Part shown: piece by piece, positions 1 through 32,704 of the stretch
Layout: every line of letters begins with the position of its first letter
How positions within the stretch are numbered: the first letter of the stretch is position 1
Virus record (IMG/VR): IMGVR_UViG_2778261231_000009
Span: 1-32,704 of that record
Length of the DNA stretch: 32,704 nucleotides
Source: a virus
Lineage: Duplodnaviria; Heunggongvirae; Uroviricota; Caudoviricetes
Direction: 5' to 3' (one strand)
The notes under the pieces: generated by a model
What the model was told of the DNA's origin: nothing
The model's input: the letters and a program-made list of their open reading frames with translations, nothing else
The model's database searches: none
Translations under genes and position numbers: made by a program

Positions 1-555
1 AATATTACCGTCTATAGCTATGATGGTGAAACTCGGGAATATATTTCCACTTCAAATGAATATCTTGCCGTTGGTGTTGGTATCCCGGCATATTCCTGTC
101 TGGATGAACCTGGTATACATAAGGCTGGTTATGCAATCTGTCGTTCGGCAGATTTAAACTCATGGGAATATGTGCCAGACCATCGCGGTGAAGTTGTCTA
201 TAACACCGAAACGGGAGAATCAAAAGAAATCACAGCTCCGGGTGATTACCCTGAAAATACAACCACTATCGCCCCGTTAACGCCATACGATAAATGGGAT
301 GGTGAGAAATGGGTGACGGATACCGAGGCACAGCATAGCGCCGCAGTAGACGCAGCAGAAGCACAGCGCCAGTCGCTGATGGATACTGCAATGGCTTCCA
401 TTAGTCTGATTCAGTTGAAATTACAGGCCGGACGGAAGTTGACGCCGGCAGAAACAACCCGACTTAACGCCGTGCTGGATTACATTGATGCGGTGACGGC
501 AACAGATACCAGCACCGCGCCTGATGTCATCTGGCCTGAGCTGCCGGAGGCGTAG
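1..555 (+). CDS. Tail fibre assembly protein (lambda Tfa / Mu U'-like), 5'-truncated by window edge
   Basis: Plus-strand frame 1 is open from nt 1 with no ATG; translation (…VYSYDGETREYISTSNEYLAVGVGIPAYS…SWEYVPDHRGEVVYNTETGE…VTATDTSTAPDVIWPELPEA) resembles lambda Tfa over its length, including the C-terminal DTSTAPD-IEWP-type motif. Track ORF 172..555 is the GTG-started tail of the same frame. Confidence 0.7.
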   Translation, partial: NITVYSYDGETREYISTSNEYLAVGVGIPAYSCLDEPGIHKAGYAICRSADLNSWEYVPDHRGEVVYNTETGESKEITAPGDYPENTTTIAPLTPYDKWDGEKWVTDTEAQHSAAVDAAEAQRQSLMDTAMASISLIQLKLQAGRKLTPAETTRLNAVLDYIDAVTATDTSTAPDVIWPELPEA

Positions 556-979
556 GCCATTCAATATCTGGTGCACTGGAGGTATCAACCAGCTCCAGTG
601 CATCCAGATAATCCAGCCACAAATTATATTGCGCCAGTTCCTCACCTTTCAGACGACCAATAGCGGCTTTACCGGGCCATTGCTTACTGTTCATGTATTC
701 GTTGGCCTGGTTAATTAGTAGCTGTCTTTCTGATTCAGTAATTTCAATAAGCTCTTCATGCGTGGGTGGAGGAATATCTGCCCACGCAGGCAGCCCATCA
801 TCTCCGGCAATACGGATTTTTCCTTGTGGCGGTTCAGCCATAAACTCACTGATAATATTCTGATTTACTTCCTTAGCGTCTGATAAATCCCATCCCTCTG
901 ATTTATATTTATCAATCATATCCACAGGGAAAAAAGCATTATGCCTTGCGCTATAAACATATTCGTTCATATAAATCAC
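527..979 (-). CDS. Tail fibre assembly protein (Tfa / Mu U-like)
   Basis: 150 aa; N-terminal YVYSARHNAFFP and C-terminal LWLDYLDALELVDTSSAPDIEWPTPP are typical of Tfa chaperones. Convergent with, and overlapping by about 29 nt, the plus-strand Tfa-like gene. Confidence 0.8.
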   Translation of the reverse strand: MIYMNEYVYSARHNAFFPVDMIDKYKSEGWDLSDAKEVNQNIISEFMAEPPQGKIRIAGDDGLPAWADIPPPTHEELIEITESERQLLINQANEYMNSKQWPGKAAIGRLKGEELAQYNLWLDYLDALELVDTSSAPDIEWPTPPAAQAR

Positions 980-990
980 CCTGAATAAAA

Positions 991-1656
991 TTACTCACCA
1001 ACAGCCCACCAACTGTAATTCATCGATACCGTGTCGCTGGTTGATGACGTTCTGTAAGCAGAATTAAAACCGGTTAATGTTGGGCCTTCTGCGGTCATCA
1101 CGAATCCCCGCCCAGCACCTAAAGGCGCACCACCATCACCAGAATGAGTAAGCATGGCGCAGTCCACTTTTTTAGGAAAAGGGATGCTGAATGTAATTCT
1201 CATTGTTTGCGTCGATAATGTCGGCGTAACCGCACCACGACCATATTGCAGGATTTTCCCGTTGGGTAATTTCATCCATCCATCACCACTGGCAAAAGAG
1301 GCCATGTCCGGTATCTGATTTTCCCCTGTCCCTACATCCCGTTTTGCCGCTTCTCCCAAACCAAGATTTTCGAGAGCCGTTTTCACGGTGCCATCCGATT
1401 TGATATCGCCAAACGGATTTGAGCGACTCAGTAACAGCGCTTTTAGTGCTGTTAATAACTGGTTTTGTTTAGAAGGATCAACATTAATACCGGCAGCGTT
1501 CAGGACAGTAATAAGCTCCGACTGCGCATCTCTGACAGCCCCCTGCACGTTATTCAGATGCTCAGCATCAACAATGGTCCCCAGCTCACCTGTGAGCGGA
1601 TTACCATCATGGAAAAGATTATCCGGCGTCTGCACCGGTGGCATTAAGGGCCGCAT
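991..1656 (-). CDS. Tail fibre protein (Mu S-like position), short
   Basis: 221 aa immediately upstream of the Tfa gene and downstream of the gp48-like gene; Gly/Ser/Thr-rich C-terminal half as in fibre tips; start overlaps the upstream stop. Confidence 0.6.
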   Translation of the reverse strand: MRPLMPPVQTPDNLFHDGNPLTGELGTIVDAEHLNNVQGAVRDAQSELITVLNAAGINVDPSKQNQLLTALKALLLSRSNPFGDIKSDGTVKTALENLGLGEAAKRDVGTGENQIPDMASFASGDGWMKLPNGKILQYGRGAVTPTLSTQTMRITFSIPFPKKVDCAMLTHSGDGGAPLGAGRGFVMTAEGPTLTGFNSAYRTSSTSDTVSMNYSWWAVGE

Positions 1657-2228
1657 TATTCATTCTCCTGATATGCGAAGTAGCAAAATGTATGGGCTGG
1701 TTTGAGATCACGGAAGACGTCTTCAATAATCGGATCACCAAACGTTGTCAGGCGCTCACCTGCAGCTGAACTGCCTGAGCGAAAGCGATAGGATTGAGTT
1801 CCTGAGTTCTGAATATTGACGCGCCAGACCCAGATAATGTCTTCAACCCAGAGGCGATCACCGGCGCGGCCAACTCCCGCCCTGAAAGGTTGCGGTTCAT
1901 CAATTGTGATGATGTAGCCAAGGTTGCTTGCCAACTGAGTAAAGTACGGAATACTGAGACCACCGACTTCAGCCAGTTTAGCCAGTACACGCTGCTGGCG
2001 TTGCTGGTATGTCGCACCTTCAGCAGGAGTAAGGTCCAGGACGCGTTCCCAGTCATACAAAAGGCTGCGTGCATAAAATGGAGTAACTCCACCTTCAACA
2101 AGCCCTGCAGACGCATCGAGAGTCTCAAAAACACCTGATTCAGATCGCAATGATGCATCAAGCAGAGGCTGGCCCGGGCTGTACGAAACAAGTGGCAGCA
2201 GACGATTTAACAGCGTGAAGTAGCTCAT
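1656..2228 (-). CDS. Tail/baseplate protein, Mu gp48 (R)-like, DUF2313-type
   Basis: 190 aa; position after the baseplate J-like gene; overlapping stop/start (translational coupling). Confidence 0.7.
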   Translation of the reverse strand: MSYFTLLNRLLPLVSYSPGQPLLDASLRSESGVFETLDASAGLVEGGVTPFYARSLLYDWERVLDLTPAEGATYQQRQQRVLAKLAEVGGLSIPYFTQLASNLGYIITIDEPQPFRAGVGRAGDRLWVEDIIWVWRVNIQNSGTQSYRFRSGSSAAGERLTTFGDPIIEDVFRDLKPAHTFCYFAYQENE

Positions 2229-3292
2229 AGCAGCTCTACCTCAACGTTTCCTAATTTGAGCCATTCGACTTTCGTGGCATCGATTATCGGTTGAATATTT
2301 GCCGATGGTGTAACGATGTCATAGTCGGTAATACCCGGAATTAGAGAAATCAATGTCCCCGCCTGGCTGCGAATAAAAGCCACTCCAGGCTCTCGGCGCG
2401 AGTCATCGTCCTCCAGCGTTCCGGCGACAGCCTGTTTGGCTGCTGCGAGGGTGATGCCCTCCAGTGATACCTTCACGAGGACGTCAAATGTACGGATGAC
2501 AGGTATGAGCACCAGCGTGTTTTTTGCTGTAACAGGCCGGACATCGTCAATGTGAGCCTGCACCCTGTCGATCACATCCTGAGATGGCAGCCCACCTGCA
2601 GACGTGATCACAACATCAACGGTACCCGGCCCCCGCCGCAAAGGGTAAACATATGCGGCGGATACGCCTGATACCTCAAGCGCCCAGCGTTTGTAATCAT
2701 ATTTATTGCCGCCTGCAGGAGGTCGGCGGATGATTTCAAGCAGACGAGCAAGCAGCTCTGCATCCGTTTCCTCATCTGTTCCGCCAGTCATCAGGCCTAC
2801 TGTCACTGTGCTGTCAAACCCATCAGGTGTTGTGGTCAGTGTGGCCGATGTGACGGAAGTGGTGTTACCAGTGGTTCCGGCCAGAGAAGACACTGCGTTT
2901 ACCGATGATTTTCCATCTGACCCGACAATAATATCTTCGGTTGTTGTCCACGAAACACTGTCGCGTTTGAACACAAGACCGGCAGCGGCCACCGCTCCTG
3001 GTTCGCCGGTAAACGTGGCAGGCCCGGAGGCGCTGTTGGCTGCTTTTTTGCTTAAACCACGTAAACGGGCGTGCAGATAGAGGAATTCCGAATCAGCAGT
3101 ATCCGGAAAGATCTGACGGACTATCCATCCCTGATGCTGATAAAGCCCCTCGGCAACACTGGCTACACTCGATGCCCGGATGTACCAGTCGCTGTCCGGG
3201 CCCAGCGTATCATCTGACAACTGCAGGAGATTTTTGATATCCCGCAGAATGTCAGTGCGTATTTGCGCGGCATTTTTGGTAATGAATGGCAT
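2225..3292 (-). CDS. Baseplate J-like protein (Mu gp47 / W-like)
   Basis: 355 aa; size and synteny between the gp46-like and gp48-like genes; resembles baseplate J family proteins. Confidence 0.8.
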   Translation of the reverse strand: MPFITKNAAQIRTDILRDIKNLLQLSDDTLGPDSDWYIRASSVASVAEGLYQHQGWIVRQIFPDTADSEFLYLHARLRGLSKKAANSASGPATFTGEPGAVAAAGLVFKRDSVSWTTTEDIIVGSDGKSSVNAVSSLAGTTGNTTSVTSATLTTTPDGFDSTVTVGLMTGGTDEETDAELLARLLEIIRRPPAGGNKYDYKRWALEVSGVSAAYVYPLRRGPGTVDVVITSAGGLPSQDVIDRVQAHIDDVRPVTAKNTLVLIPVIRTFDVLVKVSLEGITLAAAKQAVAGTLEDDDSRREPGVAFIRSQAGTLISLIPGITDYDIVTPSANIQPIIDATKVEWLKLGNVEVELL

Positions 3293-3642
3293 CAGCTGAC
3301 CTTAACCGGATATTTCCAGGTCTGCGGCGTTCCGCTCGCAGACGTGACGGTGATATGAAGCAGCATCCAGCCTTTTTGCCAGTGCTCTGCAGTAACGGAA
3401 ATGGACTGGGCGCGACCGTCGTCAATAATCGGTTGCAGGGCCTGCCGCGAATACTGCACCGCGAGTTGTTGAACGCGAGACACATCCTTTTCGCGGCGGA
3501 GTGTATGCAAAAGAGAGCCCAGAGTTGGATCAGCCCACCATGAGCCAAGGGGCGTCATCAGCCGTAAGTAGACGGCATTCGCTAAAGAGTCTGAGCTGTC
3601 GCCGGTATAATCGCCGGTCGTTGGATCAATCAACATTTCCAT
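3292..3642 (-). CDS. Baseplate wedge protein, GPW/gp25-like (Mu gp46 / V-like)
   Basis: 116 aa; synteny; start codon lies inside an 8-bp inverted repeat and is preceded by the conserved late motif. Confidence 0.75.
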   Translation of the reverse strand: MEMLIDPTTGDYTGDSSDSLANAVYLRLMTPLGSWWADPTLGSLLHTLRREKDVSRVQQLAVQYSRQALQPIIDDGRAQSISVTAEHWQKGWMLLHITVTSASGTPQTWKYPVKVS

Positions 3643-3663
3643 GCCGTAATACTACCGGCATGG
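3639..3663 (-). promoter_or_regulatory. Inverted repeat CCATGCCG-N9-CGGCATGG containing the V start codon; the spacer contains TAGTAT
   Basis: Seen directly on the plus strand (ccatgccgtaatactaccggcatgg). Confidence 0.5.
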
Positions 3664-3678
3664 AAATTTAAATTATCG

Positions 3679-3700
3679 GTGAAGGGGTTCAGTGGGTATT
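3679..3700 (-). promoter_or_regulatory. Conserved late motif, copy 1 (upstream of baseplate gene V): ATACCCACTGAACCCCTTCACC on the coding strand
   Basis: Same core as the other two copies; 24 nt to TAGTAT, then 6 nt to ATG; sits in the 89-bp Q-V intergenic gap. Confidence 0.6.
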
Positions 3701-3731
3701 GCTTTTGAAGGAGAACTTACGTTACCACAAA

Positions 3732-4337
3732 TTACATTTGCTGATTAGGTTTCTGCGTTGTGCCTGCATCACCGCCGTGGTCGTGGTCGTGACCGTCATA
3801 AGTCTCACGCATGGTGTTCAGCGTAGACTTGCCGTCAGCGACTTCATTACTGCCTTTCAGCAATGGTGTATCAAAATCTGCCCGCTCTGAGGCTGTGGTT
3901 TTATACGTTTTGGTATTAACAATATGTTGTTCGGTATTCACCGTGTGCTTTTTAGTATTAACGATATATTCATCGCAGTTTACTTCAATTATTTTTCCGC
4001 GCTTCAGAATAATGTTGCTTCCTTCATCCGAATAAATGGCAAGCTCACCACTTTTCAGGCTCTTTAGCCTGTATGCAGCGTGTTCCGTGGCAATCACCAC
4101 GCTATGACTGGTGCGCCCGTTAAGCGGGAGCACAATGGCTTTAGTCCCCCTGGGCGGGTTGGATGTAAAACCGTACTGCTGAAACATCTCCACATCCTGC
4201 AAAGACTCAGTGGCCAGACCTTTACCCTGAATGGTCTGAATATCACCACCGCTGTTAACCCTTATTAAAACGCCCCTGAAGGCCTTTCTTATACGGTTTA
4301 ACGCCGTGTTAATACGAGAGTCAATTTTGTTCCACAT
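3732..4337 (-). CDS. Baseplate spike / assembly protein V-like (Mu gp45 / Q-like) with His-rich C-terminus
   Basis: 201 aa; C-terminal HDHDHGGD resembles metal-binding spike apexes; internal tandem VNT-type peptide repeats. Confidence 0.75.
   Translation of the reverse strand: MWNKIDSRINTALNRIRKAFRGVLIRVNSGGDIQTIQGKGLATESLQDVEMFQQYGFTSNPPRGTKAIVLPLNGRTSHSVVIATEHAAYRLKSLKSGELAIYSDEGSNIILKRGKIIEVNCDEYIVNTKKHTVNTEQHIVNTKTYKTTASERADFDTPLLKGSNEVADGKSTLNTMRETYDGHDHDHGGDAGTTQKPNQQM
3912..3975 (-). repeat. Three imperfect tandem ~21-bp repeats inside the spike gene, encoding IVNTKKH/TVNTEQH/IVNTKTY
   Basis: Seen directly: ggtattaacaatatgttgttc / ggtattcaccgtgtgcttttta / gtattaacgatatattcatc on the plus strand; coordinates approximate. 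Confidence 0.5.
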
Positions 4338-5538
4338 CGATAATCTCCAGCTCTTTATTTACTTTGGCGCGACGCTTACGTGATTTGCGTTTTTTCGGAT
4401 AAGCATCCGGTATCCATATTCCATCCTCTTTGAGCCGCAGGGTGGTAATGGTGTTGTCTGGACGACCACCTGAAAACTCTCTTCCCATGAGGAAGTAAAT
4501 GTCATCAATGCCATGTGGCTCGCTTCGGACACGAATACGCTGGCCCGGTTGCCATAACTGACCGTTCTCCATGCGATGGCCTTTAACAATTACTGTCAGA
4601 TCAAACCCGTTCAGACGGGCGTCAGCCATGGCCTTTCTCGCGCGATAATCAACCTGCGCCTGATTATCAGCATCACCAGCAACCATAATCTGCGGACGAT
4701 AGAAAGGTACGGTACTGTCGCGAACGGTACTACGTAAGCCATGAAAGCCATTCTCTGCAGAGCCGGTGCTGTCATAAATTGCGTCGGCATCATCATCGTC
4801 TTCAGCCTCAGCGCTCTGATCATCAACGTCAATAACTTCCAGTCTTCCTGACTTTTTCCCCTGGCCGTGTCCCTGTGCCAGCATTGTCAGTTCAGAGAAC
4901 GCACCGGTAATGGATGACCGGTCACTGAGATCGAGGACATTATTTCCCCGACCGTCACGATTCAGAACAAGCGTGGCTACAGGGTCTTTTGTGTAATCCG
5001 GCCCTCCAATTACCAGCGTGCCATCTGGCTCAAACCATGGCCATAACCCGCGTGCAGCAGCTGCACGCTCAAGGGTATCCCACGCACGTTCTCCGGGCTC
5101 CACGCTGACCTTGTCATTACGCAGGGATGACTCAGCCTCGATGCGGATGTTCGTTATCCCCAGCGGTCTGACAACCTGGGCGATCACCTCTTCAAGACTG
5201 AGCTGGCGGGAGGTAAAAACGGGTGAAGCGCAGTCAACAAGCACGGCTGCACCATCGCGACCGGAAAGAGATAAAGAAACCTGCTGACGGGATACCCGGC
5301 GCTGAACCACATCCACCCGACCGGACATGACAACATCATTACCCACCCTGACCAGCACCGGCACACCACGTTTAATGGCCGGAGGGAAAATACCATCAGG
5401 CAGCCCAAGCGTTACGCTCCATGCATCGGAGGGGATCAGAAAATCGGAGTCAATCTGATAGCGGCTCCATGCACTATGGATTTTGCCATCAATAACCAGG
5501 CTCACTGTATTCTGCGAATCTTTATCTTGAGTAGGCAT
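4321..5538 (-). CDS. Baseplate hub protein, Mu P (gp44)-like
   Basis: 405 aa; synteny downstream of the N-like gene; start overlaps the upstream gene end. Confidence 0.8.
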   Translation of the reverse strand: MPTQDKDSQNTVSLVIDGKIHSAWSRYQIDSDFLIPSDAWSVTLGLPDGIFPPAIKRGVPVLVRVGNDVVMSGRVDVVQRRVSRQQVSLSLSGRDGAAVLVDCASPVFTSRQLSLEEVIAQVVRPLGITNIRIEAESSLRNDKVSVEPGERAWDTLERAAAARGLWPWFEPDGTLVIGGPDYTKDPVATLVLNRDGRGNNVLDLSDRSSITGAFSELTMLAQGHGQGKKSGRLEVIDVDDQSAEAEDDDDADAIYDSTGSAENGFHGLRSTVRDSTVPFYRPQIMVAGDADNQAQVDYRARKAMADARLNGFDLTVIVKGHRMENGQLWQPGQRIRVRSEPHGIDDIYFLMGREFSGGRPDNTITTLRLKEDGIWIPDAYPKKRKSRKRRAKVNKELEIIDVEQN

Positions 5539-6853
5539 TCAGAACGTCACCGGCTTTGATATTGTTAGGATTACGTAGTGTCGGATTGAGACGCAGCAAC
5601 TCGGCGGCGCGCGTGTAGTCCTCATACCACAGGTGGGCCAGCAAATGCAGGTTTGTGTCGGACAATACCACTCGCGTAGTCAGTGGTGGTCTGCTGGTAA
5701 TAACCGCTGAGCCCAGCTCCTGAACGGTCAGGGCGATATCCTTGAGACCTTCAACCACGGGTTGCCAGGTCACGCCACCAGGTGTTTCACCGGCACTCAG
5801 GTTTTGCGTATCAGCAGCAAAGGTGTCCCGCGTCTGGTCGATTGCCTCCTGAATGGCCGTCCTGGTGTCGTTGGTGATCTGCTCAATATCAACGGGAGAC
5901 AGAATATCGCTGATGCTGCTGTCACTGAGTATGTCGGAAGCATCAAGTGCCAGCTGGATTGCAACCTGAGTTTTTACCGCCGTTACCAGCTCGGTAATAT
6001 CCGAGGTTGATGAGCCTGCCGGAACGGCAACAGCAACCGTTTTTTTCCCGGTCACTATCTGCTGAGGTAATGCGGCCACATCCTGCAGATTGTTACGGCC
6101 ATTCTTCCAGTCGGCCATCACGATGCCTGCTGTGCCGGAAACGTCTGAGGACTGTGAATAGCTTCCTGGATTATTACTGACACTTGATTTGGACTGAAAC
6201 GACGTCAGACTCAGCGCACTCTGCAGGTCATTCATGAACGATTTTGGGTAATTAACAAAATCCGAGGTGGTACTGACAAATCCCGTCAGTTCCCCCTTAA
6301 GCACGGTCACCATATTCAGCGTCGTGGTTGCCAGCGATTTCGCTTTTTTCATCCACTTTTTCGCTGTACGCAGAGGCGAGAGAATATTGTCGATGGCCGT
6401 CTGGGCTTTCTCCAGAGCGGATTGCGCCTGGTTGAAAACGATATCAGCTTTCGACAGCGGGAAATCGCTGCCAAAGAAAGGCAGATTAAGTCCCCCCTGG
6501 ATAAAGACCACTTCGACAACGCAGTAATCAACGTTCTCCGCTTCATGCGATGCCTGATACTCAATGCACTGCATGCCCGTCATGGAGCCGAAAACGGGAT
6601 GAATTAATTCTGCGCTACCGCGAGTATCCAGTGCGGCCAGAAACGCCTGCAGCCGCACATCATAATCATCACCCCAGAAAAGGACTGTCATCCGCAGGTT
6701 ACGAGGCTTGCGGCCAAGATCATCAACATCACCACCGTCGACATAGGGATACTCATACGTCGCAATGTCGCGACTGGCGCTGTCACGGGTATTAACCACA
6801 TCAAAGCGGACGCCCCTGAATGAGGCATCCTGTAATGAATCTTCCCAGCTCAC
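5522..6853 (-). CDS. DNA circularisation protein N (Mu gp43)-like, with LysM-like C-terminus
   Basis: 443 aa directly after the tape measure; C-terminal …YEDYTRAAELLRLNPTLRNPNNIKAGDVLNAY looks LysM-like. Confidence 0.8.
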   Translation of the reverse strand: MSWEDSLQDASFRGVRFDVVNTRDSASRDIATYEYPYVDGGDVDDLGRKPRNLRMTVLFWGDDYDVRLQAFLAALDTRGSAELIHPVFGSMTGMQCIEYQASHEAENVDYCVVEVVFIQGGLNLPFFGSDFPLSKADIVFNQAQSALEKAQTAIDNILSPLRTAKKWMKKAKSLATTTLNMVTVLKGELTGFVSTTSDFVNYPKSFMNDLQSALSLTSFQSKSSVSNNPGSYSQSSDVSGTAGIVMADWKNGRNNLQDVAALPQQIVTGKKTVAVAVPAGSSTSDITELVTAVKTQVAIQLALDASDILSDSSISDILSPVDIEQITNDTRTAIQEAIDQTRDTFAADTQNLSAGETPGGVTWQPVVEGLKDIALTVQELGSAVITSRPPLTTRVVLSDTNLHLLAHLWYEDYTRAAELLRLNPTLRNPNNIKAGDVLNAYSR

Positions 6854-9018
6854 TGCGGGCCTCCTGTTGAGCCGCGAACGGATTGTTCGCCGTTGTATTC
6901 ATTAACAGCTGATGCAATTTCACGTCCGTCTAATACCAGCTTTGTGGTGAGGTTAATTGGTTGTGATTTTTGTTGCTGCTGGGGCAGCAGATAAGACGAT
7001 ACGCCTGTGGTTGCTGGTGTGTTTTGACCCATAGTGGCCGGTGAACTCCACCATGATTTGATCTCATCCACGGCATCCAGCAATCCGGGGCGGGCTTTTA
7101 CTGCATCCAGCATGCGTGCTGACTCACTGGAATAATTGTCGACCTTGAGTCTCGCACGCGCATCAGCATCGCCTCGCTCAACATGAACGAGCGGCGCATC
7201 CTGCATGCCCTGGTAGAGTGCCAGCGGAGCAGCAACGCGCCCCAGAACTTTACCTGCACCACCCCGGATAGCGGACCAGGTGCGCCCCAGAGCAGTACCG
7301 CCAGCAGACGGAACTCCCCCTGCAGGAGAACCAGGCATTTTTATTCCGCCCCCCGTCAGGAAATTGAGCCCGGCAAAAGCTACAGCCGCTGCTGTCATGG
7401 CTTTAATGCCAGTGGTGGCACCTGCAATCGCAGTGGTTAGCCCCGGATACTCACCAGCATATTTGGTTAATTTTTCTGAAATGTCACCCAGTGCATCAGA
7501 TAAAGGGGCAATGGAATCCATTGCAGCAAAGTCCTGTTCGTTTTTTAACTGCCCAGTTTTATATCCCGGCTGTTCTGACATTAAAGCAAAGTTGATGTTA
7601 CCGGCAGTATTACCAACTGGTAAATTACGTTGTGAATTCGCCCCTGAAATTACGTCTTGGGTGTATTTTTTATTCCCTCTATACCCTAATAGAGCTAATA
7701 GCGCCTGCTGGTCAGCAATAATTTTACCTATACCAGAACCTTCAAGAATCCTTGCTTGCGAACTAATTATATTTTTACGTTCACTTTCCGGTGCTGTTTT
7801 GAGTTTATCTTCAAGTTTTTTATATGCTGGATTTGAAGCCACAATTTTATCAACAATCGTGTTAAAAGCTTCTAGAGGATTTATACCGTTACCAACAGCT
7901 TTTGCAAGACTTCCAGAGAGGTCAATTCCTTTACCGCTGGGTAGTTTAATCCGTGCTGCAGCGTTAGCAGCATCCTGACTATTCAGCTTTAGCAATAAAT
8001 TATTAAGGTTATTACCGGCCTCGTCCGGTGAACCTGATGTAATAGCTGACGCCTGGTTCCAGCCAAGCAAGACGGCAAAATCATCAAGACCTTTCATACC
8101 GACATTGCCAGCACTGGCAAGCTGCTTAGGAAGCCACTTAGCCATATCTTTCAATTCAAAAGAGCCACTTTGCCCAGCGCTAATTGCCATATTAAGTGCA
8201 GACTCAAGCTCACCGTCTTTTATGCCAAACGATTGTTTTAATTTTATGGCAATATTTGCCAAATCTTCTGGAGCTGCGCCAGTGGCTGTGGAATATTTTT
8301 GAATTAAAGGTAGCATCACCTTTGCTGACGGCATATCAACAGCCCCTGAAGCCAGCATTGTATCAAGGGTATCAGCTGCTGATTCTTTTGTTCCGCCGCC
8401 AGCACGAACAGCCTGGCGAACCATCGAATCCATCTCCACCATTCCTTTTCTGCGACCTTGCAGCCCTTCATCGGCATAAGCAGTATTGGCCATCATTGCA
8501 AGTCGCTGGCGATAGTCCATCTGTTTAGATACTGGTGTTGATAATACGGCCCCTGCAGCAGCAATCCCGCCAGCAACTGCAGCAACGCTGGAACCAGCAG
8601 CACGAAAGCGCTGCATGCGCGTCATTGAGTCATTCACGCCACCAAGTTCAGTCCGCAGCGTTTTGACCCTGTCAGTCATGGCCCTGAAAGCCCGATTCTG
8701 CTCATTCGCGGACAGCATGCCTGTGCGGGTAAGGCGGTTGTAGGCCGCCATGGTCTGCTGTATTTCACGCTGAATATCGCGCTCAGAACGAATACCAAGG
8801 GTAGATCGCGCCGAGCTGGCGCGACGGTATTCCTCAATCAGAGAACGGGAGGCACGAATCGCTGTGGTTGAGTTCTGCTGGCGGGATTTCGCCAGCTCGT
8901 CATCGGTCTTTTGCGCCGCTTTGGTATCACGGCTGATGCCCTGCAGTGCCTGCTTAAGCACTTTAGAGCCGGTATCACGGGCAAGCAGCTGCAGCGCCAG
9001 TTGTAAGTTACGCGCCAT
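6850..9018 (-). CDS. Tail tape measure protein
   Basis: 722 aa, Ala/Gly-rich with coiled-coil character, immediately downstream of the frameshifted chaperone; contains an AT-rich central segment. Confidence 0.85.
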   Translation of the reverse strand: MARNLQLALQLLARDTGSKVLKQALQGISRDTKAAQKTDDELAKSRQQNSTTAIRASRSLIEEYRRASSARSTLGIRSERDIQREIQQTMAAYNRLTRTGMLSANEQNRAFRAMTDRVKTLRTELGGVNDSMTRMQRFRAAGSSVAAVAGGIAAAGAVLSTPVSKQMDYRQRLAMMANTAYADEGLQGRRKGMVEMDSMVRQAVRAGGGTKESAADTLDTMLASGAVDMPSAKVMLPLIQKYSTATGAAPEDLANIAIKLKQSFGIKDGELESALNMAISAGQSGSFELKDMAKWLPKQLASAGNVGMKGLDDFAVLLGWNQASAITSGSPDEAGNNLNNLLLKLNSQDAANAAARIKLPSGKGIDLSGSLAKAVGNGINPLEAFNTIVDKIVASNPAYKKLEDKLKTAPESERKNIISSQARILEGSGIGKIIADQQALLALLGYRGNKKYTQDVISGANSQRNLPVGNTAGNINFALMSEQPGYKTGQLKNEQDFAAMDSIAPLSDALGDISEKLTKYAGEYPGLTTAIAGATTGIKAMTAAAVAFAGLNFLTGGGIKMPGSPAGGVPSAGGTALGRTWSAIRGGAGKVLGRVAAPLALYQGMQDAPLVHVERGDADARARLKVDNYSSESARMLDAVKARPGLLDAVDEIKSWWSSPATMGQNTPATTGVSSYLLPQQQQKSQPINLTTKLVLDGREIASAVNEYNGEQSVRGSTGGPQ

Positions 9019-9021
9019 GGA

Positions 9022-9254
9022 TTATCTCCGTTTGCCGACTTTCTTCCGGCGTTGCGATTTGACAGTGCGGGTTGTACGGGTGGTGGTTTGCCCGGTTTTC
9101 TTTCCATGTAACCGGGCAAGCGCTTCGGTGTAGCCGTCGAGTTCCGTTCGGGTCATGCTTCCTATTTGTTGTTCACTGATCCCGTATCGCCCGAGGGCAA
9201 GGACGAGGGTTCGGTACCCGGTGAGCTTTTGTTCAAATCCATCCGCTTTTTTTT
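9022..9254 (-). CDS. -1 frameshift extension of the tail assembly chaperone (G-T-like fusion product)
   Basis: From the slippery site the -1 frame stays open for about 74 codons (…ADGFEQKLTGYRTLVLALGRYGISEQQIGSMTRTELDGYTEALARLHGKKTGQTTTRTTRTVKSQRRKKVGKRR) and stops at TAA (plus 9022-9024) 3 nt before the tape-measure ATG. Hand-translated. Confidence 0.55.
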
Positions 9255-9545
9255 AATGGCTTCAATCTGAGCATCGATGAGATCGAAATCATCATCATTC
9301 AGTTCGTTAAGTAACAGCTCTGCCGTGATTTCTTCCTTCTGCAGGTCTCCGAGGGAAGTAATTGCACACGCCATCACCGCAACGCGGTAATACATGTTTG
9401 CGGCTGCACCTTCGGTAGTGCCGCAGGCTTCATCGGTTGCCCGCAGCGCTTCAATGGTATCGCTCACCACAGGCAGCCTGACGGCAAAGTCAAAATGGAC
9501 TTTATCACCGCATTTAACGCCATATAAAAGTTGCTGCTTTTCCAT
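9162..9545 (-). CDS. Tail assembly chaperone (Mu gp41 / lambda G-like), zero-frame product
   Basis: 127 aa between tail tube and tape measure; contains the A_AAA_AAG slippery run near its 3' end. Confidence 0.7.
   Translation of the reverse strand: MEKQQLLYGVKCGDKVHFDFAVRLPVVSDTIEALRATDEACGTTEGAAANMYYRVAVMACAITSLGDLQKEEITAELLLNELNDDDFDLIDAQIEAIKKKRMDLNKSSPGTEPSSLPSGDTGSVNNK
9246..9254 (-). promoter_or_regulatory. Programmed -1 ribosomal frameshift slippery site (A_AAA_AAG within an A8 run)
   Basis: Minus strand reads ATT AAA AAA AAG CGG; identical heptamer to the E. coli dnaX slippery sequence; location matches the conserved chaperone frameshift of tailed phages. Confidence 0.6.
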
Positions 9546-9920
9546 TTATTCCTCCACCCGACGAAGCGCATTCATGGTGATATCGCGCTTCGCTTCGTTG
9601 TCGACGGTATACTGAGCCCCGACCTGAGTGCTGAAACAGTCCAGGTAAGAAACACGTTTACCGCTGCTGTTAAGTGGATACAGGGTGATTTTCGCACCTT
9701 CAATACCGCCCCAGTTCAGGTCGCCGGATTCCGGGATAACTACCGTAACGGTCAGCTGGATCTCTTCAATGCCACGGGAAAAACCTTTGGCACGTCCCGT
9801 TTTGTTCATCGTCTTAACCAGCTTGCGTCCAGTGGTCACATCTTCCTTGAGGTCAGTCACTTCAATTTCCTGGCCGTCGACTTCCATGACGATCGCGCCA
9901 ACATATTCTTCAAGGGCCAT
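9546..9920 (-). CDS. Tail tube protein (Mu M / gp40-like)
   Basis: 124 aa immediately downstream of the sheath gene; size and synteny. Confidence 0.8.
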   Translation of the reverse strand: MALEEYVGAIVMEVDGQEIEVTDLKEDVTTGRKLVKTMNKTGRAKGFSRGIEEIQLTVTVVIPESGDLNWGGIEGAKITLYPLNSSGKRVSYLDCFSTQVGAQYTVDNEAKRDITMNALRRVEE

Positions 9921-9933
9921 TATGGTTTACTCC

Positions 9934-11352
9934 TCAGAGCAGCAAATCAATTCGACCGGCAAAGACGTGCAGGCCATTCACAACATCCGCAGGGATGCGA
10001 CCGTTCAGCTGGTTAACATCCTGCAGATCGCGCTCTACAATAAGTCCGTTTTTGTTGGCATCCACCTCCTCGACAATCTCCAGCTCCTCCAGCTTGTAAA
10101 GCACATCAAGCAGTTCACTGCGCACCTTCGGAGGTGTTCTTGAGCTGAGCTTGTCGCGCGGGAATCGCAGAGCGATGCGTTCACGGCAGGCCTTGCGCAC
10201 ATAGTCCAGCGTTCGGATGGTGGTGATATCCAGCAGCGCCACATCATCCACGCCCTGGGCGTTTTTGGTGTAGGTGCTGATCGCGCGAACGATTTGCACT
10301 TTGTCACCGGGGCCAATCTCAAACGGCGTAAGACCATTCCGCAGGGCGTTCTCCTGCTCAGTTCGCCCTGGCTGACTCTCTACTGCAGTCACGTCCAGCG
10401 TGCTCATCGCAAGGGTGTTCAGCGGGCGTGCCGGGTCCTCTTCACTGGCGATAACAGCAGCATAGGCAGCGGCGATCTGCGCCGGTGTTTTTACCGAACC
10501 GCTATGCCAGCCCAGCGTGATACGTCCGTCATTAAGTGAAGCTGCCAGTGCAATGCCGGTGGAAAGCGACTTGCGCCACCCACCCACACCGATTGCGCCG
10601 CGCTGTTCCATCGCATTGCTGACGTTTGTCAGATGGTTACGCAGCGCCGTCATCGCCTCCTGGGTGGAGAACGGACAAACAACAATGTTATGACCTGCTG
10701 AGAACGCCGCTGCCAGCGCTGGCGTAATATCCGGATCAACATTGCCGCCTGCAAGCGTGGTGGTCGCCGCTGTGATACCCGCTGCCGTTACGCCGGAAGA
10801 GACAATAATGTCGTTACCAACCGCCCCTTTATGGCGGCAGGTCAGGGTCACTTCCCCCGCGTTTGCTGTTGCCGTCACTGGCAACCCGTCTTTCTGGGTA
10901 ATCAGTTCCGTCAGCGCTGCCGCAATGGTCTCCGCCGTATCTGCTGCCGAAATACCGACATCAATACGGGTACCATTAATGGTCACGCTCAGCTTCCCGC
11001 CGGAAGATGCTGTGCCGGTCAGGGCGATTTTGCCCGTCGCGGCTGTTGCAGTGGCCGCATCGCTGACCCCGACGATCTGCAGCTGCAGATAGGGGTAGGC
11101 ACCGATGGCCGCTGTGGCCATCAGATGCGCCAGCGAGCCACGGCCAAAGTACGTCGCAGCTTCTTCATCAGAGAAAACAGACTGAATGACAAGCGGTGCA
11201 GACAAACCGGAGGCCAGCATTGGCGCAATCATCAGCACCTTCTGGGTGTTACCTGGCAGGGTACGAACGGCCAGGCGGGTGTTGAACTCAATATACTGAC
11301 CCGGCTTGCGGTTCGTACCGATAGTGTCAAAGCTGATATTAGGACTGCTCAC
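9934..11352 (-). CDS. Contractile tail sheath protein (Mu L / gp39-like)
   Basis: 472 aa; size, synteny and Gly/Ala/Thr-rich composition typical of sheath proteins. Confidence 0.85.
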   Translation of the reverse strand: MSSPNISFDTIGTNRKPGQYIEFNTRLAVRTLPGNTQKVLMIAPMLASGLSAPLVIQSVFSDEEAATYFGRGSLAHLMATAAIGAYPYLQLQIVGVSDAATATAATGKIALTGTASSGGKLSVTINGTRIDVGISAADTAETIAAALTELITQKDGLPVTATANAGEVTLTCRHKGAVGNDIIVSSGVTAAGITAATTTLAGGNVDPDITPALAAAFSAGHNIVVCPFSTQEAMTALRNHLTNVSNAMEQRGAIGVGGWRKSLSTGIALAASLNDGRITLGWHSGSVKTPAQIAAAYAAVIASEEDPARPLNTLAMSTLDVTAVESQPGRTEQENALRNGLTPFEIGPGDKVQIVRAISTYTKNAQGVDDVALLDITTIRTLDYVRKACRERIALRFPRDKLSSRTPPKVRSELLDVLYKLEELEIVEEVDANKNGLIVERDLQDVNQLNGRIPADVVNGLHVFAGRIDLLL

Positions 11353-11560
11353 CGTTCACCTCCGCGCTGGGCTCGCTGCTTTTGCTTTTGGTGTTCTTGT
11401 CACTGCTGGTGACAATAATCAGATCACCGGCCATTACCTGACGCTGGTAATAAGCGGTGTTCTCCACCTCAAGGGGTTCCGCATCAGTAATGTAGCGGCG
11501 CGCATTATCTTCGCGCGGCACGCTCAACCCTCTGGCGGCTTTTACTTTAATTTTGCTCAT
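11339..11560 (-). CDS. Small tail-associated protein, Mu gp38-like
   Basis: Internal start MSKIKVKAARGL… chosen from track ORF 11339..11584 to minimise overlap with the upstream gene; synteny before the sheath. Confidence 0.55.
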   Translation of the reverse strand: MSKIKVKAARGLSVPREDNARRYITDAEPLEVENTAYYQRQVMAGDLIIVTSSDKNTKSKSSEPSAEVNGEQS

Positions 11561-12206
11561 GACTGATAATGTCCTCTGCTGCATTGTCTTTATCAGGCTG
11601 CTTAAGATCGTAACTGAGTCGGGTTCTCAGCCATGCCGGGTCATCGTCGGTAGTGGCACCGCCATAAATCCGGAACATATGGTCAGCATGGTCTTCCGGC
11701 GCAGCCGTGAGCGGGTAACGCCCGTTCTCCAGCGCCGACTCAATCCACTTTGTGTCGAACTCACAGGCAAAAACGGAAAATGCCTGAGATTCTATCTGGG
11801 TGTTGAAGAGCGTGCGCACGCGACCAGGGCTGAGCGGGTCGATTTTGATACCCGTATCGGCCATATCCTGACCCGACAGCAGACGACGAACGGCGGCGAC
11901 CAGAATATACGTCCCCACCTCCTGCACATGCGGCCCCCCCATTCGGGCCGCTTCTTCACTGCGCAGGCTGCGCTCGCCAACCACCACGACAAAGCGACCG
12001 TGGGTGACAAACCGTTGCCGTGCTGTGCTGTACGGCTCGGTTTTTTGTACCCCGCCGAAGGTCACCCAGACCGCAGGGAGCTGGCGCAGCACCTCCGCAG
12101 GTTCGCCGTCCAGCTCGCCGCCGTAGGAGCGCACGTTCTTCACCATACGCCCCATACCTTTACGAAGGCGCTCCACGATGGCTTTTTCGATATCCGTAAT
12201 CACCAT
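11547..12206 (-). CDS. Head-tail joining / tail completion protein, Mu gp37 (K)-like
   Basis: 219 aa; synteny between gp36-like and gp38-like genes. Confidence 0.7.
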   Translation of the reverse strand: MVITDIEKAIVERLRKGMGRMVKNVRSYGGELDGEPAEVLRQLPAVWVTFGGVQKTEPYSTARQRFVTHGRFVVVVGERSLRSEEAARMGGPHVQEVGTYILVAAVRRLLSGQDMADTGIKIDPLSPGRVRTLFNTQIESQAFSVFACEFDTKWIESALENGRYPLTAAPEDHADHMFRIYGGATTDDDPAWLRTRLSYDLKQPDKDNAAEDIISHEQN

Positions 12207-12634
12207 CAGAAACTTCCTCCACCAGTCTGGTCACGCCCGAAGACGCGACCACCAGACACCATCCGCGCACCGGTTCCGCTTTTCACCACTTCCCCCGTCG
12301 TCGTGCGGCCCAGATTGATTCGCCCGGATGCAACTTTTTCCAGGTAACGAACGGTGTCTTCATACCGCTCGCGGATTTCATCTGTCATCTGGGTCTCAGA
12401 GCCGCACAGAAGGTAGCGGGCGATGTTGCAGCAGCGACCGACGAGAACACGGGGCTCATCAGCCCAGGGCACCGGATAGCGACCGCAGAGATAACCGTCG
12501 ATTTCAGCGCTGGCCTGAATGAGTGCGCCGTTCAGCACATCATCGTCAATCTGCCCGGTATAGCTGCGGTCGGTGAGCGACACGCACTCACGCTCACCAA
12601 ACGCCCTGACCATGTCCTCACGGTTCGCGTACAT
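12206..12634 (-). CDS. Head-tail connector protein, Mu gp36 (J)-like, DUF1320-type
   Basis: 142 aa; synteny downstream of the major head gene. Confidence 0.7.
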   Translation of the reverse strand: MYANREDMVRAFGERECVSLTDRSYTGQIDDDVLNGALIQASAEIDGYLCGRYPVPWADEPRVLVGRCCNIARYLLCGSETQMTDEIRERYEDTVRYLEKVASGRINLGRTTTGEVVKSGTGARMVSGGRVFGRDQTGGGSF

Positions 12635-12637
12635 GGC

Positions 12638-13045
12638 TTACCCCTTCGCCTTTTTGTCCGGGGTTTGCGAACCGGCCTTCAGCGAATCCAGCTCCTGACG
12701 CAGTGCATTGCGTTCAGTTTCCAGTTCTGCGATGGTGCTGTTTGCACTGGTTAGCTGCTGCTTAAGTGCATCACCATCCTGATTGAGCTGCAGAACCGTC
12801 GCCTCCAGTTCGCTGATGCGTACCTTAAGGCCGTCACGCTCAGCGATCAGGGCGGAAACAGCATCATCACCCCCTGAGATTTCAGGCACATCCTGCAGGC
12901 GGACCACAATCAGATTGGGATCGTTTTCCAGAATCTGGAGTTCGCTGTCGCTGAACTGGTCATCCGGCCAGGTGACAGTATTCGCGCTGTGGGCGATGCC
13001 GAGACGGCGAAAACCGTTACGGCGGGCAGTGATTTGAATCGGCAT
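12638..13045 (-). CDS. Coiled-coil protein at the Mu gp35 position, unknown function
   Basis: 135 aa; C-terminal half strongly heptad-like (…RISELEATVLQLNQDGDALKQQLTSANSTIAELETERNALRQELDSLKAG…); start overlaps the major head stop. Confidence 0.55.
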   Translation of the reverse strand: MPIQITARRNGFRRLGIAHSANTVTWPDDQFSDSELQILENDPNLIVVRLQDVPEISGGDDAVSALIAERDGLKVRISELEATVLQLNQDGDALKQQLTSANSTIAELETERNALRQELDSLKAGSQTPDKKAKG

Positions 13046-13953
13046 TATGCGTCCTCCCCGGTAGAGCCATACGCCATCTGCCAGAAGCCGTAGCCACCGT
13101 TTGCACGTGCTTCAGCACCGAAGAGAAACTTCTTACGCATCATCACGTTGTCAGAGTTGTAGTCGGTCTGCTCAACAAAGACTGGTTTCTTACGCTCCTG
13201 GTAAATCAGGGGCTTCACGGGCTTGGTGTTATCCAGAAGGAACCAGGCGGTATCAGACGTCAGCTCAGGGACAACCATAACCTCAGCCGTCCCCTTGTAA
13301 GGGTTTGGCGTATTGTCCGGGAAGCGGTCAGCCGTCATCAGGTAGTTGGCATCATCTTCAAGAGCCGGAGGCACAACCAGGATGGTCGGGCGAATTTTCA
13401 GGGATGCGCCTTCATCATCCTTCAGGCTGCGCATGGCGGTTCGTGCAGCGCCGTAACTTGCTTTTGCTGCGGCAAGCGAGGTGACGGCAAGCTTTTTCGT
13501 GCCTTTGTTAGAGACCGACTTGCCACCGGAAAGGTGGTCGGTATCAAAGAAGGGCTGACCATCGTAGCAAAGGTTGGTGAAGCCGTTGTTCAGGAGTGCA
13601 AAGACGATATCGGCTGGCAGTTCGGCAGCGGACTGGCCCGCACCTTTAGCCTGCAGGGCATAGCCCATAATCTGATCGTCTTCGATATCGTTACGCTCAA
13701 CTTCAACCGTCGCTTCCCAGTCTTTATTGCGAATGGTGTAGTTGAACGCGGCGAACGCTTTAATAACCTTGTCGCCAATCCACTCACGCATTTTCGGGAA
13801 ACGGCTCAGCCAGCTGTAGTCGTTCTCTTTCCCGGTCGACGGTACCACCATCGCAATCTTCTGCCAGTCGGACGGCGTCTGATCAAAGGCGTTCTGGAAG
13901 GTCGCTTTCAGATTAATGAAAATCTGACGCACATTTTTTACGTTAATTAACAC
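13045..13953 (-). CDS. Major head subunit (Mu T / gp34-like)
   Basis: 302 aa; synteny after the protease/scaffold gene; resembles Mu-type major head proteins. Confidence 0.85.
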   Translation of the reverse strand: MLINVKNVRQIFINLKATFQNAFDQTPSDWQKIAMVVPSTGKENDYSWLSRFPKMREWIGDKVIKAFAAFNYTIRNKDWEATVEVERNDIEDDQIMGYALQAKGAGQSAAELPADIVFALLNNGFTNLCYDGQPFFDTDHLSGGKSVSNKGTKKLAVTSLAAAKASYGAARTAMRSLKDDEGASLKIRPTILVVPPALEDDANYLMTADRFPDNTPNPYKGTAEVMVVPELTSDTAWFLLDNTKPVKPLIYQERKKPVFVEQTDYNSDNVMMRKKFLFGAEARANGGYGFWQMAYGSTGEDA

Positions 13954-13966
13954 GGTTCTCTCCTTA

Positions 13967-14359
13967 TTAAATCAGAACCCAGACGCCATCATTCTCAAGA
14001 CCCAGCACCTTTCCGGCGACCGGGCGGGCGTTGGTATCACTGGTTTTAGCCACTGTCTGGCTGTCCACCACGTAGCAATCTTTGCCAATCTGCGTCTGCG
14101 TGACCGCGTCAGCAGTGCTGTTGGCCAGGAACCAGGCTTTACCACGACGAACCAGCACGCTCGCATCACCGGCTGCACCTGCAGAGTTATCCACCCAGCC
14201 ATCACAGATGCCGAGGGTGGTATTGGCTGCAGTGGCGCTGCCTGGTACAGCAAAGCCCGCTGCGTTGGCCGCAATAATGTGGCCGCCAAAGAGTTCAGTG
14301 GCTGCCGCAACCGGGACGGCAAACAGCTGGCCGTCGCGATAAGGGGTATGACGATCCAT
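13967..14359 (-). CDS. Putative head decoration/structural protein, DUF2190-like
   Basis: 130 aa, Ala/Gly-rich, between the protease/scaffold and major head genes. Confidence 0.55.
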   Translation of the reverse strand: MDRHTPYRDGQLFAVPVAAATELFGGHIIAANAAGFAVPGSATAANTTLGICDGWVDNSAGAAGDASVLVRRGKAWFLANSTADAVTQTQIGKDCYVVDSQTVAKTSDTNARPVAGKVLGLENDGVWVLI

Positions 14360-14370
14360 TTCGCTCTCCT

Positions 14371-15486
14371 TTATTTGAGGTATTTCGCGACGCTTTCCGG
14401 GTCATTGCCCATCATGGAGCAGATGGCCGGGTCAATCGCATCATCTTCAGCACCCTGTGACGGGTGTGACGGAAGGCCTGCAGGCGGTTGCCCCTGAGTC
14501 TGACTGGTCGTCAGTGCGGCAATCTTTGGCGCTTTTTCGATAAAGGCGGTAAGACTGGCCGGATCGGATTTCGCCAGTGACGCAGCCCATGCCTGCTGTG
14601 CCGGAAGCAGACGACCGTCGCCGAGGGCAACCGTAATCAACGCTTCAGCCTGTTGCGTGGCGAGTGCGGCGGTATTACCCGCACCTGCACGCTCTGTTGC
14701 CTGCTGAACGGCTGAATGCATGACCTCCACCGAAACCCACTTAGCCGGGTCAGGCGTGTCGAGTTTCGCTGACAGGTCGGCGATGCTCTGCGCGTTCTGG
14801 TTCAGGATATCCAGCAGACTGACCGACGCCGCTGCAGTCCCCTGGCCATTGGAAATCATGGTGATGATTTTTTGCAGCTCAGCCATAATCTCTTCTTTCG
14901 TTGAGGCGGTTGGCAGATTGAGCATCCAGCGCAGGTTGCTCAGTAGCTCATTGAGAAATTCTTCATCCATTTCGGTCTGACCCTCTGTGGTTAAATGCGC
15001 GGCCATCAGGGAGGCGGCAGCAAGTAACACTTCCTCCATCCCGTCCACCGCTGGTGTATTGGTCAGCGCGGCGTTAAGCAACTCCAGTACCTGACCGGTT
15101 TTGTCGTAAGAAAATACGGGGGAAATAAAGCGATACTCTTTCGCCTCGACCATTGCAGCCGCAGCGGCTGTCCACTCGACATCGATGGCGAACAAACCCT
15201 CGCCATCCCGCCACTCCAGCTTTTTGAAGAATGCAGCTGCAGGCGCAGGCAGACCGTTTTTAGCGGCCCGAAGGGTCTGGTGTTCGTAGTCAAGGACATA
15301 GGGGGTGGCGCGGGCATCAGCAGCGGCAATAAGGCGCTCTGCAATTTCCCGCGTCATCAGCCAGGCGGCGCATTCGGTCGGGCGACCATCACGGGCGCGG
15401 AATTCACCAGCCGGAAAGAGCTGAATGACACCGGGAGTAGCGGTGTTAATTTCCTGGGTGAGTGAAGCGATGAGTGTCTTTTTCAT
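14371..15486 (-). CDS. Head protease/scaffold protein (Mu I / gp32-like)
   Basis: 371 aa; synteny; ATG has no Shine-Dalgarno and is abutted by a 7-bp inverted repeat, preceded by the conserved late motif. Confidence 0.85.
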   Translation of the reverse strand: MKKTLIASLTQEINTATPGVIQLFPAGEFRARDGRPTECAAWLMTREIAERLIAAADARATPYVLDYEHQTLRAAKNGLPAPAAAFFKKLEWRDGEGLFAIDVEWTAAAAAMVEAKEYRFISPVFSYDKTGQVLELLNAALTNTPAVDGMEEVLLAAASLMAAHLTTEGQTEMDEEFLNELLSNLRWMLNLPTASTKEEIMAELQKIITMISNGQGTAAASVSLLDILNQNAQSIADLSAKLDTPDPAKWVSVEVMHSAVQQATERAGAGNTAALATQQAEALITVALGDGRLLPAQQAWAASLAKSDPASLTAFIEKAPKIAALTTSQTQGQPPAGLPSHPSQGAEDDAIDPAICSMMGNDPESVAKYLK

Positions 15487-15506
15487 GGTGCCGACGATAC
15501 GGCACC
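15487..15506 (-). promoter_or_regulatory. Inverted repeat GGTGCCG-N6-CGGCACC abutting the I start codon; the spacer is the TATCGT hexamer
   Basis: Seen directly on the plus strand (ggtgccgacgatacggcacc). Confidence 0.5.
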
Positions 15507-15519
15507 ACTGCGGGGAGGT

Positions 15520-15738
15520 TCAGATGAAGAGGTTCAGTGGATTATCGCTGAGGATCGCTTTGGTTGTCGGCTTATCGGGTTTAGCAGACTGACGCCTGCG
15601 GGCAAAGTATCGGTCAGTGAACCACTCAGCAACTTTTATAACCAGCCCCCCTAAGATGCCAATGAAAACCCACTGCTGCGGGGTGAAATAATCAAGGAAA
15701 GCTTTGAATGTGTACAGTTGCCCGCTCCCGTAATGCAT
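15520..15738 (-). CDS. Small predicted membrane protein (72 aa) in the G-I spacer; may not be coding
   Basis: One hydrophobic helix (WVFIGILGGLVIKVAEWF); weak Shine-Dalgarno; its 3' end overlaps the conserved late motif. No gene is expected at this position in Mu. Confidence 0.3.
   Translation of the reverse strand: MHYGSGQLYTFKAFLDYFTPQQWVFIGILGGLVIKVAEWFTDRYFARRRQSAKPDKPTTKAILSDNPLNLFI
15523..15544 (-). promoter_or_regulatory. Conserved late motif, copy 2 (upstream of I): TAATCCACTGAACCTCTTCATC on the coding strand
   Basis: 17-nt core CCACTGAACCNCTTCAY shared with copies at ~3679-3700 and ~23680-23701; 24 nt to TATCGT, then 7 nt to ATG. Confidence 0.6.
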
Positions 15739-15854
15739 TTATGAGCCCAGGCCTTTTTAAACCGCTTTTAAAAACGTCTGAACACCTCTTTGGCGAATCA
15801 CTCTAGCACAATCAGACTGAACGCGTCACAGCGCGTTACAGGACGAATTTGCCC

Positions 15855-16397
15855 TCAGTCTAAAATACGTTTCAGATACTGCTCAGCCGTATTCTCCATC
15901 TTCTCCACGTCATCTTCGGTGAGATGCAGGAAAGGACGCGCGGGCATCCTAATTTTATACGCCCCGATAGTGTTCCACTGCTCAAAGTTGGAGCGGGATT
16001 TTTTAACGAACCGGTTACCCACTGAACCATCCTTTTTCTGGCGGTACCAGGCTTTCTGACTGCGGGCCGGAATGCTGATTTCCCCGCCTTCCTGGTGGAT
16101 GCGGGCGTATTTCACATTGGTCCCGACCGTCGCCTCATCATTCGTGCTGTACTGGGTGATACTTGCCGCCAGTCGACCGCTCTTCTGGAGAATTTTACCG
16201 CCCCGGCGCTGACGGGCGTATGCCGGGCTCCAGCCCATCCATGCGGGGCGACCCTGTTGCGCGAAATTTTCTTCGACGGCATCGCCCATGGCAGCGGCCA
16301 TCTCGCGCATCAGGGGGGCGCGGTTTTCCAGCTTTTTAATGAGTTCACCGAGTGAACGCTCAAAGTCACCAATGTCATACCTGATGGCGTAACTCAT
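15855..16397 (-). CDS. Virion morphogenesis protein (Mu G / gp31-like)
   Basis: 180 aa; synteny after the F-like gene; overlapping stop/start. Confidence 0.8.
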   Translation of the reverse strand: MSYAIRYDIGDFERSLGELIKKLENRAPLMREMAAAMGDAVEENFAQQGRPAWMGWSPAYARQRRGGKILQKSGRLAASITQYSTNDEATVGTNVKYARIHQEGGEISIPARSQKAWYRQKKDGSVGNRFVKKSRSNFEQWNTIGAYKIRMPARPFLHLTEDDVEKMENTAEQYLKRILD

Positions 16398-17680
16398 GAT
16401 TTCAGCTCCAGCAGCTGCGTCGCGCGTTCAGATAACACATCACCAGGAGTGACGGTGGCACCGGCGTTCATCAGCGACAGACGCCAGCCATTGTCAGACT
16501 GCACACCACGCACCGCGCGGATACCGTTCTGCCCGGAGAGGAGCCACACCAGAGCATCATCATCAAGCCAGACACCCGCTGGCTGACGTAGCAGAACGGG
16601 AAGCTCTGACCACATCGGGCCTGGAGCCAGCCGGACATCCTCTTCGTGAATGCTTAATGTGATCGCACCGTTAACACCACGCTCTTCGAGGCGATTCAGC
16701 AGCTCAGGCTGGATACCGCCAACGCGCCTCAGGTCGCCACGGGTCTTCTGCCGCACGCTGACGGTGTCGACCCAGCGACGCACATCATCACTGACGGCAT
16801 CCAGCACTGCAGGTTCAGACAGTGTTTCATGGATGGCCTGAGAGGCAATCCGGGGCGTGGTGGTTGCAGATTTATTCATAAGGCGCTGTCCGAGAGAAGA
16901 GAGCCAGCCCTGACCCGGATTGTGCCCGAATCCGGCATCAGGCGTGTAAAGCTCGCCGTTGAAGCGTAACGCCTTAACGTCACGGGTTTCTTTTGGTCCC
17001 CATGCCTGTTGTACCGTGACAATGTCCTGCTCCCACGATTTGACCTCAATCCCCATGCGGTCAGCATCCGCCTGGGTTCTGGCGCGAATGCGGCACCGGC
17101 AGTGGTATCCGTCAGGCGGGTACATGAACTGCCACACAGGATCGTCATAGCGGGCAGTGAAACCATTGAGCCTGGCGTGGAGTGGCCGGGTGTGCATATC
17201 CATGACGGCCACGCGTTCCCATATGGGGCGAAACTCCGCGTTGGCCATCTGCTCCGCATAGCGACCGGCACCATACGCCGCCTGCATATTGGTTTCAAAG
17301 ATGGTGCGCAGACGGCGTGGCGTAAGTTGTTTACCCTCCAGTACACCATCTTCATCGGCGACCAGCCTGGCACGGTCAGCAAGCCAGCCCTTACGGATCA
17401 ACGTTGGGGTAATCTGCCGTTCGAAGTCCCGGAGCGTGCCGCCGTTAACAATATGCTCGCGCAGCGATTGATGAATATCCTCAAGCACATCCTGTTTAAG
17501 GACGCCCGCCACGGTGAAACTGGTGGCGTGGGCGCGGGCTTCAACATCGTGCCAGTTAAAGCCGGTGGTGTAGCCCTTCGACTCAAAGTAGGCTATCGCT
17601 TCTTCGGGCTTTAACCCGATGGCGTACCCCAGATCAACATCAGCTTTCGGCATTGAGTCGCCCCCAGACCTCGCTGACAA
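16394..17680 (-). CDS. Head morphogenesis protein (Mu F / gp30-like, SPP1 gp7 family)
   Basis: 428 aa; synteny after portal. Confidence 0.85.
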   Translation of the reverse strand: MSARSGGDSMPKADVDLGYAIGLKPEEAIAYFESKGYTTGFNWHDVEARAHATSFTVAGVLKQDVLEDIHQSLREHIVNGGTLRDFERQITPTLIRKGWLADRARLVADEDGVLEGKQLTPRRLRTIFETNMQAAYGAGRYAEQMANAEFRPIWERVAVMDMHTRPLHARLNGFTARYDDPVWQFMYPPDGYHCRCRIRARTQADADRMGIEVKSWEQDIVTVQQAWGPKETRDVKALRFNGELYTPDAGFGHNPGQGWLSSLGQRLMNKSATTTPRIASQAIHETLSEPAVLDAVSDDVRRWVDTVSVRQKTRGDLRRVGGIQPELLNRLEERGVNGAITLSIHEEDVRLAPGPMWSELPVLLRQPAGVWLDDDALVWLLSGQNGIRAVRGVQSDNGWRLSLMNAGATVTPGDVLSERATQLLELKS

Positions 17681-19214
17681 AAAGCGCCTGCTTTATCAGC
17701 TGTTGCAGCTGCGCATCATCCAGCTGAGGATAACTCGCAGCAATGATATCCAGTGCCTCATCAGGGCTTTGCCCCTTGCTCAGAGCCGAGACCAGCGGCG
17801 CAATCAGCTTATCCATGGCCACCGCGATGCTCTCCCCTGGCGATGTGGCGCTGTCCAGCGCATCCTGCGCAGGGTCAATAACCTCACCCGTGGTGCTGAG
17901 TGCCGTGAAATGGCGGAATACCGGCGTGGTGCTCAGCCCCACCGGAGAGGGTGCAGCAGGCGGCGTCAGCACAGCTTCGTTATCTTTTGGTACCGGAATC
18001 CCGACCTTTTTGTGTATCCATGAGGTCGGAATAGTGTCCATCCCGGCGCGTACCAGTGCGGAAACACCATTGGCAAAGGTTTCAATGCTCTCCAGCTCGC
18101 GGGTATCAAATACCAGACGCGGCTGACGGCGCGGGCTGACGTTATAACCATTAATGGCCAGTAACATACGAATGAAGCCTCGATAAAACCCTTCCAGCTG
18201 TCGGGCATCAGCGGTCAGGAGATCGTGACGGACTTCGTTATGCACATTACCAAGGGCGTTTGTTGAGGACTTACCGTCCGCCTGTGACGTCAGCGTGCCG
18301 CCGAGAATGACCTTTGATTCGGTACGCTCGCACCAGTTAATCATCGCCATGAAAGGATCAGACTGCCCCTCGGCGGCATCCTTAAATTCGATTTTGGTGT
18401 TGTCAGGAATAATCCCCGATGCGTTATGACCGATACTGACCAGCGCTTCCATGAGTTTATCCTGCTCATCCTGGCTGGCCCCGGACATATACGACCCGAT
18501 ACGCGGCGGCAGTCCGTAGATTTCAAGGAACTCAGCGAGATCGCGCACGCTGTAGTTTTTAAACAGATACGGCCAGACCAGCACGCGGTATAACCCTGAC
18601 TGCGCGATATAACCTGACTTGGCGTTGTGCGTATGCACCAGCCAGCCAAACGGCCAGAGCTCTTCTCCACCCAGCGTGCCGGTGTTAAGACGCACCTCGT
18701 CCCCGGCTTCCGGCGTGGTACAGAACCAGCGATGCGGACGCAGTTTGATTTTGACGGGCAACCACAGATTGCCGTCAAGTTCCCACTTTTCAATCTCCTG
18801 AGCAGAAAAACCATGCCCGATAGCTTCCGCCGCGTTCAGGGTAATATCTTCCATTTCCTGAAGGTCAGCGAACCAGCTGGCCACCATCGCGGCGATCTGC
18901 TTTTCTTCCGCCGTCGCGTTCGGCGGTGGCTCGATGCTCCAGTCCAGAGTAAGCAGCGCATTCTTGCGCTTGGCCATTTCGGAAAAAATATGCCCGTCCC
19001 GCTCAACCATATCTTCGAAGAGGTCAGCCTGAGCCGCCAGATCGCCGCGCTCAGCCGCTTCAAGCAAACGAGGAAGACGGGCAATGGTCATACCCCGCGA
19101 GGGGTGAGTTGGCCAGTCGCGCTGAAGCTCGAACGTGCGGGAGGTCTGGGGGGCTTTAAGCACCTCTTTATTAAGCGGGCGACCATACTGGTCAAGAATC
19201 TGAACCATTATCAA
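17640..19214 (-). CDS. Portal protein (Mu H / gp29-like)
   Basis: 524 aa; synteny immediately after terminase large subunit. Confidence 0.85.
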   Translation of the reverse strand: MIMVQILDQYGRPLNKEVLKAPQTSRTFELQRDWPTHPSRGMTIARLPRLLEAAERGDLAAQADLFEDMVERDGHIFSEMAKRKNALLTLDWSIEPPPNATAEEKQIAAMVASWFADLQEMEDITLNAAEAIGHGFSAQEIEKWELDGNLWLPVKIKLRPHRWFCTTPEAGDEVRLNTGTLGGEELWPFGWLVHTHNAKSGYIAQSGLYRVLVWPYLFKNYSVRDLAEFLEIYGLPPRIGSYMSGASQDEQDKLMEALVSIGHNASGIIPDNTKIEFKDAAEGQSDPFMAMINWCERTESKVILGGTLTSQADGKSSTNALGNVHNEVRHDLLTADARQLEGFYRGFIRMLLAINGYNVSPRRQPRLVFDTRELESIETFANGVSALVRAGMDTIPTSWIHKKVGIPVPKDNEAVLTPPAAPSPVGLSTTPVFRHFTALSTTGEVIDPAQDALDSATSPGESIAVAMDKLIAPLVSALSKGQSPDEALDIIAASYPQLDDAQLQQLIKQALFVSEVWGRLNAES

Positions 19215-20860
19215 AATCCTCCTGAAGGACCGAACCTGTCTCCGCTATGGCCACGACGGGGAACAGCTTTAAATTCAAAATTACCAGCGCCGGAAACGGC
19301 CAGCATCCAGAGCATATGCAGGGCATCTGGCCCGTCATCATGGTCAGCTTTGGGGAAATGCCGGAGCTGGTCGATAAGTGTGGTCTGGGAAGGGTGCAGC
19401 CGTATCAGGCCGTTGGCCATATGTGGCTGCAGTGACTCAATGCGCAGGAGCTTATCAACCGAAGGCGTGACGGCCCTGGCAGGAACGGGGATACCCATCG
19501 CAGCGGAGCGCTTCACCAGTTCGGTGCGCAGGAACTCCTGGAACTGGACGGACTCGACCGCCCAGACCAGACAGTTATATTCCCGCTGCAGCTCGATAAC
19601 GTCAGAGATAATTTTGTCCGGCACACGCTTACGGATACGCGCTTCGACCACATCCAGAATGCCGGTGAAGCGGTTGAAGCCACCGACCAGTAATGCGGAA
19701 GGGTCGCGGCTGTTACCGTGTTTACCCAGGCTGGGGTCACATGCGCCATAGAAGCGCCACTCGTTAAGGCGGTTGACCCAGAAGTTAATGCAGCCGGTAA
19801 ATGGCGCATCTTCGCCGCTGACGGGATCGTTCTGATATTCCGCATCAAAGGTACTGTGGCCATCACGGGCGCGGATGAGCATCAATGCATAAAGCGGACG
19901 CGCAGCCCATGAAACAACAGCTCCTTCATCCATCTCAGCCTGATGCTCACGGTAATATGCCTGCGCCAGAACCTGACCATCTTCATCGTTGTTGCGCAGG
20001 ATCTCTTCCCATTTATCCCACAGCGACATATTGTGCGGCCAGCTGATGAGCGCTTTGAACCGGGCCCGCGTCCATAGCGGATTTTTAAGGGTGCGGGAAA
20101 GCACGGAATCGTAGTGCAGGATTGTCCCGATATACACCACATCGAACTTGGCCCCCGCACCACCGAGCGGCAGGACGGTTTTTTTGAGCCAGTTATCGAG
20201 CTTGTCACGCTGCTCAGGGTTACGCACCAGCTCGTCGTTCTCGATATCATCGAGCACAGCCAGGTCAGGACGATACGGGCCATGGCGCAGGCCACGCAGC
20301 TTTTTTCCACTACCGGCGACCTGCACCTTAATGTCGTTGCGGGTGAGAATTGTCCCGGCCTGCCAGACGCGGCCACCGCCCGTCGCTTCAGGAAAGTCCA
20401 TCAGCAGACGGGGGTTAAACTGCAGTTCCGCCTTTATCGCCTCCAGCATCGGATAGGCCTGGTCGATGGAGTCCATAATGATGACCGGGTAATGCTTGAG
20501 CGCCAGCACAATGCACCAGATGACAAAAAGCTGACTCACGATGGTGGATTTGGCTTCACCACGGGGAGCCGCTATTGCATCGTTCTGGCTCCCCGTGGCC
20601 TGGATGATTTCAGGCAGGCGCTTGTAGAGATAGTTATGCAGTTCGCTGCGGGCAGCATGGCGGACATAGTGCGGAAAATAATGCTGCACAAAGTACTCAA
20701 ACCCCGTTACAGGGTCAGCGACAAGGCCACGACGCGCAGCGACAGCAGCAGCAGAGGGGTCAAAGCCCACATCTTCCGCTTCAATGGTGCGACGAAGACT
20801 GGCGGAAAGTTCCGCAAGTTCGGCAAGAAAATCTTTGCTGGATAACTTAGTTCTGGCCAT
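19211..20860 (-). CDS. Terminase large subunit (Mu gp28-like)
   Basis: 549 aa; ATPase-like N-terminal region and nuclease-like C-terminal region; synteny. Confidence 0.9.
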   Translation of the reverse strand: MARTKLSSKDFLAELAELSASLRRTIEAEDVGFDPSAAAVAARRGLVADPVTGFEYFVQHYFPHYVRHAARSELHNYLYKRLPEIIQATGSQNDAIAAPRGEAKSTIVSQLFVIWCIVLALKHYPVIIMDSIDQAYPMLEAIKAELQFNPRLLMDFPEATGGGRVWQAGTILTRNDIKVQVAGSGKKLRGLRHGPYRPDLAVLDDIENDELVRNPEQRDKLDNWLKKTVLPLGGAGAKFDVVYIGTILHYDSVLSRTLKNPLWTRARFKALISWPHNMSLWDKWEEILRNNDEDGQVLAQAYYREHQAEMDEGAVVSWAARPLYALMLIRARDGHSTFDAEYQNDPVSGEDAPFTGCINFWVNRLNEWRFYGACDPSLGKHGNSRDPSALLVGGFNRFTGILDVVEARIRKRVPDKIISDVIELQREYNCLVWAVESVQFQEFLRTELVKRSAAMGIPVPARAVTPSVDKLLRIESLQPHMANGLIRLHPSQTTLIDQLRHFPKADHDDGPDALHMLWMLAVSGAGNFEFKAVPRRGHSGDRFGPSGGF

Positions 20861-20884
20861 GATTAATTTGCCCTTAACAGCCTG

Positions 20885-21091
20885 TTAATGGTGATTACGG
20901 AGGGCTTTATTAACCTCGCTGATAAAGCGGTTCATCGACTCGATGCCGGTTTTATCTCGTTCAACGTCGAGGCTGTAGCAGCCTGTCGACGTCGCGACGG
21001 TTACGTTTCTACCGCCCGCGAACCGGATCCCCAGCACGTCACTGGCCATCACAAAAATTTCACTGTTAACCCGGATTAACTGGTCAGCCAT
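20885..21091 (-). CDS. Small hypothetical protein between the terminase subunits
   Basis: Internal start MADQLIRVN… chosen from track ORF 20885..21196; about 68 aa; no recognisable domain. Confidence 0.4.
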   Translation of the reverse strand: MADQLIRVNSEIFVMASDVLGIRFAGGRNVTVATSTGCYSLDVERDKTGIESMNRFISEVNKALRNHH

Positions 21092-21584
21092 AGTGTTGTT
21101 CCATTTCCTTGCCGAATGGTTCAAGGATCTCAACGAATGCCGCCAGGTGCTTCGGATAGTGCTCTGCAACAAACGCGCTGAGCTTCTGGATAACATCCAA
21201 CGCTACCGCCAGCTGACTCACCTCCGGCAGTATTTTCTTGTTGGCTGCGACGGCTTTGTTAAATGCATCGGCAAGGCTTGCCAGAAGCTCGACGCGCTCT
21301 CCCGGAGGGAGCTGAGACTCGGTTGTGAGCAGTTCCAGCGTGGTCTGATACTGGGTCATTAACCCGGTGAGAATGGCGCGGCCAATCTCTTCAAGCCCAT
21401 TCCCGGCCATAAGGTGTGCGGCGCGTAACTTATCCCAGTCATCGCCTGCGTCCTGGGCTTCCTTCTTCCAGCGGCGAGCTGTCGCAAATGCCACGCCAGC
21501 CTGAGCGGATGCGATTTCAAGCGACATCTGGCCGAAGATATAAGATCGTCGCAGTTTTTCCCGTGTTTCCTGCGGATGCGCCAT
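21084..21584 (-). CDS. Putative terminase small subunit / DNA-binding protein (Mu gp27-like, DUF1804-type)
   Basis: Internal start MAHPQETREKLRRSYIFGQ… chosen from track ORF 21084..21719; position upstream of terminase large subunit. Confidence 0.65.
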   Translation of the reverse strand: MAHPQETREKLRRSYIFGQMSLEIASAQAGVAFATARRWKKEAQDAGDDWDKLRAAHLMAGNGLEEIGRAILTGLMTQYQTTLELLTTESQLPPGERVELLASLADAFNKAVAANKKILPEVSQLAVALDVIQKLSAFVAEHYPKHLAAFVEILEPFGKEMEQHYG

Positions 21585-21585
21585 A

Positions 21586-21870
21586 TCACAGCTCCAGTTT
21601 TGCGCGAATGAGCAGAATCGCCACCGTGATGACACCGCCTGCAATTCCACCCGTAATCGCACCGGCAGACGCACCACGGCGAGCCGCATCGTCGCTGATG
21701 GTCGTGAGGCGAACATCAATCCGGCTCAGCTTGTCATTAATCCCGCCCAGAATGTCCGGGCTGACGGGGGCCTGCAGGCGTTCGAGCTGAGCGGAAATCC
21801 GGCTCAGCGTTTCCTGCTCGCTCTGGCTGATTGTCGCGCGGCGGGTTCTGCGCTTATGTCTGGCTTTCAT
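21586..21870 (-). CDS. Small membrane protein (C-terminal transmembrane helix), lysis/packaging-region protein of unknown role
   Basis: 94 aa; basic N-terminus, coiled-coil-like middle, Gly-rich hydrophobic C-terminus (GAITGGIAGGVITVAILLI). Confidence 0.5.
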   Translation of the reverse strand: MKARHKRRTRRATISQSEQETLSRISAQLERLQAPVSPDILGGINDKLSRIDVRLTTISDDAARRGASAGAITGGIAGGVITVAILLIRAKLEL

Positions 21871-22121
21871 TTGTCCTGTTTCCTGTCCAGTTTGTTATCA
21901 ATGCGCTCGATAGCCGCTCGCAGCTCCCTCATCGCATCCATCATTGCGGTGTAGTTACTTTTCGCATCCTCACGGCGCTGGTATTCATCCCGGATGCGAT
22001 CAACCGCCTTTTCCAGGTCGGTAATGTCTTTTTGCAGACGGCGTATCCAGATGGTGCCGAAGGTTGCAGCCAGCGCCAGCGCAATCTGAAAGGCCATATC
22101 AAGAGTCATGATGTTGTTCAC
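21867..22121 (-). CDS. Small membrane protein (N-terminal transmembrane helix plus coiled coil), holin/antiholin-like candidate
   Basis: 84 aa; FQIALALAATFGTIWI helix followed by charged coiled-coil. Confidence 0.5.
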   Translation of the reverse strand: MNNIMTLDMAFQIALALAATFGTIWIRRLQKDITDLEKAVDRIRDEYQRREDAKSNYTAMMDAMRELRAAIERIDNKLDRKQDK

Positions 22122-22750
22122 TTCCTGTAATACTCATTTATTGCCTGCAGCCTGCCCTCAATGAGCTGGCACCATGCGCCGTATTCCGCTGAAAACGACA
22201 CTATTCCAGTGGGGGAGAGTCCGCCACCGGTGCCTGTGGTCTGGCCGGTATGACCAGGAGCGCCGCTGGCGGTGGCTGGCAGATGCTGACCAGCGGGGAG
22301 GCTTTCGGATCCTGAGTAGCCAAAGGCTTCACGGAAGAGCTGCAGGCCGCCAGGGCCAATGCCGGTATAACCAGGACCATCTTTATCAAGTGCATCTTTA
22401 AGCCTCTTTTTAAGATCGCGAACAGTCTCGTCATGTGCCTTTTGCTTTTCAGCCAGCTCGCGGGTCAGCGCATCCGCTTTCTGCTGCCAGGCGTTCTGCT
22501 TATCAAGTGCAGCCTTCAGGTCAGCTGCATACTGATTTGCAGCGCTGAGCCTCTCCTGATCCCACTGCCGTTCTTTTTCACTGAAACCATCAGTCAGGCG
22601 TTGCTTCTCCTGGCTGAAGGCCAGCGCCTGAGCGTCCAGCTTGTTGCCTGTGAGGAAGGTGCCGAACCATATCCCGCAGCCTGCCAGAACCACGACGACG
22701 AGCAGCGGTTTCCAGCTAACCCTCAGGATTTTCTGGGCTGCTTCCCACAT
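22118..22750 (-). CDS. i-spanin (Rz-like)
   Basis: Internal start MWEAAQK…; N-terminal helix LLVVVVLAGCGIWFGTFL then a long charged coiled-coil periplasmic domain; contains an embedded lipoprotein ORF in another frame. Confidence 0.65.
   Translation of the reverse strand: MWEAAQKILRVSWKPLLVVVVLAGCGIWFGTFLTGNKLDAQALAFSQEKQRLTDGFSEKERQWDQERLSAANQYAADLKAALDKQNAWQQKADALTRELAEKQKAHDETVRDLKKRLKDALDKDGPGYTGIGPGGLQLFREAFGYSGSESLPAGQHLPATASGAPGHTGQTTGTGGGLSPTGIVSFSAEYGAWCQLIEGRLQAINEYYRK
22201..22395 (-). CDS. o-spanin (Rz1-like outer-membrane lipoprotein), embedded in the i-spanin gene
   Basis: Internal start MHLIKMVLVIPALALAAC… gives a signal peptide with an L-A-A-C lipobox, followed by a Pro-rich mature peptide; entirely inside the i-spanin ORF in a different frame. 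Confidence 0.6.
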   Translation of the reverse strand: MHLIKMVLVIPALALAACSSSVKPLATQDPKASPLVSICQPPPAALLVIPARPQAPVADSPPLE

Positions 22751-22979
22751 CGCGCACCTCTCTGGCTCGTTTGATGGACATATGTTTTGATGCCTGACTC
22801 TGAGCCACCCACGCGCCCAGATAGGTGAGATACAGCTCACCAGGAGTTTCGGGGCGGGTAACGGTGAGCCAGACCAGTACGAAGGAACTGACCAGGAAGG
22901 CCAGAAAAACGATGGTGTCTGACGTAGAGAGACGACCGGTGGCCGGGTTCGTCACCAGATCGCGCAGAGATATTTTCAT
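22716..22979 (-). CDS. Small membrane protein, holin candidate
   Basis: 87 aa with one strong helix (IVFLAFLVSSFVLVWLTV); ATG overlaps the endolysin stop. Confidence 0.5.
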   Translation of the reverse strand: MKISLRDLVTNPATGRLSTSDTIVFLAFLVSSFVLVWLTVTRPETPGELYLTYLGAWVAQSQASKHMSIKRAREVRDVGSSPENPEG

Positions 22980-23620
22980 AGCGCCGCCTTAGCGACATTC
23001 AGCCGCGCCACGCGGTCAGCCTGACCTTCAGCCGGAGGGTTGATACGCCGGGTTACGGCCAGAAAATTGCCTTTGTCAGCCAGCTCGTTGCAGCCATTTG
23101 CCTTCCAGTACCAGGCAGCGCTGCGGGCTGCGTTGAGATACTCCAGTAACAAATCGGGATTCGCGATGAGATCGAGGCCCAGCGCCTTACCGCAAAGGCG
23201 GTAATTATTGCGCAGGGTAATCTGAATCAGGCCACGTCCGCGAAAGCGCCAGCCATCGCCTGATGCTTCATTACCGTTACCCCCCTGATTTGCGTAAACA
23301 TAATTCGCCATTTTTTCAGGGTTACGGGTATAGCGTCGGGCAAATTCAATCTCGCAGGGCTCGATAATACGATTCTTATTGAGATCGAAGTCGCTGCGGA
23401 AAATACGCGCCACGCGCTCAGCATCAGAGTAATAGAGATTTTCACTGAGCCGACTGAAACCCGCGCTTTCATGGCCGGTTTGAGCAATAAAGGCGGCAAG
23501 TCTGGCGGGTGTATTAATTTCGAATTCAGCGGTGGCTTTACCGAATGGTTCAAACCATCGTTGCGCCATCACTGGCGAAAGAGCTGCTGCACGCTGAAAT
23601 TGTGGGAGTGTTAAAAGCAT
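22976..23620 (-). CDS. Endolysin, glycoside hydrolase family 19-like (soluble, no N-terminal signal-anchor)
   Basis: 214 aa; …AAFIAQTGHESAGF… and overall pattern resemble GH19 phage lysozymes; first gene after the late motif and a leader hairpin. Confidence 0.8.
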   Translation of the reverse strand: MLLTLPQFQRAAALSPVMAQRWFEPFGKATAEFEINTPARLAAFIAQTGHESAGFSRLSENLYYSDAERVARIFRSDFDLNKNRIIEPCEIEFARRYTRNPEKMANYVYANQGGNGNEASGDGWRFRGRGLIQITLRNNYRLCGKALGLDLIANPDLLLEYLNAARSAAWYWKANGCNELADKGNFLAVTRRINPPAEGQADRVARLNVAKAAL

Positions 23621-23621
23621 A

Positions 23622-23649
23622 ACGCCATCCGGTTAAAAAGGGATGGCGT
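23622..23649 (-). promoter_or_regulatory. Leader hairpin (9-bp stem, 10-nt loop) immediately upstream of the endolysin ATG, covering the GGA Shine-Dalgarno-like bases
   Basis: Plus strand acgccatcc-ggttaaaaag-ggatggcgt; seen directly. Confidence 0.5.
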
Positions 23650-23679
23650 CAGTATTTCATCGGGTTAGGTGAATAATCA

Positions 23680-23701
23680 GGTGAAGAGGTTCAGTGGAAT
23701 T
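23680..23701 (-). promoter_or_regulatory. Conserved late motif, copy 3 (upstream of lysis cassette): AATTCCACTGAACCTCTTCACC on the coding strand
   Basis: Same 17-nt core as copies 1 and 2; about 60 nt upstream of the endolysin ATG. Confidence 0.6.
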
Positions 23702-24200
23702 AGTTGTCAAACTGTACAACAAACTGATCTTTCTCTTCACTGTACCATTTCACTGTATATGAAAACACTCTATCAGAAACAGTCAAGTTACAGTGTCTCA
23801 CTGCATTAACCCGGTCATAACTCATTTGCGCGGGCTCAGAGAATTTTTCTCCATTCAGCAACTCTGTAAGAACAGAATGGACATCGGATGAATCACAGCC
23901 AGGTAAATCACCTTTGTAAAAATTAATCACTGGGGCAATAAATGCTAAAATGAACATCAGGACATAAACTGATAAGGGGCTAACATTTTTTCCGCCCTGG
24001 ACACTACTGGCATCATCCGAGTCTGATAATGCACTTCCGATTAATTTTTTTCTTTTAAATAGATACAATGGAATGACAATGAAGAATATGAATGCTGAAC
24101 CAATCCCCCAACGGGCAGGTCTTGCAATGTTATTGGTGATAGCATCTTTGTAAACAGCAACAGAAGCACCGAATATAATTAAAGCAATTAAAAACTCCAT
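23700..24200 (-). CDS. AT-rich moron: three-helix membrane protein with ~70-aa C-terminal soluble domain, unknown function
   Basis: 166 aa; hydrophobic segments at roughly residues 2-17, 32-48 and 75-95; region visibly AT-rich versus flanks (estimated by eye at high-30s % GC against mid-50s); occupies the slot between the Mor/C-like gene and the lysis cassette. Confidence 0.7.
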   Translation of the reverse strand: MEFLIALIIFGASVAVYKDAITNNIARPARWGIGSAFIFFIVIPLYLFKRKKLIGSALSDSDDASSVQGGKNVSPLSVYVLMFILAFIAPVINFYKGDLPGCDSSDVHSVLTELLNGEKFSEPAQMSYDRVNAVRHCNLTVSDRVFSYTVKWYSEEKDQFVVQFDN

Positions 24201-24213
24201 GTATATTACCTTT

Positions 24214-24648
24214 TTAAAAAAGTTCTTGTTGATTGATTGATGTGTTTTGTCTGTGCTGGCTTAGTAACTGCCATCCAAAACGATCGCTGAATCCATACTT
24301 AGGGCAAAGAAAGGTCATGGCCATAAGAGAGGATGAACCTTGTTCACGCACTTCGGCGAACTCGGCGAGAAAGCGGCGGTTGCGTAATTCACGAAGGGCA
24401 CGATCACAGCGCGGTAAATAGAGAACTTCTCCGCCGAAATTCTTGATGAGTAATTGGGTTTTATCATCGCCGATAGTATTGCGCAGGAGGGCTGCGCGGC
24501 TGGCCCCCATAGCGCGGAGGCCTTTACCTATCGGGAACGTGGTGCCACCAAAAGCAGAAAGAAGCTGCTCGGTCGCCGGGAAGCCTATCAGGTCAGCTAT
24601 TTGAATCACTGCTGATGGCAGCAGCTCCGTTACCTGTTCCAGATTCAT
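24214..24648 (-). CDS. Mor/C-family transcriptional activator
   Basis: Internal start MNLEQVTELLP…; GGEVLYLPRC… and the basic C-terminal half resemble Mu Mor/C; overlaps the 3' end of the GemA-like gene. Confidence 0.7.
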   Translation of the reverse strand: MNLEQVTELLPSAVIQIADLIGFPATEQLLSAFGGTTFPIGKGLRAMGASRAALLRNTIGDDKTQLLIKNFGGEVLYLPRCDRALRELRNRRFLAEFAEVREQGSSSLMAMTFLCPKYGFSDRFGWQLLSQHRQNTSINQQELF

Positions 24649-25069
24649 TATTACGCTCCCGCTTTTTTCGCCGACTCGCATCAATGCTGAGAGCCTGCAT
24701 GAGTTTGGTTAACTGTTCAGTCGTCAACCACTCGATGTATTTGACGTGAAACATATGATCGCACATTTTCTCGGCATAATTCCACGGACGTTTTGCATCT
24801 GCAAGTAATGCGTTAATTTTAGAAAGAATTGACTCGCGCGTATTGGCAACCTTTGGGCGTCGACCGTGTTTTACTGAGTAGCGAGGAAAACCCTTGTCAT
24901 GCATATATTCCATGACAGCCTGCAGCTCGTCGAGGGTGCATTTAGTGGATGATGTTTTACCGTTGCATAAGCGAGACAGAACACTACGGTAGGTTACCTC
25001 ATCCCACCCCAGATATGCCTGACCGGCTTTAATTGCCCCTATAAGGCCTCGTTTTGCTGGCGTGGACAT
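24593..25069 (-). CDS. GemA-like regulatory protein (Mu gp16, DUF1018-type)
   Basis: Internal start MSTPAKRGLIGAIKAGQAYLGWDEVTYRSVL… preceded by a GGAG Shine-Dalgarno; matches the N-terminal pattern of GemA-family proteins. Confidence 0.7.
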   Translation of the reverse strand: MSTPAKRGLIGAIKAGQAYLGWDEVTYRSVLSRLCNGKTSSTKCTLDELQAVMEYMHDKGFPRYSVKHGRRPKVANTRESILSKINALLADAKRPWNYAEKMCDHMFHVKYIEWLTTEQLTKLMQALSIDASRRKKRERNNESGTGNGAAAISSDSNS

Positions 25070-25136
25070 AATATTTCTCCTGTTGGTTGTCATTATCGCA
25101 GGCACTTTATGAAGTGCCTGCTGTAATGACTTACTT

Positions 25137-25346
25137 TCAAGGTTTCATTTTGCTGACTGATATACCACCGATTTTCCCTTCGACCCTGACAACCAGACGA
25201 CCATTGCGCATATGCCAGGCTGCCGGGCGGGTTATTACAGTTTCCCGCTCCGATACACCAGGTGTCAGGTAATAATGGAACTGTGAGTCAACGGGGAAGC
25301 GCTGGTTAAAGGTCTTTGCTGTCAGATTTCTCAGGAGATGTCCCAT
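25137..25346 (-). CDS. Hypothetical small protein (69 aa)
   Basis: Internal start MGHLLRNL… with a strong GGAGG Shine-Dalgarno about 8 nt upstream; no recognisable domain. Confidence 0.45.
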   Translation of the reverse strand: MGHLLRNLTAKTFNQRFPVDSQFHYYLTPGVSERETVITRPAAWHMRNGRLVVRVEGKIGGISVSKMKP

Positions 25347-25524
25347 AGTTTTCCTCCAGATTCGCATCGGTGGCAATAATGCTTAATGGCCATAAGAGAA
25401 AGGCAAACCAGTAATTCTGGCGGGATAAATTAGCTAATCCCACTAATCGGGCCAGAATGCATATCCAGCACCAGCCAAGTGTTAAATACATCGCCAGCAA
25501 TATGATAATGAAAGCTATATCCAT
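25306..25524 (-). CDS. Small two-helix membrane protein (about 72 aa)
   Basis: Hydrophobic IAFIIILLAMYLTLGWCWICILARLVGL and YWFAFLLWPLSII; ATG overlaps the upstream stop; overlaps the next ORF by about 40 nt, so one of the two may be mis-called. Confidence 0.4.
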   Translation of the reverse strand: MDIAFIIILLAMYLTLGWCWICILARLVGLANLSRQNYWFAFLLWPLSIIATDANLEENYGTSPEKSDSKDL

Positions 25525-25739
25525 CACTTTATCCCCCGAAGTTTCTTGAAAGATTCAATCGCCTTCTTCATATCAGCCTGAGTCCCCTTATTGCGTACCT
25601 TACGGTTACTGGCGTCGTAATAGTTGAACCGCAGCTTAAGTGGCACCGCCAGCAACTCGACAACCTGGCTGTTATCGCGGAAGAACCAGATTCGGCGGTT
25701 ACCGTTATCCTGGAACTGGCAGCCCGTTACGCTATGCAT
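25524..25739 (-). CDS. Hypothetical small protein (71 aa), basic C-terminus
   Basis: Start overlaps the end of the DUF4406-like gene; no recognisable domain. Confidence 0.45.
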   Translation of the reverse strand: MHSVTGCQFQDNGNRRIWFFRDNSQVVELLAVPLKLRFNYYDASNRKVRNKGTQADMKKAIESFKKLRGIK

Positions 25740-26106
25740 AACTCACCTCCGTTAATGGGTGACGCTTACGGTGGATCGCAATCGACACGCTTTCCCAGTC
25801 CTGGTAAAGGAACAGCAGCCCTAGCTCACAGGCGCGATCAAACTCCCTGGTAGCGCCGGTGCTCTTTTCCCACCCGTTCAGCAGGAATACCGCATCAGCC
25901 TGCTCAAGCATGGACAATGTAATTTGCAGGTACTGCTCATGCTGCAGGCCGTCTGGAAGAATGGCCGGGTTGAGAACGGTGAAGCCGCGCTCTTCCAGGA
26001 TGCGAGCCTCAGCGTTGAATTCATCGCGGTTAAAGTTGTGATACCCGGTCATTGGACCGGCAATGAAAACCACTGGCTTACGCTCAGAATGTTTATTTAT
26101 ATTCAT
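25732..26106 (-). CDS. DUF4406-type protein (nucleoside 2-deoxyribosyltransferase-like fold)
   Basis: Internal start MNINKHSERKPVVFIAGPMTGY… with a GAGG Shine-Dalgarno; the KPVVFIAGPMTG…FNR…E…VLNP pattern is characteristic of this family. Confidence 0.6.
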   Translation of the reverse strand: MNINKHSERKPVVFIAGPMTGYHNFNRDEFNAEARILEERGFTVLNPAILPDGLQHEQYLQITLSMLEQADAVFLLNGWEKSTGATREFDRACELGLLFLYQDWESVSIAIHRKRHPLTEVSYA

Positions 26107-26272
26107 CAGAGAAACCTCACATGATTTTTCCAGCGGTTCTGTGCAGCGCTGCGTTTCTTCTTGTCGCACCACTCGTTGCCAGGCCGGGGTATCGTTGATG
26201 GCCAGCCTGTCATCGCTTTACGGTTACTGAATTTGAAAGGCATGCGCAGCAGTCTTCTTACTTTGCGGTTTG

Positions 26273-26533
26273 TCATTTGGCATCCGCCTCAGAGCGAAAC
26301 ATCATGATTGTCAGAGCGCCCTTTGTGGCAAGACGAACGGTTGTTCCGGGCTCAATGCTCTGCAGATCGAAAGCGTCGTACAACTCATCAACAGCCTTCT
26401 GGCGACGTGATGCCTTGCGGTGTTTATCCCACGATTTCAGGACAACAGATGTAAACCACTTACCGGCCTGGACCATGATGAATAGCCAACCCATGAAGGC
26501 GAGTCCGGTATTCAAAATTTCGGTGATGGTCAT
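26273..26533 (-). CDS. Small membrane protein (about 86 aa)
   Basis: Internal start MTITEILNTGLAFMGWLFIMVQAG… with GGGAG upstream; one transmembrane helix then a basic tail. Confidence 0.45.
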   Translation of the reverse strand: MTITEILNTGLAFMGWLFIMVQAGKWFTSVVLKSWDKHRKASRRQKAVDELYDAFDLQSIEPGTTVRLATKGALTIMMFRSEADAK

Positions 26534-26537
26534 TTCT

Positions 26538-26783
26538 CTATTCATCTCCCTGGTCGAACAAGATTCGCGAGTAACCCGCATTGGTAGATACTTCCAGCCA
26601 TCCATCACACCGTTCACCGGTTCTGAGATTTATCACCCGAGAATGCTGGTATTGAGAGCCTCGGATGTCTTCCAGTTCATCATCGCTGAAAAACATCGGC
26701 TCTCCGCAGTGAGGGCAGTAGCATCCGTAATCACCATCAGCGCGCCCAATTTTGTTAACTATGAGAATTTCGTTGGTAGCCAT
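26538..26783 (-). CDS. Small Cys-containing protein (C-x-C-x2-C … C), possible zinc-binding
   Basis: Internal start MATNEILIVNK… preceded by a strong AAGGAG Shine-Dalgarno; cysteines at GCYCPHCGEP and ERCDGW. Confidence 0.5.
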   Translation of the reverse strand: MATNEILIVNKIGRADGDYGCYCPHCGEPMFFSDDELEDIRGSQYQHSRVINLRTGERCDGWLEVSTNAGYSRILFDQGDE

Positions 26784-26784
26784 A

Positions 26785-27132
26785 TCACTCTCCTTTACCG
26801 GCAGCGGCAGCGCGTTCTGCGTCATACAGCCATGCATCAATCGGATTCAATGAGTTTTCGATTGGTGCCCCTCCTGATTGATACATCAGCTGCTTTGCAC
26901 GTAAAAACAGCTCGTTCACAGCTTCCAGCTCATCCAGCTGCGCCAGCACATTAGGGTCACTAACATCAACAACCGTTAGCGCGTTGGCACGAGCAAACTG
27001 GACATCAAGCGCTGTTGCCAGATTGCGAACCAGCGCGGCACACTCAGCGCAATGTAGTTCTTTCGCCAGCGCATGCCCGGCTGCTACGAGTTCTTTGACT
27101 GGCGTAGTTTCCAGTTGAGGCGAGATTTTCAT
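26785..27132 (-). CDS. Hypothetical protein (about 115 aa)
   Basis: Internal start MKISPQLETTPVKEL… with GGAG upstream; ATG overlaps the upstream stop. Confidence 0.5.
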   Translation of the reverse strand: MKISPQLETTPVKELVAAGHALAKELHCAECAALVRNLATALDVQFARANALTVVDVSDPNVLAQLDELEAVNELFLRAKQLMYQSGGAPIENSLNPIDAWLYDAERAAAAGKGE

Positions 27133-27848
27133 TTTGTCACTCCAATCTGTTCGCATTTATTAGCTGAACTGCTTACCGCGTGATGCAGCTGCGCATTGCG
27201 GCCAGCCAGATATCCCTCGTTTTCCGCCTTATCCGTTCCCCTGGCTTTGCCGGGTTTGCGCGGTTCCAGCTTTTTCATGCCTTCGCTTAATTTCCTGCTG
27301 CGGTAACACTCCATCAGCGTTGTCTCCGCCTCCGTAACAGCGAAATCACTGACAACGGCATAAGCACCGTTGACCCAGGCGGAACAGAAGGTATCGGCGC
27401 GGGCAACTTTTGTGGCCTGTTTGATGTTCTTGCGTAATGTGGAGAGGTAATCACGGCGGGCTTTCGCCAGTTGCTTACCCAGAACTTCGAATGAATATGC
27501 CGCTATCTGAGGGCGTTCGTCGGGGCCGTAATAGTGTATGGTGCGTTTTGCTGGCTTGCCCCACTGCTCAGCGCCATGGCTGGTGTAAAACTTCACGCCA
27601 AAAACGCGCGCGACCATCTCTGCCAGTATTGCCATATATTCCGGCATCTTCTCAGCATGAGAGGGGGCCTTCTGGGTAGAAGCTTCATTGATATCCATCA
27701 AATCAGCATCAGCCTCAGTCAGTTTGTGGGTTTCCATCAGGCGCTGAGCGCGGCTAAGGGCAAGTGCGGCTTCTTCGGCGCTGGAGTTATTACGCGCCAT
27801 CGCGAGCAGCTTTTTAATTCTCTGGATATATTTCTCTTTATTTTCCAT
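27129..27848 (-). CDS. DUF2786-type protein
   Basis: 239 aa; N-terminal …YIQRIKKLLAMARNNSSAEEAALALSRAQRLM… is the characteristic DUF2786 signature; AAGGAG Shine-Dalgarno. Confidence 0.7.
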   Translation of the reverse strand: MENKEKYIQRIKKLLAMARNNSSAEEAALALSRAQRLMETHKLTEADADLMDINEASTQKAPSHAEKMPEYMAILAEMVARVFGVKFYTSHGAEQWGKPAKRTIHYYGPDERPQIAAYSFEVLGKQLAKARRDYLSTLRKNIKQATKVARADTFCSAWVNGAYAVVSDFAVTEAETTLMECYRSRKLSEGMKKLEPRKPGKARGTDKAENEGYLAGRNAQLHHAVSSSANKCEQIGVTK

Positions 27849-27928
27849 TACAGAACTCCTTAATTCAGGCGTAAGCCACCCCCGGCAGGTTTACGCCATA
27901 TTTAAAACAGGTTTAATTAAAAGTTATT

Positions 27929-28120
27929 TCAGCCAGCAGGTATCAGCGATTTAATATTGGCGAAATAAGGTTCCTGATTTATTTCAACTACCGATACATC
28001 GCGGCAGTCGCGAGCCAGATCAACGGTGCTGACGACCTTACCACCACGTAAAACCGGATTCGGCTGATAAATAAAGACGCTACCAACCGGATATTTTTGG
28101 TTGAACTCTTTAGCTTTCAT
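27929..28120 (-). CDS. Hypothetical small protein (about 63 aa)
   Basis: Internal start MKAKEFNQKYPVGSVFIYQ…; no recognisable domain. Confidence 0.4.
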   Translation of the reverse strand: MKAKEFNQKYPVGSVFIYQPNPVLRGGKVVSTVDLARDCRDVSVVEINQEPYFANIKSLIPAG

Positions 28121-28334
28121 CCGAAATCCCCCAGCCGCGAGTAGCCGCGTTCGCGCAGAACTCCAGTCGACGAGTGGCCCAGAATCGACCGGAAGTGCCA
28201 CGAGCAAACATCAACGCTTTACCCCATAATTCAGCAGCCCTGGAATATTCGCCATTACGTTCGGCACGAATCGCGCCGGTGGCATAGCATCCGTAGTTGT
28301 TGCGAGCTGAATTTTCTTTAATCTTTCCAGACAT
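28110..28334 (-). CDS. Small protein (about 74 aa), possibly ANR-family regulator-like
   Basis: Internal start MSGKIKENS…; the pattern …RAERNGEYSRAAELWGKAL…RFWATRRLEFC… is, from memory, similar to small ANR-family proteins; unverified. Confidence 0.4.
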   Translation of the reverse strand: MSGKIKENSARNNYGCYATGAIRAERNGEYSRAAELWGKALMFARGTSGRFWATRRLEFCANAATRGWGISDES

Positions 28335-28335
28335 A

Positions 28336-28986
28336 TCACACCCCTGCACCTGCAATATCGAGGGCAATCGGACGATATTCATCCGAATCACCAACACGCT
28401 CATACACGCGGATATAAGAACGGCTACCGACGACCTGCACAGCCTCACCGATGGCCTGCATGGCTTGCTGCCAGCGATCATCATCAATTTCCAGACGACG
28501 AAGTGCCAGAACACGCCCGGTATTGATATTGCCTTCTTTGTCAGTATCAAACGCCTCATTGACCAGCGCCTTCAGCTCAGGACGGGCACCTTCTGTCCAG
28601 TCAGCGAGGCAGGTATCAATAAGCGCCTTTGCAGTCTGAATCCGCTCGTCCAGGGCGATTCGGTCCTGCATGGCTCGCTGGATTTTGAAACGGCCATCAA
28701 AGCTGTAGAGCGTGACATTACCTTTTTTACCGCCTTTGATGGCCCCGTATTTCTCCGCTGAAAGGTCGATAAATGCCTGAATATCAGCAAAGGCGCGTGA
28801 TTTCAGCTCACTCAGGGCAGAGGAAACGATAATCGCCTGCGTAACGAGTTCGCCAACGAGCTGGTCGCGGTCGCGGTCGATTTCTTTAATCAGACTGACA
28901 GGCGTCAGAACGCCGCGAGCATCAGTCCAGTATCCCTCTGGTGCCTGGGTGGTAGTGTATTGTTTGATGGTGTTTTCAGTGGACAT
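28336..28986 (-). CDS. DUF3164-type protein
   Basis: Internal start MSTENTIKQY…; 216 aa; resembles the DUF3164 family seen in early regions of transposable phages (recalled, not searched). Confidence 0.6.
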   Translation of the reverse strand: MSTENTIKQYTTTQAPEGYWTDARGVLTPVSLIKEIDRDRDQLVGELVTQAIIVSSALSELKSRAFADIQAFIDLSAEKYGAIKGGKKGNVTLYSFDGRFKIQRAMQDRIALDERIQTAKALIDTCLADWTEGARPELKALVNEAFDTDKEGNINTGRVLALRRLEIDDDRWQQAMQAIGEAVQVVGSRSYIRVYERVGDSDEYRPIALDIAGAGV

Positions 28987-29167
28987 TGGACTTCCCCTTT
29001 TTCTGAATTGCATGACGGATTTTTTCGTTAACATGGCCAGCCAGGCCATATCCCACAGTGGCTGCGACTTTCTGAGTCAGTTCACTGTCTTTGTCATCCG
29101 GAACAACCTGGCACTCCACACGGATACCGCGCGGTGCATCGGTTATGCTGATTACGACTTTTGCCAC
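28976..29167 (-). CDS. Hypothetical small protein (63 aa)
   Basis: ORF with overlapping neighbours in an operon-like array; no recognisable domain. Confidence 0.4.
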   Translation of the reverse strand: MAKVVISITDAPRGIRVECQVVPDDKDSELTQKVAATVGYGLAGHVNEKIRHAIQKKGKSNVH

Positions 29168-29179
29168 TTATTTTCTCCT

Positions 29180-29458
29180 TCAATGAATAGATTCTGACCA
29201 TACGACACGACAGCCGTCCTGGATGAAAAGGCCCTGGCGGTATTTACCCGATTTCCCCTGGCCATATTCGATGTAGCTGGCTTTACCGCTGCTGAGCAGG
29301 TAATCACACATGGCATGGCGCTGAATACGAATGACCGGCTGACCTTCCCGAACCACGATACCTTTCACTTCCACGCCACGGGCCTGGAGGGAAACGACGA
29401 CAGCTTCGGTACGATACAGCGCTGAAACCAGCGAGTTATCTGATGTTAAAGTCAGCAT
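29180..29458 (-). CDS. Hypothetical protein (92 aa) at the position of Mu kil (first gene after B)
   Basis: Position only; no sequence resemblance to a known family recognised. Confidence 0.45.
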   Translation of the reverse strand: MLTLTSDNSLVSALYRTEAVVVSLQARGVEVKGIVVREGQPVIRIQRHAMCDYLLSSGKASYIEYGQGKSGKYRQGLFIQDGCRVVWSESIH

Positions 29459-29478
29459 AAAACCTCCTTAAATCCGGA

Positions 29479-30372
29479 TTAATGGATCAGCATTTCAGCT
29501 ATCTGGTTGACGATATGACCGCTGACCGGAACATCATTCATCGCGCTGGTGCGGACCGCACCGCGCAGCAGCTTGAACAATCGGCGGGCGTTACCTTTTG
29601 ACGCATTGAACAGCGCTTTGCTCAGGTCTTCATTCAGGCCATCCGGGAGAACGCTGCTGGCGATGACGTCAATATCAGCACCCGGCAGGCTATGCCCGAG
29701 GTTGAGGGCGAAACCGACACGGCTATAGAGCTGTACGAGCTCACCGCGTTTGCCCTTGAGGTTCAGAATCAGGCGAGGCATACCAACCAGGACGATGCCG
29801 ATCCCCGTTTTGTCATGGATGCGGCGGATAGATTCCAGCGCACGCAGAGGGAGGTTCTCGGCTTCATCAATAATCAGCACGCGTCCGGAGTCGCGCAGCT
29901 TGTTGATGCAGGCCTCGCTGAGTTCGTGCATATTGCCGCGCGTACTGAGCCCCAGCAGGTTACAGAGCTCTTCCAGGACTACCCGTGCGGTGTAGCCAGG
30001 GTCTGCCTCAATCAGCAACGCATCCCGGTATTTGGAGACGTAGGCTTTGCAAATCATCGTCTTGCCCAGACCGGCTTCGCCGTAGAGCACGTTGATATCA
30101 CCTTCGACGTGTGCCATGCGTATAACATCAACGGCTTTGCGCGTTGTTGGGGTATCAACAAATTTGACGCTGATACGTGCCGAACGTTCTTTTTCATGCT
30201 GACGATCGATAAAGCTACGAATATCGTTTTCCAGCGATACAATATCGCCGTCGTATTTATTATTCAGATACTGGCTGATTACGGCCGAGCTCTTACCAAT
30301 GGCGCGGGCGACCTGTGTCTGGTTAAGACCTTTTGCTTTCATCAGTTCGACAAGTTCATTTTTAGCTGACAT
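29479..30372 (-). CDS. B: Transposition ATPase / target DNA activator (Mu B-like, AAA+)
   Basis: 297 aa; N-terminal HTH-like region (LNQTQVARAIGKSSAVISQYLNNKY), Walker A GEAGLGKT, Walker B-like VLIIDEAE; directly downstream of the transposase. Confidence 0.85.
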   Translation of the reverse strand: MSAKNELVELMKAKGLNQTQVARAIGKSSAVISQYLNNKYDGDIVSLENDIRSFIDRQHEKERSARISVKFVDTPTTRKAVDVIRMAHVEGDINVLYGEAGLGKTMICKAYVSKYRDALLIEADPGYTARVVLEELCNLLGLSTRGNMHELSEACINKLRDSGRVLIIDEAENLPLRALESIRRIHDKTGIGIVLVGMPRLILNLKGKRGELVQLYSRVGFALNLGHSLPGADIDVIASSVLPDGLNEDLSKALFNASKGNARRLFKLLRGAVRTSAMNDVPVSGHIVNQIAEMLIH

Positions 30373-30417
30373 AATTACTTCCTCTGTTTTAGTAAATCAG
30401 CGGCCTGTGATGTCCAG

Positions 30418-32475
30418 TCAGAAGGTCGCTTTTTTATTGCCCTGACTTTTCAGCCATTCTTCACGCTCTGATTCGAACAGGAACACATGTTCCCGAGCAT
30501 CATTAATACGCTCTGCGTCCGATGGTATTAATGCGCCGAAATCAGGGTACATATCGCTTTCAGGAAGCAGGCCTCTTGCCTCTGCTTCAATCTCTTCCCG
30601 TTGTTCGTCGATGCGCTTCAGACGACGCTGGCGACGTTTCTCAACGGCGATATCCATCATGCTGGTTGGCAGCGCGGCACGCTTATTGCCGTTCCAGATG
30701 GCGGTGCAGACATAAGTACCGTCCATGCGACGAACGATGACGGCAGCAGGGTCGTGAATGTCATAGGCGACCCGGACTTCCTCACCGTCGACCTGTATCA
30801 GGTCAGCGCTGAAATACTGGTTATTCATCAGGTCAATCCAGCCCCGCTGGGCGGTGCGGCACATTTCCGGCATGAAGGCTTCACGAAGCTCGATATCCGT
30901 CAGATATTCAATATCGTCACCCTCAGTGGCCAGAACCTCGCGGCGGTACTGTGCTGGCGTCATATGCACACCATTACGTTTTGGTAGCTCGCTGTGCTCA
31001 TGCAGGTTGTTGTATTTGTCGACTTCCTCAGCAATGGTATCCAGCAGCATCTGCCACGACGGCAATTTACGCAGCGCGTTACGCTGTACGCTCGTGAGTT
31101 CGCGCCCATTCTCCTGAGCCTTAATCGCTGACTGGATAGCGCGACCGGTCATCCGCACATGCTCACGGTCGGCCCCGAATCCATTGTAAGTATCAAATTT
31201 ATTGGCAATCGCTCTCGGTATTACGGCGTTCAGTCGTTCGATAATCCCGCGTGACTGCGGTCGACCCGGAATACTGGTCGGGTGATCAATACCCATGCGA
31301 GTGAAAATACCGGTGATATCAGCATCCAGCGTTTTATTGGTTTCACCGCCACCGTTATCCGAATAGACAAAAAGAGGTTTTCCGTGGAATTTCATGGCGT
31401 AGCGATAGGCATCCGCTACGGCGATGACGTTCTCTGAGAGCGCCAGGCTCCAGCCCACCAGGTAGCGGGTGCGGCCATCGATAACCAGCGTCAGTTCAGG
31501 TGTGAATGGACGACCATGGACCGGATGAGCAACTTTCATATCCAGCGATTTACCATCCGCAATCCAGCAACCATTTACTGGCATTTGTGACCAGTCACGC
31601 TTCTGATAAACCTCATAAGCCAGAGCCGCTGAACCGCTGATACGGCCGCGAGCGCGTTCACGTTTTGGTAGCTTTTCCATCGCCCGACGCACGGCATCAT
31701 AAGACGGACAGACGGCGAGCATCGCTGGCTGTCCCGCATAAATAGCCTGCCATTCAGTCTTGAATGAGCGCCACGCATCCACCAGAGAAGGGCCTGAGAG
31801 TTTCCGCCAGTGGGCGAGAAAATCAGGGAGCCACTTAATCTGCTCAGGCTTACGCGCTTTAAGATGGCCTGGTGCCAGCAAAGCCAGGCGTTCGATACCT
31901 GGACGTGTAGAAAGGTAAACAGACAGCCATTCCTGAAGTGTTCTTTCGCCCACGCCACGACGGCTGGAACCTTTACGCGCATTGGCAATATCAGCCGCAG
32001 CCTGGATGTTTTCCGGCAACGTGCCCTTGCGTGACTCTTTGGCGATGAACTCAACCGCCGATGCGCGTGACATACCGATATCCCGAAGACGCTCAACCTC
32101 TGCGGCTAATAATGCGCGGGCGTCGGCGATCTGTTTCTGGCGTTCGGTAAGGTCAGAGACCTCACGCTCCAGCAATACCGGGCACTGCCGCAATAACGTC
32201 AGTTCGTCGCGGGTCGTGGTGACTTCCCGCTTTGGTGCAGTCGGCGCTGATGAACAATCAGACTGTTTCAGCACCTCGCGATAATGCCGGGCTTTGACTA
32301 TTTCACGCGCCTGTTCAGGCAGGCAGTCGATGTGGTACTCGAATGCTTTGCTGCCAGCACGTTTGCGAACCAGTTCAGGGGAGTTGCCTGCACTTTTTTT
32401 AAGGCTGTATCGCAGTCCTTGTTGTGTTGTTGGCAGTCCAGGGACGCCAACTAATTCGTTAACAGTCACGAACAT
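30418..32475 (-). CDS. A: DDE transposase (Mu A-like)
   Basis: 685 aa; N-terminal DNA-binding region, central integrase-like catalytic core; resembles MuA; ATG overlaps the ner stop. Confidence 0.9.
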   Translation of the reverse strand: MFVTVNELVGVPGLPTTQQGLRYSLKKSAGNSPELVRKRAGSKAFEYHIDCLPEQAREIVKARHYREVLKQSDCSSAPTAPKREVTTTRDELTLLRQCPVLLEREVSDLTERQKQIADARALLAAEVERLRDIGMSRASAVEFIAKESRKGTLPENIQAAADIANARKGSSRRGVGERTLQEWLSVYLSTRPGIERLALLAPGHLKARKPEQIKWLPDFLAHWRKLSGPSLVDAWRSFKTEWQAIYAGQPAMLAVCPSYDAVRRAMEKLPKRERARGRISGSAALAYEVYQKRDWSQMPVNGCWIADGKSLDMKVAHPVHGRPFTPELTLVIDGRTRYLVGWSLALSENVIAVADAYRYAMKFHGKPLFVYSDNGGGETNKTLDADITGIFTRMGIDHPTSIPGRPQSRGIIERLNAVIPRAIANKFDTYNGFGADREHVRMTGRAIQSAIKAQENGRELTSVQRNALRKLPSWQMLLDTIAEEVDKYNNLHEHSELPKRNGVHMTPAQYRREVLATEGDDIEYLTDIELREAFMPEMCRTAQRGWIDLMNNQYFSADLIQVDGEEVRVAYDIHDPAAVIVRRMDGTYVCTAIWNGNKRAALPTSMMDIAVEKRRQRRLKRIDEQREEIEAEARGLLPESDMYPDFGALIPSDAERINDAREHVFLFESEREEWLKSQGNKKATF

Positions 32476-32476
32476 G

Positions 32477-32704
32477 TCACAGGTCCTTGTTGTAACGGCT
32501 TGGCCAGATACTGGCGGGTTCTAAATTGAGAGCATTTGCAATAATGCGCTCTCCTTTTGGATAAGAGCGTGCCAGCGCATTTTTCAGCGTGTCGGGTTTT
32601 AGTCCCGCGCTGGCGGAAAGGCCGCGCATAGTGACGCCACGCTTGTGCAGCTCGGCGACAATATCAATGCGATGCCAGTCACGCTGTACTTCATTTATTT
32701 CCAT
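32477..32704 (-). CDS. ner: Ner-like DNA-binding regulator
   Basis: 75 aa, same length as Mu Ner, with shared …RDWHR-D…L-K…GLS…TL-NAL-R--PKGE-IIANAL…IWPSRY… pattern; its ATG is the last three bases of the window. Confidence 0.85.
   Translation of the reverse strand: MEINEVQRDWHRIDIVAELHKRGVTMRGLSASAGLKPDTLKNALARSYPKGERIIANALNLEPASIWPSRYNKDL

Follow-up and report, generated by a model that had tools for sequence, protein, structure and literature searches.

The left end of the sequence studied here raises the question of whether a tail-fibre gene that is followed by two converging tail-fibre assembly genes belongs to a switch of host range by DNA inversion and, if so, which of the known types of switch it represents. 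The sequence is a stretch of 32,704 nt from a tailed phage, and we refer to the whole of it as the window. An initial annotation of the window had taken the left-end genes for an invertible module resembling the G segment of phage Mu. In our view it is highly probable that positions 1–1376 are the fibre-proximal three quarters of an invertible host-range segment of the Din family (Hin/Gin/Cin/Pin), carried by a Mu-like prophage of E. coli. The gene arrangement, the crossover site, the break in homology at the core of this site, the architecture of the locus in relatives and the existence of a protein of the flipped type were observed directly and are described below.

A Mu-like prophage of E. 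coli at a contig end

The backbone of the window is that of a Mu-like transposable prophage. It contains MuA (30418–32475), MuB (29479–30372) and Mu-type head and tail genes, and the Pfam domains Mu-transpos_C, AAA_22/TniB, Gp36/37, Gp45-48, GemA and Mor were found along it. Besides MuA and MuB, the features of a Mu-like transposable phage include varied insertion sites, the flanking host genes being different in every genome with a related prophage, and a shared end reading ...CA. The host flank past the phage left end is E. coli sequence that matches strain 730V1 at 100% identity over 8.7 kb; the prophage interrupts the csrD region.

Only one complete E. coli genome matched the backbone, at 94%. 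In the phage collection, nothing matched positions 1–12000 outside the cassette described below, and the nearest MuA was that of Klebsiella phage ST405-OXA48phi1.1, with 68% amino-acid identity. The contig collection records the gp48 protein of this lineage in 866 blocks. The fibre protein, in its exact 221-aa form, is recorded from one contig only, NNZM01000005.1 of assembly GCA_002545375.1, and position 1 of the window is position 1 of that contig. The module had been described as cut by the window edge, and it is indeed incomplete there, with tfa' lacking 16 codons only; the edge, however, is the physical end of NNZM01000005.1, so that this record offers no leftward extension.

Organization of the fibre and assembly genes

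The features of the left end are listed in Table 1. The open reading frames confirm the arrangement as first described, namely a fibre gene and tfa on the minus strand, a convergent tfa' on the plus strand that overlaps tfa by 29 nt, and a 5' end of tfa' that lies beyond the edge. The gp48-like gene is situated directly upstream of the fibre gene, and this order matches that in both Mu and e14. Pfam PF21882 covers residues 129–220 of the fibre protein, and the two assembly proteins match Caudo_TAP (Pfam) with E=2e-31 for tfa and E=2.6e-32 for tfa'. The two Tfa-like proteins differ, as had been noted in the initial annotation: they share 35% identity, which is confined to the C-terminal 74 residues.

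The start of tfa is more likely the ATG at 970 than the GTG at 979, because an AGGGTGA ribosome-binding site precedes the ATG and annotated relatives use it. At the equivalent of tfa, a 147-aa tail fiber assembly protein is annotated in a P2-like prophage (L001) and in an e14-like prophage (L002), and in the same two prophages tfa' is identical to the 3' 555 nt of an annotated 603-nt gene. Since tfa is co-oriented with the fibre gene, it would be expressed in the present orientation. The 29-nt overlap recurs in e14, as it does in all related cassettes of the e14 type that were examined. Scans of positions 1–2400 for promoters and terminators gave results at chance level, an Rfam scan of the window returned no matches, and NCBIfam provided no equivalog for the fibre or Tfa proteins.

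Table 1 Features at the left end of the window and their coordinates
Feature	Coordinates	Strand	Details
tfa', U'-like tail-fibre assembly gene, silent orientation	1-555	+	184 codons; first 16 codons missing
tfa/tfa' convergent 3'-end overlap	527-555		29 nt
tfa, U-like assembly chaperone	527-970	-	147 aa, from ATG; mechanical ORF 527-979 from GTG
Visible part of the putative invertible segment, contig end to core dinucleotide	1-1364		1364 nt of an expected ~1.87 kb
Fibre gene	991-1656	-	221 aa; Gp53-like_C domain
Sv, variable, putatively invertible 3' part of the fibre gene	991-1362	-	Residues 99-221; receptor-binding Gp53-like_C end
Crossover site TTCTCCCAAACC AA GATTTTCGAGAG	1351-1376	+	Inner half 1351-1362, core 1363-1364, outer half 1365-1376
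Sc, constant 5' fibre part outside the putative invertible segment	1365-1656	-	Residues 1-98
Mu gp48-like baseplate gene (YmfQ family)	1656-2228	-	Phage_Mu_Gp48, E=1.2e-27
Mu gp47-like baseplate J gene	2225-3292	-	Pfam Baseplate_J, E=2.3e-61

A crossover site within the fibre gene

The crossover sites had been described as not visible in the window. One of them is in fact present at 1351–1376, inside the fibre ORF, and matches the pixL site of e14 at 25 of 26 bases. It has the composition of a Din-family site, that is, two 12-bp half-sites around a 2-bp AA core, and stands at the boundary between the constant and variable parts of the fibre. This 26-bp site also falls within the interval (991–1656) for which one copy of an inverted repeat had been predicted. 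In a published table of Din-family sites, pixL is given as TTCTCCCAAACC AA GGTTTTCGAGAG (Table 3, PMC3241671), and we confirmed this sequence in the K-12 e14 genome. The single mismatch to pixL is an A for G at the second base of the outer half-site, and this A is common to all the sibling prophages considered below. The site at 1351–1376 was the sole pixL-like match in the window, and 100 shuffles yielded 0 matches. On the minus (coding) strand it encodes LENLGLGE, with the core TT supplying bases two and three of the Leu98 codon. No second crossover site occurs within the window, and the contig ends at position 1.

The locus in sibling prophages

We then turned to 11 siblings of the prophage, comprising ten prophages with an identical gp48 protein (L012–L021) and an E. 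coli assembly (L022) that is 99.6% identical over a shared 10.3 kb. A partner site, an alternative fibre 3' segment and an invertase of the Gin family had been predicted to lie beyond the window edge, and all three were found beyond tfa' in every one of the siblings. The full set in each of the 11 consists of the fibre gene, tfa, the convergent tfa', a fibre 3' segment that lies silent on the other strand, the inverted site, the invertase and the phage right end. Wherever both assembly genes are called full length, they overlap by 29 nt. The fibres of the siblings range from 196 to 367 aa.

The invertase ORF is intact in all siblings, with a length of 186 or 193 aa, and in ten of the 11 (all but L020) the protein has 186 aa and belongs to the Resolvase family. 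Residues 1–185 of the sibling invertase align to Mu Gin (PDB 3uj3, E=2e-55), and Ser9 and the KLDRxGR motif are kept. It shows 49% identity with Gin, 52% with PinE and 70% with the invertase adjoining the L002 cassette. Where the invertase has 186 aa, the sequence of the inverted site is ...AACC AA CCTTTTGTGGAT, and ~97 nt separate it from the invertase gene; from the outer half-site to the phage end these ten siblings are nearly invariant, and their inner half-sites and cassettes differ. The partner site was also present in the cassettes of L001, L002 and Citrobacter phage Omnitron (L004), and its AA core could be read in these three as well as in the ten siblings whose invertase has 186 aa.

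The right end of the siblings lies ~125 nt after the invertase stop, ends in ...CGCGCTACA and gives way to unrelated host DNA. No com or mom gene follows the sibling invertase. Overlapping gene calls had hinted that attR might lie inside the invertase ORF, and this was rejected, as in the alignment the phage end lies ~125 nt past the stop codon.

Other relatives differ from this arrangement. A 94%-identical relative (L003) has an invertase, a single fibre/Tfa set and no Din-type site, so members of the lineage can be without the invertible arrangement. A 17-nt inverted repeat in L003 was considered as a crossover pair and rejected: one arm overlaps the ribosome-binding site and start codon of the invertase, and neither arm resembles a Din site. 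A scan of species-representative genome contigs gave distant relatives only, from Kosakonia, Trabulsiella, Chromobacterium, Xenophilus and Craterilacuibacter, and no invertase was found within 6 kb downstream of gp48 in them. The switch thus characterizes the E. coli lineage and is not shared by all relatives. Some of the distant relatives carry tandem fibre genes on the same strand.

These comparisons bear on whether the window might hold a fossil switch, in which the segment is now fixed and the partner site, Sv' or the invertase has been deleted or inactivated. Such a history would fit with the missing part lying off the contig, with L003, which has an invertase but no alternative cassette or recognisable site, and with e14 of K-12, where the silent stfE is annotated as a pseudogene. 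Nevertheless, we consider it improbable, since all of the siblings keep intact sites together with their intact invertase ORF, the visible site, the fibre ORF and both tfa ORFs of the window are intact, and cassette copies that are 100% identical to it adjoin intact invertases.

A break in homology at the core of the site

Two independent sets of relatives place a break in homology at the core of the crossover site. In the first set, copies of the cassette occur in heterologous elements. Positions 1–1364 are 100% identical in L002, which is inserted beside dusA, and show one mismatch (99.9%) each to the P2-like L001, a lambdoid prophage of strain 730V1 (L026) and phage Omnitron. All four part from the window at 1365 or 1366; the L001 cassette is 99.85% identical to positions 1–1370. 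Each of these four elements has both sites, with an invertase next to them. With respect to the local fibre gene, the near-identical cassette lies in the same orientation as in the window in L001 and in the opposite orientation in L002 and L026.

In the second set, the ten prophages with an identical gp48 protein are 99–100% identical to the window from ~1338–1363 rightward, and to the left of the breakpoint their sequence is unrelated. For example, L013 is 100% identical over the constant part, starting at 1363, and the identity of L016 reaches further left, to 1302. Sc is 99–100% identical in all siblings, whichever cassette follows. As both sets place the break at this point, the core dinucleotide at 1363–1364 is, on sequence grounds, the real boundary.

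A boundary of this kind could also result from an assembly chimera, in which the Mu-like constant region was misjoined to the near-identical cassette of another prophage in the same genome. Strain 730V1, to which the host flank is 100% identical, carries at least two cassette copies with 99.9% identity, located in a P2-like and a lambdoid context; the contig breaks off within the cassette, and its exact fibre is the one recorded from a single contig; and some siblings share ~60 nt just inside the site (e.g., L016, back to 1302). We regard a chimera as very unlikely, since right past the core, at 1365/1366, none of the heterologous copies has the outer half-site of the window; a wrong join would therefore need the true cassette to share a full k-mer with this one just inside the site. 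Even if misjoined, the locus would in reality be an invertible cassette, which is what all siblings have.

A protein of the flipped type

We joined Sc (1656 down to 1365) at the core to the alternative fibre end of L002, which comes after tfa' in that cassette. The reading frame was kept, and the resulting protein has 252 aa and a tail-collar end. A search of a collection of 5.8 billion protein clusters retrieved exactly this protein (P0001, 100% identity and 100% coverage), which is encoded in the sibling L022 and in a metagenome scaffold (L023). The fibre of the window and P0001 are identical over residues 1–102, and their identity ends after residue 102. The backbone around P0001 is 99.64% identical to positions 1350–11656. 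In the P0001 loci, the homologue of tfa' (96% nucleotide identity) is inverted with respect to the window and placed after the fibre gene. Together with the two orientations of the near-identical cassette described above, the occurrence of P0001 on this backbone is indirect evidence for inversion.

L022 was also considered as a pure flip of the window, and this was rejected. Only the half with Sv' and tfa' matches, and the other half is another allele, with amino-acid identities of 34% for Tfa and 43% for Sv. The homology of L022 to the window stops at ~589, inside the conserved C-terminal Tfa motif. Among the complete E. coli genomes in the collection, none has this backbone with this cassette in either orientation.

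Comparison with known invertible segments

The P segment of e14 in E. coli K-12, which is served by the invertase PinE, has the gene order ymfQ, stfP (ycfK), tfaP, tfaE, stfE, pinE, and the same order is seen here as far as the contig reaches and, past its end, in the siblings. Both systems have a split fibre gene, a convergent tfa' with a 29-nt overlap and an AA core, and their sites differ at one of 26 bases when the window is compared with pixL. Furthermore, tfa' is 90% identical to tfaE at the nucleotide level, and the fibres are of similar length (~210–250 aa). Inversion of the e14 segment has been demonstrated experimentally by sequencing and PCR (PMC4272514). On the other hand, e14 is a lambdoid remnant, whereas the backbone here is that of a Mu-like transposable phage. 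The expressed Sv and tfa are another allele than stfP/tfaP, with blastn matching only tfaE and the site region, and the invertase of the lineage is just 52% identical to PinE. The invertase-proximal outer half-site is CCTTTTGTGGAT in the siblings, in contrast to CGTTTATGAAAA in pixR of e14.

In Mu, the G segment and its surroundings are arranged as gp47, gp48, S, U, U', S', gin, com, mom, and Gin, which cuts via Ser9, inverts the segment and thereby sets the tail fibre proteins and the choice of host (PMC3575834). The likeness to Mu lies in the transposable myovirus backbone, in the order of gp47, gp48 and a split fibre gene with its chaperone and an inverted second chaperone gene, and, in the lineage, in an inverted fibre end and a full-length Gin homologue near the right end. 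Unlike in Mu, the expected segment is ~1.9 kb and not 3 kb, the fibre has 221–252 aa and not 504 aa, the core is AA and not GA, and the tfa genes overlap by 29 nt, in place of the 28-nt gap between U and U' of Mu. The backbone, although Mu-like, is distant from Mu itself: MuA is far removed from its Mu counterpart, and no nucleotide similarity was detectable between Mu 29500–36717 and positions 1–2300. The lineage also differs from Mu in that its invertase is not followed by com or mom and the right end comes ~125 nt past its stop.

The C segment of P1 with Cin and the invertible H-gene cassettes of P2-like prophages follow the same logic, in that a Din-family invertase acts on 26-bp sites whose core is AA and each alternative fibre end comes with its cognate chaperone. 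The constant fibre parts and the virion modules are different here. In a systematic survey, tail-fibre and tail-fibre-assembly genes were enriched at predicted programmed inversions (PMC9881135).

Judged from these comparisons, the locus is probably an already well-known kind of switch, with short fibres and a cassette of the e14 P type (pix) carried on a Mu-like backbone. With regard to the initial annotation, the site, the breakpoint and the relatives uphold an invertible segment, and the type has to be changed from Mu G (gix) to e14 P (pix).

Proposed organization and operation of the switch

In the model that follows from a Din-family segment, the 26-bp site would split the fibre gene such that Sc (its first 98 codons) falls outside the segment, with Sv and tfa inside it in the expressed orientation. 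On the opposite strand, tfa' and a second fibre end (Sv') located off the contig would be silent. By analogy with the siblings, the missing part would amount to ~1.3 kb, made up of ~0.5 kb of segment, the inverted site, a spacer of ~100 nt, a gene for a 186-aa serine invertase and ~125 nt to the right end. If the whole L002-type cassette is carried, ~512 nt of segment and ~0.8 kb with the site, the invertase and the phage end would be missing, giving a segment of ~1.87 kb and a prophage of ~35 kb. The off-contig sequence expected on this model would be CCTTTTGTGGATTGAGATTTTTAATG, then the 561-nt invertase gene, then ...CGCGCTACA.

In Hin, Gin and Cin, the 5' part of the invertase gene contains a Fis-dependent recombinational enhancer that acts in cis. 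After cutting both sites at the AA core, the predicted invertase would rotate the strands and join them anew. Inversion would fuse Sc in frame to Sv', with tfa' behind it, and might thus give rise to particles with a different receptor specificity. We infer that the prophage of the window retains the partner site and the invertase, and that its segment does invert.

Cassette exchange and implications

The 1364-nt cassette is found with 0–1 mismatches in Mu-like, P2-like, lambdoid and e14-like prophages as well as in a Citrobacter phage, and its copies diverge within 1–2 nt of the AA core. Cassette boundaries that fall exactly at the core dinucleotide across unrelated phages are compatible with invertase-mediated exchange between prophages. 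We tentatively raise the possibility, which at present appears rather doubtful, that the cassette moves between co-resident unrelated prophages by invertase-catalysed exchange at the core of the site and not by homologous recombination.

The truncated tfa' at the end of this contig probably marks a standard host-range switch, which by itself matters little beyond annotation. In practical terms, a '221-aa phage tail protein' and the orphan fragments next to it in such prophages should be read as one switchable gene, and invertible segments, together with multiple near-identical copies, break short-read assemblies. Regarding the phages themselves, the comparisons show that a common lineage of Mu-like prophages in E. 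coli uses e14-type (pix-like) cassettes together with a diverged homologue of Gin. The sharp breaks at the core dinucleotide illustrate cleanly, in natural sequences, that unrelated phages exchange cassettes. If the exchange is indeed catalysed by invertases, the Din invertases of polylysogens would act in trans as shufflers of cassettes across phage families, and chromosomal inversions could occur as a side effect.

Exchange of the tail-fibre cassette

The 1364-nt cassette, the part of the invertible tail-fibre segment that is visible in the window, recurs with 0-1 mismatches in P2-like, e14-like, and lambdoid prophages and in a Citrobacter phage, as sequence comparison revealed. Each copy was found to diverge no more than 1-2 nt from the crossover site's AA core, and the exchanged unit thus seems to be bounded by the recombination site itself. 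The prophage lies in the csrD region, and its host flank (L009 1-8758) matches E. coli O19:H7 strain 730V1 at 100% identity. The Mu-like prophage is missing from strain 730V1, yet this strain carries the same cassette in at least two copies (L001 and L026). Additional cassette copies in the strain from which the window derives would account for the break of the contig within tfa', at window position 1.

Homology of the window to other cassettes ended variably, shortly past the overlap of the convergent chaperone genes tfa and tfa' (window ~589-802, at the convergent tfa 3' ends). These differing end points suggest that the two halves of the segment reassort independently, probably through recombination within the conserved region encoding the Tfa C-terminus.

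Coordinates of cassette copies and of the ends of homology to other cassettes
Feature	Record	Position
Cassette copy	Window	1-1366
Cassette copy	L001 (P2-like prophage)	6001-7370
Cassette copy	L002 (e14-like prophage)	6001-7364
Cassette copy	L004 (Citrobacter phage Omnitron)	1321-2689
Cassette copy	L026 (lambdoid prophage)	6990-8353
End of homology	L022 (sibling Mu-like prophage)	window ~589
End of homology	e14	window 682
End of homology	Klebsiella, Salmonella, and E. coli phage records	window 729-802

Fibre loci of related prophages

A related Mu-like prophage in E. coli FDAARGOS_1303 (L003 6046-8107), with a 94% identical backbone, encodes a Pin-like invertase that shares 84% identity with PinE, the e14 invertase; beside it are just one fibre, of 338 aa, and one Tfa. 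As neither a convergent second fibre/Tfa set nor a Din-type site was found in this region, the invertase appears to be orphaned. A 17-nt inverted repeat is present in L003; it overlaps the start codon of the invertase gene and is probably fortuitous.

In loci from Chromobacterium and Xenophilus (L029-L031, positions 6.6-10.6 kb), distant relatives of the Mu-like baseplate gene gp48 are followed by two to three fibre genes on the same strand, each repeating an N-terminus similar to Sc, the constant 5' fibre part. No invertase follows there, and such tandem genes may be an alternative means of carrying several receptor-binding proteins.

Prophage ends and the invertase module

A Ner-like (HTH_35) gene has its start codon exactly at the right edge of the window (region 32477-32704); the repressor gene and the left end of the phage lie beyond this edge, the latter approximately 1 kb further along the contig. 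In the sibling Mu-like prophages (L012-L022), the invertase is the final gene, and the conserved right end, located ~125 nt 3' of its stop codon, reads ...AAAAAATCGCCGCGCTACA, followed by host DNA that differs in each genome. In contrast to Mu, which has com and mom, these siblings have neither. In genome GCA_050191705.1 this phage is present twice, at different sites (L019 and L020), and both copies have the same cassette (1786 nt compared, 100% identical). One of them has a different invertase, a 193-aa protein with 45% identity to the usual one of 186 aa, and its outer half-site is also different. The invertase end is thus replaceable as a module.

Follow-up and report, generated by a model that had tools for sequence, protein, structure and literature searches.

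A repeated box before three late gene blocks

The window, that is, the whole 32,704-nt stretch of DNA that was analysed (IMG/VR virus record IMGVR_UViG_2778261231_000009), holds a 17-mer, CCACTGAACCNCTTCAY, in three exact copies at positions 3679–3695, 15524–15540 and 23681–23697, every one on the minus (gene) strand. No match occurred in any of 100 dinucleotide-preserving shuffles, where none was expected, which bears out the original prediction of a motif that occurs three times upstream of late gene blocks. When up to three mismatches were allowed, the sole extra match in the window was an inverted near-copy at 23737–23753, and this near-copy is not kept in a 95%-identical relative, which is carried by E. 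coli FDAARGOS_1303. Family searches identified the genes 3′ of the boxes as gp46 (PF07409), I (Mu-like_Pro) and a GH19 endolysin gene. Endolysin and I had been named correctly beforehand; the third gene had been called V, which holds only in the sense of gp46 and not of the database 'baseplate assembly protein V' (gp45), since the third box sits where 90 nt separate gp45 from gp46. At the I site, the 17-mer overlaps the final codons of a 72-aa holin-like ORF. The window also contains a Mor/C-family activator gene of 144 aa (24214–24648, minus strand; Pfam Mor, 1.8e-8; PHROG 836 'late transcriptional activator', 1.7e-39), and GemA and a Ner-like helix-turn-helix protein are encoded as well.

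Reading of the sequence confirmed that a hexamer follows the end of the 17-mer after exactly 24 nt at all three sites. On the minus strand these −10-like hexamers are TAGTAT (3654–3649) for gp46, TATCGT (15499–15494) for I and AATACT (23656–23651) for the lysis genes. The gp46 ATG (3642) lies 6 nt after its hexamer, so that the A of the ATG is the predicted +1, and the I ATG (15486) lies 7 nt after its own; the endolysin ATG is at 23620. A promoter consensus scan found no consensus −35/−10 pair at the three sites. The box was also considered as a −35 element at normal or ECF sigma spacing, and this was rejected, as nothing is conserved 16–18 nt 3′ of the box.

In an information-content profile over 112 unique sites, conservation extends over some 27 bp, between about −57 and −31 as counted from the predicted +1. 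By exact match and comparison with relatives, and for the lysis site also by this profile, the candidate activator boxes were placed on the minus strand at 23675–23701 (lysis operon), 15518–15544 (head operon, from I) and 3673–3699 (baseplate/tail-fibre operon, from gp46). The motif had been put at about −57 to −37; its upstream position holds, but the conserved block is longer than 17 bp. In consensus form the box reads CCACTGAACCCCTTC..CTGAtT and includes CACTGAAC and TC(13–14). The small dyad noticed earlier, TGAA-N4-TTCA, is present in the window, where its centre falls at −43.5 counted from the predicted start site, but it is weak and only partly kept in relatives, with position 15 being A in 65% and C in 35% of sites. 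A literature search with the box sequence returned unrelated primers only.

Conservation in related prophages

Related loci, counted as 163 (about 3 Mb) or as about 230, were scanned on both strands for box matches with at most two mismatches, and the box was found at the same three places in related Mu-like prophages. Among 146 matches, 137 lay on the coding strand directly upstream of homologues of endolysin, the head protease I or the baseplate protein gp46, and five further matches lay upstream of an unrelated gene that occupies the position of endolysin. By site, the box was found before endolysin in 33 relatives, before I in 59 and before gp46 in 50. These sites were picked by their match to the box, so the apparent conservation of the 15-mer itself is inflated.

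The spacing between box and hexamer was 24 nt in 101 of 104 unique sites (42 of 43 in the I class), and all 21 unique sites of the endolysin class carried AATACT, GATACT or GACACT at this distance. Within the hexamer, A(−11) and T(−7) were conserved at 92% and 93% of sites, respectively, while neighbouring positions held little information and the spacer was otherwise variable; in the gp46 class the A and T (A17 and T21) were invariant across 36 distinct sequences. Furthermore, the start codon followed the hexamer by 6–7 nt at all 83 I and gp46 sites (43/43 for I at 6–7 nt and 40/40 for gp46 at exactly 6 nt).

The three sites mark the boundaries of the lysis, head and baseplate modules, and their flanks are mosaic among relatives, as might be expected if the repeats were left over from some small repeat or mobile sequence, or were joints of module recombination, with no regulatory role. 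We regard this as extremely unlikely. The box is strictly strand-specific and stands upstream of the same three genes only, its distances to the −10-like hexamer and to the start codon are fixed, and it is kept across bacterial orders, from Enterobacterales to Halothiobacillus and Azotobacter hosts, while the flanks diverge.

The candidate activator and the promoter class

The Mor-like protein of the window is 19–27% identical to Mor and C of Mu and shares with them the GG..Y.P strand and residues of the C-terminal helix; its C-terminus, QQELF, resembles a clamp-binding motif. A PDB sequence search with this protein gave no match at E ≤ 1, and there was no second Mor-family match among the scanned ORFs of the early and lysis regions of the window. 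A 166-aa gene between the Mor-like gene and endolysin, the position of C in Mu, was considered as a second Mor/C regulator and rejected: it had no family match, and its product has three hydrophobic segments and is thus taken to be a membrane protein.

In the GTGCTGAAC clade, the head protein is 85% identical and Mor only 40% identical, and GTGCTGAACACCCTC occupies the three corresponding places at an unchanged spacing. In addition, the lysis and I promoters of one genome shared 3′-half variants of the box, with a mean Hamming distance of 5.68 compared to 7.30 after shuffling (0 of 10,000 shuffles as low). Judged from these sequences, box variants follow the Mor lineage and vary in concert within one genome, and the Mor-like protein is presumed to be the factor that binds the boxes. 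Late promoters or operators bound by another factor, such as a host protein, GemA, Ner or a repressor, would fit with a box sequence that is unlike known Mor and C sites and with the GemA and Ner-like genes in the window. We nevertheless hold this to be highly unlikely, given that a host factor leaves unexplained the lineage-specific box variants common to the promoters of one phage, that Mor is the only known late-activator family present, that a position at −57 to −31 without a −35 is the Mor/C pattern, and that the neighbouring 166-aa product appears to be a membrane protein.

In Mu, C sites are centred at −43.5 and the region from −52 to −34 is required (PMC2582627), the recognition sequence of C is TTAT-N5-6-ATAA (PMC12867686), and the footprint of a Mor/C tetramer covers about 26 bp, or three turns (bioRxiv 10.1101/2025.05.02.651988). 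The 27-bp block fits this footprint. The distance from the ATAA of the C box to the hexamer in Mu Plys and PI is 24 nt, as at the sites in the window. Like Mu Plys, PI, PP and Pmom and the Mor-dependent Pm, the three sites have a recognisable −10, no −35 and a candidate activator site that overlaps the −35 region, and, as in Mu, promoters are placed before the endolysin gene and I, with a Mor/C-family gene just upstream of the lysis genes. There are also differences from Mu. The box is unlike TTAT-N5-6-ATAA, with a short dyad that relatives keep poorly; since the Mu C sequence is absent from the sites, they would belong to the architectural class and not be targets of Mu C itself. Mu has two Mor/C-family proteins whereas one was found here, and there is accordingly no sign of a distinct middle promoter. 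As for the third promoter, it lies before gp46, whereas that of Mu lies inside N, upstream of P, and a mom promoter was not found in the window.

Position, spacing, the missing −35, the Mor-family gene, the co-variation and the Mu-like geometry thus agree with the activator-dependent late promoters of the original prediction. We conclude that a Mu-like transposable prophage in all likelihood has three sigma-70 late promoters here, with the three boxes as activator sites bound by its own Mor/C protein, and that the element is very probably of an ordinary kind, the Mor/C-dependent late promoter type, with a previously undescribed recognition sequence. In the proposed scheme, a single Mor/C-family protein would be made from the early operon, bind the ~27-bp block and recruit or activate host RNA polymerase at promoters with a weak −10 (tAnnnT) and no −35, which would serve the lysis/packaging operon, the head operon from I and the baseplate/tail-fibre operon from gp46. 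With a single, early-made activator, the cascade would have two tiers, early and then late, and not three as in Mu. This would give, in testable form, a regulatory map of three promoters, one activator and a two-tier cascade for a widespread Mu-like prophage group that occurs in E. coli, Klebsiella, Kosakonia, Serratia, Pectobacterium, insect symbionts and other gamma-proteobacteria, in whose prophages the box is specific enough for annotating the starts of late operons. It would also provide a second, very different recognition sequence of the Mor/C family, which may help to decipher how these tetramers read DNA, given that structures of Mor and of C bound to promoter DNA are available.

RNA hairpins at the three sites

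Each predicted promoter lies within a sense-RNA hairpin that shows covariation. The 3′ arm takes in the start codon or the Shine-Dalgarno sequence, and the 5′ arm lies, in all three classes, at or upstream of the +1 predicted from sequence. These hairpins, with the I and gp46 hexamers in the loop and the start codon 6–7 nt on, were not part of the original prediction. Folding z scores of the three window hairpins ranged from −3.6 to −5.8. At endolysin, the hairpin ACGCCATCC / GGATGGCGT (23621–23650, minus strand; MFE −18.1 kcal/mol, z −5.8) has a 5′ arm that begins right after the hexamer and a 3′ arm that carries the Shine-Dalgarno-like GGATGG and ends 1–2 nt ahead of the ATG; its stability falls from −17.7 to −2.6 kcal/mol when the RNA begins at the predicted +1. 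At I, the hairpin GTGGTGCCG / CGGCACCAT (15485–15508, minus strand; MFE −16.6 kcal/mol, z −3.6) flanks the hexamer, which lies in its loop, and reaches the start codon. At gp46, the hairpin TTTCCATGCCG / CGGCATGGAAA (3636–3666, minus strand; MFE −19.7 kcal/mol, z −5.5) likewise holds the hexamer in its loop and has the start codon within its 3′ arm. Both I and gp46 have weak Shine-Dalgarno sequences.

The pairing is maintained among relatives. In the endolysin alignment, 94% of cells were paired compared to 27–53% when the partner was slid, with changes on both sides in 5 of 11 pairs; in the gp46 alignment, 82% were paired compared to 29–48%, with changes on both sides in 6 of 13 pairs. In four phages, an A-to-G change in the gp46 start codon, giving a GTG start, is compensated by a T-to-C change. 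The stem register of the I class shifts by 1–2 bases between subgroups; this class was therefore analysed sequence by sequence, with no single consensus structure on the MAFFT alignment, and its arms differ in relatives yet pair (TGCTGCC/GGCGGCA, GGCCC/GGGCC and GCCGCC/GGCGGC). Stem mismatches were G.U 43 times and A.C 9 times (16 and 3, respectively, in the I class), which indicates that selection maintains the fold in the sense RNA. Folding energies of whole sense and antisense segments differed little on average and, unlike this mismatch count, were not decisive; the more stable strand was the sense strand at most I and gp46 sites and the antisense strand at most endolysin sites.

Such structures could also mean that box and hairpin form one RNA-level signal for processing, stability or translational control in long polycistronic transcripts, with no promoter and with the 'hexamer' as a loop motif. 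The selection in sense RNA and the covariation agree with this, as do the loop position of the hexamer at I and gp46 and the fact that the early genes are not separated from the endolysin gene by a terminator, none being found between them in the terminator scan. Yet the endolysin hexamer, which lies outside and 5′ of its hairpin, keeps its 24 nt to the box, and so it is the box, rather than the stem, that the hexamer goes with. Its conserved A and T stand four bases from each other and match the two key positions of a −10; the box has no RNA pairing partner and no covariation; no Rfam family matches; and the arrangement copies the positions and geometry of Mu Plys and PI. Taken together, these points make a purely RNA-level signal very unlikely, and activator-dependent late promoters remain the preferred reading.

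Two other explanations of the hairpins were tried and rejected. They do not resemble intrinsic terminators, being followed by ATGAAAAAG, GGAAATG and ATGCTT with no U tract, and the terminator scan was empty at the sites. Nor do they belong to a known RNA family, as the whole window gave 0 matches in Rfam 15 at the gathering threshold.

If the boxes do mark late promoters, the hairpins might add a second layer of control. We tentatively suggest, as a possibility less likely than the promoters themselves, that the late promoters of this clade, and in part Mu PI, lie inside hairpins so that promoter choice gates translation, with I and gp46 leaderless. Read-through transcripts from upstream might have begun in the early operon, in the late operon that comes before or in host genes next to the randomly inserted prophage. 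In these, the start codon or Shine-Dalgarno sequence of the first late gene would be held in the stem and translation would be locked; transcripts begun at the late promoter would be without the 5′ arm and open for translation. Since the start codons of I and gp46 come 6–7 nt after the hexamer, their late mRNAs are predicted to be leaderless, while the endolysin leader would be about 22–29 nt. Such a lock with leaderless starts, if true, would be a way for a randomly inserting phage to insulate its lethal late genes from outside transcription. Against the idea, gp46 starts with GTG in the four phages mentioned above, and in E. coli translation from a leaderless GUG is poor. Nor is it obvious what need I and gp46 would have of protection from read-through in the late phase. 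Nothing pertinent came out of a literature search on whether Mu-like phages have leaderless late genes.

For IS10 and IS50, Davis, Simons and Kleckner in 1985 and Krebs and Reznikoff in 1986 reportedly described how read-through transcripts are inhibited by folding back. There, as proposed here, sequence from upstream of the element's own transcription start base-pairs with the start codon or the ribosome-binding site, and transcripts from the proper promoter alone are translatable. However, what is protected in IS10 and IS50 is the transposase gene of an insertion sequence, situated at its end, whereas the lock suggested here by structure and covariation would gate three internal late operons of a transposable phage, with the −10 in the loop at I and gp46. 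As for leaderless starts, lambda cI mRNA from PRM is a leaderless phage mRNA, and I and gp46 would resemble it in a predicted transcript start at the A of the start codon and no Shine-Dalgarno sequence; they differ in being structural late genes needed in quantity, in the GTG start of four relatives and in 5′ ends that are predicted. Within Mu itself, PI has a significant hairpin that straddles its mapped +1, but the leader of Mu I measures about 24 nt and includes a Shine-Dalgarno sequence, in contrast to the 6–7 nt from the hexamer at I and gp46 here.

The predicted late-promoter box in the window and its relatives

The window covers the greater part of a transposable, Mu-like prophage; all genes lie on the – strand. 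Its early and regulatory genes encode a Ner-like helix-turn-helix protein (32477–32704), transposase A (30418–32475), B (29479–30372), GemA (24593–25105), a Mor-family protein (24214–24648) and a 166-aa membrane protein with three hydrophobic segments (23700–24200), along with further early genes. The other genes encode a GH19 endolysin (22976–23620) with lysis and packaging genes; terminase, portal, F, G and the major head protein T; a 72-aa holin-like ORF between G and I (15520–15738; Pfam P21 holin S, 2.4e-9; PHROG holin); the head protease/scaffold I (14371–15486); and the tail proteins, namely sheath, tube, tape measure, N, gp44, gp45 (3732–4337), gp46 (3292–3642), gp47, gp48 and tail fibres. 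The closest records were a prophage in E. coli FDAARGOS_1303 (95% identical) and Klebsiella phage ST405-OXA48phi1.1 (~75% identity over the ~17% of the query that aligns).

The original prediction of a triple motif followed at 24 nt by a hexamer was borne out: the 17-mer CCACTGAACCNCTTCAY occurred exactly, and on the coding strand, only at 3679–3695, 15524–15540 and 23681–23697 (0 of 100 shuffles matched), and reading the sequence gave the expected TAGTAT, TATCGT and AATACT. One box lies between gp45 and gp46, one shortly before I, and one between the membrane-protein and endolysin genes. An inverted near-copy with 3 mismatches, TCACTGTACCATTTCAC (23737–23753, + strand), lies in the membrane-protein gene, 40 bp before the lysis promoter; it is probably due to chance, because in the 95%-identical relative the stretch upstream of the box is different. 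The final codons of the 72-aa holin-like ORF overlap the I-promoter box; this region was found only in the closest relatives, and at the same place in the E. coli relative (L002), RefSeq has an opposite-strand hypothetical gene (17525–17758).

Relatives were retrieved without using the motif, by querying with the major head protein and its 10-kb flanks (80 genome loci and 80 viral contigs), and 163 loci (~3 Mb, both strands) were scanned for CCACTGAACCCCTTC with up to 2 mismatches. Of the 146 matches, 137 lay adjacent to and upstream of homologues of I (59), gp46 (50) and the endolysin gene (28), all on the coding strand; 5 more preceded an unrelated gene occupying the endolysin's position, and only ~4 were located elsewhere. 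The motif was thus not scattered over random non-promoter positions, the outcome that had been named as speaking against the original interpretation. Hosts of box-bearing relatives ranged from Escherichia, Klebsiella, Kosakonia, Trabulsiella, Serratia, Pectobacterium and Symbiopectobacterium to Halothiobacillus and Azotobacter.

At two relative loci (L021 3136, from Azotobacter, and L109 268), a box-like sequence with the 24-nt spacing, hexamer, hairpin and ATG arranged as in the window preceded genes that have no homology to gp46, I or the endolysin gene; distant relatives may thus have a different set of late operon starts. In a Symbiopectobacterium locus (L007 ~8453–8520), the I box was intact and the hexamer, hairpin and first I codons were absent, apparently lost by deletion between two GTCGCCGCC copies (compared with L006 and L009), which points to decay of the prophage in this symbiont.

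Promoter anatomy and comparison with Mu

A profile of 112 unique sites (redundancy-weighted effective number ~60) gave a conserved block of ~27 bp, (T/A)(T/A)Ac-CCACTGAACCCC-t-TC-(a/c)-n-CT-g-A-t-T. The spacer after it carried almost no information except C at –21 and –20, and was followed by two sharp peaks four bases apart (A 92%, T 93%). Of 104 unique sites, 101 had the hexamer 24 nt after the 17-mer and the others had it after 23 or 25 nt; in every unique site the second hexamer base was A and the sixth was T. With the hexamer set as –12 to –7, the predicted numbering places the block at –57 to –31. The proposed dyad TGAA-N4-TTCA is present, centred at –43.5, but is only partly conserved, as many relatives have TTCC; some have an imperfect direct repeat in its place (CCACTGA...TCCACTGA). 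No consensus –35/–10 pair was found at the sites.

In Mu, C-dependent sites need –52 to –34 and contain an imperfect dyad with its centre at –43.5 (PMC2582627), the C consensus is TTAT-N5-6-ATAA (PMC12867686), and Mor and C tetramers bind ~three helical turns (bioRxiv 10.1101/2025.05.02.651988). We found in the Mu genome that the ATAA of the C box precedes the hexamer by the same 24 nt at Plys (TAGACT) and PI (CAAACT). The sites thus agree with those of Mu in architecture, in geometry and in being placed at the endolysin gene and I, but not in recognition sequence. Taken together, sequence analysis supports the original interpretation of activator-dependent late promoters, here very probably of the Mor/C type with a previously undescribed box; the literature searched contained no mention of this box in a phage context.

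A candidate activator

Among the ORFs scanned, the window has a single Mor/C-family gene. Its product is 19–27% identical to Mu Mor and C, and retains the invariant GG..Y.P strand and C-terminal helix-turn-helix residues. The gene that takes the place of Mu C, directly upstream of the lysis promoter, was rejected as a second regulator: it encodes the 166-aa membrane protein, for which no family match was found and which has homologues in both closest records. The Mor-like protein ends in ...NQQELF (24214–24228), and this QQELF resembles the family's beta-clamp-binding motifs (QL[SD]LF; C-terminal consensus QPDLF), recently shown to be necessary for Mu C function (PMC12867686). Late transcription may be coupled to replication here also.

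A clade with an 85%-identical head protein and a 40%-identical Mor carried GTGCTGAACACCCTC at all three of these sites, again 24 nt from the hexamer. In addition, we compared the non-homologous lysis and I promoters of each genome using loci anchored on Mor. Both promoters of one genome shared variants of the box's 3′ half (for example TTCCTCTTATT, CATCAnATTAT, GTCATATAACT and GAAGCCCsTCAA), and the mean within-genome Hamming distance was 5.68, compared to 7.30 after genome shuffling (0 of 10000 shuffles as low). Both tests indirectly suggest that the box is tied to a phage-specific factor.

Hairpins and predicted leaders at the promoters

A hairpin, overlooked in the original prediction, encloses each promoter (z scores –3.6, –5.5 and –5.8 in the window). 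In the I and gp46 promoters an arm lies on either side of the hexamer, placing it in the loop, and the start codon follows the hexamer by 6–7 nt at I (43 of 43 unique sites) and exactly 6 nt at gp46 (40 of 40). At endolysin sites the 5′ arm starts directly after the hexamer, and the 3′ arm bears a Shine-Dalgarno-like GGATGG or GAGGTGG, ending just before the ATG.

Arm sequences varied among relatives while complementarity was kept. In the gp46 class, 82% of cells were paired versus 29–48% with the partner slid, both sides changed in 6 of 13 pairs, and covariation reached the first start-codon base (ATG to GTG, offset by T to C in four phages). In the endolysin class, 94% were paired versus 27–53%, and both sides changed in 5 of 11 pairs. 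Because stem mismatches were G.U in 43 cases and A.C in 9, we infer that the hairpin is selected in sense RNA and not as a DNA cruciform or as a protein operator. The position of the hexamer is fixed relative to the box, not to the hairpin: it lies in the loop at I and gp46 and 5′ of the stem at endolysin sites. We therefore interpret it as a –10 signal in the DNA, and the hairpin as a distinct RNA signal that overlaps it.

Mu PI (L163 10020–10056) also has a 7-bp perfect inverted repeat, CTGCTCA/TGAGCAG (a significant hairpin, z –5.1), which spans the start site deduced from the published promoter oligonucleotide and lies next to the Shine-Dalgarno sequence of I; no mention of it was found in the literature examined.

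If transcription is taken to start 7 nt past the hexamer, the ATG would begin at +1 for gp46 and at +1 or +2 for I. This would make both mRNAs leaderless, which agrees with their weak Shine-Dalgarno scores; the leader of the endolysin mRNA would measure ~22–29 nt. The 5′ arm would lie at or upstream of +1 in all three classes, and promoter-initiated transcripts would thus lack it; in the endolysin class, starting the RNA at the predicted +1 reduced hairpin stability from –17.7 to –2.6 kcal/mol. In RNA from upstream, the start codon or Shine-Dalgarno sequence would be paired. The embedded hairpin and predicted leaderless starts lend these promoters some added interest. IS10 and IS50 are protected from outside transcription by fold-back, which the proposed lock resembles. 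We regard this lock/leaderless layer as tentative and give it somewhat less than even weight; the four GTG starts count against it, and a benefit of locking I and gp46 in the late phase is hard to see.

No terminator was found between the early operon and the endolysin gene in this clade. In the divergent-Mor clade (L095, L102, L108 and L145) a strong intrinsic terminator follows Mor directly and the first late promoter has a ~150-nt leader; in L149 (~560–640) the 24-nt box–hexamer spacer contains a terminator-like hairpin with a T run. These are alternative ways of dealing with early read-through.

Follow-up and report, generated by a model that had tools for sequence, protein, structure and literature searches.

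The late transcript of phage P2 gene V, which heads an activator-dependent late baseplate operon, reportedly begins without a leader, a finding said to go back to Christie and Calendar in 1985. The middle and late mRNAs of the Thermus phage phiYS40 are leaderless (PMC3594737), as is that of lambda cI, and leaderless translation in E. coli requires AUG (PMC4965119). Long transcripts of T4 genes e, soc, 49 and I-TevI fold so that the start is masked, and transcripts from late promoters lack the 5' strand of the masking structure (PMC3014915). The C site of phage Mu is a 16-bp dyad centred at -43.5, accompanied by a recognisable -10 and no -35 (PMC2582627). The late promoters of a Mu-like prophage described here have features in common with each of these systems, and we estimate the probability at roughly 55% that hairpins within them bury the start codons on read-through RNA, with RNA from the late promoters themselves lacking the 5' arm.

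The prophage was analysed over a window of 32,704 nt (IMGVR_UViG_2778261231_000009:1-32704), and all palindromes, hairpins, promoters and genes given below lie on the minus strand. An 18-nt motif, CCACTGAACCNCTTCANC, occurs in exactly three copies in this window as compared to 0.27 expected (0 of 100 shuffles reached three), all on the coding strand and each upstream of one of three genes: lys, a GH19 endolysin gene (22976..23620; Pfam Glyco_hydro_19); I, encoding the head protease/scaffold (14371..15486; Pfam Mu-like_Pro, E 6.9e-93); and V, encoding the baseplate wedge protein gp46 (3292..3642; Pfam GP46 and PHROG baseplate wedge subunit). The copies read CCACTGAACCTCTTCACC at lys (23680..23697), where the element is conserved in relatives, CCACTGAACCTCTTCATC at I (15523..15540), where it overlaps the stop codon of a 72-aa holin-like ORF, and CCACTGAACCCCTTCACC at V (3678..3695). 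At all three genes the motif is followed, after a gap of 23 nt, by a -10-like hexamer that can be read from the sequence: AATACT at lys (23651..23656), within a block nA(T/C)ACTGAC that is kept in divergent relatives, TATCGT at I (15494..15499) and TAGTAT at V (3649..3654). A consensus scan detected no full sigma-70 promoter at these sites, which have a recognisable -10 and no -35. The motif contains an imperfect dyad, TGAA-N4-TTCA, whose centre falls at -43.5 relative to the predicted starts of both V (+1 = A3642) and lys. Coordinated control of these genes, proposed in the first-pass annotation from the design of their start regions, is thus borne out more strongly than had been claimed, because the three share the 18-nt motif, which that annotation does not mention, at its fixed 23-nt spacing. 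We are somewhat inclined to regard lys, I and V as one set of three late promoters of which the palindromes form parts.

Just upstream of lys, as in Mu, lies a gene for a Mor/C-family late transcriptional activator (24214..24648; 144 aa from the ATG at 24648), which matches Pfam Mor PF08765 (34.8 bits, cut-off 24.9) and PHROG 836, "late transcriptional activator" (E 1.8e-39). It is the single Mor/C-family gene found in the window, and PGAP annotates one Mor-family protein in an E. coli prophage that is 95% identical; its product presumably binds the 18-bp site. The likeness to Mu extends to the promoters themselves, in that an imperfect-dyad element is common to several late promoters, including those before lys and I, ends ∼22–23 bp before the -10 without a -35, and is centred, on the predicted starts, at the -43.5 published for C (PMC2582627). 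However, the motif is unrelated to that of Mu (CCACTGAACCNCTTCANC here, cataaCCCC in Mu), and a single Mor/C gene, as seen here, would leave no distinct middle stage. Here V (gp46) has the third promoter, which in Mu lies before P (gp44); Mu gp46 overlaps gp45 and has no promoter, and Mu I has a leader of ∼27 nt.

A leader of this kind is not expected for I or V in the present phage. As first noted, the -10-like hexamer lies 6–7 nt from the ATG (TATCGT, 15499..15494, 7 nt at I; TAGTAT, 3654..3649, 6 nt at V), so that the predicted start is C(-1)/A(+1) of the ATG (A15486 for I and A3642 for V) and the mRNA is probably leaderless. The absence of a recognisable Shine-Dalgarno sequence at both genes was likewise confirmed, with anti-SD pairing energies of -2.8 (I) and -3.2 kcal/mol (V) that are among the four weakest of 34 gene starts. 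The start of I is the same in the PGAP annotation of the E. coli relative, with an N-terminus (MKK..) conserved from this ATG, and the first ATG of V is invariant among relatives, the second being variable. The start codon in the window is AUG, as it is at each of the 23 I and 82 V loci recovered in contig and genome scans; among named phages, the exception is Klebsiella phage ST405-OXA48phi1.1, which has GTG at the equivalent V position.

The layout is retained in relatives at both genes. Among distinct upstream regions, 17 of 17 for I and 64 of 67 for V have an nAnnnT hexamer 6–8 nt before the start, as compared to 17.6% of 820 control ATGs, and all 17 I relatives fit the stricter TAnnnT at 6–7 nt from the ATG. 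The base at -1 is C in 17 of 17 (I) and 59 of 67 (V) regions versus 19% of control ATGs, and the spacing from hexamer to start is kept at both genes although the nucleotides between hexamer and start differ. Farther upstream, CTGAA is located 50–51 nt before the ATG of I in 17 of 17 distinct regions and 50–52 nt before that of V in 42 of 67; at lys, which has a leader, this distance is variable (74–78 nt), in contrast to the fixed 50–52 nt at I and V. A leaderless layout thus appears to be kept across many Mu-like phages, and the suggestion that I and V might be leaderless fits both the comparative data and the promoter geometry, the starts being predicted from the hexamer.

The start codons of I and V had also been placed at or inside inverted repeats, and both palindromes match exactly: GGTGCCG-TATCGT-CGGCACC-ATG at 15506..15484, and CCATGCCG-GTAGTATTA-CGGCATGG at 3663..3639, the 3' arm of which includes the ATG (3642..3640). 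A set of 100 shuffles contained neither pattern. The helices exceed the length initially described, with 9 bp around a 6-nt loop at I (GUGGUGCCG / CGGCACCAU, 15485..15508; -16.4 kcal/mol, z -4.58) and 12 bp around a 9-nt loop at V (3635..3667; -19.7 kcal/mol, z -5.95); the -10-like hexamer occupies the loop in both, and the 3' arm takes in the A and U of the AUG at I and the start codon at V. The endolysin gene had been set apart as a contrasting case with a ∼30-nt leader that itself forms a hairpin. The 11-bp hairpin is real (23620..23651; -17.4 kcal/mol, z -5.9; core ACGCCATCC-N10-GGATGGCGT at 23649..23622, extendable to 23651..23620), but its 5' arm begins with the final T of the -10 and spans the predicted start (∼23644), and its 3' arm contains GGAUGG and the A of the AUG, so the leader would be ∼24 nt long and free of the hairpin, and lys follows the same design as I and V. 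Among the 34 gene starts, the most negative folding z-scores belong to V (-5.58), lys (-5.38) and I (-2.92), in ranks 1–3; the three most structured starts are therefore those of the three motif-bearing genes. The 5' ends predicted for the late transcripts, by comparison, lack structure (I, -0.4 kcal/mol; lys, z ∼0). A search of the whole window against Rfam 15 at gathering score gave no matches.

Under the reading we favour, the activator would bind the 18-bp imperfect-dyad site and direct RNA polymerase to a -10 located 23 bp downstream, with no usable -35. At I and V, this -10 is in the loop of the inverted repeat and the start codon is where the polymerase should initiate, so that RNA from the gene's own promoter would begin with AUG, need no Shine-Dalgarno sequence and have an unstructured 5' end. 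RNA reading through from the upstream operon would instead carry both arms and form a hairpin (-16 to -20 kcal/mol) in which the SD-less AUG is buried; the cistron would be silent on such RNA and translated only from that of its own promoter. Read-through of this kind may occur; no intrinsic terminators were detected between the operons. At I and V the model would have the leading cistron silenced on RNA arriving from another late operon, an outcome without obvious benefit that counts against it. For lys, initiation inside the 5' arm would leave the ∼24-nt leader, and GGAUGG and the AUG could be masked only on read-through (early) RNA.

This arrangement would resemble that of T4 genes e (lysozyme), soc, 49 and I-TevI, in which RNA from an upstream promoter folds a helix over the Shine-Dalgarno sequence and/or the AUG, and a late promoter in or beside the structure yields translated RNA without its 5' strand, as has been shown in T4 (PMC3014915) and is predicted here. 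The predicted helices (-16.4 to -19.7 kcal/mol) include start-codon bases, and the predicted +1 lies downstream of the 5' arm at I and V or inside it at lys, where the -10 immediately precedes the 5' arm; lys matches T4 gene e even in gene function. The two systems differ in that sigma-70-type promoters and a Mor/C-type activator are found here rather than gp55/gp33 TATAAATA promoters, that at I and V the loop contains the -10 and a leaderless product is predicted, leaving no Shine-Dalgarno sequence to unmask, that transcripts arriving from upstream of I and V also belong to the late class, and that masking is here a prediction from sequence. On balance, the masking logic may well be that of T4 gene e, combined here with leaderless starts.

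As a precedent for hairpin-based translational control, the first-pass annotation named the Com-dependent unmasking of the mom start in Mu, which belongs to the same phage group. On a reading of this kind, transcripts of I and V would start upstream of the 5' arm, and the 5'-end hairpin would act as a translational off-switch or stabiliser until a trans-acting factor opened it. A second -10-like hexamer at V, GATAAT, directly follows the motif, and a start from it, just before the hairpin, could yield a transcript containing the whole structure. However, GATAAT is not conserved in V relatives, no -10-like hexamer is present upstream of the I 5' arm, and the activator dyad would sit near -25 rather than the -43.5 of Mu. 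Moreover, relatives without the hairpin keep the hexamer 6–8 nt before the ATG, and an opened hairpin would expose no Shine-Dalgarno sequence. We thus consider upstream initiation quite improbable, and if late transcripts start where the geometry predicts, they lack the 5' arm and there is nothing to unmask, so a Com-like factor is not needed.

Covariation was assessed among relatives picked because the hairpin was present, and in this sample 93.3% of cells were paired at V, with compensatory change in five of nine pairs (19 compensatory cells), and 92.6% at lys, with four such pairs; the scores were reached by 0 of 500 shuffles in both cases. In a fixed register the signal at I was weak (66% of cells paired, 21 of 500 shuffles as high), and in I relatives the hairpin still ends at the ATG although its arm sequences differ. 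These changes bear on the possibility, raised in the first-pass annotation, that the palindromes bind a dimeric repressor; such operators would place the protein over the -10 and the start site at the late promoters. The inverted repeats do overlap the -10 and the predicted +1, and the I and V arms of this phage have TGCCG...CGGCA in common. Yet the arms as wholes differ between I and V, and in relatives they change freely while remaining complementary (GCCG/CGGC, GTCG/CGAC, GCAGC/GCTGC, GCCCCG/CGGGGC and ATCGC/GCGAT), with loops of 3 to ∼17 nt. In IMGVR_UViG_2924938396_000007, the arms of I (TGCTG/CAGCG) differ from those of V (GCCGA/TCGGC), and the arms of the lys repeat are unrelated, all of which makes an operator extremely unlikely.

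It is also conceivable that the hairpins mainly serve the upstream operon, through 3'-end protection or as pause or terminator-like elements, and overlap the promoter and start codon only because intergenic space is compact. The hairpins follow closely on the preceding genes, their GC-rich stems are stable, and other terminators were not found between the operons. However, none of the three hairpins is followed by a U-tract or called by a terminator scanner. At V, the intergenic region measures 89 nt, yet in dozens of relatives the hairpin is always positioned with its end on the start codon and the -10 inside it, a fixed register that a 3' stabiliser would not need. This explanation seems to us improbable. 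Against the favoured reading, a strong hairpin (z below -2) is found in only 28 of 56 distinct V upstream regions, and because the rest keep the spacing from hexamer to ATG, the hairpin is dispensable for the leaderless layout.

A further alternative accepts the leaderless promoters as real and has the inverted repeat act on DNA rather than RNA, forming a hairpin or cruciform through supercoiling or on replicating single-stranded DNA. The -10 would then be displayed as a single-stranded loop or promoter melting would be altered, tying late firing to the state of the DNA. Late transcription is linked to the replication clamp by MuC-type activators (PMC12867686), and at Plys, PI and PP the step on which C acts is open-complex formation (PMC4461284). 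The loop always holds the -10 hexamer at I and V, and the wobble statistics of V give no preference for the sense RNA strand: a neutral helix finder counted 8 G.T versus 6 A.C mismatches, and antisense folds are on average slightly more stable. Only lys and I lean toward sense RNA, their helices tolerating G.U but not A.C (9 versus 0 and 2 versus 0, respectively), as expected if RNA is what folds. Action on DNA is further disfavoured by the lys repeat, which lies downstream of its -10 and cannot present the hexamer, by stems of 7–12 bp, which extrude poorly, and by the many relatives that have the promoter without any repeat. We therefore hold it to be unlikely, and its specific form, in which an extruded DNA hairpin offers the non-template strand of the -10 to sigma-70 as a ready-made single-stranded loop, to be very unlikely. 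If that form were true, the late operons would fire, leaderless, only on replicating templates, a structural counterpart of the clamp dependence reported for MuC.

With masking on read-through RNA as the preferred reading, I and V can be set beside the known leaderless mRNAs of lambda cI (from PRM), P2 late V and phiYS40, with which they share a 5'-terminal AUG (predicted here), the lack of a Shine-Dalgarno sequence and a -10 located 6–7 nt before the start codon. They differ from these in that the layout occurs in two operon-leading late genes and is conserved across many Mu-like phages, and from cI and P2 V in having a covarying hairpin in which the start codon pairs with nucleotides 5' of the -10; we know of no such hairpin described for cI or P2 V. 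For Mu, the publications consulted report neither the leaderless layout nor a -10 placed in the loop. The Mu PI region contains CTGCTCA-N10-TGAGCAG, a hairpin with a 5' arm that stops at the transcription start deduced from oligonucleotide design (PMC4461284).

The gene order of the window is that of a Mu-like transposable prophage, and all genes lie on the (-) strand: transposase A (30418-32475), then B, a GemA-like gene (start ATG at 25069), one Mor/C-family activator gene (24214-24648), the GH19 endolysin gene lys (22976-23620), the terminase, portal and G genes, the head protease/scaffold gene I (14371-15486), the remaining head and tail genes with gp44 and gp45, and V (gp46, baseplate wedge; 3292-3642). 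One IMG/VR contig was 100% identical to the window at the protein level and a prophage of E. coli FDAARGOS_1303, at 1510755-1540268 of NZ_CP070045.1, was ~95% identical at the DNA level, with the same start codons called by PGAP for I and V. A near-identity DNA search of a copy of INPHARED returned no close phage, and a scan of genome contigs yielded three loci only. Mu has two Mor/C-family genes (Mor, then C), but only one was found in the window and in the annotated E. coli relative, which suggests an early-to-late cascade in two steps with no middle stage.

An 18-bp motif, CCACTGAACCNCTTCANC, which was absent from the first-pass annotation, occurs exactly three times in the 32.7 kb (0.27 expected), each time on the coding strand and upstream of lys, I or V. 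It stands exactly 23 nt from a -10-like hexamer at each site (AATACT for lys, TATCGT for I and TAGTAT for V) and contains the dyad TGAA-N4-TTCA, which is a clear palindrome in distant relatives (e.g., GCTGAAGCTCTTCAGC). Taking the first base of the V ATG as the predicted +1 centers the V dyad at -43.5; the lys dyad has the same center when +1 is set 7 nt 3' of the hexamer. Mu late promoters have a -10 and no -35, and the site of Mu protein C is a 16-bp imperfect dyad centered at -43.5, for which positions -52 to -34 are needed (PMC2582627). Given the shared motif, the fixed spacing and the geometry of the Mu C site, we conclude that the sites upstream of lys, I and V are, on the predicted starts, three Mor/C-type late promoters, and the motif is a ready predictor of late promoters in this clade. 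A sigma-70-like promoter just 5' of the I motif (CCGACA-18-GATAAT) was rejected because it was no better than expected by chance and its conservation was incomplete.

The first-pass annotation had placed the start codons of I and V at or inside palindromes lacking a Shine-Dalgarno sequence and had proposed either leaderless mRNAs or a repressor operator. Its observations were borne out: both palindromes (I, 15506..15484; V, 3663..3639) are exact matches in the window, TATCGT ends 7 nt 5' of the I ATG and TAGTAT 6 nt 5' of the V ATG, and both genes rank in the bottom four of 34 for the strength of their Shine-Dalgarno context. Folded as RNA, the repeats reach -16.4 kcal/mol (z -4.6) for I and -19.7 kcal/mol (z -6.0) for V, with helices that extend into the start codons, and V, lys (hairpin at 23649..23622, extendable to 23651..23620) and I have the most structured start regions among the 34 gene starts.

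The comparison drew on IMG/VR, GTDB genomes and E. coli, which supplied 23 I, 82 V and 27 lys loci. A TAnnnT hexamer lay 6-7 nt 5' of the ATG in 17 of 17 distinct regions upstream of I, and an nAnnnT hexamer 6-8 nt 5' of the ATG in 64 of 67 distinct V regions, as compared to 17.6% of 820 control ATGs. The base at -1 was C in 17/17 I and 59/67 V regions (controls, 19%), producing the favored C(-1)/A(+1) initiation dinucleotide. The distance from CTGAA to the ATG was fixed at 50-52 nt for I and V, whereas for lys, which is leadered, it floated between 74 and 78 nt. The start codon was ATG at all 23 I and 82 V loci collected, and AUG is required for leaderless translation in E. coli (PMC4965119). 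The layout is also present in the named phages SuMu (TATCCT-6-ATG) and Mannheimia 3927AP2 (TACCAT-6-ATG) and is shared by Neisseria-type prophages (CAAAAT-6-ATG); in one exceptional clade (loci L101/L102), the leader is longer and there is a GGAG Shine-Dalgarno. The conservation of spacing thus supports the leaderless alternative of the first-pass annotation, and leaderless starts at I and V are predicted; no paper on Mu-like late promoters was found among those that speak of both leaderless starts and Mu-like phages.

The one exception to ATG is Klebsiella phage ST405-OXA48phi1.1 (MK388859.1, ~1390-1506), whose gp46 starts with GTG; CTGAA stands at -50, CATCAT lies 6 nt 5' of the GTG, and the GTG is paired in a GTCCAC/GTGGAC helix. 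In the Neisseria-type loci (L096-L103), a strong intrinsic terminator and the DNA uptake sequence GCCGTCTGAA are found just upstream of gp46 (~100 nt 5' of position 3001), and these loci have no start-codon hairpin, yet CAAAAT is 6 nt before the ATG.

Among 25 V relatives picked for a visible hairpin, 93% of cells were paired and five of nine pairs showed compensatory change; neither shuffling nor sliding the register gave values near those observed. Because in the unselected set z was below -2 in 28 of 56 distinct V regions (8 of 150 control ATGs), the hairpin is common but not universal, and about half of the relatives retain the leaderless layout without needing it. When absence of the V hairpin was compared with presence of an upstream terminator, just three of the 55 distinct regions examined carried such a terminator. 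For lys, an 11-bp helix was seen in 10 relatives (92.6% of cells paired, four compensatory pairs). The I hairpin ends at the ATG in every relative, but its fixed-register covariation is weak because the register shifts among them.

These data bear on what the repeats do. The operator alternative would have a repressor recognize the palindromes, but the arms covary instead of staying conserved and differ between sites and among relatives, so a conserved protein operator is ruled out. An intrinsic terminator was likewise rejected because no U-tract follows the hairpin at any of lys, I and V, and an RNase III site because stems of 7-12 bp are too short for one; Rfam gave no match. As to the strand, a first wobble count on the selected V sequences favored sense RNA (12 G.U versus 3 A.C), but a neutral helix finder and a comparison of sense and antisense energies did not confirm this preference for V, whose repeat may act as sense RNA or as DNA; for the lys and I repeats, we lean toward action as sense RNA.

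Transcript-specific masking is the best explanation of the hairpins, and its key point would be the position of each predicted start with respect to the two arms. The starts are predicted at A15486 (or C15487) for I, A3642 for V and about A23644 for lys. With the -10 located in the loop at I and V, RNA from the late promoter would begin at the AUG and carry only part of the 3' arm; the predicted late 5' end of I is unstructured (-0.4 kcal/mol). At lys, the 5' arm spans the last base of the -10 and runs across the predicted +1, so the late RNA would lack most of that arm, leaving GGAUGG and the AUG free. RNA derived from upstream would contain both arms and fold, and no intrinsic terminators were found in the activator gene-lys, G-I and gp45-V intervals. 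Early read-through RNA would then yield no endolysin, and masking of I and V may keep the protease and wedge protein at low, promoter-bound levels. Within I, M173 (window 14970, (-) strand) is an in-frame internal ATG with a moderate Shine-Dalgarno of its own (cagagggtcagaccgaaATG, -6.3 kcal/mol), where the nested scaffold gene Z of Mu begins; it could be an internal start for abundant scaffold Z, with full-length I then made at a low level.

The masking logic proposed for lys, I and V is that established for the T4 genes e, soc, 49 and I-TevI (PMC3014915); unlike those genes, the present ones have sigma-70/Mor-C promoters and, at I and V, predicted leaderless starts. A related arrangement is found in the PI region of Mu (NC_000929, 9015-9059), where the hairpin CTGCTCA-N10-TGAGCAG lies 7 nt 5' of the I ATG. 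The oligonucleotides designed in PMC4461284 imply a Mu start where the 5' arm of this hairpin ends, so Mu may mask read-through RNA in the same way while making a leadered mRNA. The proposed hairpin masking together with leaderless late starts is a well-defined and directly testable variant of known mechanisms.

To our knowledge, enterobacteria and the phages that infect them rarely have leaderless mRNAs, and the few examples come from individual regulatory or isolated genes. In the present case, two late genes that each head an operon have this fixed layout, and since its spacing is the same in dozens of Mu-like phages of enterics, Pasteurellaceae and Neisseria, the layout would be a rule across the lineage and not an oddity. 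A leaderless start combined with a covarying hairpin would make a simple, testable switch, with the AUG translatable at the RNA 5' end and silent when internal. If true, this would account for the way in which these phages, where no terminators are seen between operons, avoid making endolysin, head protease and a baseplate protein from read-through RNA. It would also offer a natural system in which to study 70S initiation at 5'-terminal AUGs in E. coli, and would allow start codons and promoters to be annotated better in Mu-like prophages.

Several other features were noted, all on the (-) strand. Between G and I, far from the endolysin, is a 72-aa holin-like ORF (15520-15738; Pfam Phage_holin_2_1, E 2.4e-9; PHROG holin, E 2e-6) whose stop codon is inside the I promoter motif; the PGAP annotation of the 95%-identical E. 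coli prophage has an opposite-strand ORF at this site instead. A 166-aa ORF between the activator gene and the lys promoter (23700-24200) had no Pfam or PHROG match and lies in a GC island of 36-39% (flanks, 50-58%), with no terminator between it and lys. The sequence directly upstream of the lys motif varies among close relatives, which suggests that this region is a variable moron slot. A perfect 12-bp inverted repeat, CCACGGGGAGCC-N16-GGCTCCCCGTGG, is located within the large terminase gene (20559-20598), and a perfect 10-bp hairpin without a U-tract, GCAGGCACTT-cata-AAGTGCCTGC (25098-25121), is located just 5' of the start of the GemA-like gene.

What the first reader, a model, noticed from the sequence alone, without database searches (positions are those of the whole stretch)
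9022..9545. dnaX-type A_AAA_AAG -1 frameshift joining the tail chaperone to an extension ending at the tape-measure start
The zero-frame chaperone ORF contains AAAAAAAAG (minus strand) near its 3' end. Hand translation of the -1 frame from that point is open for about 74 codons and terminates 3 nt before the tape-measure ATG, while the +1 frame stops almost immediately. This is the classic short/long chaperone pair of tailed phages.
Basis: seen in the sequence. Interest (0 to 1): 0.5.

Follow-up and report, generated by a model that had tools for sequence, protein, structure and literature searches.

The report
Tail-chaperone frameshift in Mu-like prophage
A Mu-like prophage makes its tail assembly chaperone in a short and a long form by letting some ribosomes slip back one base on AAAAAAG; this is a well-supported but ordinary case of a trick known in most tailed phages, and public records do not annotate it.

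Summary
On the minus strand, the 127-codon ORF 9545..9162 lies between the tail tube gene and the tape measure gene. It contains A_AAA_AAG (9252..9246) in the correct register. The -1 frame from G9246 is open for 74 codons and stops 3 nt before the tape measure ATG (9018). The +1 frame closes after 4 codons.

Comparative evidence makes this much more than chance. In 62 of 63 related loci found without using the slip site, the A8-G run sits in the same frame and the -1 ORF (68-77 codons) ends at the tape measure start. Purifying selection switches from the zero frame to the -1 frame at the heptamer.

No dnaX-like stimulators were found: no upstream SD-like element, no downstream structure and no Rfam match. 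The label "dnaX-type" therefore holds for the heptamer only.

The chaperone is a remote homologue of Mu gp41. Mu itself uses a -2 shift at a different site.

RNA polymerase slippage on the A8 run would give the same protein and cannot be excluded.

Verdict: a real, conserved and unannotated G/GT-type recoding site, and a new member of a known kind.

The parts
9546..9920 (-). Tail tube gene (124 aa). Its stop TAA 9548..9546 abuts the chaperone ATG.
   Evidence: phrog_185 tail tube protein, E = 3.5e-33; ORF list.
9162..9545 (-). Zero-frame tail assembly chaperone ORF, the 'G' form (127 aa, stop TAG 9164..9162).
   Evidence: Translation. phrog_508 tail assembly chaperone, E = 2e-37. Pfam Gp41_Mu scores 24 bits, below the cut-off of 27. 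A deep profile matches the Mu gp41 family with 96.9% probability. The protein is identical to the Salmonella enterica protein P0004.
9246..9252 (-). Slippery heptamer A_AAA_AAG in zero-frame register (codons K99 and K100 plus the last base of K98).
   Evidence: It is conserved in frame in 62 of 63 relatives found without using this motif.
9247..9255 (-). T followed by a run of eight A. T9255 with A9254 and A9253 forms a UAA stop in the -1 frame directly 5' of the heptamer.
   Evidence: The run length A8 is found in 62 of 63 loci. The 5' base is T in 56 and C in 6.
9022..9246 (-). -1 frame extension, the 'T' part: 74 sense codons (9246..9025) plus TAA 9024..9022. The predicted fusion 'GT' is M1-K100 plus 74 aa, 174 aa in all.
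   Evidence: Translation. pN/pS in the -1 frame is 0.55 and 0.35, against 1.2 and 1.0 in the zero frame. Contiguous 174-aa versions exist where the run is A9 (L009, L034/P0001).
9022..9156 (-). The 44-codon ATG ORF that gene callers sometimes annotate as a separate small gene. It is the last part of the -1 extension.
   Evidence: It matches phrog_11893 and is called separately as P0087 and P0091. The SD strength before its ATG is at background level.
9026..9029 (-). GGAG Shine-Dalgarno sequence of the tape measure gene. It lies inside the last codons of the -1 extension.
   Evidence: Sequence. The anti-SD duplex energy is -6.6 kcal/mol and the element is conserved in relatives.
6850..9018 (-). 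Tape measure protein gene (722 aa). Its ATG 9018 lies 3 nt after the -1 frame stop.
   Evidence: Pfam PhageMin_Tail, E = 6.6e-22.
9934..11352 (-). Tail sheath gene (472 aa), upstream context.
   Evidence: Pfam Phage_sheath_1 and Phage_sheath_1C.

Best explanation
This is a programmed -1 ribosomal frameshift in the tail assembly chaperone gene of a Mu-like transposable prophage.

Most ribosomes read the zero frame. They make a 127-aa chaperone ('G' form) that ends in an unconstrained Ser/Pro-rich tail. A minority, with tRNA-Lys on AAA-AAG in the P and A sites, slip back one base on A_AAA_AAG (9252..9246). They continue in the -1 frame for 74 codons and terminate on the Shine-Dalgarno/ATG region of the tape measure gene. 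The product is a 174-aa 'GT' fusion.

By analogy with lambda G/GT, both forms would bind the tape measure protein. The extra domain would recruit the tube subunit, so that a fixed low GT:G ratio is set by the slip frequency.

Shown here: the anatomy, the conservation of the site, the frame switch in selective constraint, the absence of an independent start for the first 30 codons of the extension, and the absence of recognisable stimulators.

Inferred: that the shift is ribosomal, that its efficiency is low (about 0.3% to a few per cent), and what the two proteins do.
For: Anatomy:
- The heptamer is in register.
- The -1 ORF is 74 codons long and ends 3 nt before the tape measure ATG.
- The +1 frame is closed after 4 codons.
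- The 143-nt 'gap' between the chaperone stop and the tape measure start has no promoter or terminator on this strand.

Identity:
- phrog_508 tail assembly chaperone, E = 2e-37.
- The gene order is sheath, tube, chaperone, tape measure, DNA-circularisation protein, baseplate hub.
- The element also carries MuA, a MuB-like protein, a Mu portal, and Mu F, I and T proteins.

Conservation:
- A8-G is in frame in 30 of 33 loci from the first searches.
- It is in frame in 62 of 63 loci found with peptide patterns that do not include the slip site, down to about 50% protein identity.
- In those loci the -1 ORF is always 68-77 codons. In 25 of the 29 loci of the first searches where the distance was measured, its stop lay 0-3 nt before, or 1 nt into, the tape measure ATG.

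Selection, from 61 unique sequences:
- Upstream of the site, pN/pS is 0.43 in the zero frame and at least 1.0 in the other two frames.
- In the first 90 nt after the site, it is 0.55 in the -1 frame and 1.2 in the zero frame.
- In the next 54 nt, it is 0.35 in the -1 frame and 0.99 in the zero frame.
- Identity of the extension tracks identity of the N-domain, while the zero-frame tail does not.

No independent start:
- A UAA precedes the heptamer in the -1 frame, and there is no ATG, GTG or TTG before codon 31.
- SD strength before the conserved Met31 is at background: -2.8 against -2.6 kcal/mol, compared with -6.6 at the tape measure start.

Literature:
- A_AAA_AAG is among the most shift-prone heptamers in E. 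coli because the single tRNA-Lys pairs weakly with AAG (PMC5009743).
- It gives 0.29% frameshifting with no stimulator, 4.3% with the IS911 stimulators and 39% with the IS3 pseudoknot (PMC4066793, Table S3).
- It is already a listed 'true' tail-chaperone site in E. coli prophages, cluster A_AAA_AAG_25, ECs1801.
- The lambda G:GT ratio of about 30:1 is needed for tail assembly (PMC5009743).
Against: - There is no experimental evidence for the fusion protein.
- No stimulatory element was found. The window's own downstream fold has z = -0.16. RNAalifold finds 3 invariant pairs with no covariation. None of 53 relatives has z < -2, and the upstream anti-SD pairing is weaker than background. Rfam gives nothing. 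With the bare heptamer, the reporter value is only about 0.3%.
- The strict conservation of A8, rather than just the six A's the heptamer needs, also fits RNA polymerase slippage, which would give the same protein.
- The AlphaFold model of the fusion is of low confidence (pLDDT 59) and gave no fold match. The role proposed for the extension therefore rests on analogy only.
Confidence: 0.8

Rival explanations
1. The same GT fusion is made mainly at the RNA level. RNA polymerase slips on the template of the A8 run and adds one A to a fraction of transcripts, which are then translated normally.
For: - The run length A8 is conserved in 62 of 63 loci although the heptamer needs only six A's plus G.
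- No ribosomal stimulators were found.
- Variants with A9, A7 and perhaps A6 occur in assemblies, so the run is mutationally or enzymatically slippery.
- Bacterial RNA polymerase slips efficiently on runs of 9 A or T (PMC5009743, section 43).
Against: - A8 is one base short of the run length for which efficient slippage is documented.
- The extra two A's are explained if Lys98 is conserved for protein reasons, because its third base must be A for the heptamer.
- The register and the terminal G are exactly those of the best E. coli ribosomal heptamer.
- The hosts are Enterobacterales, in which a single tRNA-Lys makes AAG shifty.
- The sequence alone cannot separate the two mechanisms.
Confidence: 0.12
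2. There is no recoding. The region 9156..9022 is an independent small gene (44 aa) that starts at its own ATG, as some genome records annotate it.
For: - The ATG at 9156 is invariant in all relatives.
- Gene callers list 41-44 aa proteins here (P0087, P0091).
- phrog_11893 matches this stretch.
- The Klebsiella phage ST405-OXA48phi1.1 record annotates a separate short ORF.
Against: - The 30 codons between the slip site and this ATG are under purifying selection in the -1 frame (pN/pS 0.55, against 1.2 in the zero frame). They encode a conserved motif, GYR..VLALGRYGI.
- Those codons have no start codon and are preceded by a UAA in that frame.
- SD strength before the ATG is at background.
Confidence: 0.04
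3. The A8 form is a frameshift-mutated (pseudogenised) or mis-sequenced version of a single 174-aa gene. The true gene would have A9.
For: Contiguous 174-aa ORFs with A9 exist in L009/L041 and in L034 (P0001, on 3 contigs).
Against: - A8 is found in 62 of 63 independently sampled loci, across many genera and sequencing projects, while A9 is found in 1.
- The A9 cases are nearly identical to A8 neighbours.
- Such uniform conservation of a 'broken' state is not expected for pseudogenes. The zero-frame stop and tail vary freely, while the site itself does not.
Confidence: 0.03
4. It is a chance co-occurrence of an A-run and an open -1 frame, with no function.
For: The window holds 11 AAAAAAG matches against 5.3 expected, so A-rich heptamers are not rare here.
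Against: - The site, its register and the -1 ORF are conserved down to about 50% identity.
- Selection switches frame at the site.
- It is the only in-frame heptamer in a real gene of the window whose -1 ORF passes the gene's own stop.
Confidence: 0.01

Closest known systems
Lambda G/GT tail assembly chaperones (-1 shift on G_GGA_AAG), and the conserved frameshift of tailed phages described by Xu, Hendrix & Duda 2004
   Same: - The position is the same, between the major tail/tube gene and the tape measure gene.
[quoted passage not shown]
- The heptamer ends in A_AAG.
- No strong RNA stimulator is evident. For lambda this last point is from my own knowledge.
   Different: - There is no detectable sequence similarity to lambda G or T; no Pfam lambda-type family was hit.
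- This is a contractile-tail, Mu-like phage.
- The heptamer is A_AAA_AAG.
- The slip site lies 27 codons before the zero-frame stop, so the short form carries a sizeable tail that is under no detectable selection.
Phage Mu gp41 and its -2 frameshift product
   Same: - The genomic slot is the same, in a Mu-type transposable phage.
- The chaperone domains are remotely homologous (hhalign 96.9%, E = 1.3e-10 over 88 columns).
- In both, the shift occurs at the C-terminal edge of that domain.
   Different: - Mu shifts -2 on a G-run (CGGGGGCGA) into the other frame (PMC5009743; PMC2628397). Here the shift is -1 on A8-G, and the +1/-2 frame is closed after 4 codons.
- Pairwise similarity is nil.
- The Pfam Gp41_Mu score is below the cut-off.
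- The two extensions show no similarity.
E. coli dnaX tau/gamma frameshift signal
   Same: The heptamer A_AAA_AAG is identical, and so is the dependence on the shifty enterobacterial tRNA-Lys.
   Different: - dnaX has an upstream SD-like element and a downstream stem-loop, reaches about 50% efficiency and gives a truncated product.
- Here neither stimulator was found and the product is extended.
E. coli O157 prophage tail assembly chaperone ECs1801 (cluster A_AAA_AAG_25 of Sharma et al. 2014)
   Same: It is a tail assembly chaperone gene with a conserved in-frame A_AAA_AAG and a longer frameshift product, listed as a true case.
   Different: It comes from a different prophage. I did not test homology to the present protein. 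A hairpin was predicted for that cluster (N/Y in Table S4), and none was found here.

Membership tests
Frameshift-made tail assembly chaperone pair of tailed phages (lambda G/GT type; Xu, Hendrix & Duda 2004) | Two overlapping ORFs lie between the major tail/tube gene and the tape measure gene. | tested here: met
   The order is tube 9920..9546, chaperone 9545..9162, -1 ORF 9246..9022, tape measure 9018..6850.
Frameshift-made tail assembly chaperone pair of tailed phages (lambda G/GT type; Xu, Hendrix & Duda 2004) | [quoted passage not shown] | tested here: met
   A_AAA_AAG at 9252..9246, covering codons 98-100 of 127.
Frameshift-made tail assembly chaperone pair of tailed phages (lambda G/GT type; Xu, Hendrix & Duda 2004) | The downstream ORF has no start of its own and is conserved as protein from the slip site onwards. 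| tested here: met
   A UAA lies directly 5' in the -1 frame, and there is no start codon for 30 codons. pN/pS is 0.55 in the -1 frame against 1.2 in the zero frame. SD strength before Met31 is at background.
Frameshift-made tail assembly chaperone pair of tailed phages (lambda G/GT type; Xu, Hendrix & Duda 2004) | The slip site and the two-ORF layout are conserved among relatives. | tested here: met
   62 of 63 loci found without using the site; 30 of 33 loci in the earlier sets.
Frameshift-made tail assembly chaperone pair of tailed phages (lambda G/GT type; Xu, Hendrix & Duda 2004) | Both proteins are made at a fixed low ratio, both are needed for tail assembly, and both are absent from virions. 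| not testable with these tools
   This needs proteomics, genetics or reporter assays.
PHROG 508 (tail assembly chaperone) | Significant match to the family profile. | tested here: met
   E = 2e-37, 129 bits, residues 2-125.
Pfam Gp41_Mu (PF23746) / Phage_TAC_7 | Score at or above the Pfam gathering threshold. | tested here: not met
   24.0 bits against a cut-off of 27. Of 80 family members, 15 match Gp41_Mu and 3 match Phage_TAC_7 at E <= 1e-3.
Pfam Gp41_Mu (PF23746) / Phage_TAC_7 | Homology to Mu gp41 relatives by profile-profile comparison. | tested here: met
   The deep alignment A5 against the Mu gp41 family A4 gives 96.9% probability and E = 1.3e-10 over 88 columns. The shallow alignment A1 gave only 13%, and pairwise BLASTP gave E = 0.24.
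Mu-type -2 chaperone frameshift | The extension is encoded in the +1/-2 frame and is reached at a G-run. | tested here: not met
   The +1/-2 frame closes after 4 codons. Mu's own extension is in the +1/-2 frame.
dnaX-type frameshift signal | A_AAA_AAG heptamer in register. | tested here: met
dnaX-type frameshift signal | An SD-like element about 10 nt upstream. | tested here: not met
   The mean anti-SD duplex energy 4-20 nt upstream is -0.47 kcal/mol in 53 relatives, against a background of -2.48.
dnaX-type frameshift signal | A stable stem-loop a few nt downstream, or a match to the Rfam frameshift element. | tested here: not met
   z = -0.16 for the window. There is no covarying consensus structure. 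None of 53 relatives has z < -2. There is no Rfam match at E <= 10 other than two chance snoRNA hits.
Programmed transcriptional slippage | A homopolymer run long enough for RNA polymerase slippage (9 or more A/T documented as efficient). | tested here: inconclusive
   The run is A8 in 62 of 63 loci, and the documented threshold is 9. Low-level slippage at A8 cannot be judged from sequence.

The most novel reading that the evidence does not exclude
The invariant A8 run is two A's longer than the heptamer needs, and no ribosomal stimulator is present. The run may therefore work mainly, or additionally, as an RNA polymerase slippage site. In that case the G:GT ratio of this Mu-like phage lineage would be set at transcription rather than at translation. 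That would be a mechanism not established for tail chaperone pairs, as far as I know and as far as the papers read here show.
Probability: 0.12. Interest if true: 0.5.

Novelty: new member of a known kind. Interest (0 to 1): 0.25.

Why it matters
Practical value:
- The 174-aa GT fusion is missing from the annotated records examined. RefSeq calls the chaperone 'hypothetical protein' and leaves the gap empty. A phage record calls a separate small ORF. PHROGs lists the tail end of the extension as a family of unknown function. Recognising the recoding site corrects the annotation of a prophage family that is widespread in Enterobacterales.

Evolutionary value:
- A remote homologue of Mu gp41, in a Mu-type phage, reaches its extension by a -1 shift on A_AAA_AAG. 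Mu itself uses a -2 shift on a G-run. The need for two chaperone forms is conserved while the slip site, the direction of the shift and the extension sequence have been replaced.

Neither point changes current understanding of phage tail assembly or of recoding.

Tried and rejected
- Nucleotide search in phages found only a Klebsiella phage at 68% identity and two short Mannheimia hits. tblastn of the fusion against phages found only that Klebsiella phage. The family is essentially known from prophages.
- NCBIfam gave no match.
- PDB sequence search with the family profile gave nothing meaningful (E = 0.3).
- The AlphaFold2 model of the contiguous fusion P0001 had pLDDT 59 and pTM 0.37. It is helical with a disordered basic tail. 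Foldseek against BFVD gave no hit at E <= 0.001. I therefore abandoned fold-based assignment of the extension.
- Pairwise BLASTP to Mu gp41 (E = 0.24) and a shallow profile comparison (13%) failed. Only the 80-sequence profile succeeded.
- The extension profile showed no similarity to Mu's -2 extension.
- Searches for stimulators were all negative: single-sequence fold, RNAalifold, Rfam, and per-relative folding plus an anti-SD scan.
- The promoter and terminator scan of 8800..9700 found nothing on the minus strand.
- In the first pN/pS run, the rows for the upstream region were mislabelled; the row marked '+1' was in fact the zero frame. I repeated the analysis with correct labels and more sequences.
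- The idea that the T before the A8 run is an essential part of the signal was weakened. One clade has C at that position.

Full report
**Observation**

All features are on the minus strand.

- A 127-codon ORF runs from ATG 9545 to TAG 9164..9162.
- Its start abuts the stop of a 124-aa tail tube gene (9920..9546; phrog_185, E = 3.5e-33).
- Codons 98-100 are AAA AAA AAG (9254..9246), preceded by T9255.
- A_AAA_AAG (9252..9246) is therefore in the X_XXY_YYZ register needed for tandem -1 slippage.
- Reading from G9246 in the -1 frame gives 74 sense codons (ADGFEQKLTGYRTLVLALGRYGISEQQIGSMTRTELDGYTEALARLHGKK...GKRR) and a TAA at 9024..9022.
- Three bases later, ATG 9018 opens a 722-aa tape measure gene (Pfam PhageMin_Tail, E = 6.6e-22).
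- The +1 frame closes after 4 codons.

**Context**

The window is a Mu-like transposable prophage.

- It carries a MuA-type transposase (30418..32475) and a MuB-like AAA protein (29479..30372).
- It also carries a Mu portal, Mu F, protease/scaffold I, major head gpT and gp37.
- The tail genes follow in the order sheath, tube, chaperone, tape measure, DNA-circularisation protein and gpP-type hub.
- The zero-frame protein is identical to a Salmonella enterica protein seen on 203 contigs (P0004).
- It matches phrog_508, 'tail assembly chaperone', at E = 2e-37.

**Is it more than chance?**

- Among in-frame X_XXY_YYZ heptamers in the long minus-strand ORFs of the window, this is the only one in a real gene whose -1 ORF runs past the gene's own stop.
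- In-phase A_AAA_AAG is strongly avoided in E. coli genes, z = -10.1 (PMC4066793, Table S3).
- The decisive evidence is comparative. Three searches gave related loci:
  - a close-relative scan of viral contigs;
  - a scan of one genome per species;
  - a second viral scan whose peptide patterns (DDDFDLID and VRLPVVRDT) do not include the slip site.
- In that last, unbiased set, 62 of 63 complete loci carry A8-G with AAG in the chaperone frame. One carries A9.
- In all of them the -1 ORF is 68-77 codons long. In 25 of the 29 loci of the two earlier scans where the distance was measured, its stop lies 0-3 nt before, or 1 nt into, the tape measure ATG.
- The relatives go down to about 50% protein identity. 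They come from Salmonella, Escherichia, Citrobacter, Kosakonia, Trabulsiella, Pectobacterium, Serratia, Yersinia, Erwinia, Klebsiella and Symbiopectobacterium.

**Which frame is translated?**

I used 61 unique sequences and Nei-Gojobori counting.

| Region | Zero frame pN/pS | -1 frame pN/pS | +1 frame pN/pS |
|---|---|---|---|
| 88 codons upstream of K98 | 0.43 | 1.53 | 1.01 |
| First 90 nt after the heptamer | 1.2 | 0.55 | 1.04 |
| Next 54 nt | 0.99 | 0.35 | 1.89 |

- Nucleotide diversity concentrates at the third positions of the -1 frame from the first codon after the slip site.
- Identity of the extension to the window tracks identity of the N-terminal domain, for example 56/43, 82/68 and 61/59 per cent.
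- The zero-frame tail is far less conserved (23-57%) and varies from 13 to 30 residues.
- The frame under selection therefore changes at the heptamer. The Ser/Pro-rich zero-frame tail shows no sign of constraint.

**Could the extension be a separate gene?**

- Some records and gene callers list a 41-44 aa ORF from ATG 9156. phrog_11893, of unknown function, matches it.
- The 30 conserved codons upstream of that ATG have no start codon and are preceded by UAA in their frame.
- Pairing to the anti-SD sequence before the ATG is at background level (-2.8 against -2.6 kcal/mol). It is -6.6 kcal/mol at the tape measure start.
- Independent initiation cannot account for the conservation.

**Could A8 be a broken or mis-sequenced gene?**

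- Contiguous 174-aa fusions with A9 do exist (L009/L041; L034 = P0001). An A7 form occurs in a Symbiopectobacterium genome assembled from a metagenome (L029).
- They are rare against the uniform A8 state across many lineages and projects.
- They do show exactly what the fusion protein looks like (..AIKKKADGFEQ..).

**Stimulators**

- The 115 nt from the run onwards fold no better than shuffles (z = -0.16).
- RNAalifold on 14 diverse relatives finds three invariant pairs and no covariation.
- None of 53 unique relatives has a downstream 50-nt fold with z < -2.
- Upstream anti-SD pairing is weaker than background, -0.47 against -2.48 kcal/mol.
- Rfam gives nothing relevant.
- The site resembles dnaX only in its heptamer.
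- In an E. coli reporter the bare heptamer gives 0.29% frameshifting, against 4.3% with the IS911 stimulators and 39% with the IS3 pseudoknot (PMC4066793, Table S3).
- I therefore infer a low efficiency. This fits a chaperone pair, since lambda works at about 30 G to 1 GT (PMC5009743).

**Mechanism**

- The best reading is ribosomal tandem slippage of tRNA-Lys on A_AAA_AAG. In enterobacteria this is favoured by the single tRNA-Lys, which pairs weakly with AAG (PMC5009743).
- The -1 ORF ends within the SD/ATG region of the tape measure gene (GGAG 9029..9026), so the whole tail module is read without a gap.
- The roles of the two forms are inferred from lambda and were not tested. In that model both forms bind the tape measure protein and the extension recruits the tube protein.
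- The model of the fusion is mostly helical with a disordered basic tail, but its confidence is low (pLDDT 59). It gave no fold match.

**Main rival**

- RNA polymerase slippage on the A8 run would add an A to some transcripts and give the same protein.
- For it: A8 is strictly conserved although six A's would do, no ribosomal stimulators were found, and the run length visibly varies in assemblies.
- Against it: efficient slippage is documented for runs of 9 (PMC5009743). Lys98 plus the heptamer requirement explains A8. The register and terminal G are those of the best ribosomal site.
- Sequence alone cannot decide. I give this rival about 0.12.

**Relation to known systems**

- The arrangement meets every sequence-testable criterion of the conserved tail-chaperone frameshift of tailed phages. 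I cite Xu, Hendrix & Duda 2004 through PMC2628397 and PMC5009743.
- A_AAA_AAG is already a listed true case in an E. coli prophage tail chaperone, ECs1801.
- Relation to Mu gp41:
  - Pairwise similarity is absent (E = 0.24).
  - The Pfam Gp41_Mu score is below the cut-off, 24 against 27 bits.
  - A shallow profile fails.
  - An 80-sequence family profile built from the exhaustive search (169 clusters at E <= 1e-3) matches the Mu gp41 family at 96.9% probability and E = 1.3e-10 over 88 columns.
  - The chaperone domain is therefore a remote homologue of Mu gp41.
- Mu itself reaches its extension by a -2 shift on a G-run. The two extensions show no similarity.
- Many distant family members keep a Lys-Lys-Lys at the end of the domain (45 of the 130 proteins of at least 95 aa examined). 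The Lys-run slip site therefore seems old in this family.

**Verdict**

This is a real, strongly conserved -1 recoding site that makes a G/GT-type pair of tail assembly chaperones in a Mu-like prophage. It is ordinary in kind, unannotated in the records examined, and free of recognisable stimulators. It is a new member of a known kind, of low to moderate interest.

Noticed in passing
L009/L041 1791-1802; L034 1791-1802; L029 1485-1494; proteins P0001, P0002, P0082, P0139, P0198: The length of the A-run varies in public assemblies. A9 gives a contiguous 174-aa fused ORF. A7 gives a truncated chaperone plus an upstream-extended -1 ORF. Some 170-aa representatives read ..KKAD.., as if the run were shorter still. 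These may be homopolymer sequencing errors or real slippage mutants; I did not resolve which.
   Followed up: partly
window 9255 (-): The base 5' of the A8 run is T in 56 of 62 unbiased loci, although it is the wobble base of Ile, Val, Leu or Ala codons (ATT, GTT, CTT, GCT). It creates a UAA in the -1 frame directly before the heptamer. One clade (L086, L088-L092) has C, so T is not essential.
   Followed up: partly
window 9193..9216 (-): Codons 11-18 of the -1 frame (TAC CGA ACC CTC GTC CTT GCC CTC) show low synonymous variation across relatives. They lie 31-54 nt after the slip site. No conserved structure or covariation was found there. The cause is unexplained; it may be codon bias, the overlap with the zero frame, or an undetected RNA element.
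   Followed up: partly
window 9022..9156 (-): The last 44 codons of the extension start with an invariant ATG. Gene callers list them as a separate small protein (P0087, P0091), and phrog_11893 (unknown function) matches them. That PHROG family is probably the tail end of frameshift products.
   Followed up: yes
window 11934..11940 (-): An in-frame G_GGG_GGG run lies at codon 89 of the gp37-like gene (12206..11547). Its -1 ORF is 57 codons long and ends inside the gene.
   Followed up: no
window 20300..20306 (-) and 24662..24668 (-): There are two further in-frame A_AAA_AAG heptamers, in ORF 20860..19211 and in ORF 25105..24593. Their -1 ORFs are short (11 and 3 codons) and would give truncated products if used.
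   Followed up: no
L033 (phage Mu) 3553-4140; proteins P0092, P0094, P0122: Contiguous 187-199 aa versions of Mu's own -2 frameshift fusion (..TQERGEWLRCRNDIEKAAT..) occur in assembled public reads. This mirrors the A9 forms seen in the present family.
   Followed up: no
L029, L030 (Symbiopectobacterium), L031 (Erwinia tracheiphila), L022 (Pectobacterium): In several genomes the module looks degraded. These include Symbiopectobacterium genomes assembled from metagenomes and a draft Pectobacterium assembly. The defects are a truncated chaperone, an altered end of the extension, or an early stop in the tape measure start. They are consistent with decaying prophages or with draft-assembly errors.
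   Followed up: no
window 29479..32475 (-): A MuA-type transposase (685 aa) and a MuB-like AAA protein with an N-terminal HTH domain (297 aa) lie at the high-coordinate end of the window. The window therefore spans most of a transposable prophage, from the transposition genes to the baseplate.
   Followed up: partly

Follow-up and report, generated by a model that had tools for sequence, protein, structure and literature searches.

The spacer between genes G and I of this Mu-like phage is interesting and mostly explainable, with three contents: a conserved non-coding core, an inserted small gene and a promoter. It probably forms the boundary between two late operons—one running from the lysis genes through G, the other from I onwards—and we hold with moderate confidence to an explanation that takes its parts together as an equivalent of Mu's central gyrase site (the core), a cargo slot occupied by a gene of a holin family, and the late promoter of I. 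Throughout, ‘the window’ denotes the whole stretch of viral DNA that was analysed (32,704 nucleotides), and the features on which the argument depends are as follows.

15487–15854: the G–I spacer, 368 bp
15855–16397, minus strand: gene G (virion morphogenesis, PF05069, 180 aa), the last gene before the spacer
14371–15486, minus strand: gene I (Mu-like protease/scaffold, PF10123, 371 aa), which opens the next late operon
15794–15828, minus strand: block A, TGACGCGTTCAGTCTGATTGTGCTAGAGTGATTCG, conserved in closer relatives
15754–15774, minus strand: block B, TTTTTAAAAGCGGTTTAAAAA, a pair of TpA-centred A/T blocks with 11-bp spacing
15520–15738, minus strand: 72-aa ORF of the phage-21 S holin family (PF04971), carrying one membrane helix and ending in a basic tail

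An initial annotation of this DNA had placed G and I about 370 bp apart within a series of late genes that otherwise overlap or abut, and both observations were borne out: the spacer measures 368 bp (15487–15854) and neighbouring late genes overlap or sit within ~13 bp of one another. Its description of the spacer as unusually long held only in part. Across 53 Mu-like loci the median G–I spacer is 218 bp (10–90% range 201–258) and Mu's own is 196 bp, which makes ~200 bp the family norm and leaves only the extra ~150 bp special to this lineage. That extra length is accounted for by insertion of the 72-aa ORF. ORF-less relatives have spacers of 199–223 bp that share blocks A, B and C, and the window, like the prophage L001, differs from them by the segment between blocks B and C; among the Mu-like loci compared, the same gene sits in three other long spacers (L037–L039). 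L001 is a complete, 95%-identical prophage of ~34.2 kb inserted in ydbL of E. coli FDAARGOS_1303; there, the spacer lies ~17.9 kb from the left end—as central as had been proposed—and the core has a fractional position of 0.52. The spacer DNA found no match when searched against a phage database, and an Rfam search returned nothing more than one sub-threshold chance match.

The small ORF, for which a single hydrophobic helix had been claimed, is present at the coordinates given above with the stretch WVFIGILGGLVIKVAEWF; the evidence shows it to be a genuine gene, belonging to the phage-21 S holin family. Its PF04971 match scores 37.5 bits (cut-off 26; E 2.4e-9), with residues 6–53 covering profile positions 15–62 of 64; its PHROG match is to holin, it can be aligned to the S proteins of phi80, H-19B and phage 21, and its homologue in L029 matches PF04971 at 31.2 bits. 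In common with the S21 68 pinholin of phage 21 (and S of phi80 and H-19B), it has FL(D/Q)xx(S/T)PxQW, a helix, LT(D/N)xYF, a basic tail and a similar size. Unlike S21 68, however, it has no first (SAR) helix: the N-terminus is ~10 residues short against the family alignment, so most of TMD1 is gone and the two-helix topology is absent, and what is left, GSGQLYTFKAFLDYF, lacks the hydrophobicity needed to cross a membrane. This shortened first helix is common to P0009, P0011, P0012 and L038. The protein is predicted to have its N-terminus outside and to cross the membrane once, leaving the basic tail on the cytoplasmic side. The glycine zipper in TMD2 of the phage-21 S holin (PMC9025707), G-xxx-S-xxx-G, has become G-xxx-G-xxx-K (residues G27, G31 and K35), and the membrane helix holds two charged residues, K35 and E38; the K in the zipper and these charges count against the gene in this lineage. 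The gene also differs in its setting, lying among head genes rather than beside the endolysin gene—all homologues that we found sit between G and I—and starting from a single ATG, immediately preceded by an in-frame TAA, rather than from a dual-start motif.

Substitution patterns indicate that purifying selection keeps this gene in the slot in at least three diverged lineages. Lineages at 44–53% identity show pS of 0.73–0.84 against pN of 0.30–0.38; for the window against L001, dN/dS is 0.27, residues 10–48 are almost invariant, both haplotypes carry an intact ORF, and the assembly collection lists it in 193 blocks (25 contigs read). Such conservation speaks against an idea that we consider conceivable though rather doubtful: in this lineage the slot gene may be decaying or silent, with the ORF giving no functional product. 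That idea draws on a weak start context, in that no good Shine-Dalgarno sequence precedes the ATG in the window (TAA ATG, with AAGG 14 nt upstream), although one is present before the homologues in L029 and L038; a CTG stands in place of the ancestral Met-Glu start of those two homologues, but GGGAG lies 7 nt upstream of this CTG, at the ancestral start position. It draws further on a 4-bp deletion that shifts the C-terminal tail—frameshifted in the 72-aa form relative to a 69-aa form—into the late-promoter box, which the last codons and stop now overlap, on several non-synonymous changes among close relatives, and on the absence of a PGAP call for the ORF in E. coli FDAARGOS_1303.

The overlapped box belongs to a feature on which the initial annotation had not remarked: the last ~55 bp of the spacer read as the promoter of I.

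15525–15540, minus strand: activator box CCACTGAACCTCTTCA, counterpart of P_I, with the dyad TGAA-N4-TTCA
15494–15499, minus strand: −10-like hexamer TATCGT, in the loop of an inverted repeat (GGTGCCG/CGGCACC, 15487–15506)
23682–23697, late strand: copy of the activator box before the endolysin gene
3680–3695, late strand: copy of the activator box before the gp46 baseplate gene

This predicted promoter would consist of a Mor/C-type box centred at about −44 to −44.5 and a −10 hexamer, without a −35 hexamer. The 16-bp box has exactly three copies in the window, all on the late strand (1.07 expected at ≤3 mismatches), and 25 nt after every copy there is a −10-like hexamer. The ATG of I comes 7–8 nt past TATCGT, which suggests a leaderless message. 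A Mor-family activator (PF08765), the single gene of the Mor/C family seen, is encoded at 24217–24684. In Mu, Plys, PI and PP lack a −35 and carry a 16-bp dyad whose centre lies at −43.5 (PMC2582627). The resemblance to the C-dependent P_I of Mu (grouped with Plys, PP and Pmom) thus extends to a location upstream of I, a −10 with no −35 and a 16-bp imperfect dyad near −44, and, as in Mu, one type of box precedes the lysis and baseplate/tail operons in a phage that encodes a Mor/C-family activator. The boxes themselves differ (CCACTGAACCnCTTCA here, ..ATAACCCCAG.. in Mu), and the −10 here, unlike that of Mu P_I, is embedded in an inverted repeat; the short distance to the ATG and the single Mor/C-family gene seen are further differences from Mu.

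At the other end of the spacer, the first ~110 bp after G form a non-coding core that is conserved in all relatives and ends in block B. [quoted passage not shown] The initial annotation is correct in placing Mu's site in the G–I region, since the annotated Mu cut, 17879/80, falls 20 bp past G (which ends at 17859) and ahead of I (which starts at 18056). The Mu SGS and Mu-like central sites (Sp18, E. coli O157:H7 Sakai) likewise sit directly past G and ahead of I, close to the middle of a transposable prophage, and the ~110 bp of our core approach the length of the 130-bp gyrase footprint. Block B has a single copy in the window, and its position is kept across Mu-like phages, at +70 to +95 nt past the G stop; of 35 non-redundant loci, 19 have the pattern TnAn-N-TnAn at +55 to +115, where 0.12 would be expected. 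In other lineages the same offset after G is taken by different tandem units of ~11 bp. These units are near-identical within one phage and differ between phages, and every variant keeps the alternation of A/T block and G/C block with its ~11-bp period.

Two papers describe the right arm as the essential arm of the Mu gyrase site (PMC10052514; PMC13284261). On its right side the Mu SGS has TpA-centred A/T blocks 11–12 bp apart, TTTTTAAACCGGTATTTAA, comparable to block B in the spacer. Comparison of the spacer with the Mu G–I region, which had been proposed as a check, found similarity in the A/T-block motif alone; a global MAFFT alignment was uninformative, and the spacer shares no extended sequence identity with the Mu SGS. 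The best local match to a gyrase motif places a predicted cut, TAGAGT^GATT^CG, at 15800/15799 in block A; in this register the A/T blocks fall at +30 and +41, where the arm prefers A/T. The right-arm-like signal, which in a Mu-type site would be an extended set of anisotropic bending signals phased at about 10.5–11 bp, amounts here to two clear periods only, with blocks 11 bp apart and in phase with those positions. The predicted cut lies 45–56 nt past the G stop, compared with 17–20 nt in Mu and Sp18-like prophages.

Within the Mu genome, no site fits the cleavage motif of E. coli gyrase better than the SGS. Quinolones induce strong, specific cleavage at a site of this type, gyrase supercoils processively from it, and fast replicative transposition requires it in a central position. 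The motif used here was rebuilt from 423, later 583, published Topo-Seq pairs of site and score together with the W3110 sequence; a symmetric fit gave a cross-validated error of ~1.5 bits, and asymmetric fits were overfitted. It ranks Mu's site fourth in Mu rather than first and, being approximate, is usable as a rough test only. On this scale the best site in the spacer scores 6.1, against 10.5 for the Mu SGS; 6.1 lies in about the top 0.9% of positions, roughly the maximum expected by chance in a 170-bp window, and scores elsewhere in the window reach 10.4. A functional Sp18-like site likewise scores just 6.3. Across 42 lineages, gyrase-motif scores after G showed no enrichment (7.1, against 7.7 in control windows). 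A simpler proxy, counting matches to the consensus, was dropped when its positive control, the Mu SGS, matched only 41–44 of 129 positions.

The earlier proposal of a gyrase site in the spacer therefore gains from position, from the conserved core and from the phased A/T blocks, and loses from a rebuilt-motif score that is ordinary and shows no enrichment. Given that score, the strength of the candidate site is unproven; position and phased signals make the gyrase reading of the core plausible. Gyrase bound in mid-prophage would wrap the phased right arm around a GyrA C-terminal domain; the left arm, for a site centred in the core, would come from the 3′ end of G. Gyrase would then supercoil processively, and the resulting loop would bring together both prophage ends for transposition. 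Block B was also considered as a transposase site of the type found at Mu ends and rejected: the ends of L001 carry CGAAAAA-type sites, unlike block B.

The lack of motif enrichment also bears on a different account, in which the core is no gyrase site but is bound by a sequence-specific protein, phage-encoded or of the nucleoid, that recognises two to four head-to-tail units of ~11 bp and could serve to mark where one operon gives way to the next or to organise the prophage. Units specific to each phage occur in pairs (TTCTAACGG x2, CTTTATAGCC x2, GCGTTAGA x2, TTTGAACAC x2), and their near-identity within a phage and divergence between phages look like co-evolution with a reader protein. We nevertheless think this account unlikely: no candidate protein is known, block B is single in the window, all variants keep the ~11-bp A/T–G/C phasing that gyrase arms prefer, and the equivalent place in Mu is an experimentally established gyrase site.

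Returning to the core as a gyrase-site equivalent, block A, which holds the best motif match, can also be read as a weak sigma-70 promoter (TGACGC-N17-TGnTAGAGT). Were it one, it could express the small membrane protein from the resident prophage, making the gene a lysogen-expressed ‘moron’ that acts, for example, in superinfection exclusion or in abortive infection via membrane depolarisation. The match is of the extended −10 type and is conserved in closer relatives, and its position parallels that of the accessory loci with their own promoters in Mu-like phages of Pseudomonas. A promoter scan, however, did not report block A, which matches at 8 of 12 positions; the block is not conserved in the Serratia, Morganella and Intestinirhabdus relatives, it is present in cargo-less relatives, where it would read into head genes, and PADLOC gave no matches. 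Both parts of this proposal, the prophage promoter and the ‘moron’ function, strike us as improbable.

The suggestion that the spacer offers an accessory-gene slot fared well. Relatives without the ORF, with their spacers of 199–223 bp, leave the slot directly past the core empty, as do most relatives; other lineages hold different cargo at the same point, and all cargo begins at or past +117 after G, outside the core. The further suggestion that the cargo might be an anti-CRISPR, or some other anti-defence protein as in Mu-like phages of Pseudomonas, found no support. The anti-CRISPR/aca1 locus of the JBD30 and D3112 group occupies the same variable-cargo slot, between a G-like gene and the protease/scaffold gene, and the product here is also small, but it belongs to a membrane holin family (PF04971), in contrast to the small soluble Acr protein of such loci. 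No aca-like HTH gene adjoins the 72-aa ORF, and PADLOC, run on this ORF and the other cargo proteins, matched no defence or anti-defence profile; the locus also differs from that of Pseudomonas in having no demonstrated promoter of its own. An anti-defence role for this ORF is accordingly very improbable.

Its contribution may instead lie in lysis. The phage has other lysis genes—a GH19 endolysin (22976–23620), a putative holin of the DUF2644 type and spanins—and the endolysin, a soluble enzyme unlike that of phage 21, has no SAR-type N-terminus and therefore would not be releasable by a pinholin (PMC9025707), a further point against the gene in this lineage. The 72-aa gene probably receives its late transcription from the lysis-to-G operon by read-through; its product would probably act in the membrane as an accessory to the regular lysis genes, helping to time lysis or depolarising the membrane. 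Extra holin-like proteins encoded away from the main lysis genes (P1 LydC and LydD, mycobacteriophage D29 LysA2b) tune lysis in those phages; the 72-aa protein, also small, holin-like and encoded away from the main lysis genes, is unrelated to them in sequence.

A broader joint reading can be put forward tentatively, as something possible rather than expected. In it, the ~11-bp units found 70–100 nt past G in nearly all Mu-like phages would be an undescribed signature of the gyrase right arm, or the site of an unknown prophage-organising protein, and the point just past them would be a general cargo slot in which several enterobacterial lineages carry a ‘half-pinholin’ without TMD1, a constitutively membrane-active form of the phage-21 holin that would time lysis or depolarise the membrane in phages whose main lysis system is of another type.

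Should the core prove to be a gyrase site, aligning it across the family offers a comparative approach to why the Mu site is special, including which arm features persist across very diverged phages. The half-pinholin, if true, would be a natural phage-21-type holin without the inhibitory first helix, long kept among head genes, and a test case for how pinholins are restrained and why phages hold extra holin-like genes. Cargo genes between G and I should not all be taken as anti-CRISPRs. Annotation pipelines treat the ORF inconsistently, calling a ‘phage holin’ in some genomes and an antisense hypothetical ORF in E. coli FDAARGOS_1303; the present dissection supplies correct labels for the G–I region.

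One further element of the spacer had been singled out, a palindrome near 15810–15830. The sequence is real, but its coordinates lie slightly to the right.

15820–15837, no strand: palindrome AACGCG-N6-CGCGTT, a weak hairpin

As a meaningful feature the palindrome can be set aside, its fold being no better than that of shuffled sequences (z −1.66, not significant) and its stem being broken in the closest relatives, where one arm carries a C to G change. By our estimate, ~0.5 chance palindromes of 6 + 6 nt with a 3–8 nt loop are expected per 368 bp. A role as terminator was rejected on the same two grounds and for want of a U-run in the window. In some relatives, a hairpin followed by a U-run occupies the place of the palindrome, giving the lys–G operon a terminator-like end.

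The late genes around the G-I gap all lie on the minus strand of the window:

19211-20860, minus strand: terminase
17640-19214, minus strand: portal
16394-17680, minus strand: F
15855-16397, minus strand: G
14371-15486, minus strand: I
13045-13953, minus strand: major head protein

The transposase gene occupies positions 30418-32475, and the region shares 95% identity with a complete Mu-like prophage of ~34.2 kb that sits in ydbL of Escherichia coli FDAARGOS_1303 (NZ_CP070045; locus L001). As the initial annotation had claimed, G and I stand wide apart amid tightly packed genes: the gap (15487-15854) measures 368 bp, whereas the remaining late genes overlap or lie no more than ~13 bp apart. 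The claim that this length is unusual holds only for an excess of ~150 bp. A gap of ~200 bp is itself a conserved trait of the Mu-like group, since Mu has 196 bp, enterobacterial relatives gathered through the G protein (Kosakonia, Citrobacter, Trabulsiella, Serratia, Morganella and Intestinirhabdus) have ORF-free spacers of 199-223 bp, and the median among 53 Mu-like viral contigs is 218 bp (10-90%: 201-258), with at least 300 bp in only five. The surplus in the window lineage is a single inserted segment.

Spacers were aligned by eye among relatives, which revealed three conserved blocks, read here on the late strand:

Block A, +27 to +61 nt past the G stop: TGACGCGTT...GTGsTAGAGTGATTCG
Block B, +81 to +101 past the G stop: TTTTTAAAAGCGGTTTAAAAA
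Block C, ~55 nt ahead of I: CCACTGAACCyCTTCA

Between block C and the ATG of I, directly abutting the latter, lies an inverted repeat. The variable stretch from B to C, ~66 bp in the relatives, is replaced in the window and L001 by ~213 bp forming the body of an ORF, whose stop and last codons fall within block C. This is the 72-aa ORF that the initial annotation had reported, and it does exist:

15520-15738, minus strand: 72-aa ORF, phage-21 S holin family

Its product matched Pfam family PF04971 (37.5 bits, threshold 26, E 2.4e-9) and a PHROG holin family, and shares 36-40% identity with S holins from phi80, Klebsiella prophages, H-19B and Stx phages. In alignment, ~10 residues are missing from its N-terminus, and with them most of the first (SAR) membrane helix; FLDYFTPQQW, the second helix, TDRYF and the basic tail are retained. 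The helix bears K35 and E38 and, unlike in the phage-21 pinholin form S21 68, the glycine-zipper positions read G, G, K.

Exact or near-exact products are on record from Enterobacter hormaechei, Salmonella and Citrobacter, and all close homologues (86-99% identity) are encoded between G and I in the same prophage type. Searching all 1.84 billion representatives with HMMER recovered more distant single-helix relatives (P0009, 53%; P0011, 47%; P0012, 36%); the P0009 gene is also G-I located, in a more diverged Mu-like prophage (L029), and a third lineage (L038 and L039, 44-45% identity) carries a homologue in the same slot. Comparison of these lineages gave saturation at synonymous sites (pS 0.73-0.84) and a pN of 0.30-0.38, so the family is under long-term purifying selection. 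The family is certainly a genuine gene; full function of the window's own allele is less certain. Shine-Dalgarno sequences are present in L029 (GGAG) and L038 (GGGGG); in the window lineage the ancestral Met-Glu start is now CTG, preceded by GGGAG, and the window ORF starts at a bare TAA ATG. Two deletions set the 72-aa form apart from a 69-aa form, one in frame (9 bp) and one of 4 bp that moves the tail into block C. Annotations of the ORF are inconsistent: it is labelled ‘phage holin’ in Enterobacter and Citrobacter records, while the reference annotation of L001 has an antisense 77-aa hypothetical protein (WP_233098473.1, L001 18757-18990), a call that is probably spurious.

Long spacers elsewhere hold other cargo: L060 (696 bp) and L065 (860 bp) each encode an unrelated membrane protein, 165 aa long in the first and 213 aa in the second (L060 2227-2724; L065 2251-2892), neither of which matched any family in Pfam or PADLOC. 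The 213-aa protein gave only a faint CARF-like match (E 0.02). Every cargo starts at least 117 nt past the G stop and ends ahead of the I promoter, a confinement that establishes the proposed accessory gene slot as real, between the conserved core and P_I. Accessory loci are known from this position in Mu-like phages of Pseudomonas. The further suggestion of an anti-CRISPR locus is unsupported, because a profile search found no defence or anti-defence match to the ORF and no aca-type gene adjoins it. Overall, the initial proposal is thus partly supported: the slot is real and is not an anti-CRISPR locus, and a gyrase site is plausible, though unproven.

In the Mu record, gyrase cuts at 17879/80, 20 bp past G, and to the right lie TTTTTTAAAACGCG and TTTTTAAACCGGTATTTAACGG. 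This right arm is essential, forms the T-segment and has phased bending signals (PMC10052514; PMC13284261), and optimal replication is reported to need a central site. Block B, two TpA-centred A/T blocks spaced 11 bp apart, occurs once in the window (0.09 expected). Among 35 non-redundant Mu-like loci, 19 have the pattern TnAn-N3-7-TnAn at +55 to +115 (0.12 expected), down to ~37% G-protein identity, and most other lineages have different ~11-bp tandem units there (TTCTAACGG, CGTTAAACCCC, CTTTATAGCC and GCGTTAGA, each twice). These units are nearly identical within each phage, which leaves room for a sequence-specific protein binding the core instead of gyrase. The Sp18-like prophage of E. coli O157:H7 has TTTTCTAACCTGTATTTAACGGGCTTTAAAA, and a review describes the Sp18 site as able to substitute for that of Mu (PMC10052514). 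[quoted passage not shown]

For scoring, a gyrase matrix was rebuilt from 583 published cleavage-site scores and the W3110 sequence; it is a rough instrument, reproducing 98 of 130 consensus positions with a cross-validated error of ~1.5 bits, and it ranks Mu's site fourth in the Mu genome at 10.5 (first at 14.3 with the published matrix). Between -40 and +130 of the G stop, nearly all relatives had their best site at TAGAGT^GATT^CG of block A or a helical turn further upstream, and that register puts the block B TpA steps at ~+30 and +41, both A/T-preferred arm positions. Scores with this approximate matrix were 6.1 in the window, 5.2-8.3 in relatives and 6.3 in the Sp18-like prophage. The window's 6.1 is about the chance best over 170 positions, other places in the window reach 10.4, and across 42 lineages the rebuilt matrix gave no excess over control windows (mean maximum 7.1 versus 7.7). 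Position, conservation, phasing and a ~110-bp core kept free of cargo all favour the claimed gyrase-site region, which draws nothing from an ordinary motif score; we put the chance that the core is a Mu-type central gyrase site at even or slightly better. Oram and Pato reportedly found in 2004 that E. coli gyrase cleaved every central G-I fragment tested from Mu-like prophages and that only some supported Mu replication, a pattern that would fit a weak-to-moderate site in the window. Block A could alternatively be read as a passable extended -10 promoter (TGACGC-N17-TGnTAGAGT), a minor rival: a promoter scan did not list it, and it is found in cargo-less relatives and missing from more distant ones.

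Outside the window, L001 has a second TTTAAA-N5-TTTTAAA motif (CGTTTAAATCACTTTTAAACG, 963-985) between short inverted repeats, ~170 bp in from the left end; one or two motifs of this type per prophage are expected at the background rate. In the Sp18-like prophage of O157:H7 strain 7409 (L028), a ‘tRNA-OTHER’ is annotated between the homologues of F and G, on the other strand (1657-1737).

Exactly three copies of the block C 16-mer are present in the window, each of them on the late strand (23697-23682, 15540-15525 and 3695-3680), preceding the GH19 endolysin gene, I and the gp46 baseplate gene, respectively, and exactly 25 nt past each copy stands a -10-like hexamer (AATACT, TATCGT and TAGTAT). 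A Mor-family activator gene lies at 24217-24684. In Mu, Plys, PI and PP lack a -35 and combine a -10 with an imperfect 16-bp dyad, which is centred at -43.5 and bound by activator C (PMC2582627); the three boxes of the window reproduce this set, and their dyad, TGAA-N4-TTCA, would centre near -44.5. Block C is well supported as the late promoter of I, with a putative transcription start.

The layout of box, 25 nt and hexamer is common to 3640-3695, 15484-15540 and 23618-23697 (minus strand). For I and gp46, an inverted repeat of 7-10 bp holds the -10 in its loop (GGTGCCG-TATCGT-CGGCACC; CCATGCCGG-TAGTAT-TACGGCATGG), and the ATG follows 6-7 nt on with no Shine-Dalgarno, which suggests that both late messages are leaderless. 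The endolysin promoter differs, with a hairpin (GCCATCC...GGATGGC) immediately ahead of the ATG. An Rfam UPD-PK2 match overlapping the inverted repeat at the I start (15484-15504, plus strand; 24.7 bits, gathering score 32, E 0.029) is sub-threshold and almost certainly chance. Between the Mor-family gene and the first late box, a predicted multi-helix membrane protein of 166 aa without a Pfam match (23700-24200, minus strand) may mark a second cargo position at the operon boundary.

The 18-bp palindrome noted in the spacer (AACGCG-N6-CGCGTT, 15820-15837) exists and is unremarkable: we estimate ~0.5 by chance in a gap of this size, the local fold does not exceed shuffled sequences (z -1.66), and the closest relatives carry a mutation in one arm. 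A hairpin with a U-run takes its place in some distant relatives (L007; L009, z -2.4), so the palindrome may be a degraded end-of-operon hairpin.

The hairpin after G lacks a U-run, and the ORF stands between G and P_I, so the simplest reading makes it the final gene on the late transcript that runs from lysis to G. A regular lysis cassette follows the first late box:

22976-23620: GH19 endolysin without a SAR-like N-terminus
22716-22979: DUF2644 two-helix protein, putative holin
22201-22434: i-spanin with embedded lipoprotein o-spanin
21867-22121: gp25-like membrane-tethered protein

Soluble endolysins cannot be released by pinholins (PMC9025707), and the GH19 enzyme lacks a SAR-like N-terminus, which excludes the G-I protein as the primary holin. 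The positive-inside rule predicts for this protein an N-terminus outside and a C-terminus inside, the topology of active S21 68. Deletion of TMD1 from S21 68 is said, from work of the Young laboratory, to leave a functional, unrestrained pinholin. We favour a role as a membrane auxiliary that would act in lysis timing or depolarisation, for which the dispersed holin-like genes of P1 and D29 offer precedents.

Activator-dependent late promoters are a known kind of element, as are central gyrase sites of Mu-like prophages. Less familiar are a naturally TMD1-less phage-21-type holin in the head-gene region of a phage with a lysis system of another type, and the family-wide signature of ~11-bp tandem units past G; a literature search, narrow for holins in Mu-like phages and general for pinholins, found no published account of either. 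As read from translations, the spanin pair, downstream of the GH19 endolysin and DUF2644 genes, is apparently embedded, with the lipoprotein ORF (22201-22434, LAAC lipobox) inside a membrane-anchored ORF (22118-22840, minus strand).

Follow-up and report, generated by a model that had tools for sequence, protein, structure and literature searches.

The lysis cassette and its setting

On the minus strand of the window (the whole stretch of 32,704 nucleotides that was analyzed), six tightly coupled genes running from 23620 to 21586 make up a lysis cassette, in which an endolysin gene is followed by genes for a DUF2644 protein, an i-spanin with an embedded o-spanin, and two small proteins here denoted p84 and p94 (Table 1); all ORFs of a preliminary description of this DNA are present. 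Because stop and start codons overlap or nearly abut at the junctions (ATGA at three of them, a 35-nt overlap at one), the genes form a single translationally coupled operon, and since each ORF has a family-level match and is retained in more than 100 related loci, these are real genes rather than chance ORFs. Upstream of the cassette lies Mor and downstream a Mu gp27-like gene, which together mark the late region of a Mu-like prophage. In this transposable prophage of an enterobacterium, the cassette constitutes the late lysis operon, and the lysis system that it encodes, with all functions assigned from sequence, is of the conventional kind, supplemented by two small membrane partners. No close phage emerged from a megablast search of the phage collection, and one E. 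coli prophage matched at 94.8%; NCBIfam has no names for any of the small proteins of the cassette.

Table 1 Features of the lysis cassette and its leader.
Feature	Position	Strand	Supporting match or property
11-bp stem-loop	23620..23651	-	fold energy −18.9 kcal/mol, z = −5.2 vs. shuffles
Soluble (cytoplasmic) GH19-type endolysin, 214 aa	22976..23620	-	Pfam, phrog_181 and structure alignments
DUF2644 protein, 87 aa	22716..22979	-	PF10841, 24.1 bits (cut-off 22); phrog_1322
i-spanin (Rz-like), 210 aa	22118..22750	-	phrog_1403 'Rz-like spanin', 6 × 10−30
o-spanin (Rz1-like), 64-aa precursor	22201..22395	-	phrog_4719, 1.5 × 10−07; lipobox LAAC
p84, membrane protein, 80 aa (84 aa from GTG at 22121)	21867..22109	-	phrog_462, 8 × 10−12
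p94, 94 aa	21586..21870	-	phrog_1103, 7 × 10−14

Within the 3′ arm of the stem-loop at the head of the operon lie GGAUGG, which resembles a Shine-Dalgarno sequence, and the first nucleotide (A) of the endolysin start codon AUG; a conserved, −10-like ATACTG motif precedes the stem-loop. The stem-loop sequence is identical in the E. coli relative despite the different upstream moron there; in the Klebsiella ST405 phage, VW-6B, a Serratia prophage and a GH108-type cassette, a hairpin occupies the same place with a changed stem sequence, followed in some of these relatives by U6. An Rfam search with the leader hairpin gave no match. The stem-loop would probably act as a 5′-leader hairpin of the late lysis transcript and/or as a terminator for upstream transcription.

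Three further small membrane ORFs, absent from the preliminary description, lie in the window at 23700-24200, 25306-25527 and 15520-15738. The first, a 166-aa ORF with three TMDs upstream of the endolysin gene, was considered as a class I holin and rejected; it is AT-rich (35–39% GC vs. approximately 57% for the cassette), in the E. coli, Klebsiella and VW-6B relatives it is missing or unrelated genes take its place, and it is found with cassettes of every lysis type. The second, of 73 aa with two TMDs, is an unlikely holin; it belongs to the early/middle region, like Mu gp19/20, and a homologue was detected in only 88 of the 184 DUF2644-positive loci.

Properties of the encoded proteins

The endolysin matches Pfam Glyco_hydro_19 (51.1 bits, cut-off 25.5, E = 2 × 10−13) and phrog_181 'endolysin' (E = 4 × 10−81); its residues 3–211 align with a soluble GH19 endolysin known as a crystal structure, that of phage SPN1S (4ok7, E = 1.5 × 10−38), and it aligns end to end, N-terminal 40 residues included, with the solved endolysin 9eoi (E = 5 × 10−49). 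Glu51 and Glu60, in the GHES...SEN motif, are conserved in both structure alignments, and from the SPN1S structure we take E51 (GHES) and E60 (S-E-N) to be the putative catalytic glutamates. No SAR segment was found: KD19 reaches at most 0.89, R10 and R21 interrupt the N-terminus, the first 45 residues contain no uncharged hydrophobic run, and in the alignment, residues 3–40 fall on structured helices of the SPN1S enzyme, which is soluble. As the endolysin is soluble, unlike that of Mu, a membrane hole-former would be needed.

The i-spanin is predicted to have an N-terminal TMD (residues 16–34), then a coiled coil in the periplasm and, after a linker rich in Gly, a C-terminal helix that contains a single Cys; its start codon has a GAGAGG Shine-Dalgarno sequence, and the gene is kept in more than 100 loci. 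The o-spanin gene lies wholly within it in another frame; its ORF spans at most 22201-22434, and translation probably starts from the ATG at 22395, for which AGAGG provides a Shine-Dalgarno sequence. The signal peptide MHLIKMVLVIPALALAA ends directly before the Cys that begins a Pro-rich mature lipoprotein of 47 aa with Ser at +2 and one further Cys. The pair thus has the makeup of a two-component embedded spanin, namely a TMD in the i-spanin, and a lipobox, no Asp at +2 and a nested gene for the o-spanin, and relatives carry homologous embedded or overlapping o-spanin ORFs. Both the soluble GH19-type endolysin without an N-terminal hydrophobic segment and the embedded spanin pair with its L-A-A-C lipobox, as originally described, are therefore upheld. 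The o-spanin is missing from the RefSeq annotation of the E. coli relative.

The DUF2644 gene lies between the endolysin and the spanins, with its start overlapping the endolysin stop codon (ATGA), and all 52 database homologues of its product carry PF10841. The protein consists of a strong TMD1 (residues 22–41), an acidic loop, a conserved, uncharged but weakly hydrophobic helix 2 (residues 49–64, YLxAWVxQSQASK; mean KD 0.49 in the window protein) and a basic C-terminal tail (KHMSIKRAREVRD). All 76 family members examined (79–98 aa) share the two uncharged runs, the acidic loop and the basic tail, and run 2 is weakly hydrophobic across them (median KD 0.63). AlphaFold2 models a hairpin of helices 19–41 and 47–79 with moderate confidence (pLDDT 68). 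Hence, the 87-aa protein noted previously exists, but instead of the single helix ascribed to it, it probably forms a two-helix hairpin, predicted to be N-in/C-in, although the weakness of helix 2 makes the two-TMD topology of a class II holin uncertain. Small size, at least one TMD, a charged C-terminal tail and a position adjoining the endolysin are features of the holin class that the protein displays, and the operon structure suggests late expression. When a dual-start holin/antiholin motif (Met-Lys-Met type) was sought, the window protein was found to start with MKISL; some homologues start with MKMSL, and the motif is not conserved. The protein showed no similarity to Mu gp24, and profile comparison with the P21/HP1-like, Holin_2-3 and DUF7940 holin candidates of sister cassettes detected no homology, a result that is uninformative in itself. 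A full-text literature search found nothing on experiments with any DUF2644, phrog_462 or phrog_1103 member.

The two small single-helix proteins that had been reported to follow the spanins were likewise recovered: p84 with an N-terminal TMD and p94 with a C-terminal hydrophobic segment. For p84, the ATG at 22109 is a more likely start than 22121, as in most homologues and in the RefSeq E. coli relative. Its TMD (residues 5–22) is preceded by D4 and followed by RR, which goes with a predicted N-out/C-in topology and a cytoplasmic coiled coil; YQRREDA and RIDxKLDxKxDK are conserved motifs. There is no Pfam family for p84, and an exhaustive profile search gathered 200 representative clusters; homologues occur with DUF2644, DUF7940 and Holin_2-3/SLT cassettes, also adjoin endolysins in non-Mu contigs, and are absent from pinholin-like cassettes.

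In Mu, which has no holin, the SAR endolysin gp22 is released by the 'releasin' gp25, a DUF2730 protein (Chamblee et al. 2022, PMC9239132); comparison with the Mu lysis genes thus bears out the contrast that had been drawn with a SAR endolysin and a small releasing protein. In the manner of a releasin, p84 has its TMD near the N-terminus (residues 5–22 of p84), and its gene is the third after the endolysin. Nevertheless, p84 as a distant DUF2730 (PF10805) releasin was rejected, with pairwise BLAST, Pfam, a profile search plus Pfam scan, and hhalign all failing to connect the two: p84 had no match to DUF2730 in Pfam at E ≤ 0.1 (Mu gp25 itself scores 50 bits), DUF2730 was not among the 25 Pfam families listed, of 59 matched, for 108 scanned p84 homologues, and hhalign with narrow and wide alignments yielded probabilities of 1–8%, below coiled-coil controls. 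Holin-less lysis of the Mu type, in which the endolysin would reach the periplasm without a hole-former and p84 would serve as the releasin, appears extremely improbable: DUF2730 proteins are known alongside cytoplasmic endolysins (PMC9239132), but the endolysin here has no SAR or signal segment from which to be released, p84 is not detectably a DUF2730 protein, and sister cassettes with exported endolysins have recognisable holins.

p94 begins with the polybasic stretch MKARHKRRTRR, which is followed by a coiled coil; its C-terminal hydrophobic segment is rich in Gly and Ala, and G66, G70, G74 and G78 in it make up a GxxxGxxxGxxxG zipper. When 22 diverse homologues were aligned, G66 and G74 proved invariant, G70 was present in at least 90%, and G78 was not conserved. 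Glycine zippers drive oligomeric channel packing, and TMD2 of the pinholin S21 has one. No Pfam family corresponds to p94, no similarity to Mu gp26 was detected, and tblastn among deposited phages returned nothing. The zipper, with its invariant glycines within a hydrophobic segment, and the translational coupling of p94 within the operon would suit a membrane permeabiliser (a glycine-zipper pore or a pinholin-like depolariser) modulated by DUF2644 and p84. We regard this role as very unlikely, given that p94 persists unchanged next to gp27 with every kind of holin, including P21/HP1-like pinholin candidates, that a small p94 pore would not let out a 24-kDa soluble endolysin, that both flanks of the hydrophobic segment are basic, leaving even its transmembrane topology in doubt, and that the protein belongs to no Pfam family.

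The genomic association of p94 is with gp27: it is always directly upstream of the gp27-like gene and occurs in cassettes of every holin/endolysin type that have the window-type gp27, pinholin-like/SAR cassettes included. The p84+p94 pair accompanies the window-type gp27, and the gp25+gp26 pair accompanies the Mu-type gp27. Conceivably, then, p84 and/or p94 are not lysis proteins and belong to the downstream gp27/terminase (packaging/head) module, p94 being placed directly upstream of gp27 whatever the lysis module; we consider this somewhat unlikely, as p84-family genes are found beside endolysins in non-Mu contigs, away from any gp27, and gp25, the positional counterpart of p84 in Mu, is a proven lysis factor (PMC9239132). 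These counterpoints bear on p84 and none of them on p94, and a packaging role of either protein is compatible with DUF2644 being the holin.

DUF2644 as the holin candidate

We compared 83 non-redundant related cassettes that were retrieved via p84 or gp27, not via DUF2644. In 70 of the 83, a soluble endolysin is directly followed by DUF2644 and there is no other holin-like gene; 69 of these endolysins were classed as GH19, GH108 or Amidase_2, and the remaining cassette (L141) has a Peptidase_M15_4 endolysin. In twelve cassettes, the endolysin is exported or of the SAR type (SLT, or a Phage_lysozyme whose N-terminus carries a TMD), DUF2644 is lacking, and a holin recognisable by Pfam lies upstream, either Holin_2-3 (134 bits) or HP1/P21-holin-like (24–25 bits, below the cut-off). 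One cassette is truncated, and none is discordant. The compared cassettes are related by descent, so that 70 vs. 12 should not be read as 82 separate events; what counts as independent evidence are approximately 6–7 different types of endolysin/holin module and three phage backbones. Retrieval anchored on gp27 covered relatives with at least 62% identity, and a scan of genome contigs contributed 13 loci, adding little breadth. Automated N-terminal hydrophobicity statistics of the endolysin classes, which are distorted by the choice of the longest ORF start, were used qualitatively only.

Across all sources, DUF2644 comes after soluble endolysins of five enzyme classes. Prophages of Photorhabdus and Gilliamella combine DUF2644 and a soluble GH108 or Peptidase_M15_3 endolysin with a bona fide DUF2730 protein (110 and 91 bits). 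Because the DUF2730 prototype, Mu gp25, is experimentally not a holin, being non-lethal and showing no DNP triggering (PMC9239132), DUF2644 is the only holin candidate in these cassettes. One Mu-like contig fills the DUF2644 slot, behind a soluble Phage_lysozyme, with a two-TMD DUF7940 protein, phrog_1356, annotated as 'holin'. Genes of phrog_1322, the DUF2644 family, also lie between the endolysin and the i-spanin in the unrelated phages PY100 (M15_4), Sasha (M15_4) and PDP46 (GH108-like, judged from sequence motifs).

The strict pairing with soluble endolysins, and the presence of recognised holins instead where the endolysin is exported, make DUF2644 the best holin candidate. It is fairly probable, on this comparative evidence, that DUF2644 is the holin of the cassette, acting in the canonical three-step pathway, and that p84 and p94 are not. 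The preliminary view that sequence does not allow the holin to be singled out is valid for a single sequence, in line with the annotation of Sasha gp54 (see below), but not across cassettes, where the comparison points to DUF2644.

The opposite assignment, with p84 as the actual holin and DUF2644 as an antiholin or other regulator, seems unlikely to us. It would fit the non-Mu contig L277, in which a p84-family gene is directly upstream of the endolysin, the usual holin position, and a two-TMD protein comes after the endolysin, as well as contig L276, where a p84-family gene follows a tail-fibre gene; Sashavirus has the same layout, with both proteins left as 'holin or antiholin' by the Center for Phage Technology annotators, and in PHROGs, Sasha gp52, which resembles p84 in topology, carries a purely annotation-based 'holin' label. 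However, p84 remains where a strong Holin_2-3 match and an exported SLT endolysin are already present and is missing from pinholin-like cassettes; in the Photorhabdus type, DUF2730 (non-lethal in the case of gp25, PMC9239132) takes the place of p84 while DUF2644 and the soluble endolysin stay; and a p84-specific antiholin should travel with p84, which DUF2644 does not.

With DUF2644 as the holin, lysis would follow the canonical three steps and not the holin-less SAR-endolysin/releasin route of Mu. The GH19 endolysin would build up in the cytoplasm in a folded, active form; DUF2644, coupled to endolysin translation, would enter the inner membrane as an N-in/C-in helical hairpin and accumulate, until at a set time its lesions would give the endolysin access to the murein; and the i-spanin/o-spanin complex would then disrupt the outer membrane.

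Holin and endolysin change together as one unit, of which at least six combinations occur, whereas the spanin/p84/p94/gp27 part is retained. This natural swap experiment nominates DUF2644 as the holin and sets p84+p94 (or gp25+gp26) apart as a separate conserved membrane module. By analogy, p84 is probably an accessory lysis factor, for which Mu gp25 (PMC9239132) and Lcc6 of the Shewanella phage LambdaSo offer precedents as lysis cofactors with an N-terminal TMD and a cytoplasmic tail. Lcc6 (TMD at residues 5–22) is required for lysis besides holin, endolysin and spanin and is harmless alone (bioRxiv 10.1101/2024.01.23.576932); it may be a functional model for p84, to which it is likened by topology, not sequence, but it is encoded far from the lysis cassette and works with a pinholin and a SAR endolysin.

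Tentatively, we suggest that DUF2644 (phrog_1322) could be a widespread holin family for soluble endolysins, with a SAR-like dynamic helix 2, and that p84 (phrog_462), with or without p94 (phrog_1103), could be a 'fourth component' independent of holin type, a non-homologous analogue of gp25/Lcc6 at the cytoplasmic face that would operate with canonical holins and SAR systems alike. If so, the releasin slot of Mu-like phages would have a general role in triggering lysis, not one specific to SAR endolysin release, which speaks to the question raised by Chamblee et al. 2022 (PMC9239132) of the role of releasin-position proteins with cytoplasmic endolysins and of the location of the holin. For annotation, the comparison yields a rule by which DUF2644 genes can be named, and it draws attention to the embedded o-spanin, which RefSeq misses.

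Comparison with known lysis systems

The cassette shares with Mu the backbone and the slot order, i.e. Mor/C, endolysin, spanins, a small coiled-coil protein with an N-terminal TMD, a small protein, gp27 (DUF1804) and TerL, and p84 matches gp25 in position, size and predicted topology. In contrast to Mu, the endolysin is a soluble GH19 enzyme instead of a SAR lysozyme, a DUF2644 gene missing in Mu is present, the spanins come from other PHROG families than Mu gp23/23.1, p84 fails the Pfam DUF2730 and profile-profile tests, and p94 is unrelated to gp26.

With lambda S-R-Rz/Rz1, the cassette has in common a soluble endolysin in need of a hole-former, an o-spanin gene embedded in the i-spanin gene, and a late, co-transcribed cluster. 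However, the gene order here places the endolysin before the holin candidate; DUF2644 has no relationship to lambda S, probably has two helices vs. three and, in the window protein, shows no dual-start motif; the endolysin is a GH19 enzyme, not a transglycosylase; and two extra small membrane proteins are present.

A parallel in the holin slot comes from Sashavirus/9NA-like and PY100-like phages (for example Sasha gp52-gp56), in which the phrog_1322 gene likewise lies between a soluble endolysin and the i-spanin; a second single-TMD coiled-coil protein, N-out/C-in, is also part of the cassette. The expert GenBank annotation of Sasha gp54 reads '2 TMDs, N in, C in, putative holin or anti-holin'. 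Unlike the prophage analyzed here, these phages are virulent and non-transposable, their endolysins are Peptidase_M15_4 or GH108-like, their coiled-coil TMD protein, for which the gene precedes that of the endolysin, shows no detectable relationship to p84, and they have no p94 homologue.

The lysis operon and its genomic setting

Coding in the region 21586-23620 lies wholly on the minus strand and comprises genes for an endolysin, a DUF2644 protein directly after it, an i-spanin and an o-spanin, p84 (an 80/84-aa membrane protein, phrog_462) and p94 (a 94-aa protein, phrog_1103). Because the genes overlap or nearly abut (three ATGA junctions, one 35-nt overlap, the others almost contiguous) and each is preceded by a plausible Shine-Dalgarno sequence, they form one translationally coupled operon. 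Upstream are genes for a Mor-family activator and a GemA/gp16-like protein, and the downstream neighbours encode the large terminase and a DUF1804 protein, a 202-bit match to the family of Mu gp27. In addition, a 94.8%-identical prophage of E. coli FDAARGOS_1303 (NZ_CP070045, 1.531-1.534 Mb) carries Mu-type genes that are annotated for portal, head morphogenesis and a MuB-like AAA-ATPase. Given these neighbours and the Mu-type genes of the relative, the window is, by its gene content, a Mu-like transposable prophage and the cassette its late lysis operon; protein matches point to Citrobacter or Enterobacter as the host. The E. coli relative shares the small conserved ORF next to the large terminase gene (its product listed as a hypothetical protein), and many related loci have similar small ORFs at this site.

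Coordinates of the lysis genes and of other features considered
Feature	Position	Strand	Remark
Endolysin, 214 aa	22976-23620	minus	first in transcription order
DUF2644 protein, 87 aa	22716-22979	minus	second
i-spanin, 210 aa	22118-22750	minus	third
o-spanin	22201-22395	minus	inside i-spanin gene; ORF reaches at most 22434
p84, 80/84 aa	21867-22109, or to 22121 with GTG start	minus	
p94, 94 aa	21586-21870	minus	last in order
Stem-loop, 11 bp	23620-23651	minus	fold z = -5.2
Mor-family activator	24214-24684		upstream of cassette
166-aa ORF, three predicted TMDs	23700-24200	minus	between Mor and endolysin
73-aa ORF, two strongly hydrophobic segments (two TMDs)	25306-25527	minus	early/middle region, upstream of GemA-like gene
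72-aa ORF, one TMD, basic C-terminal tail	15520-15738	minus	within head-morphogenesis region
Small conserved ORF, ~68 aa	20885-21091	minus	between gp27-like gene and large terminase

The endolysin matches Pfam Glyco_hydro_19 (51 bits) and phrog_181; its residues 3 to 211 align with the crystallised SPN1S phage endolysin (4ok7) and residues 17 to 213 with 9eoi, the glutamates of GHES...SEN being kept in both alignments. Its N-terminus, MLLTLPQFQRAAALSPVMAQRWFEPF, is broken by Arg10 and Arg21 and reaches a Kyte-Doolittle (KD) peak of 0.89 in a 19-residue window, so that the enzyme is predicted to be soluble. The N-terminus of Mu gp22 is MAGIPKKLKAALLAVTIAGGGVGGYQ, and this protein has been proven by experiment to be a SAR endolysin (PMC9239132). 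A TMD occupies residues 16-34, near the N-terminus of the i-spanin, which matches phrog_1403. For the o-spanin, which matches phrog_4719, the likeliest start is the ATG at 22395, with an AGAGG Shine-Dalgarno sequence; the signal peptide, MHLIKMVLVIPALALAA, ends directly before Cys, and the mature part of 47 aa is Pro-rich with Ser at +2. As in lambda Rz/Rz1, the o-spanin gene lies wholly within the i-spanin gene. Thus, the preliminary description was right that the endolysin lacks an N-terminal hydrophobic segment, that this sets it apart from the SAR-type enzyme of Mu, and that a lipobox-bearing o-spanin is fully embedded in the i-spanin gene. The embedded gene is unannotated in the RefSeq record of the E. 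coli relative (L001, NZ_CP070045, 6533-7165); the RefSeq gap at embedded Rz1-type genes is a systematic omission.

The stem-loop before the endolysin gene sequesters a Shine-Dalgarno-like GGAUGG together with the A of the endolysin AUG. Klebsiella, Pseudomonas-phage VW-6B, Serratia and GH108-type relatives have a hairpin at the same site, its stem altered in sequence, and in some of them U6 follows it; Rfam yielded no match for the stem-loop. A conserved ATACTG in the upstream stretch (to about 23680) could be the -10 element of a late promoter, and the stem-loop itself may serve as a 5'-terminal leader hairpin and/or as a terminator for middle transcription.

Endolysin type and the candidate holin

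About 270 related loci were collected from IMG/VR, reference genomes, deposited phages and assemblies, and their ORFs were classed with purpose-built HMMs, representatives being checked against Pfam and PHROGs. The 83 non-redundant cassettes retrieved via p84 or gp27 are, owing to this mode of retrieval, unbiased toward DUF2644. In 70 of these, a soluble endolysin (GH19, GH108 or Amidase_2 in 69 cases and Peptidase_M15_4 in one, L141) is followed at once by DUF2644, without any other holin-like gene. Another 12 lack DUF2644 and encode an exported endolysin (SLT whose N-terminus is signal-like, or Phage_lysozyme whose N-terminus is SAR-like) downstream of a holin-family gene (Holin_2-3, 134 bits, or HP1/P21-holin-like, 24-25 bits and below the cut-off). 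One cassette is truncated, and none is discordant.

Within one conserved Mu-like backbone, no fewer than seven enzyme types occupy the endolysin slot (GH19, GH108, Amidase_2, Peptidase_M15_4, Peptidase_M15_3, soluble or SAR Phage_lysozyme, and SLT; loci L027, L159, L141, L161, L248, L275, L080 and L269), each coming with a holin-type gene to match (DUF2644, DUF7940, Holin_2-3 or P21/HP1-like); in one Mu-like contig, a soluble Phage_lysozyme is followed by a two-TMD DUF7940/phrog_1356 protein annotated 'holin'. The lysis region is evidently modular, the holin-plus-endolysin unit apparently being exchanged as a block. Outside this backbone, phrog_1322 genes are found in PY100-like myophages (where Pfam scores DUF2644 at 26 bits) and in Sashavirus/9NA-like siphophages, in each case flanked by a soluble endolysin gene and the i-spanin gene. 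In the siphophages the endolysin class is not constant: of two annotated members, Sasha has M15_4 and PDP46 a GH108-like enzyme. Photorhabdus and Gilliamella prophages combine DUF2644 and soluble GH108 or Peptidase_M15_3 endolysins with bona fide DUF2730 (110 and 91 bits) and gp26 proteins. Since Mu gp25, the DUF2730 releasin, was shown not to act as a holin (PMC9239132), DUF2644 is the sole remaining holin candidate in these cassettes.

Because endolysin type and holin gene co-vary across cassettes, DUF2644 is probably the hole-former for soluble enzymes, a nomination that we make with moderate confidence. No mention of DUF2644 was found in the literature searched, and a search on 9NA/Sashavirus holins returned no study of the family. 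The 87-aa protein itself is a member of DUF2644 (24.1 bits, cut-off 22) and of phrog_1322. Each of the 76 family members examined has two uncharged stretches, the first 23 residues long in the median and with a mean KD of 1.6, the second of 16-19 residues with a median KD of 0.6. A net acidic loop joins the two stretches, and the net charge of the flank past the second is +2 or +3. An AlphaFold2 model (pLDDT 68) places helices at 19-41 and 47-79 with an RPETP loop between, and the Sashavirus homologue is annotated '2 TMDs, N in, C in' (Center for Phage Technology). On these grounds, a two-helix hairpin, with a weak second helix, is more likely than a one-helix protein. The lysis cassette reported in the preliminary description is confirmed, and the reading given there is supported with two refinements: the small membrane protein after the endolysin probably has two helices and not one, and the holin, held there to be beyond choice from sequence, can be nominated from the comparative data.

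The 166-aa ORF was rejected as a holin: it is AT-rich (35-39% GC vs about 57% for its neighbours), its homologues in 37 fetched loci are scattered over cassettes of all lysis types, and in close relatives its slot contains unrelated secreted or lipoprotein-like genes or is empty (as in VW-6B). No Pfam or PHROG family matched it. It resembles a mobile moron occupying a site of variable cargo. A homologue of the 73-aa ORF was detected in 88 of the 184 DUF2644-positive loci having enough upstream sequence; its early/middle placement resembles that of Mu gp19/gp20, an old proposal for a holin/antiholin pair that was later disproved. The 72-aa ORF has no obvious counterpart in Mu, and a hypothetical protein of ~77 aa is found at its apparent equivalent in the E. 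coli relative (matched by position alone).

p84 and p94

The TMD of p84 (residues 5-22) is preceded by Asp and followed by Arg-Arg, hence a predicted N-out/C-in topology; a predicted cytoplasmic coiled coil spans ~58 residues, and YQRREDA and RIDxKLDxKxDK motifs are conserved. In p94, a polybasic N-terminus is followed by a coiled coil, and the C-terminal segment, rich in Gly and Ala, contains a GxxxGxxxGxxxG zipper. Neither matched any Pfam or NCBIfam family.

Both proteins are present with DUF2644, DUF7940 and Holin_2-3 cassettes, p94 also with pinholin-like/SAR cassettes, and cassettes with a Mu-type gp27 have gp25 and gp26 in their place. That neither tracks holin type argues against p84 or p94 as an essential holin or holin-specific antiholin. 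Were p84 nevertheless the holin and DUF2644 its regulator, which we consider unlikely, the main argument would be the arrangement in two non-Mu contigs: tail-fibre gene, p84-like gene, endolysin and two-TMD protein in L277, the p84-like gene directly preceding the endolysin, and tail-fibre gene followed by p84-like gene in L276. The same occurrence in non-Mu contigs places p84, on present sequence evidence, with the lysis cassette rather than the head module. p94 always adjoins the window-type gp27 and may act either in lysis or together with gp27 and the terminase. p84 and p94 are best described as two conserved accessory membrane proteins.

Comparison with Mu and related lysis systems

The order in Mu is gp22 (endolysin), gp23/23.1 (spanins), gp24, gp25, gp26 and gp27, and in the window endolysin, DUF2644, spanins, p84, p94 and gp27-like gene. 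Because these orders agree, p84 can be placed in the gp25 position, and the two proteins are alike in size and predicted topology. Homology of p84 to DUF2730 could nonetheless not be demonstrated: BLAST and Pfam gave no match; an exhaustive profile search gathered 200 representative p84-family clusters (53-201 aa, nearly all 55-125 aa), with DUF2730 absent among the 25 Pfam families listed for 108 scanned members; and hhalign against a DUF2730 alignment returned a probability of 1-8%, lower than coiled-coil controls. p94 shows no relation to gp26. Two extra genes are found in the Photorhabdus and Gilliamella cassettes (L080, 4747-5007 and 5763-6080; L269, 3736-4002 and 4736-4966), namely one for an 86-88-aa soluble protein in the endolysin-DUF2644 interval (the single copy scanned matched no Pfam family) and one for a DksA/TraR-type zinc-finger protein at the gp24 position, also present in a Holin_2-3 cassette (L274).

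Mu gp25 is a small protein with an N-terminal TMD and a cytoplasmic tail, required for lysis yet harmless alone (PMC9239132), and the same holds for Lcc6 of LambdaSo (bioRxiv 10.1101/2024.01.23.576932); both are experimental precedents. From its position, size and predicted topology, p84 may function as releasin-position proteins do, and the chief value of the cassette lies in offering a compact system in which to test what such proteins do in phages with cytoplasmic endolysins. Unlike the holin-less SAR/releasin system of Mu, the operon reads as a canonical cassette of holin, soluble endolysin and spanins set in a Mu-like backbone.

Follow-up and report, generated by a model that had tools for sequence, protein, structure and literature searches.

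The stretch of DNA analysed here (the window, 32,704 nt) is a Mu-like prophage with its genes on the minus strand and a G+C content of 53%. [quoted passage not shown] The product of this gene is proposed, with a probability of about three in four, to activate three late operons directly in a two-step lytic programme. The gene content of the window, the family membership of its Mor protein and the fixed geometry and conservation of a motif at three late promoters were observed directly. From these we infer the binding of Mor, the activation of the promoters and its timing. In the proposed programme the early operon (ner, A, B ... gemA, mor) would end with the single activator gene. Mor would bind the dyad TGAA-N4-TTCA within the motif CCACTGAACCYCTTCA, centred approximately 43.5 bp upstream of the predicted transcription starts. 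It would recruit sigma-70 RNA polymerase at three promoters that have a -10 hexamer and a poor -35, as Mor and C do in Mu. These promoters would head a lysis/terminase/head operon, an operon running from protease I to the tail genes and a baseplate/fibre operon. Neither a middle operon nor a second activator would take part.

Features lie on the minus strand unless stated otherwise, and genes are described from high to low coordinates. The ner gene (32477-32704) is followed by the MuA-like transposase gene (30418-32475), the MuB gene (29479-30372), a run of small early genes and a GemA-like gene encoding 158 aa (24593-25069; Pfam PF06252, E = 8e-20). The mor gene comes next (24214-24648). The lysis/terminase/head operon is led by a GH19 endolysin gene (22976-23620), identified by Pfam (PF00182) and by the PGAP annotation of a relative. 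After the endolysin come the spanins, DUF1804, TerL, portal, F and G, and then a gap of 368 nt before the Mu I-type protease/scaffold gene I (14371-15486; Pfam Mu-like_Pro), which leads the second late operon. The annotated starts of three relatives agree on the same ATG for gene I. Beyond it lie the genes for the major head protein, sheath, tube, tape measure, baseplate and tail fibre. The third late operon is led by a gp46-like baseplate gene (3292-3642), annotated by PGAP as 'phage GP46 family protein' in a relative.

The closest deposited phage to this lineage is Klebsiella phage ST405-OXA48phi1.1, and megablast of the region against phages returned only one match, of 750 bp. A prophage of E. 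coli FDAARGOS_1303 is 94% identical to the window and complete. It sits between two halves of ydbL and ends directly after a Gin-like recombinase gene. PGAP annotated one Mor gene and no com/mom in it. Caudo_TAP tail-fibre assembly genes are found on both strands at the end of the window (527-979 on the minus strand and 172-555 on the plus strand, within window positions 1-979). Their presence on both strands suggests an invertible host-range segment, like the G segment of Mu, within which the window ends. A Gin-like recombinase adjoins this region in the E. coli relative.

The mor gene encodes a protein of 144 aa and was identified by Pfam, PHROG, hhalign and a family alignment. It starts with an ATG at 24648, preceded by the Shine-Dalgarno sequence GGGAG 7-8 nt upstream. 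The first-pass annotation had described this ORF as overlapping the GemA-like gene, and indeed the first 56 nt of mor also form the 3' end of gemA. PGAP gives the two genes this overlap in the 94%-identical E. coli prophage as well. The protein matched Pfam PF08765 with 34.9 bits (cut-off 24.9, E = 1.6e-8) and PHROG 836, 'late transcriptional activator', with E = 1.8e-39. Mu Mor and Mu C also matched PHROG 836 (1e-10 to 1e-11). Close homologues form approximately 117 clusters in Enterobacterales prophages, most of them named 'Mor transcription activator family protein', and the wider Mor family comprised 1419 representatives (50% clustering, E <= 0.001). In Klebsiella phage ST405-OXA48phi1.1 (MK388859, L005) mor lies at 8340-8771 and its product is 74% identical to window Mor. 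That record leaves it unannotated, with an empty interval between gemA and the following ORF. The ORF at 24214-24648 can thus be annotated as the late activator gene, and the three late promoters described below can be marked to base-pair precision.

The architecture of window Mor fits the family, which has an N-terminal helical dimerisation part, a beta-strand linker GGxxxYIPR and a C-terminal helix-turn-helix in approximately 130-150 aa. Its beta-linker is FGGEVLYLPRC and its C-terminal helix-turn-helix is LCPKYGFSDRFGW. In hhalign alignments the linker paired with LGGGQVYIPRG of Mu Mor and LGGRQFYIPCG of Mu C, and the helix-turn-helix regions also aligned. An AF2 model (pLDDT 83) consisted of helices with short strands at residues 36-40 and 74-78, followed by three C-terminal helices. 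The homology to Mu Mor and Mu C is remote (20-25% identity). When the single Mu Mor and Mu C sequences were searched by phmmer against the six-frame translation of the window, the top matches were to the mor ORF and were insignificant (E = 2-4), so profiles were needed. A narrow profile built from 23 close homologues did not reach Mor or C among the PDB sequences.

The C terminus of window Mor (24214-24228) is QQELF, and the family consensus at the extreme end is Q-x-(S/E)-L-F. Residues Q140, L143 and F144 were conserved in at least 90% of an alignment of 23 homologues. Motifs that bind the beta sliding clamp have been described as an N-terminal Qx[DE][LM]F, a C-terminal QPDLF-like sequence or both, and the C-terminal QPDLF motif is needed for the function of Mu C (PMC12867686). 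By the sequence criterion Qx[DE][LM]F no N-terminal clamp-binding motif was found in window Mor. Its conserved C-terminal motif suggests that window Mor may contact the clamp as Mu C does. A possible internal repeat was seen in the N-terminal half of the protein, in which residues approximately 19-40 and 57-78 (TEQLLSAFGGTTFPI and KTQLLIKNFGGEVLYL) would each form a helix followed by an FGGxxx-strand unit; the match is weak (hhalign E = 5e-4, probability 31%). Two loci (L015 and L016) encode Mor-family variants of 233-240 aa with an extra N-terminal part, and no Mu-like genes were present within 10 kb of them.

The first-pass annotation had found only one Mor/C-like ORF between the early genes and the lysis genes and had proposed a profile search of the small ORFs for a second. 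This search has now been made, and the finding holds for the whole window rather than for that interval alone. Apart from mor, the window has 224 stop-to-stop ORFs of at least 60 aa, counting both strands, and every one was scanned against Pfam together with Mu Mor and Mu C as positive controls. Each batch contained exactly three Mor-family matches, namely the window ORF and the two controls. A custom profile was also made from 126 diverse representatives of the family, with the Mu proteins left out, and was run against a six-frame database. It detected both Mu proteins (Mu C, E = 1.4e-6; Mu Mor, E = 1e-4). With this profile there was one match in the window, one in each of 15 related loci and two in Mu. 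The complete phages ST405-OXA48phi1.1 and VW-6B and the E. coli FDAARGOS_1303 prophage had one match each. In a phage collection 135 records matched window Mor, each at one place (135 places). Mu C was matched by 54 records, 14 of which had matches at two places; these 14 were Mu, D108, SfMu and near-identical phages.

The motif CCACTGAACCYCTTCA is carried by three late promoters, located upstream of the endolysin gene, protease gene I and the gp46-like gene. The motif search was done by fuzzy matching, as the window contains a CCTC variant. The three late motifs to which the earlier annotation had pointed proved to be real. The 21-mer CCACTGAACCTCTTCAYCTGA occurs as two exact copies in the window (23697-23677 and 15540-15520), where none would be expected by chance, and a third copy, at 3680-3695, has one mismatch. 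Late motif 1, CCACTGAACCTCTTCACCTGA (23677-23697), is the proposed Mor site of the lysis-operon promoter. Late motif 2, CCACTGAACCTCTTCATCTGA (15520-15540), lies upstream of protease gene I. Late motif 3, CCACTGAACCCCTTCACCGA (3676-3695), is the copy with the mismatch and lies between the gp45-like and gp46-like genes. A literature search for the motif string returned no description of it for this lineage.

Each motif is followed by a -10-like hexamer, which starts exactly 41 nt past the motif's first C. The hexamers are AATACT at the lysis promoter (23651-23656), TATCGT at the I promoter (15494-15499) and TAGTAT at the gp46 promoter (3649-3654). In the window and 12 related genomes from at least seven genera, the motif start is followed at 41 (±1) nt by the start of a hexamer whose second base is A and whose sixth is T, and the sequence of the spacer between motif and hexamer varies. 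The loci with this geometry came from Klebsiella, Kosakonia, Serratia, Yersinia, Pectobacterium, Symbiopectobacterium and a 'Martelella' assembly, and the geometry was also present in Klebsiella phage ST405-OXA48phi1.1 and Pseudomonas phage VW-6B. At the lysis promoter nATACTG is kept in all relatives. A hexamer at a fixed distance across a variable spacer is the signature of a promoter. Transcription starts were predicted from the -10 alone. With the hexamer taken as -12 to -7, the dyad TGAA-N4-TTCA is centred at approximately -43.5, upstream of a poor -35 (CTGAnn). We take the Mor and C sites of Mu to be centred at -43.5 as well. The Mor/C site has been described as an imperfect dyad just upstream of a non-optimal -35 in a cryo-EM preprint (bioRxiv 10.1101/2025.05.02.651988), the text of which contains neither '43.5' nor 'centered'. 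The position of the three motif copies fits that at which an activator of the Mor/C type would bind, making them candidate sites.

The motif varies between genomes, and the copies within one genome change together. Klebsiella phage ST405-OXA48phi1.1 has CCACTGAAGCCCnTCA at all three sites (with GAAGCCC). Klebsiella sp. MISC125 has CCACTGACAyCCkTCA at both sites (with GACAYCC) and VW-6B has GTGACGAACCCCGTCC at both sites. These motif changes accompany substitutions in the cognate Mor proteins, from GGEVLYLPRCD to GGFPLYLPRCE in the beta-linker and from SDRFGW to SDRTGW in the recognition helix. Concerted motif variants together with cognate Mor substitutions suggest that the motif is read by a phage-encoded protein, for which Mor is the obvious candidate.

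Between mor and the lysis cassette there is only one ORF. It encodes a predicted membrane protein of 166 aa (23700-24200; 38% GC), starts 13 nt past the mor stop and is followed by a gap of 79 nt. The product had no match in Pfam or PHROG, and no motif or promoter was found between the mor stop and this ORF. In the relatives (L005-L018) the slot is 300-550 nt long with 34-41% GC and contains unrelated ORFs. The VW-6B slot is only 23 nt long and the ORF is absent. By these comparisons the slot ORF is cargo, neither a regulator nor conserved, and the slot holds no middle operon.

A sister lineage with two Mor paralogues was found when IMG/VR was searched for the lysis-promoter pattern (motif, 24-26 nt, WATACTG). 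The pattern was present in 42 contigs and a Mor gene lay just upstream in all except L026, a contig that begins at the motif. Approximately 15 of the 42 contained a second Mor-family gene, mor2 (approximately 150 aa, approximately 35% identical to mor1), in the slot behind that promoter (L023, L025, L026, L028, L029, L033, L039, L043, L046, L049, L050, L052, L053, L055 and L061). Compared with the window, this sister lineage is approximately 65% identical in MuA and 70% in TerL. It resembles the window in its gemA-mor synteny, its motif-to-(-10) geometry and its gene I ATG 6-7 nt past the -10. Its gene order is gemA, mor1, motif A promoter, mor2, motif B promoter and lysis genes. Motif A, CCACTGAACCCCTTCA (begins CCACTGAAC), occurs in the sister lineage before mor2 only. 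Motif B, (C/G)TGCTGAACCCCnyCAA, is found there at the promoters of the lysis genes and of I, again in the 41-nt geometry. The two motifs differ mainly in three bases, CCA versus sTG. The box before mor2 should, by analogy, be read by mor1, and the arrangement of genes and boxes looks like an independent, Mu-like three-step cascade.

In the window every late promoter carries an A-type box. The window contains no mor2, and motif B had only chance-level matches in it. With motif A found only before mor2 and motif B at the late promoters of the sister lineage, this is the pattern expected if window Mor acts on the late promoters directly. Window Mor is 40-45% identical to mor1 and 39-42% identical to mor2, and a neighbour-joining tree was indecisive on orthology. 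The PRC and SDRFGW motifs of window Mor are nearer those of mor2, yet its DNA motif resembles the box before mor2, the expected reader of which is mor1. Mor and C of Mu form a pair of their own (40% identical to each other), and this pairing indicates that the duplication in Mu was a separate event. The one-activator and two-activator sister lineages, with their related and distinct boxes, offer a natural system for the study of how duplication of an activator adds a timing tier. The contrast can also be used to examine how DNA specificity is encoded in the Mor/C family.

The proposed programme was compared with that of Mu, in which Pe leads to mor, Mor acts at Pm, and C acts at Plys, PI, PP and Pmom, with three small genes and C between Pm and Plys. 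The activators belong to the same protein family, and mor ends the early operon directly after gemA in both phages. Late promoters in both have a -10, a poor -35 and a common activator box just upstream, and the AACCCC core of the window box resembles CATAACCCC, which is conserved at the C-dependent promoters of Mu. The first two late promoters are equivalently placed, one before the lysis genes and the other before I. The C-terminal QxxLF of window Mor is like the clamp-binding motif of C. Among the features of the three-step programme, late promoters with a shared box, a -10 and no good -35 are present in the window, whereas two paralogues and a middle operon are absent. The window also lacks a fourth promoter and com/mom, whereas Pmom lies at the far right end of Mu. 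Its box is TGAA-N4-TTCA, compared to TTAT-N5-6-ATAA in Mu, and its third promoter precedes the gp46-like gene, compared to a location inside N in Mu. The start codons of I and gp46 are 6-7 nt past the -10, whereas the Mu genes have leaders with ribosome-binding sites.

A closer counterpart is found in phages with a single activator. C and the middle genes are absent from SuMu and Mannheimia phages according to a 2015 paper, and SuMu, vB_MhM_3927AP2 and phiMhaMu2 have the same gene order as the window (PMC4553209). The activators of SuMu, 3927AP2, phiMhaMu2, the D3112/DMS3-like phages of Pseudomonas and Ralstonia RS138 belong to the same subfamily as window Mor (PHROG 836; 36-46% identity) and are named 'late transcriptional activator' in RefSeq and PHROG. 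As in the window, they are encoded by a single copy per genome, and mor is followed by the lysis genes without C. The defining arrangement of the SuMu/3927AP2 type, with one homologue after gemA and then a lysis cassette lacking C, is present in the window. The window lineage differs in being enterobacterial and in having a cargo slot of one ORF between mor and the lysis promoter. The one-activator design is common among transposable phages, and it is the two-activator Mu and its closest relatives that are exceptional. The two-tier cascade proposed in the first-pass annotation is supported by the comparative sequence data, namely one homologue, no middle operon, the motif geometry, the co-variation of motif and activator and the pattern in the sister lineage. 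The difference from Mu arises only because Mu itself is atypical, and the arrangement had already been described for SuMu, 3927AP2 and phiMhaMu2 (PMC4553209). The single-activator idea is not new; it restates a known, common design of which the window is a further case.

Other explanations of the late motifs were weighed against direct activation by Mor. The late promoters could be read by a different factor. This might be a host protein or an unrecognised phage regulator outside the Mor/C fold, for example GemA or one of the small early proteins; in either case Mor would act elsewhere and a third tier would be hidden. Several early ORFs of the window had no function assigned by Pfam or PHROG, the annotated early genes of the E. 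coli relative include an ANR-family regulator, and GemA always adjoins and overlaps mor. Against these points, the slot between mor and the lysis promoter holds non-homologous cargo and is empty in VW-6B, so no conserved regulator is present there. Only a few early genes (ner, A, B, gemA and mor) are common to every relative that carries the motif, and the position of the sites suits activators of the Mor/C type. A host factor would leave the genome-specific, concerted motif variants unexplained. Reading of the late promoters by another factor was judged unlikely. Somewhat less likely still is that the repeat is no activator site and that late genes are expressed by read-through from the early promoter, possibly with antitermination, with the motif and hairpins acting on RNA or in another process. 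There is no strong terminator in the window between the slot ORF and the endolysin gene, and a hairpin follows each motif, both of which would suit read-through. The conserved -10 hexamer at a fixed distance across a variable spacer and the DNA-dyad-like form of the motif speak against it, and the hairpin that follows the -10 is, in relatives, a genuine terminator with stem and T-run, which would block read-through.

It could also be that a second Mor/C gene lies outside the 32.7-kb window, past the tail-fibre end or beside the repressor. The window stops inside the tail-fibre region and at the start of ner, and Mu has its C-dependent Pmom at the far right end. The complete, 94%-identical E. 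coli prophage nevertheless has one Mor gene and no com/mom, which makes a second copy outside the window very unlikely, and the complete genomes of the two related phages also gave one match each. Direct activation of the three late operons by the single Mor was preferred.

Each of the late promoters is associated with a hairpin. At the lysis promoter the hairpin GACGCCATCC-N10-GGATGGCGT (23622-23650), identified by a consensus fold, starts right after the -10. Its anti-Shine-Dalgarno sequence GCCATCC pairs with the endolysin Shine-Dalgarno sequence GGATGGC in the 3' arm. Compensatory changes were found in five of the 11 pairs in the consensus fold of 10 relatives. The calculated differences in accessibility were modest in the window (0.65 versus 0.75). 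In VW-6B, in L011 and before mor2 of the sister lineage, the hairpin stem is followed by a T-run. At the I promoter TATCGT forms the loop of a hairpin GGTGCCG/CGGCACC (15487-15506), and the gene I ATG (15486) is 7 nt past the hexamer. At the gp46 promoter a hairpin at 3636-3666 has TAGTAT in its loop and the gp46-like ATG (3642), 6 nt past the hexamer, in its 3' arm. The I and gp46 start codons are 6-7 nt past the -10 in every relative examined (L005, L006, L007, L009, L011, L012, L014, L017 and L018 at PI and PP), and the annotated starts agree. This spacing predicts that the I and gp46-like mRNAs are leaderless.

The lysis hairpin may be a terminator of the early operon or a translational lock from which promoter-initiated RNA, lacking the 5' arm, escapes. 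In phage T4 the early transcripts of the lysozyme gene e mask the ribosome-binding site in a hairpin, and late promoters start within the hairpin. The lysis-promoter hairpin of the window and its relatives is similarly predicted to cover the ribosome-binding site in read-through RNA and to leave it uncovered in promoter-initiated RNA. It differs from T4 gene e in that the hairpin looks like a terminator instead in some relatives. A broader proposal, to which we give a little less than even odds, is that expression of the first gene of each late operon needs initiation at the Mor-dependent promoter and that two-step and three-step cascades have repeatedly replaced each other among Mu-like phages. 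If so, any read-through RNA would have its I and gp46 start codons buried in hairpins. For the endolysin gene, a terminator-like anti-Shine-Dalgarno hairpin would hide the ribosome-binding site except in transcripts begun inside that hairpin. The cascade would switch through gain or loss of an activator gene in one cargo slot together with retuning of a 3-bp part of the box (CCA versus sTG).

Some further elements were observed before gemA and between G and I. A perfect 10-bp stem-loop, GCAGGCACTT-N4-AAGTGCCTGC (25098-25121), follows the early ORF that precedes gemA and stands ahead of the gemA ribosome-binding site; L007 has a similar hairpin, GCAGGCACT...AGTGCCTGC, ahead of its gemA. The gap between G and I contains a small ORF of 72 aa (15520-15738) with a weak match to a PHROG holin family (E = 2.2e-6). 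This ORF ends at the TGA within late motif 2. PGAP instead calls an opposite-strand ORF at this place in the E. coli relative. The same gap contains GTTTTTAAAAGCGGTTTAAAAA (15754-15775), which is kept with up to four mismatches in relatives from Klebsiella, Serratia, Kosakonia and 'Martelella' and in Pseudomonas phage VW-6B. Mu has ATTTTTTAAAACGCG... at the equivalent genomic place, adjoining its strong gyrase site, and the GTTTTTAAAAGCGGTTTAAAAA element may be a counterpart of the central gyrase site of Mu.
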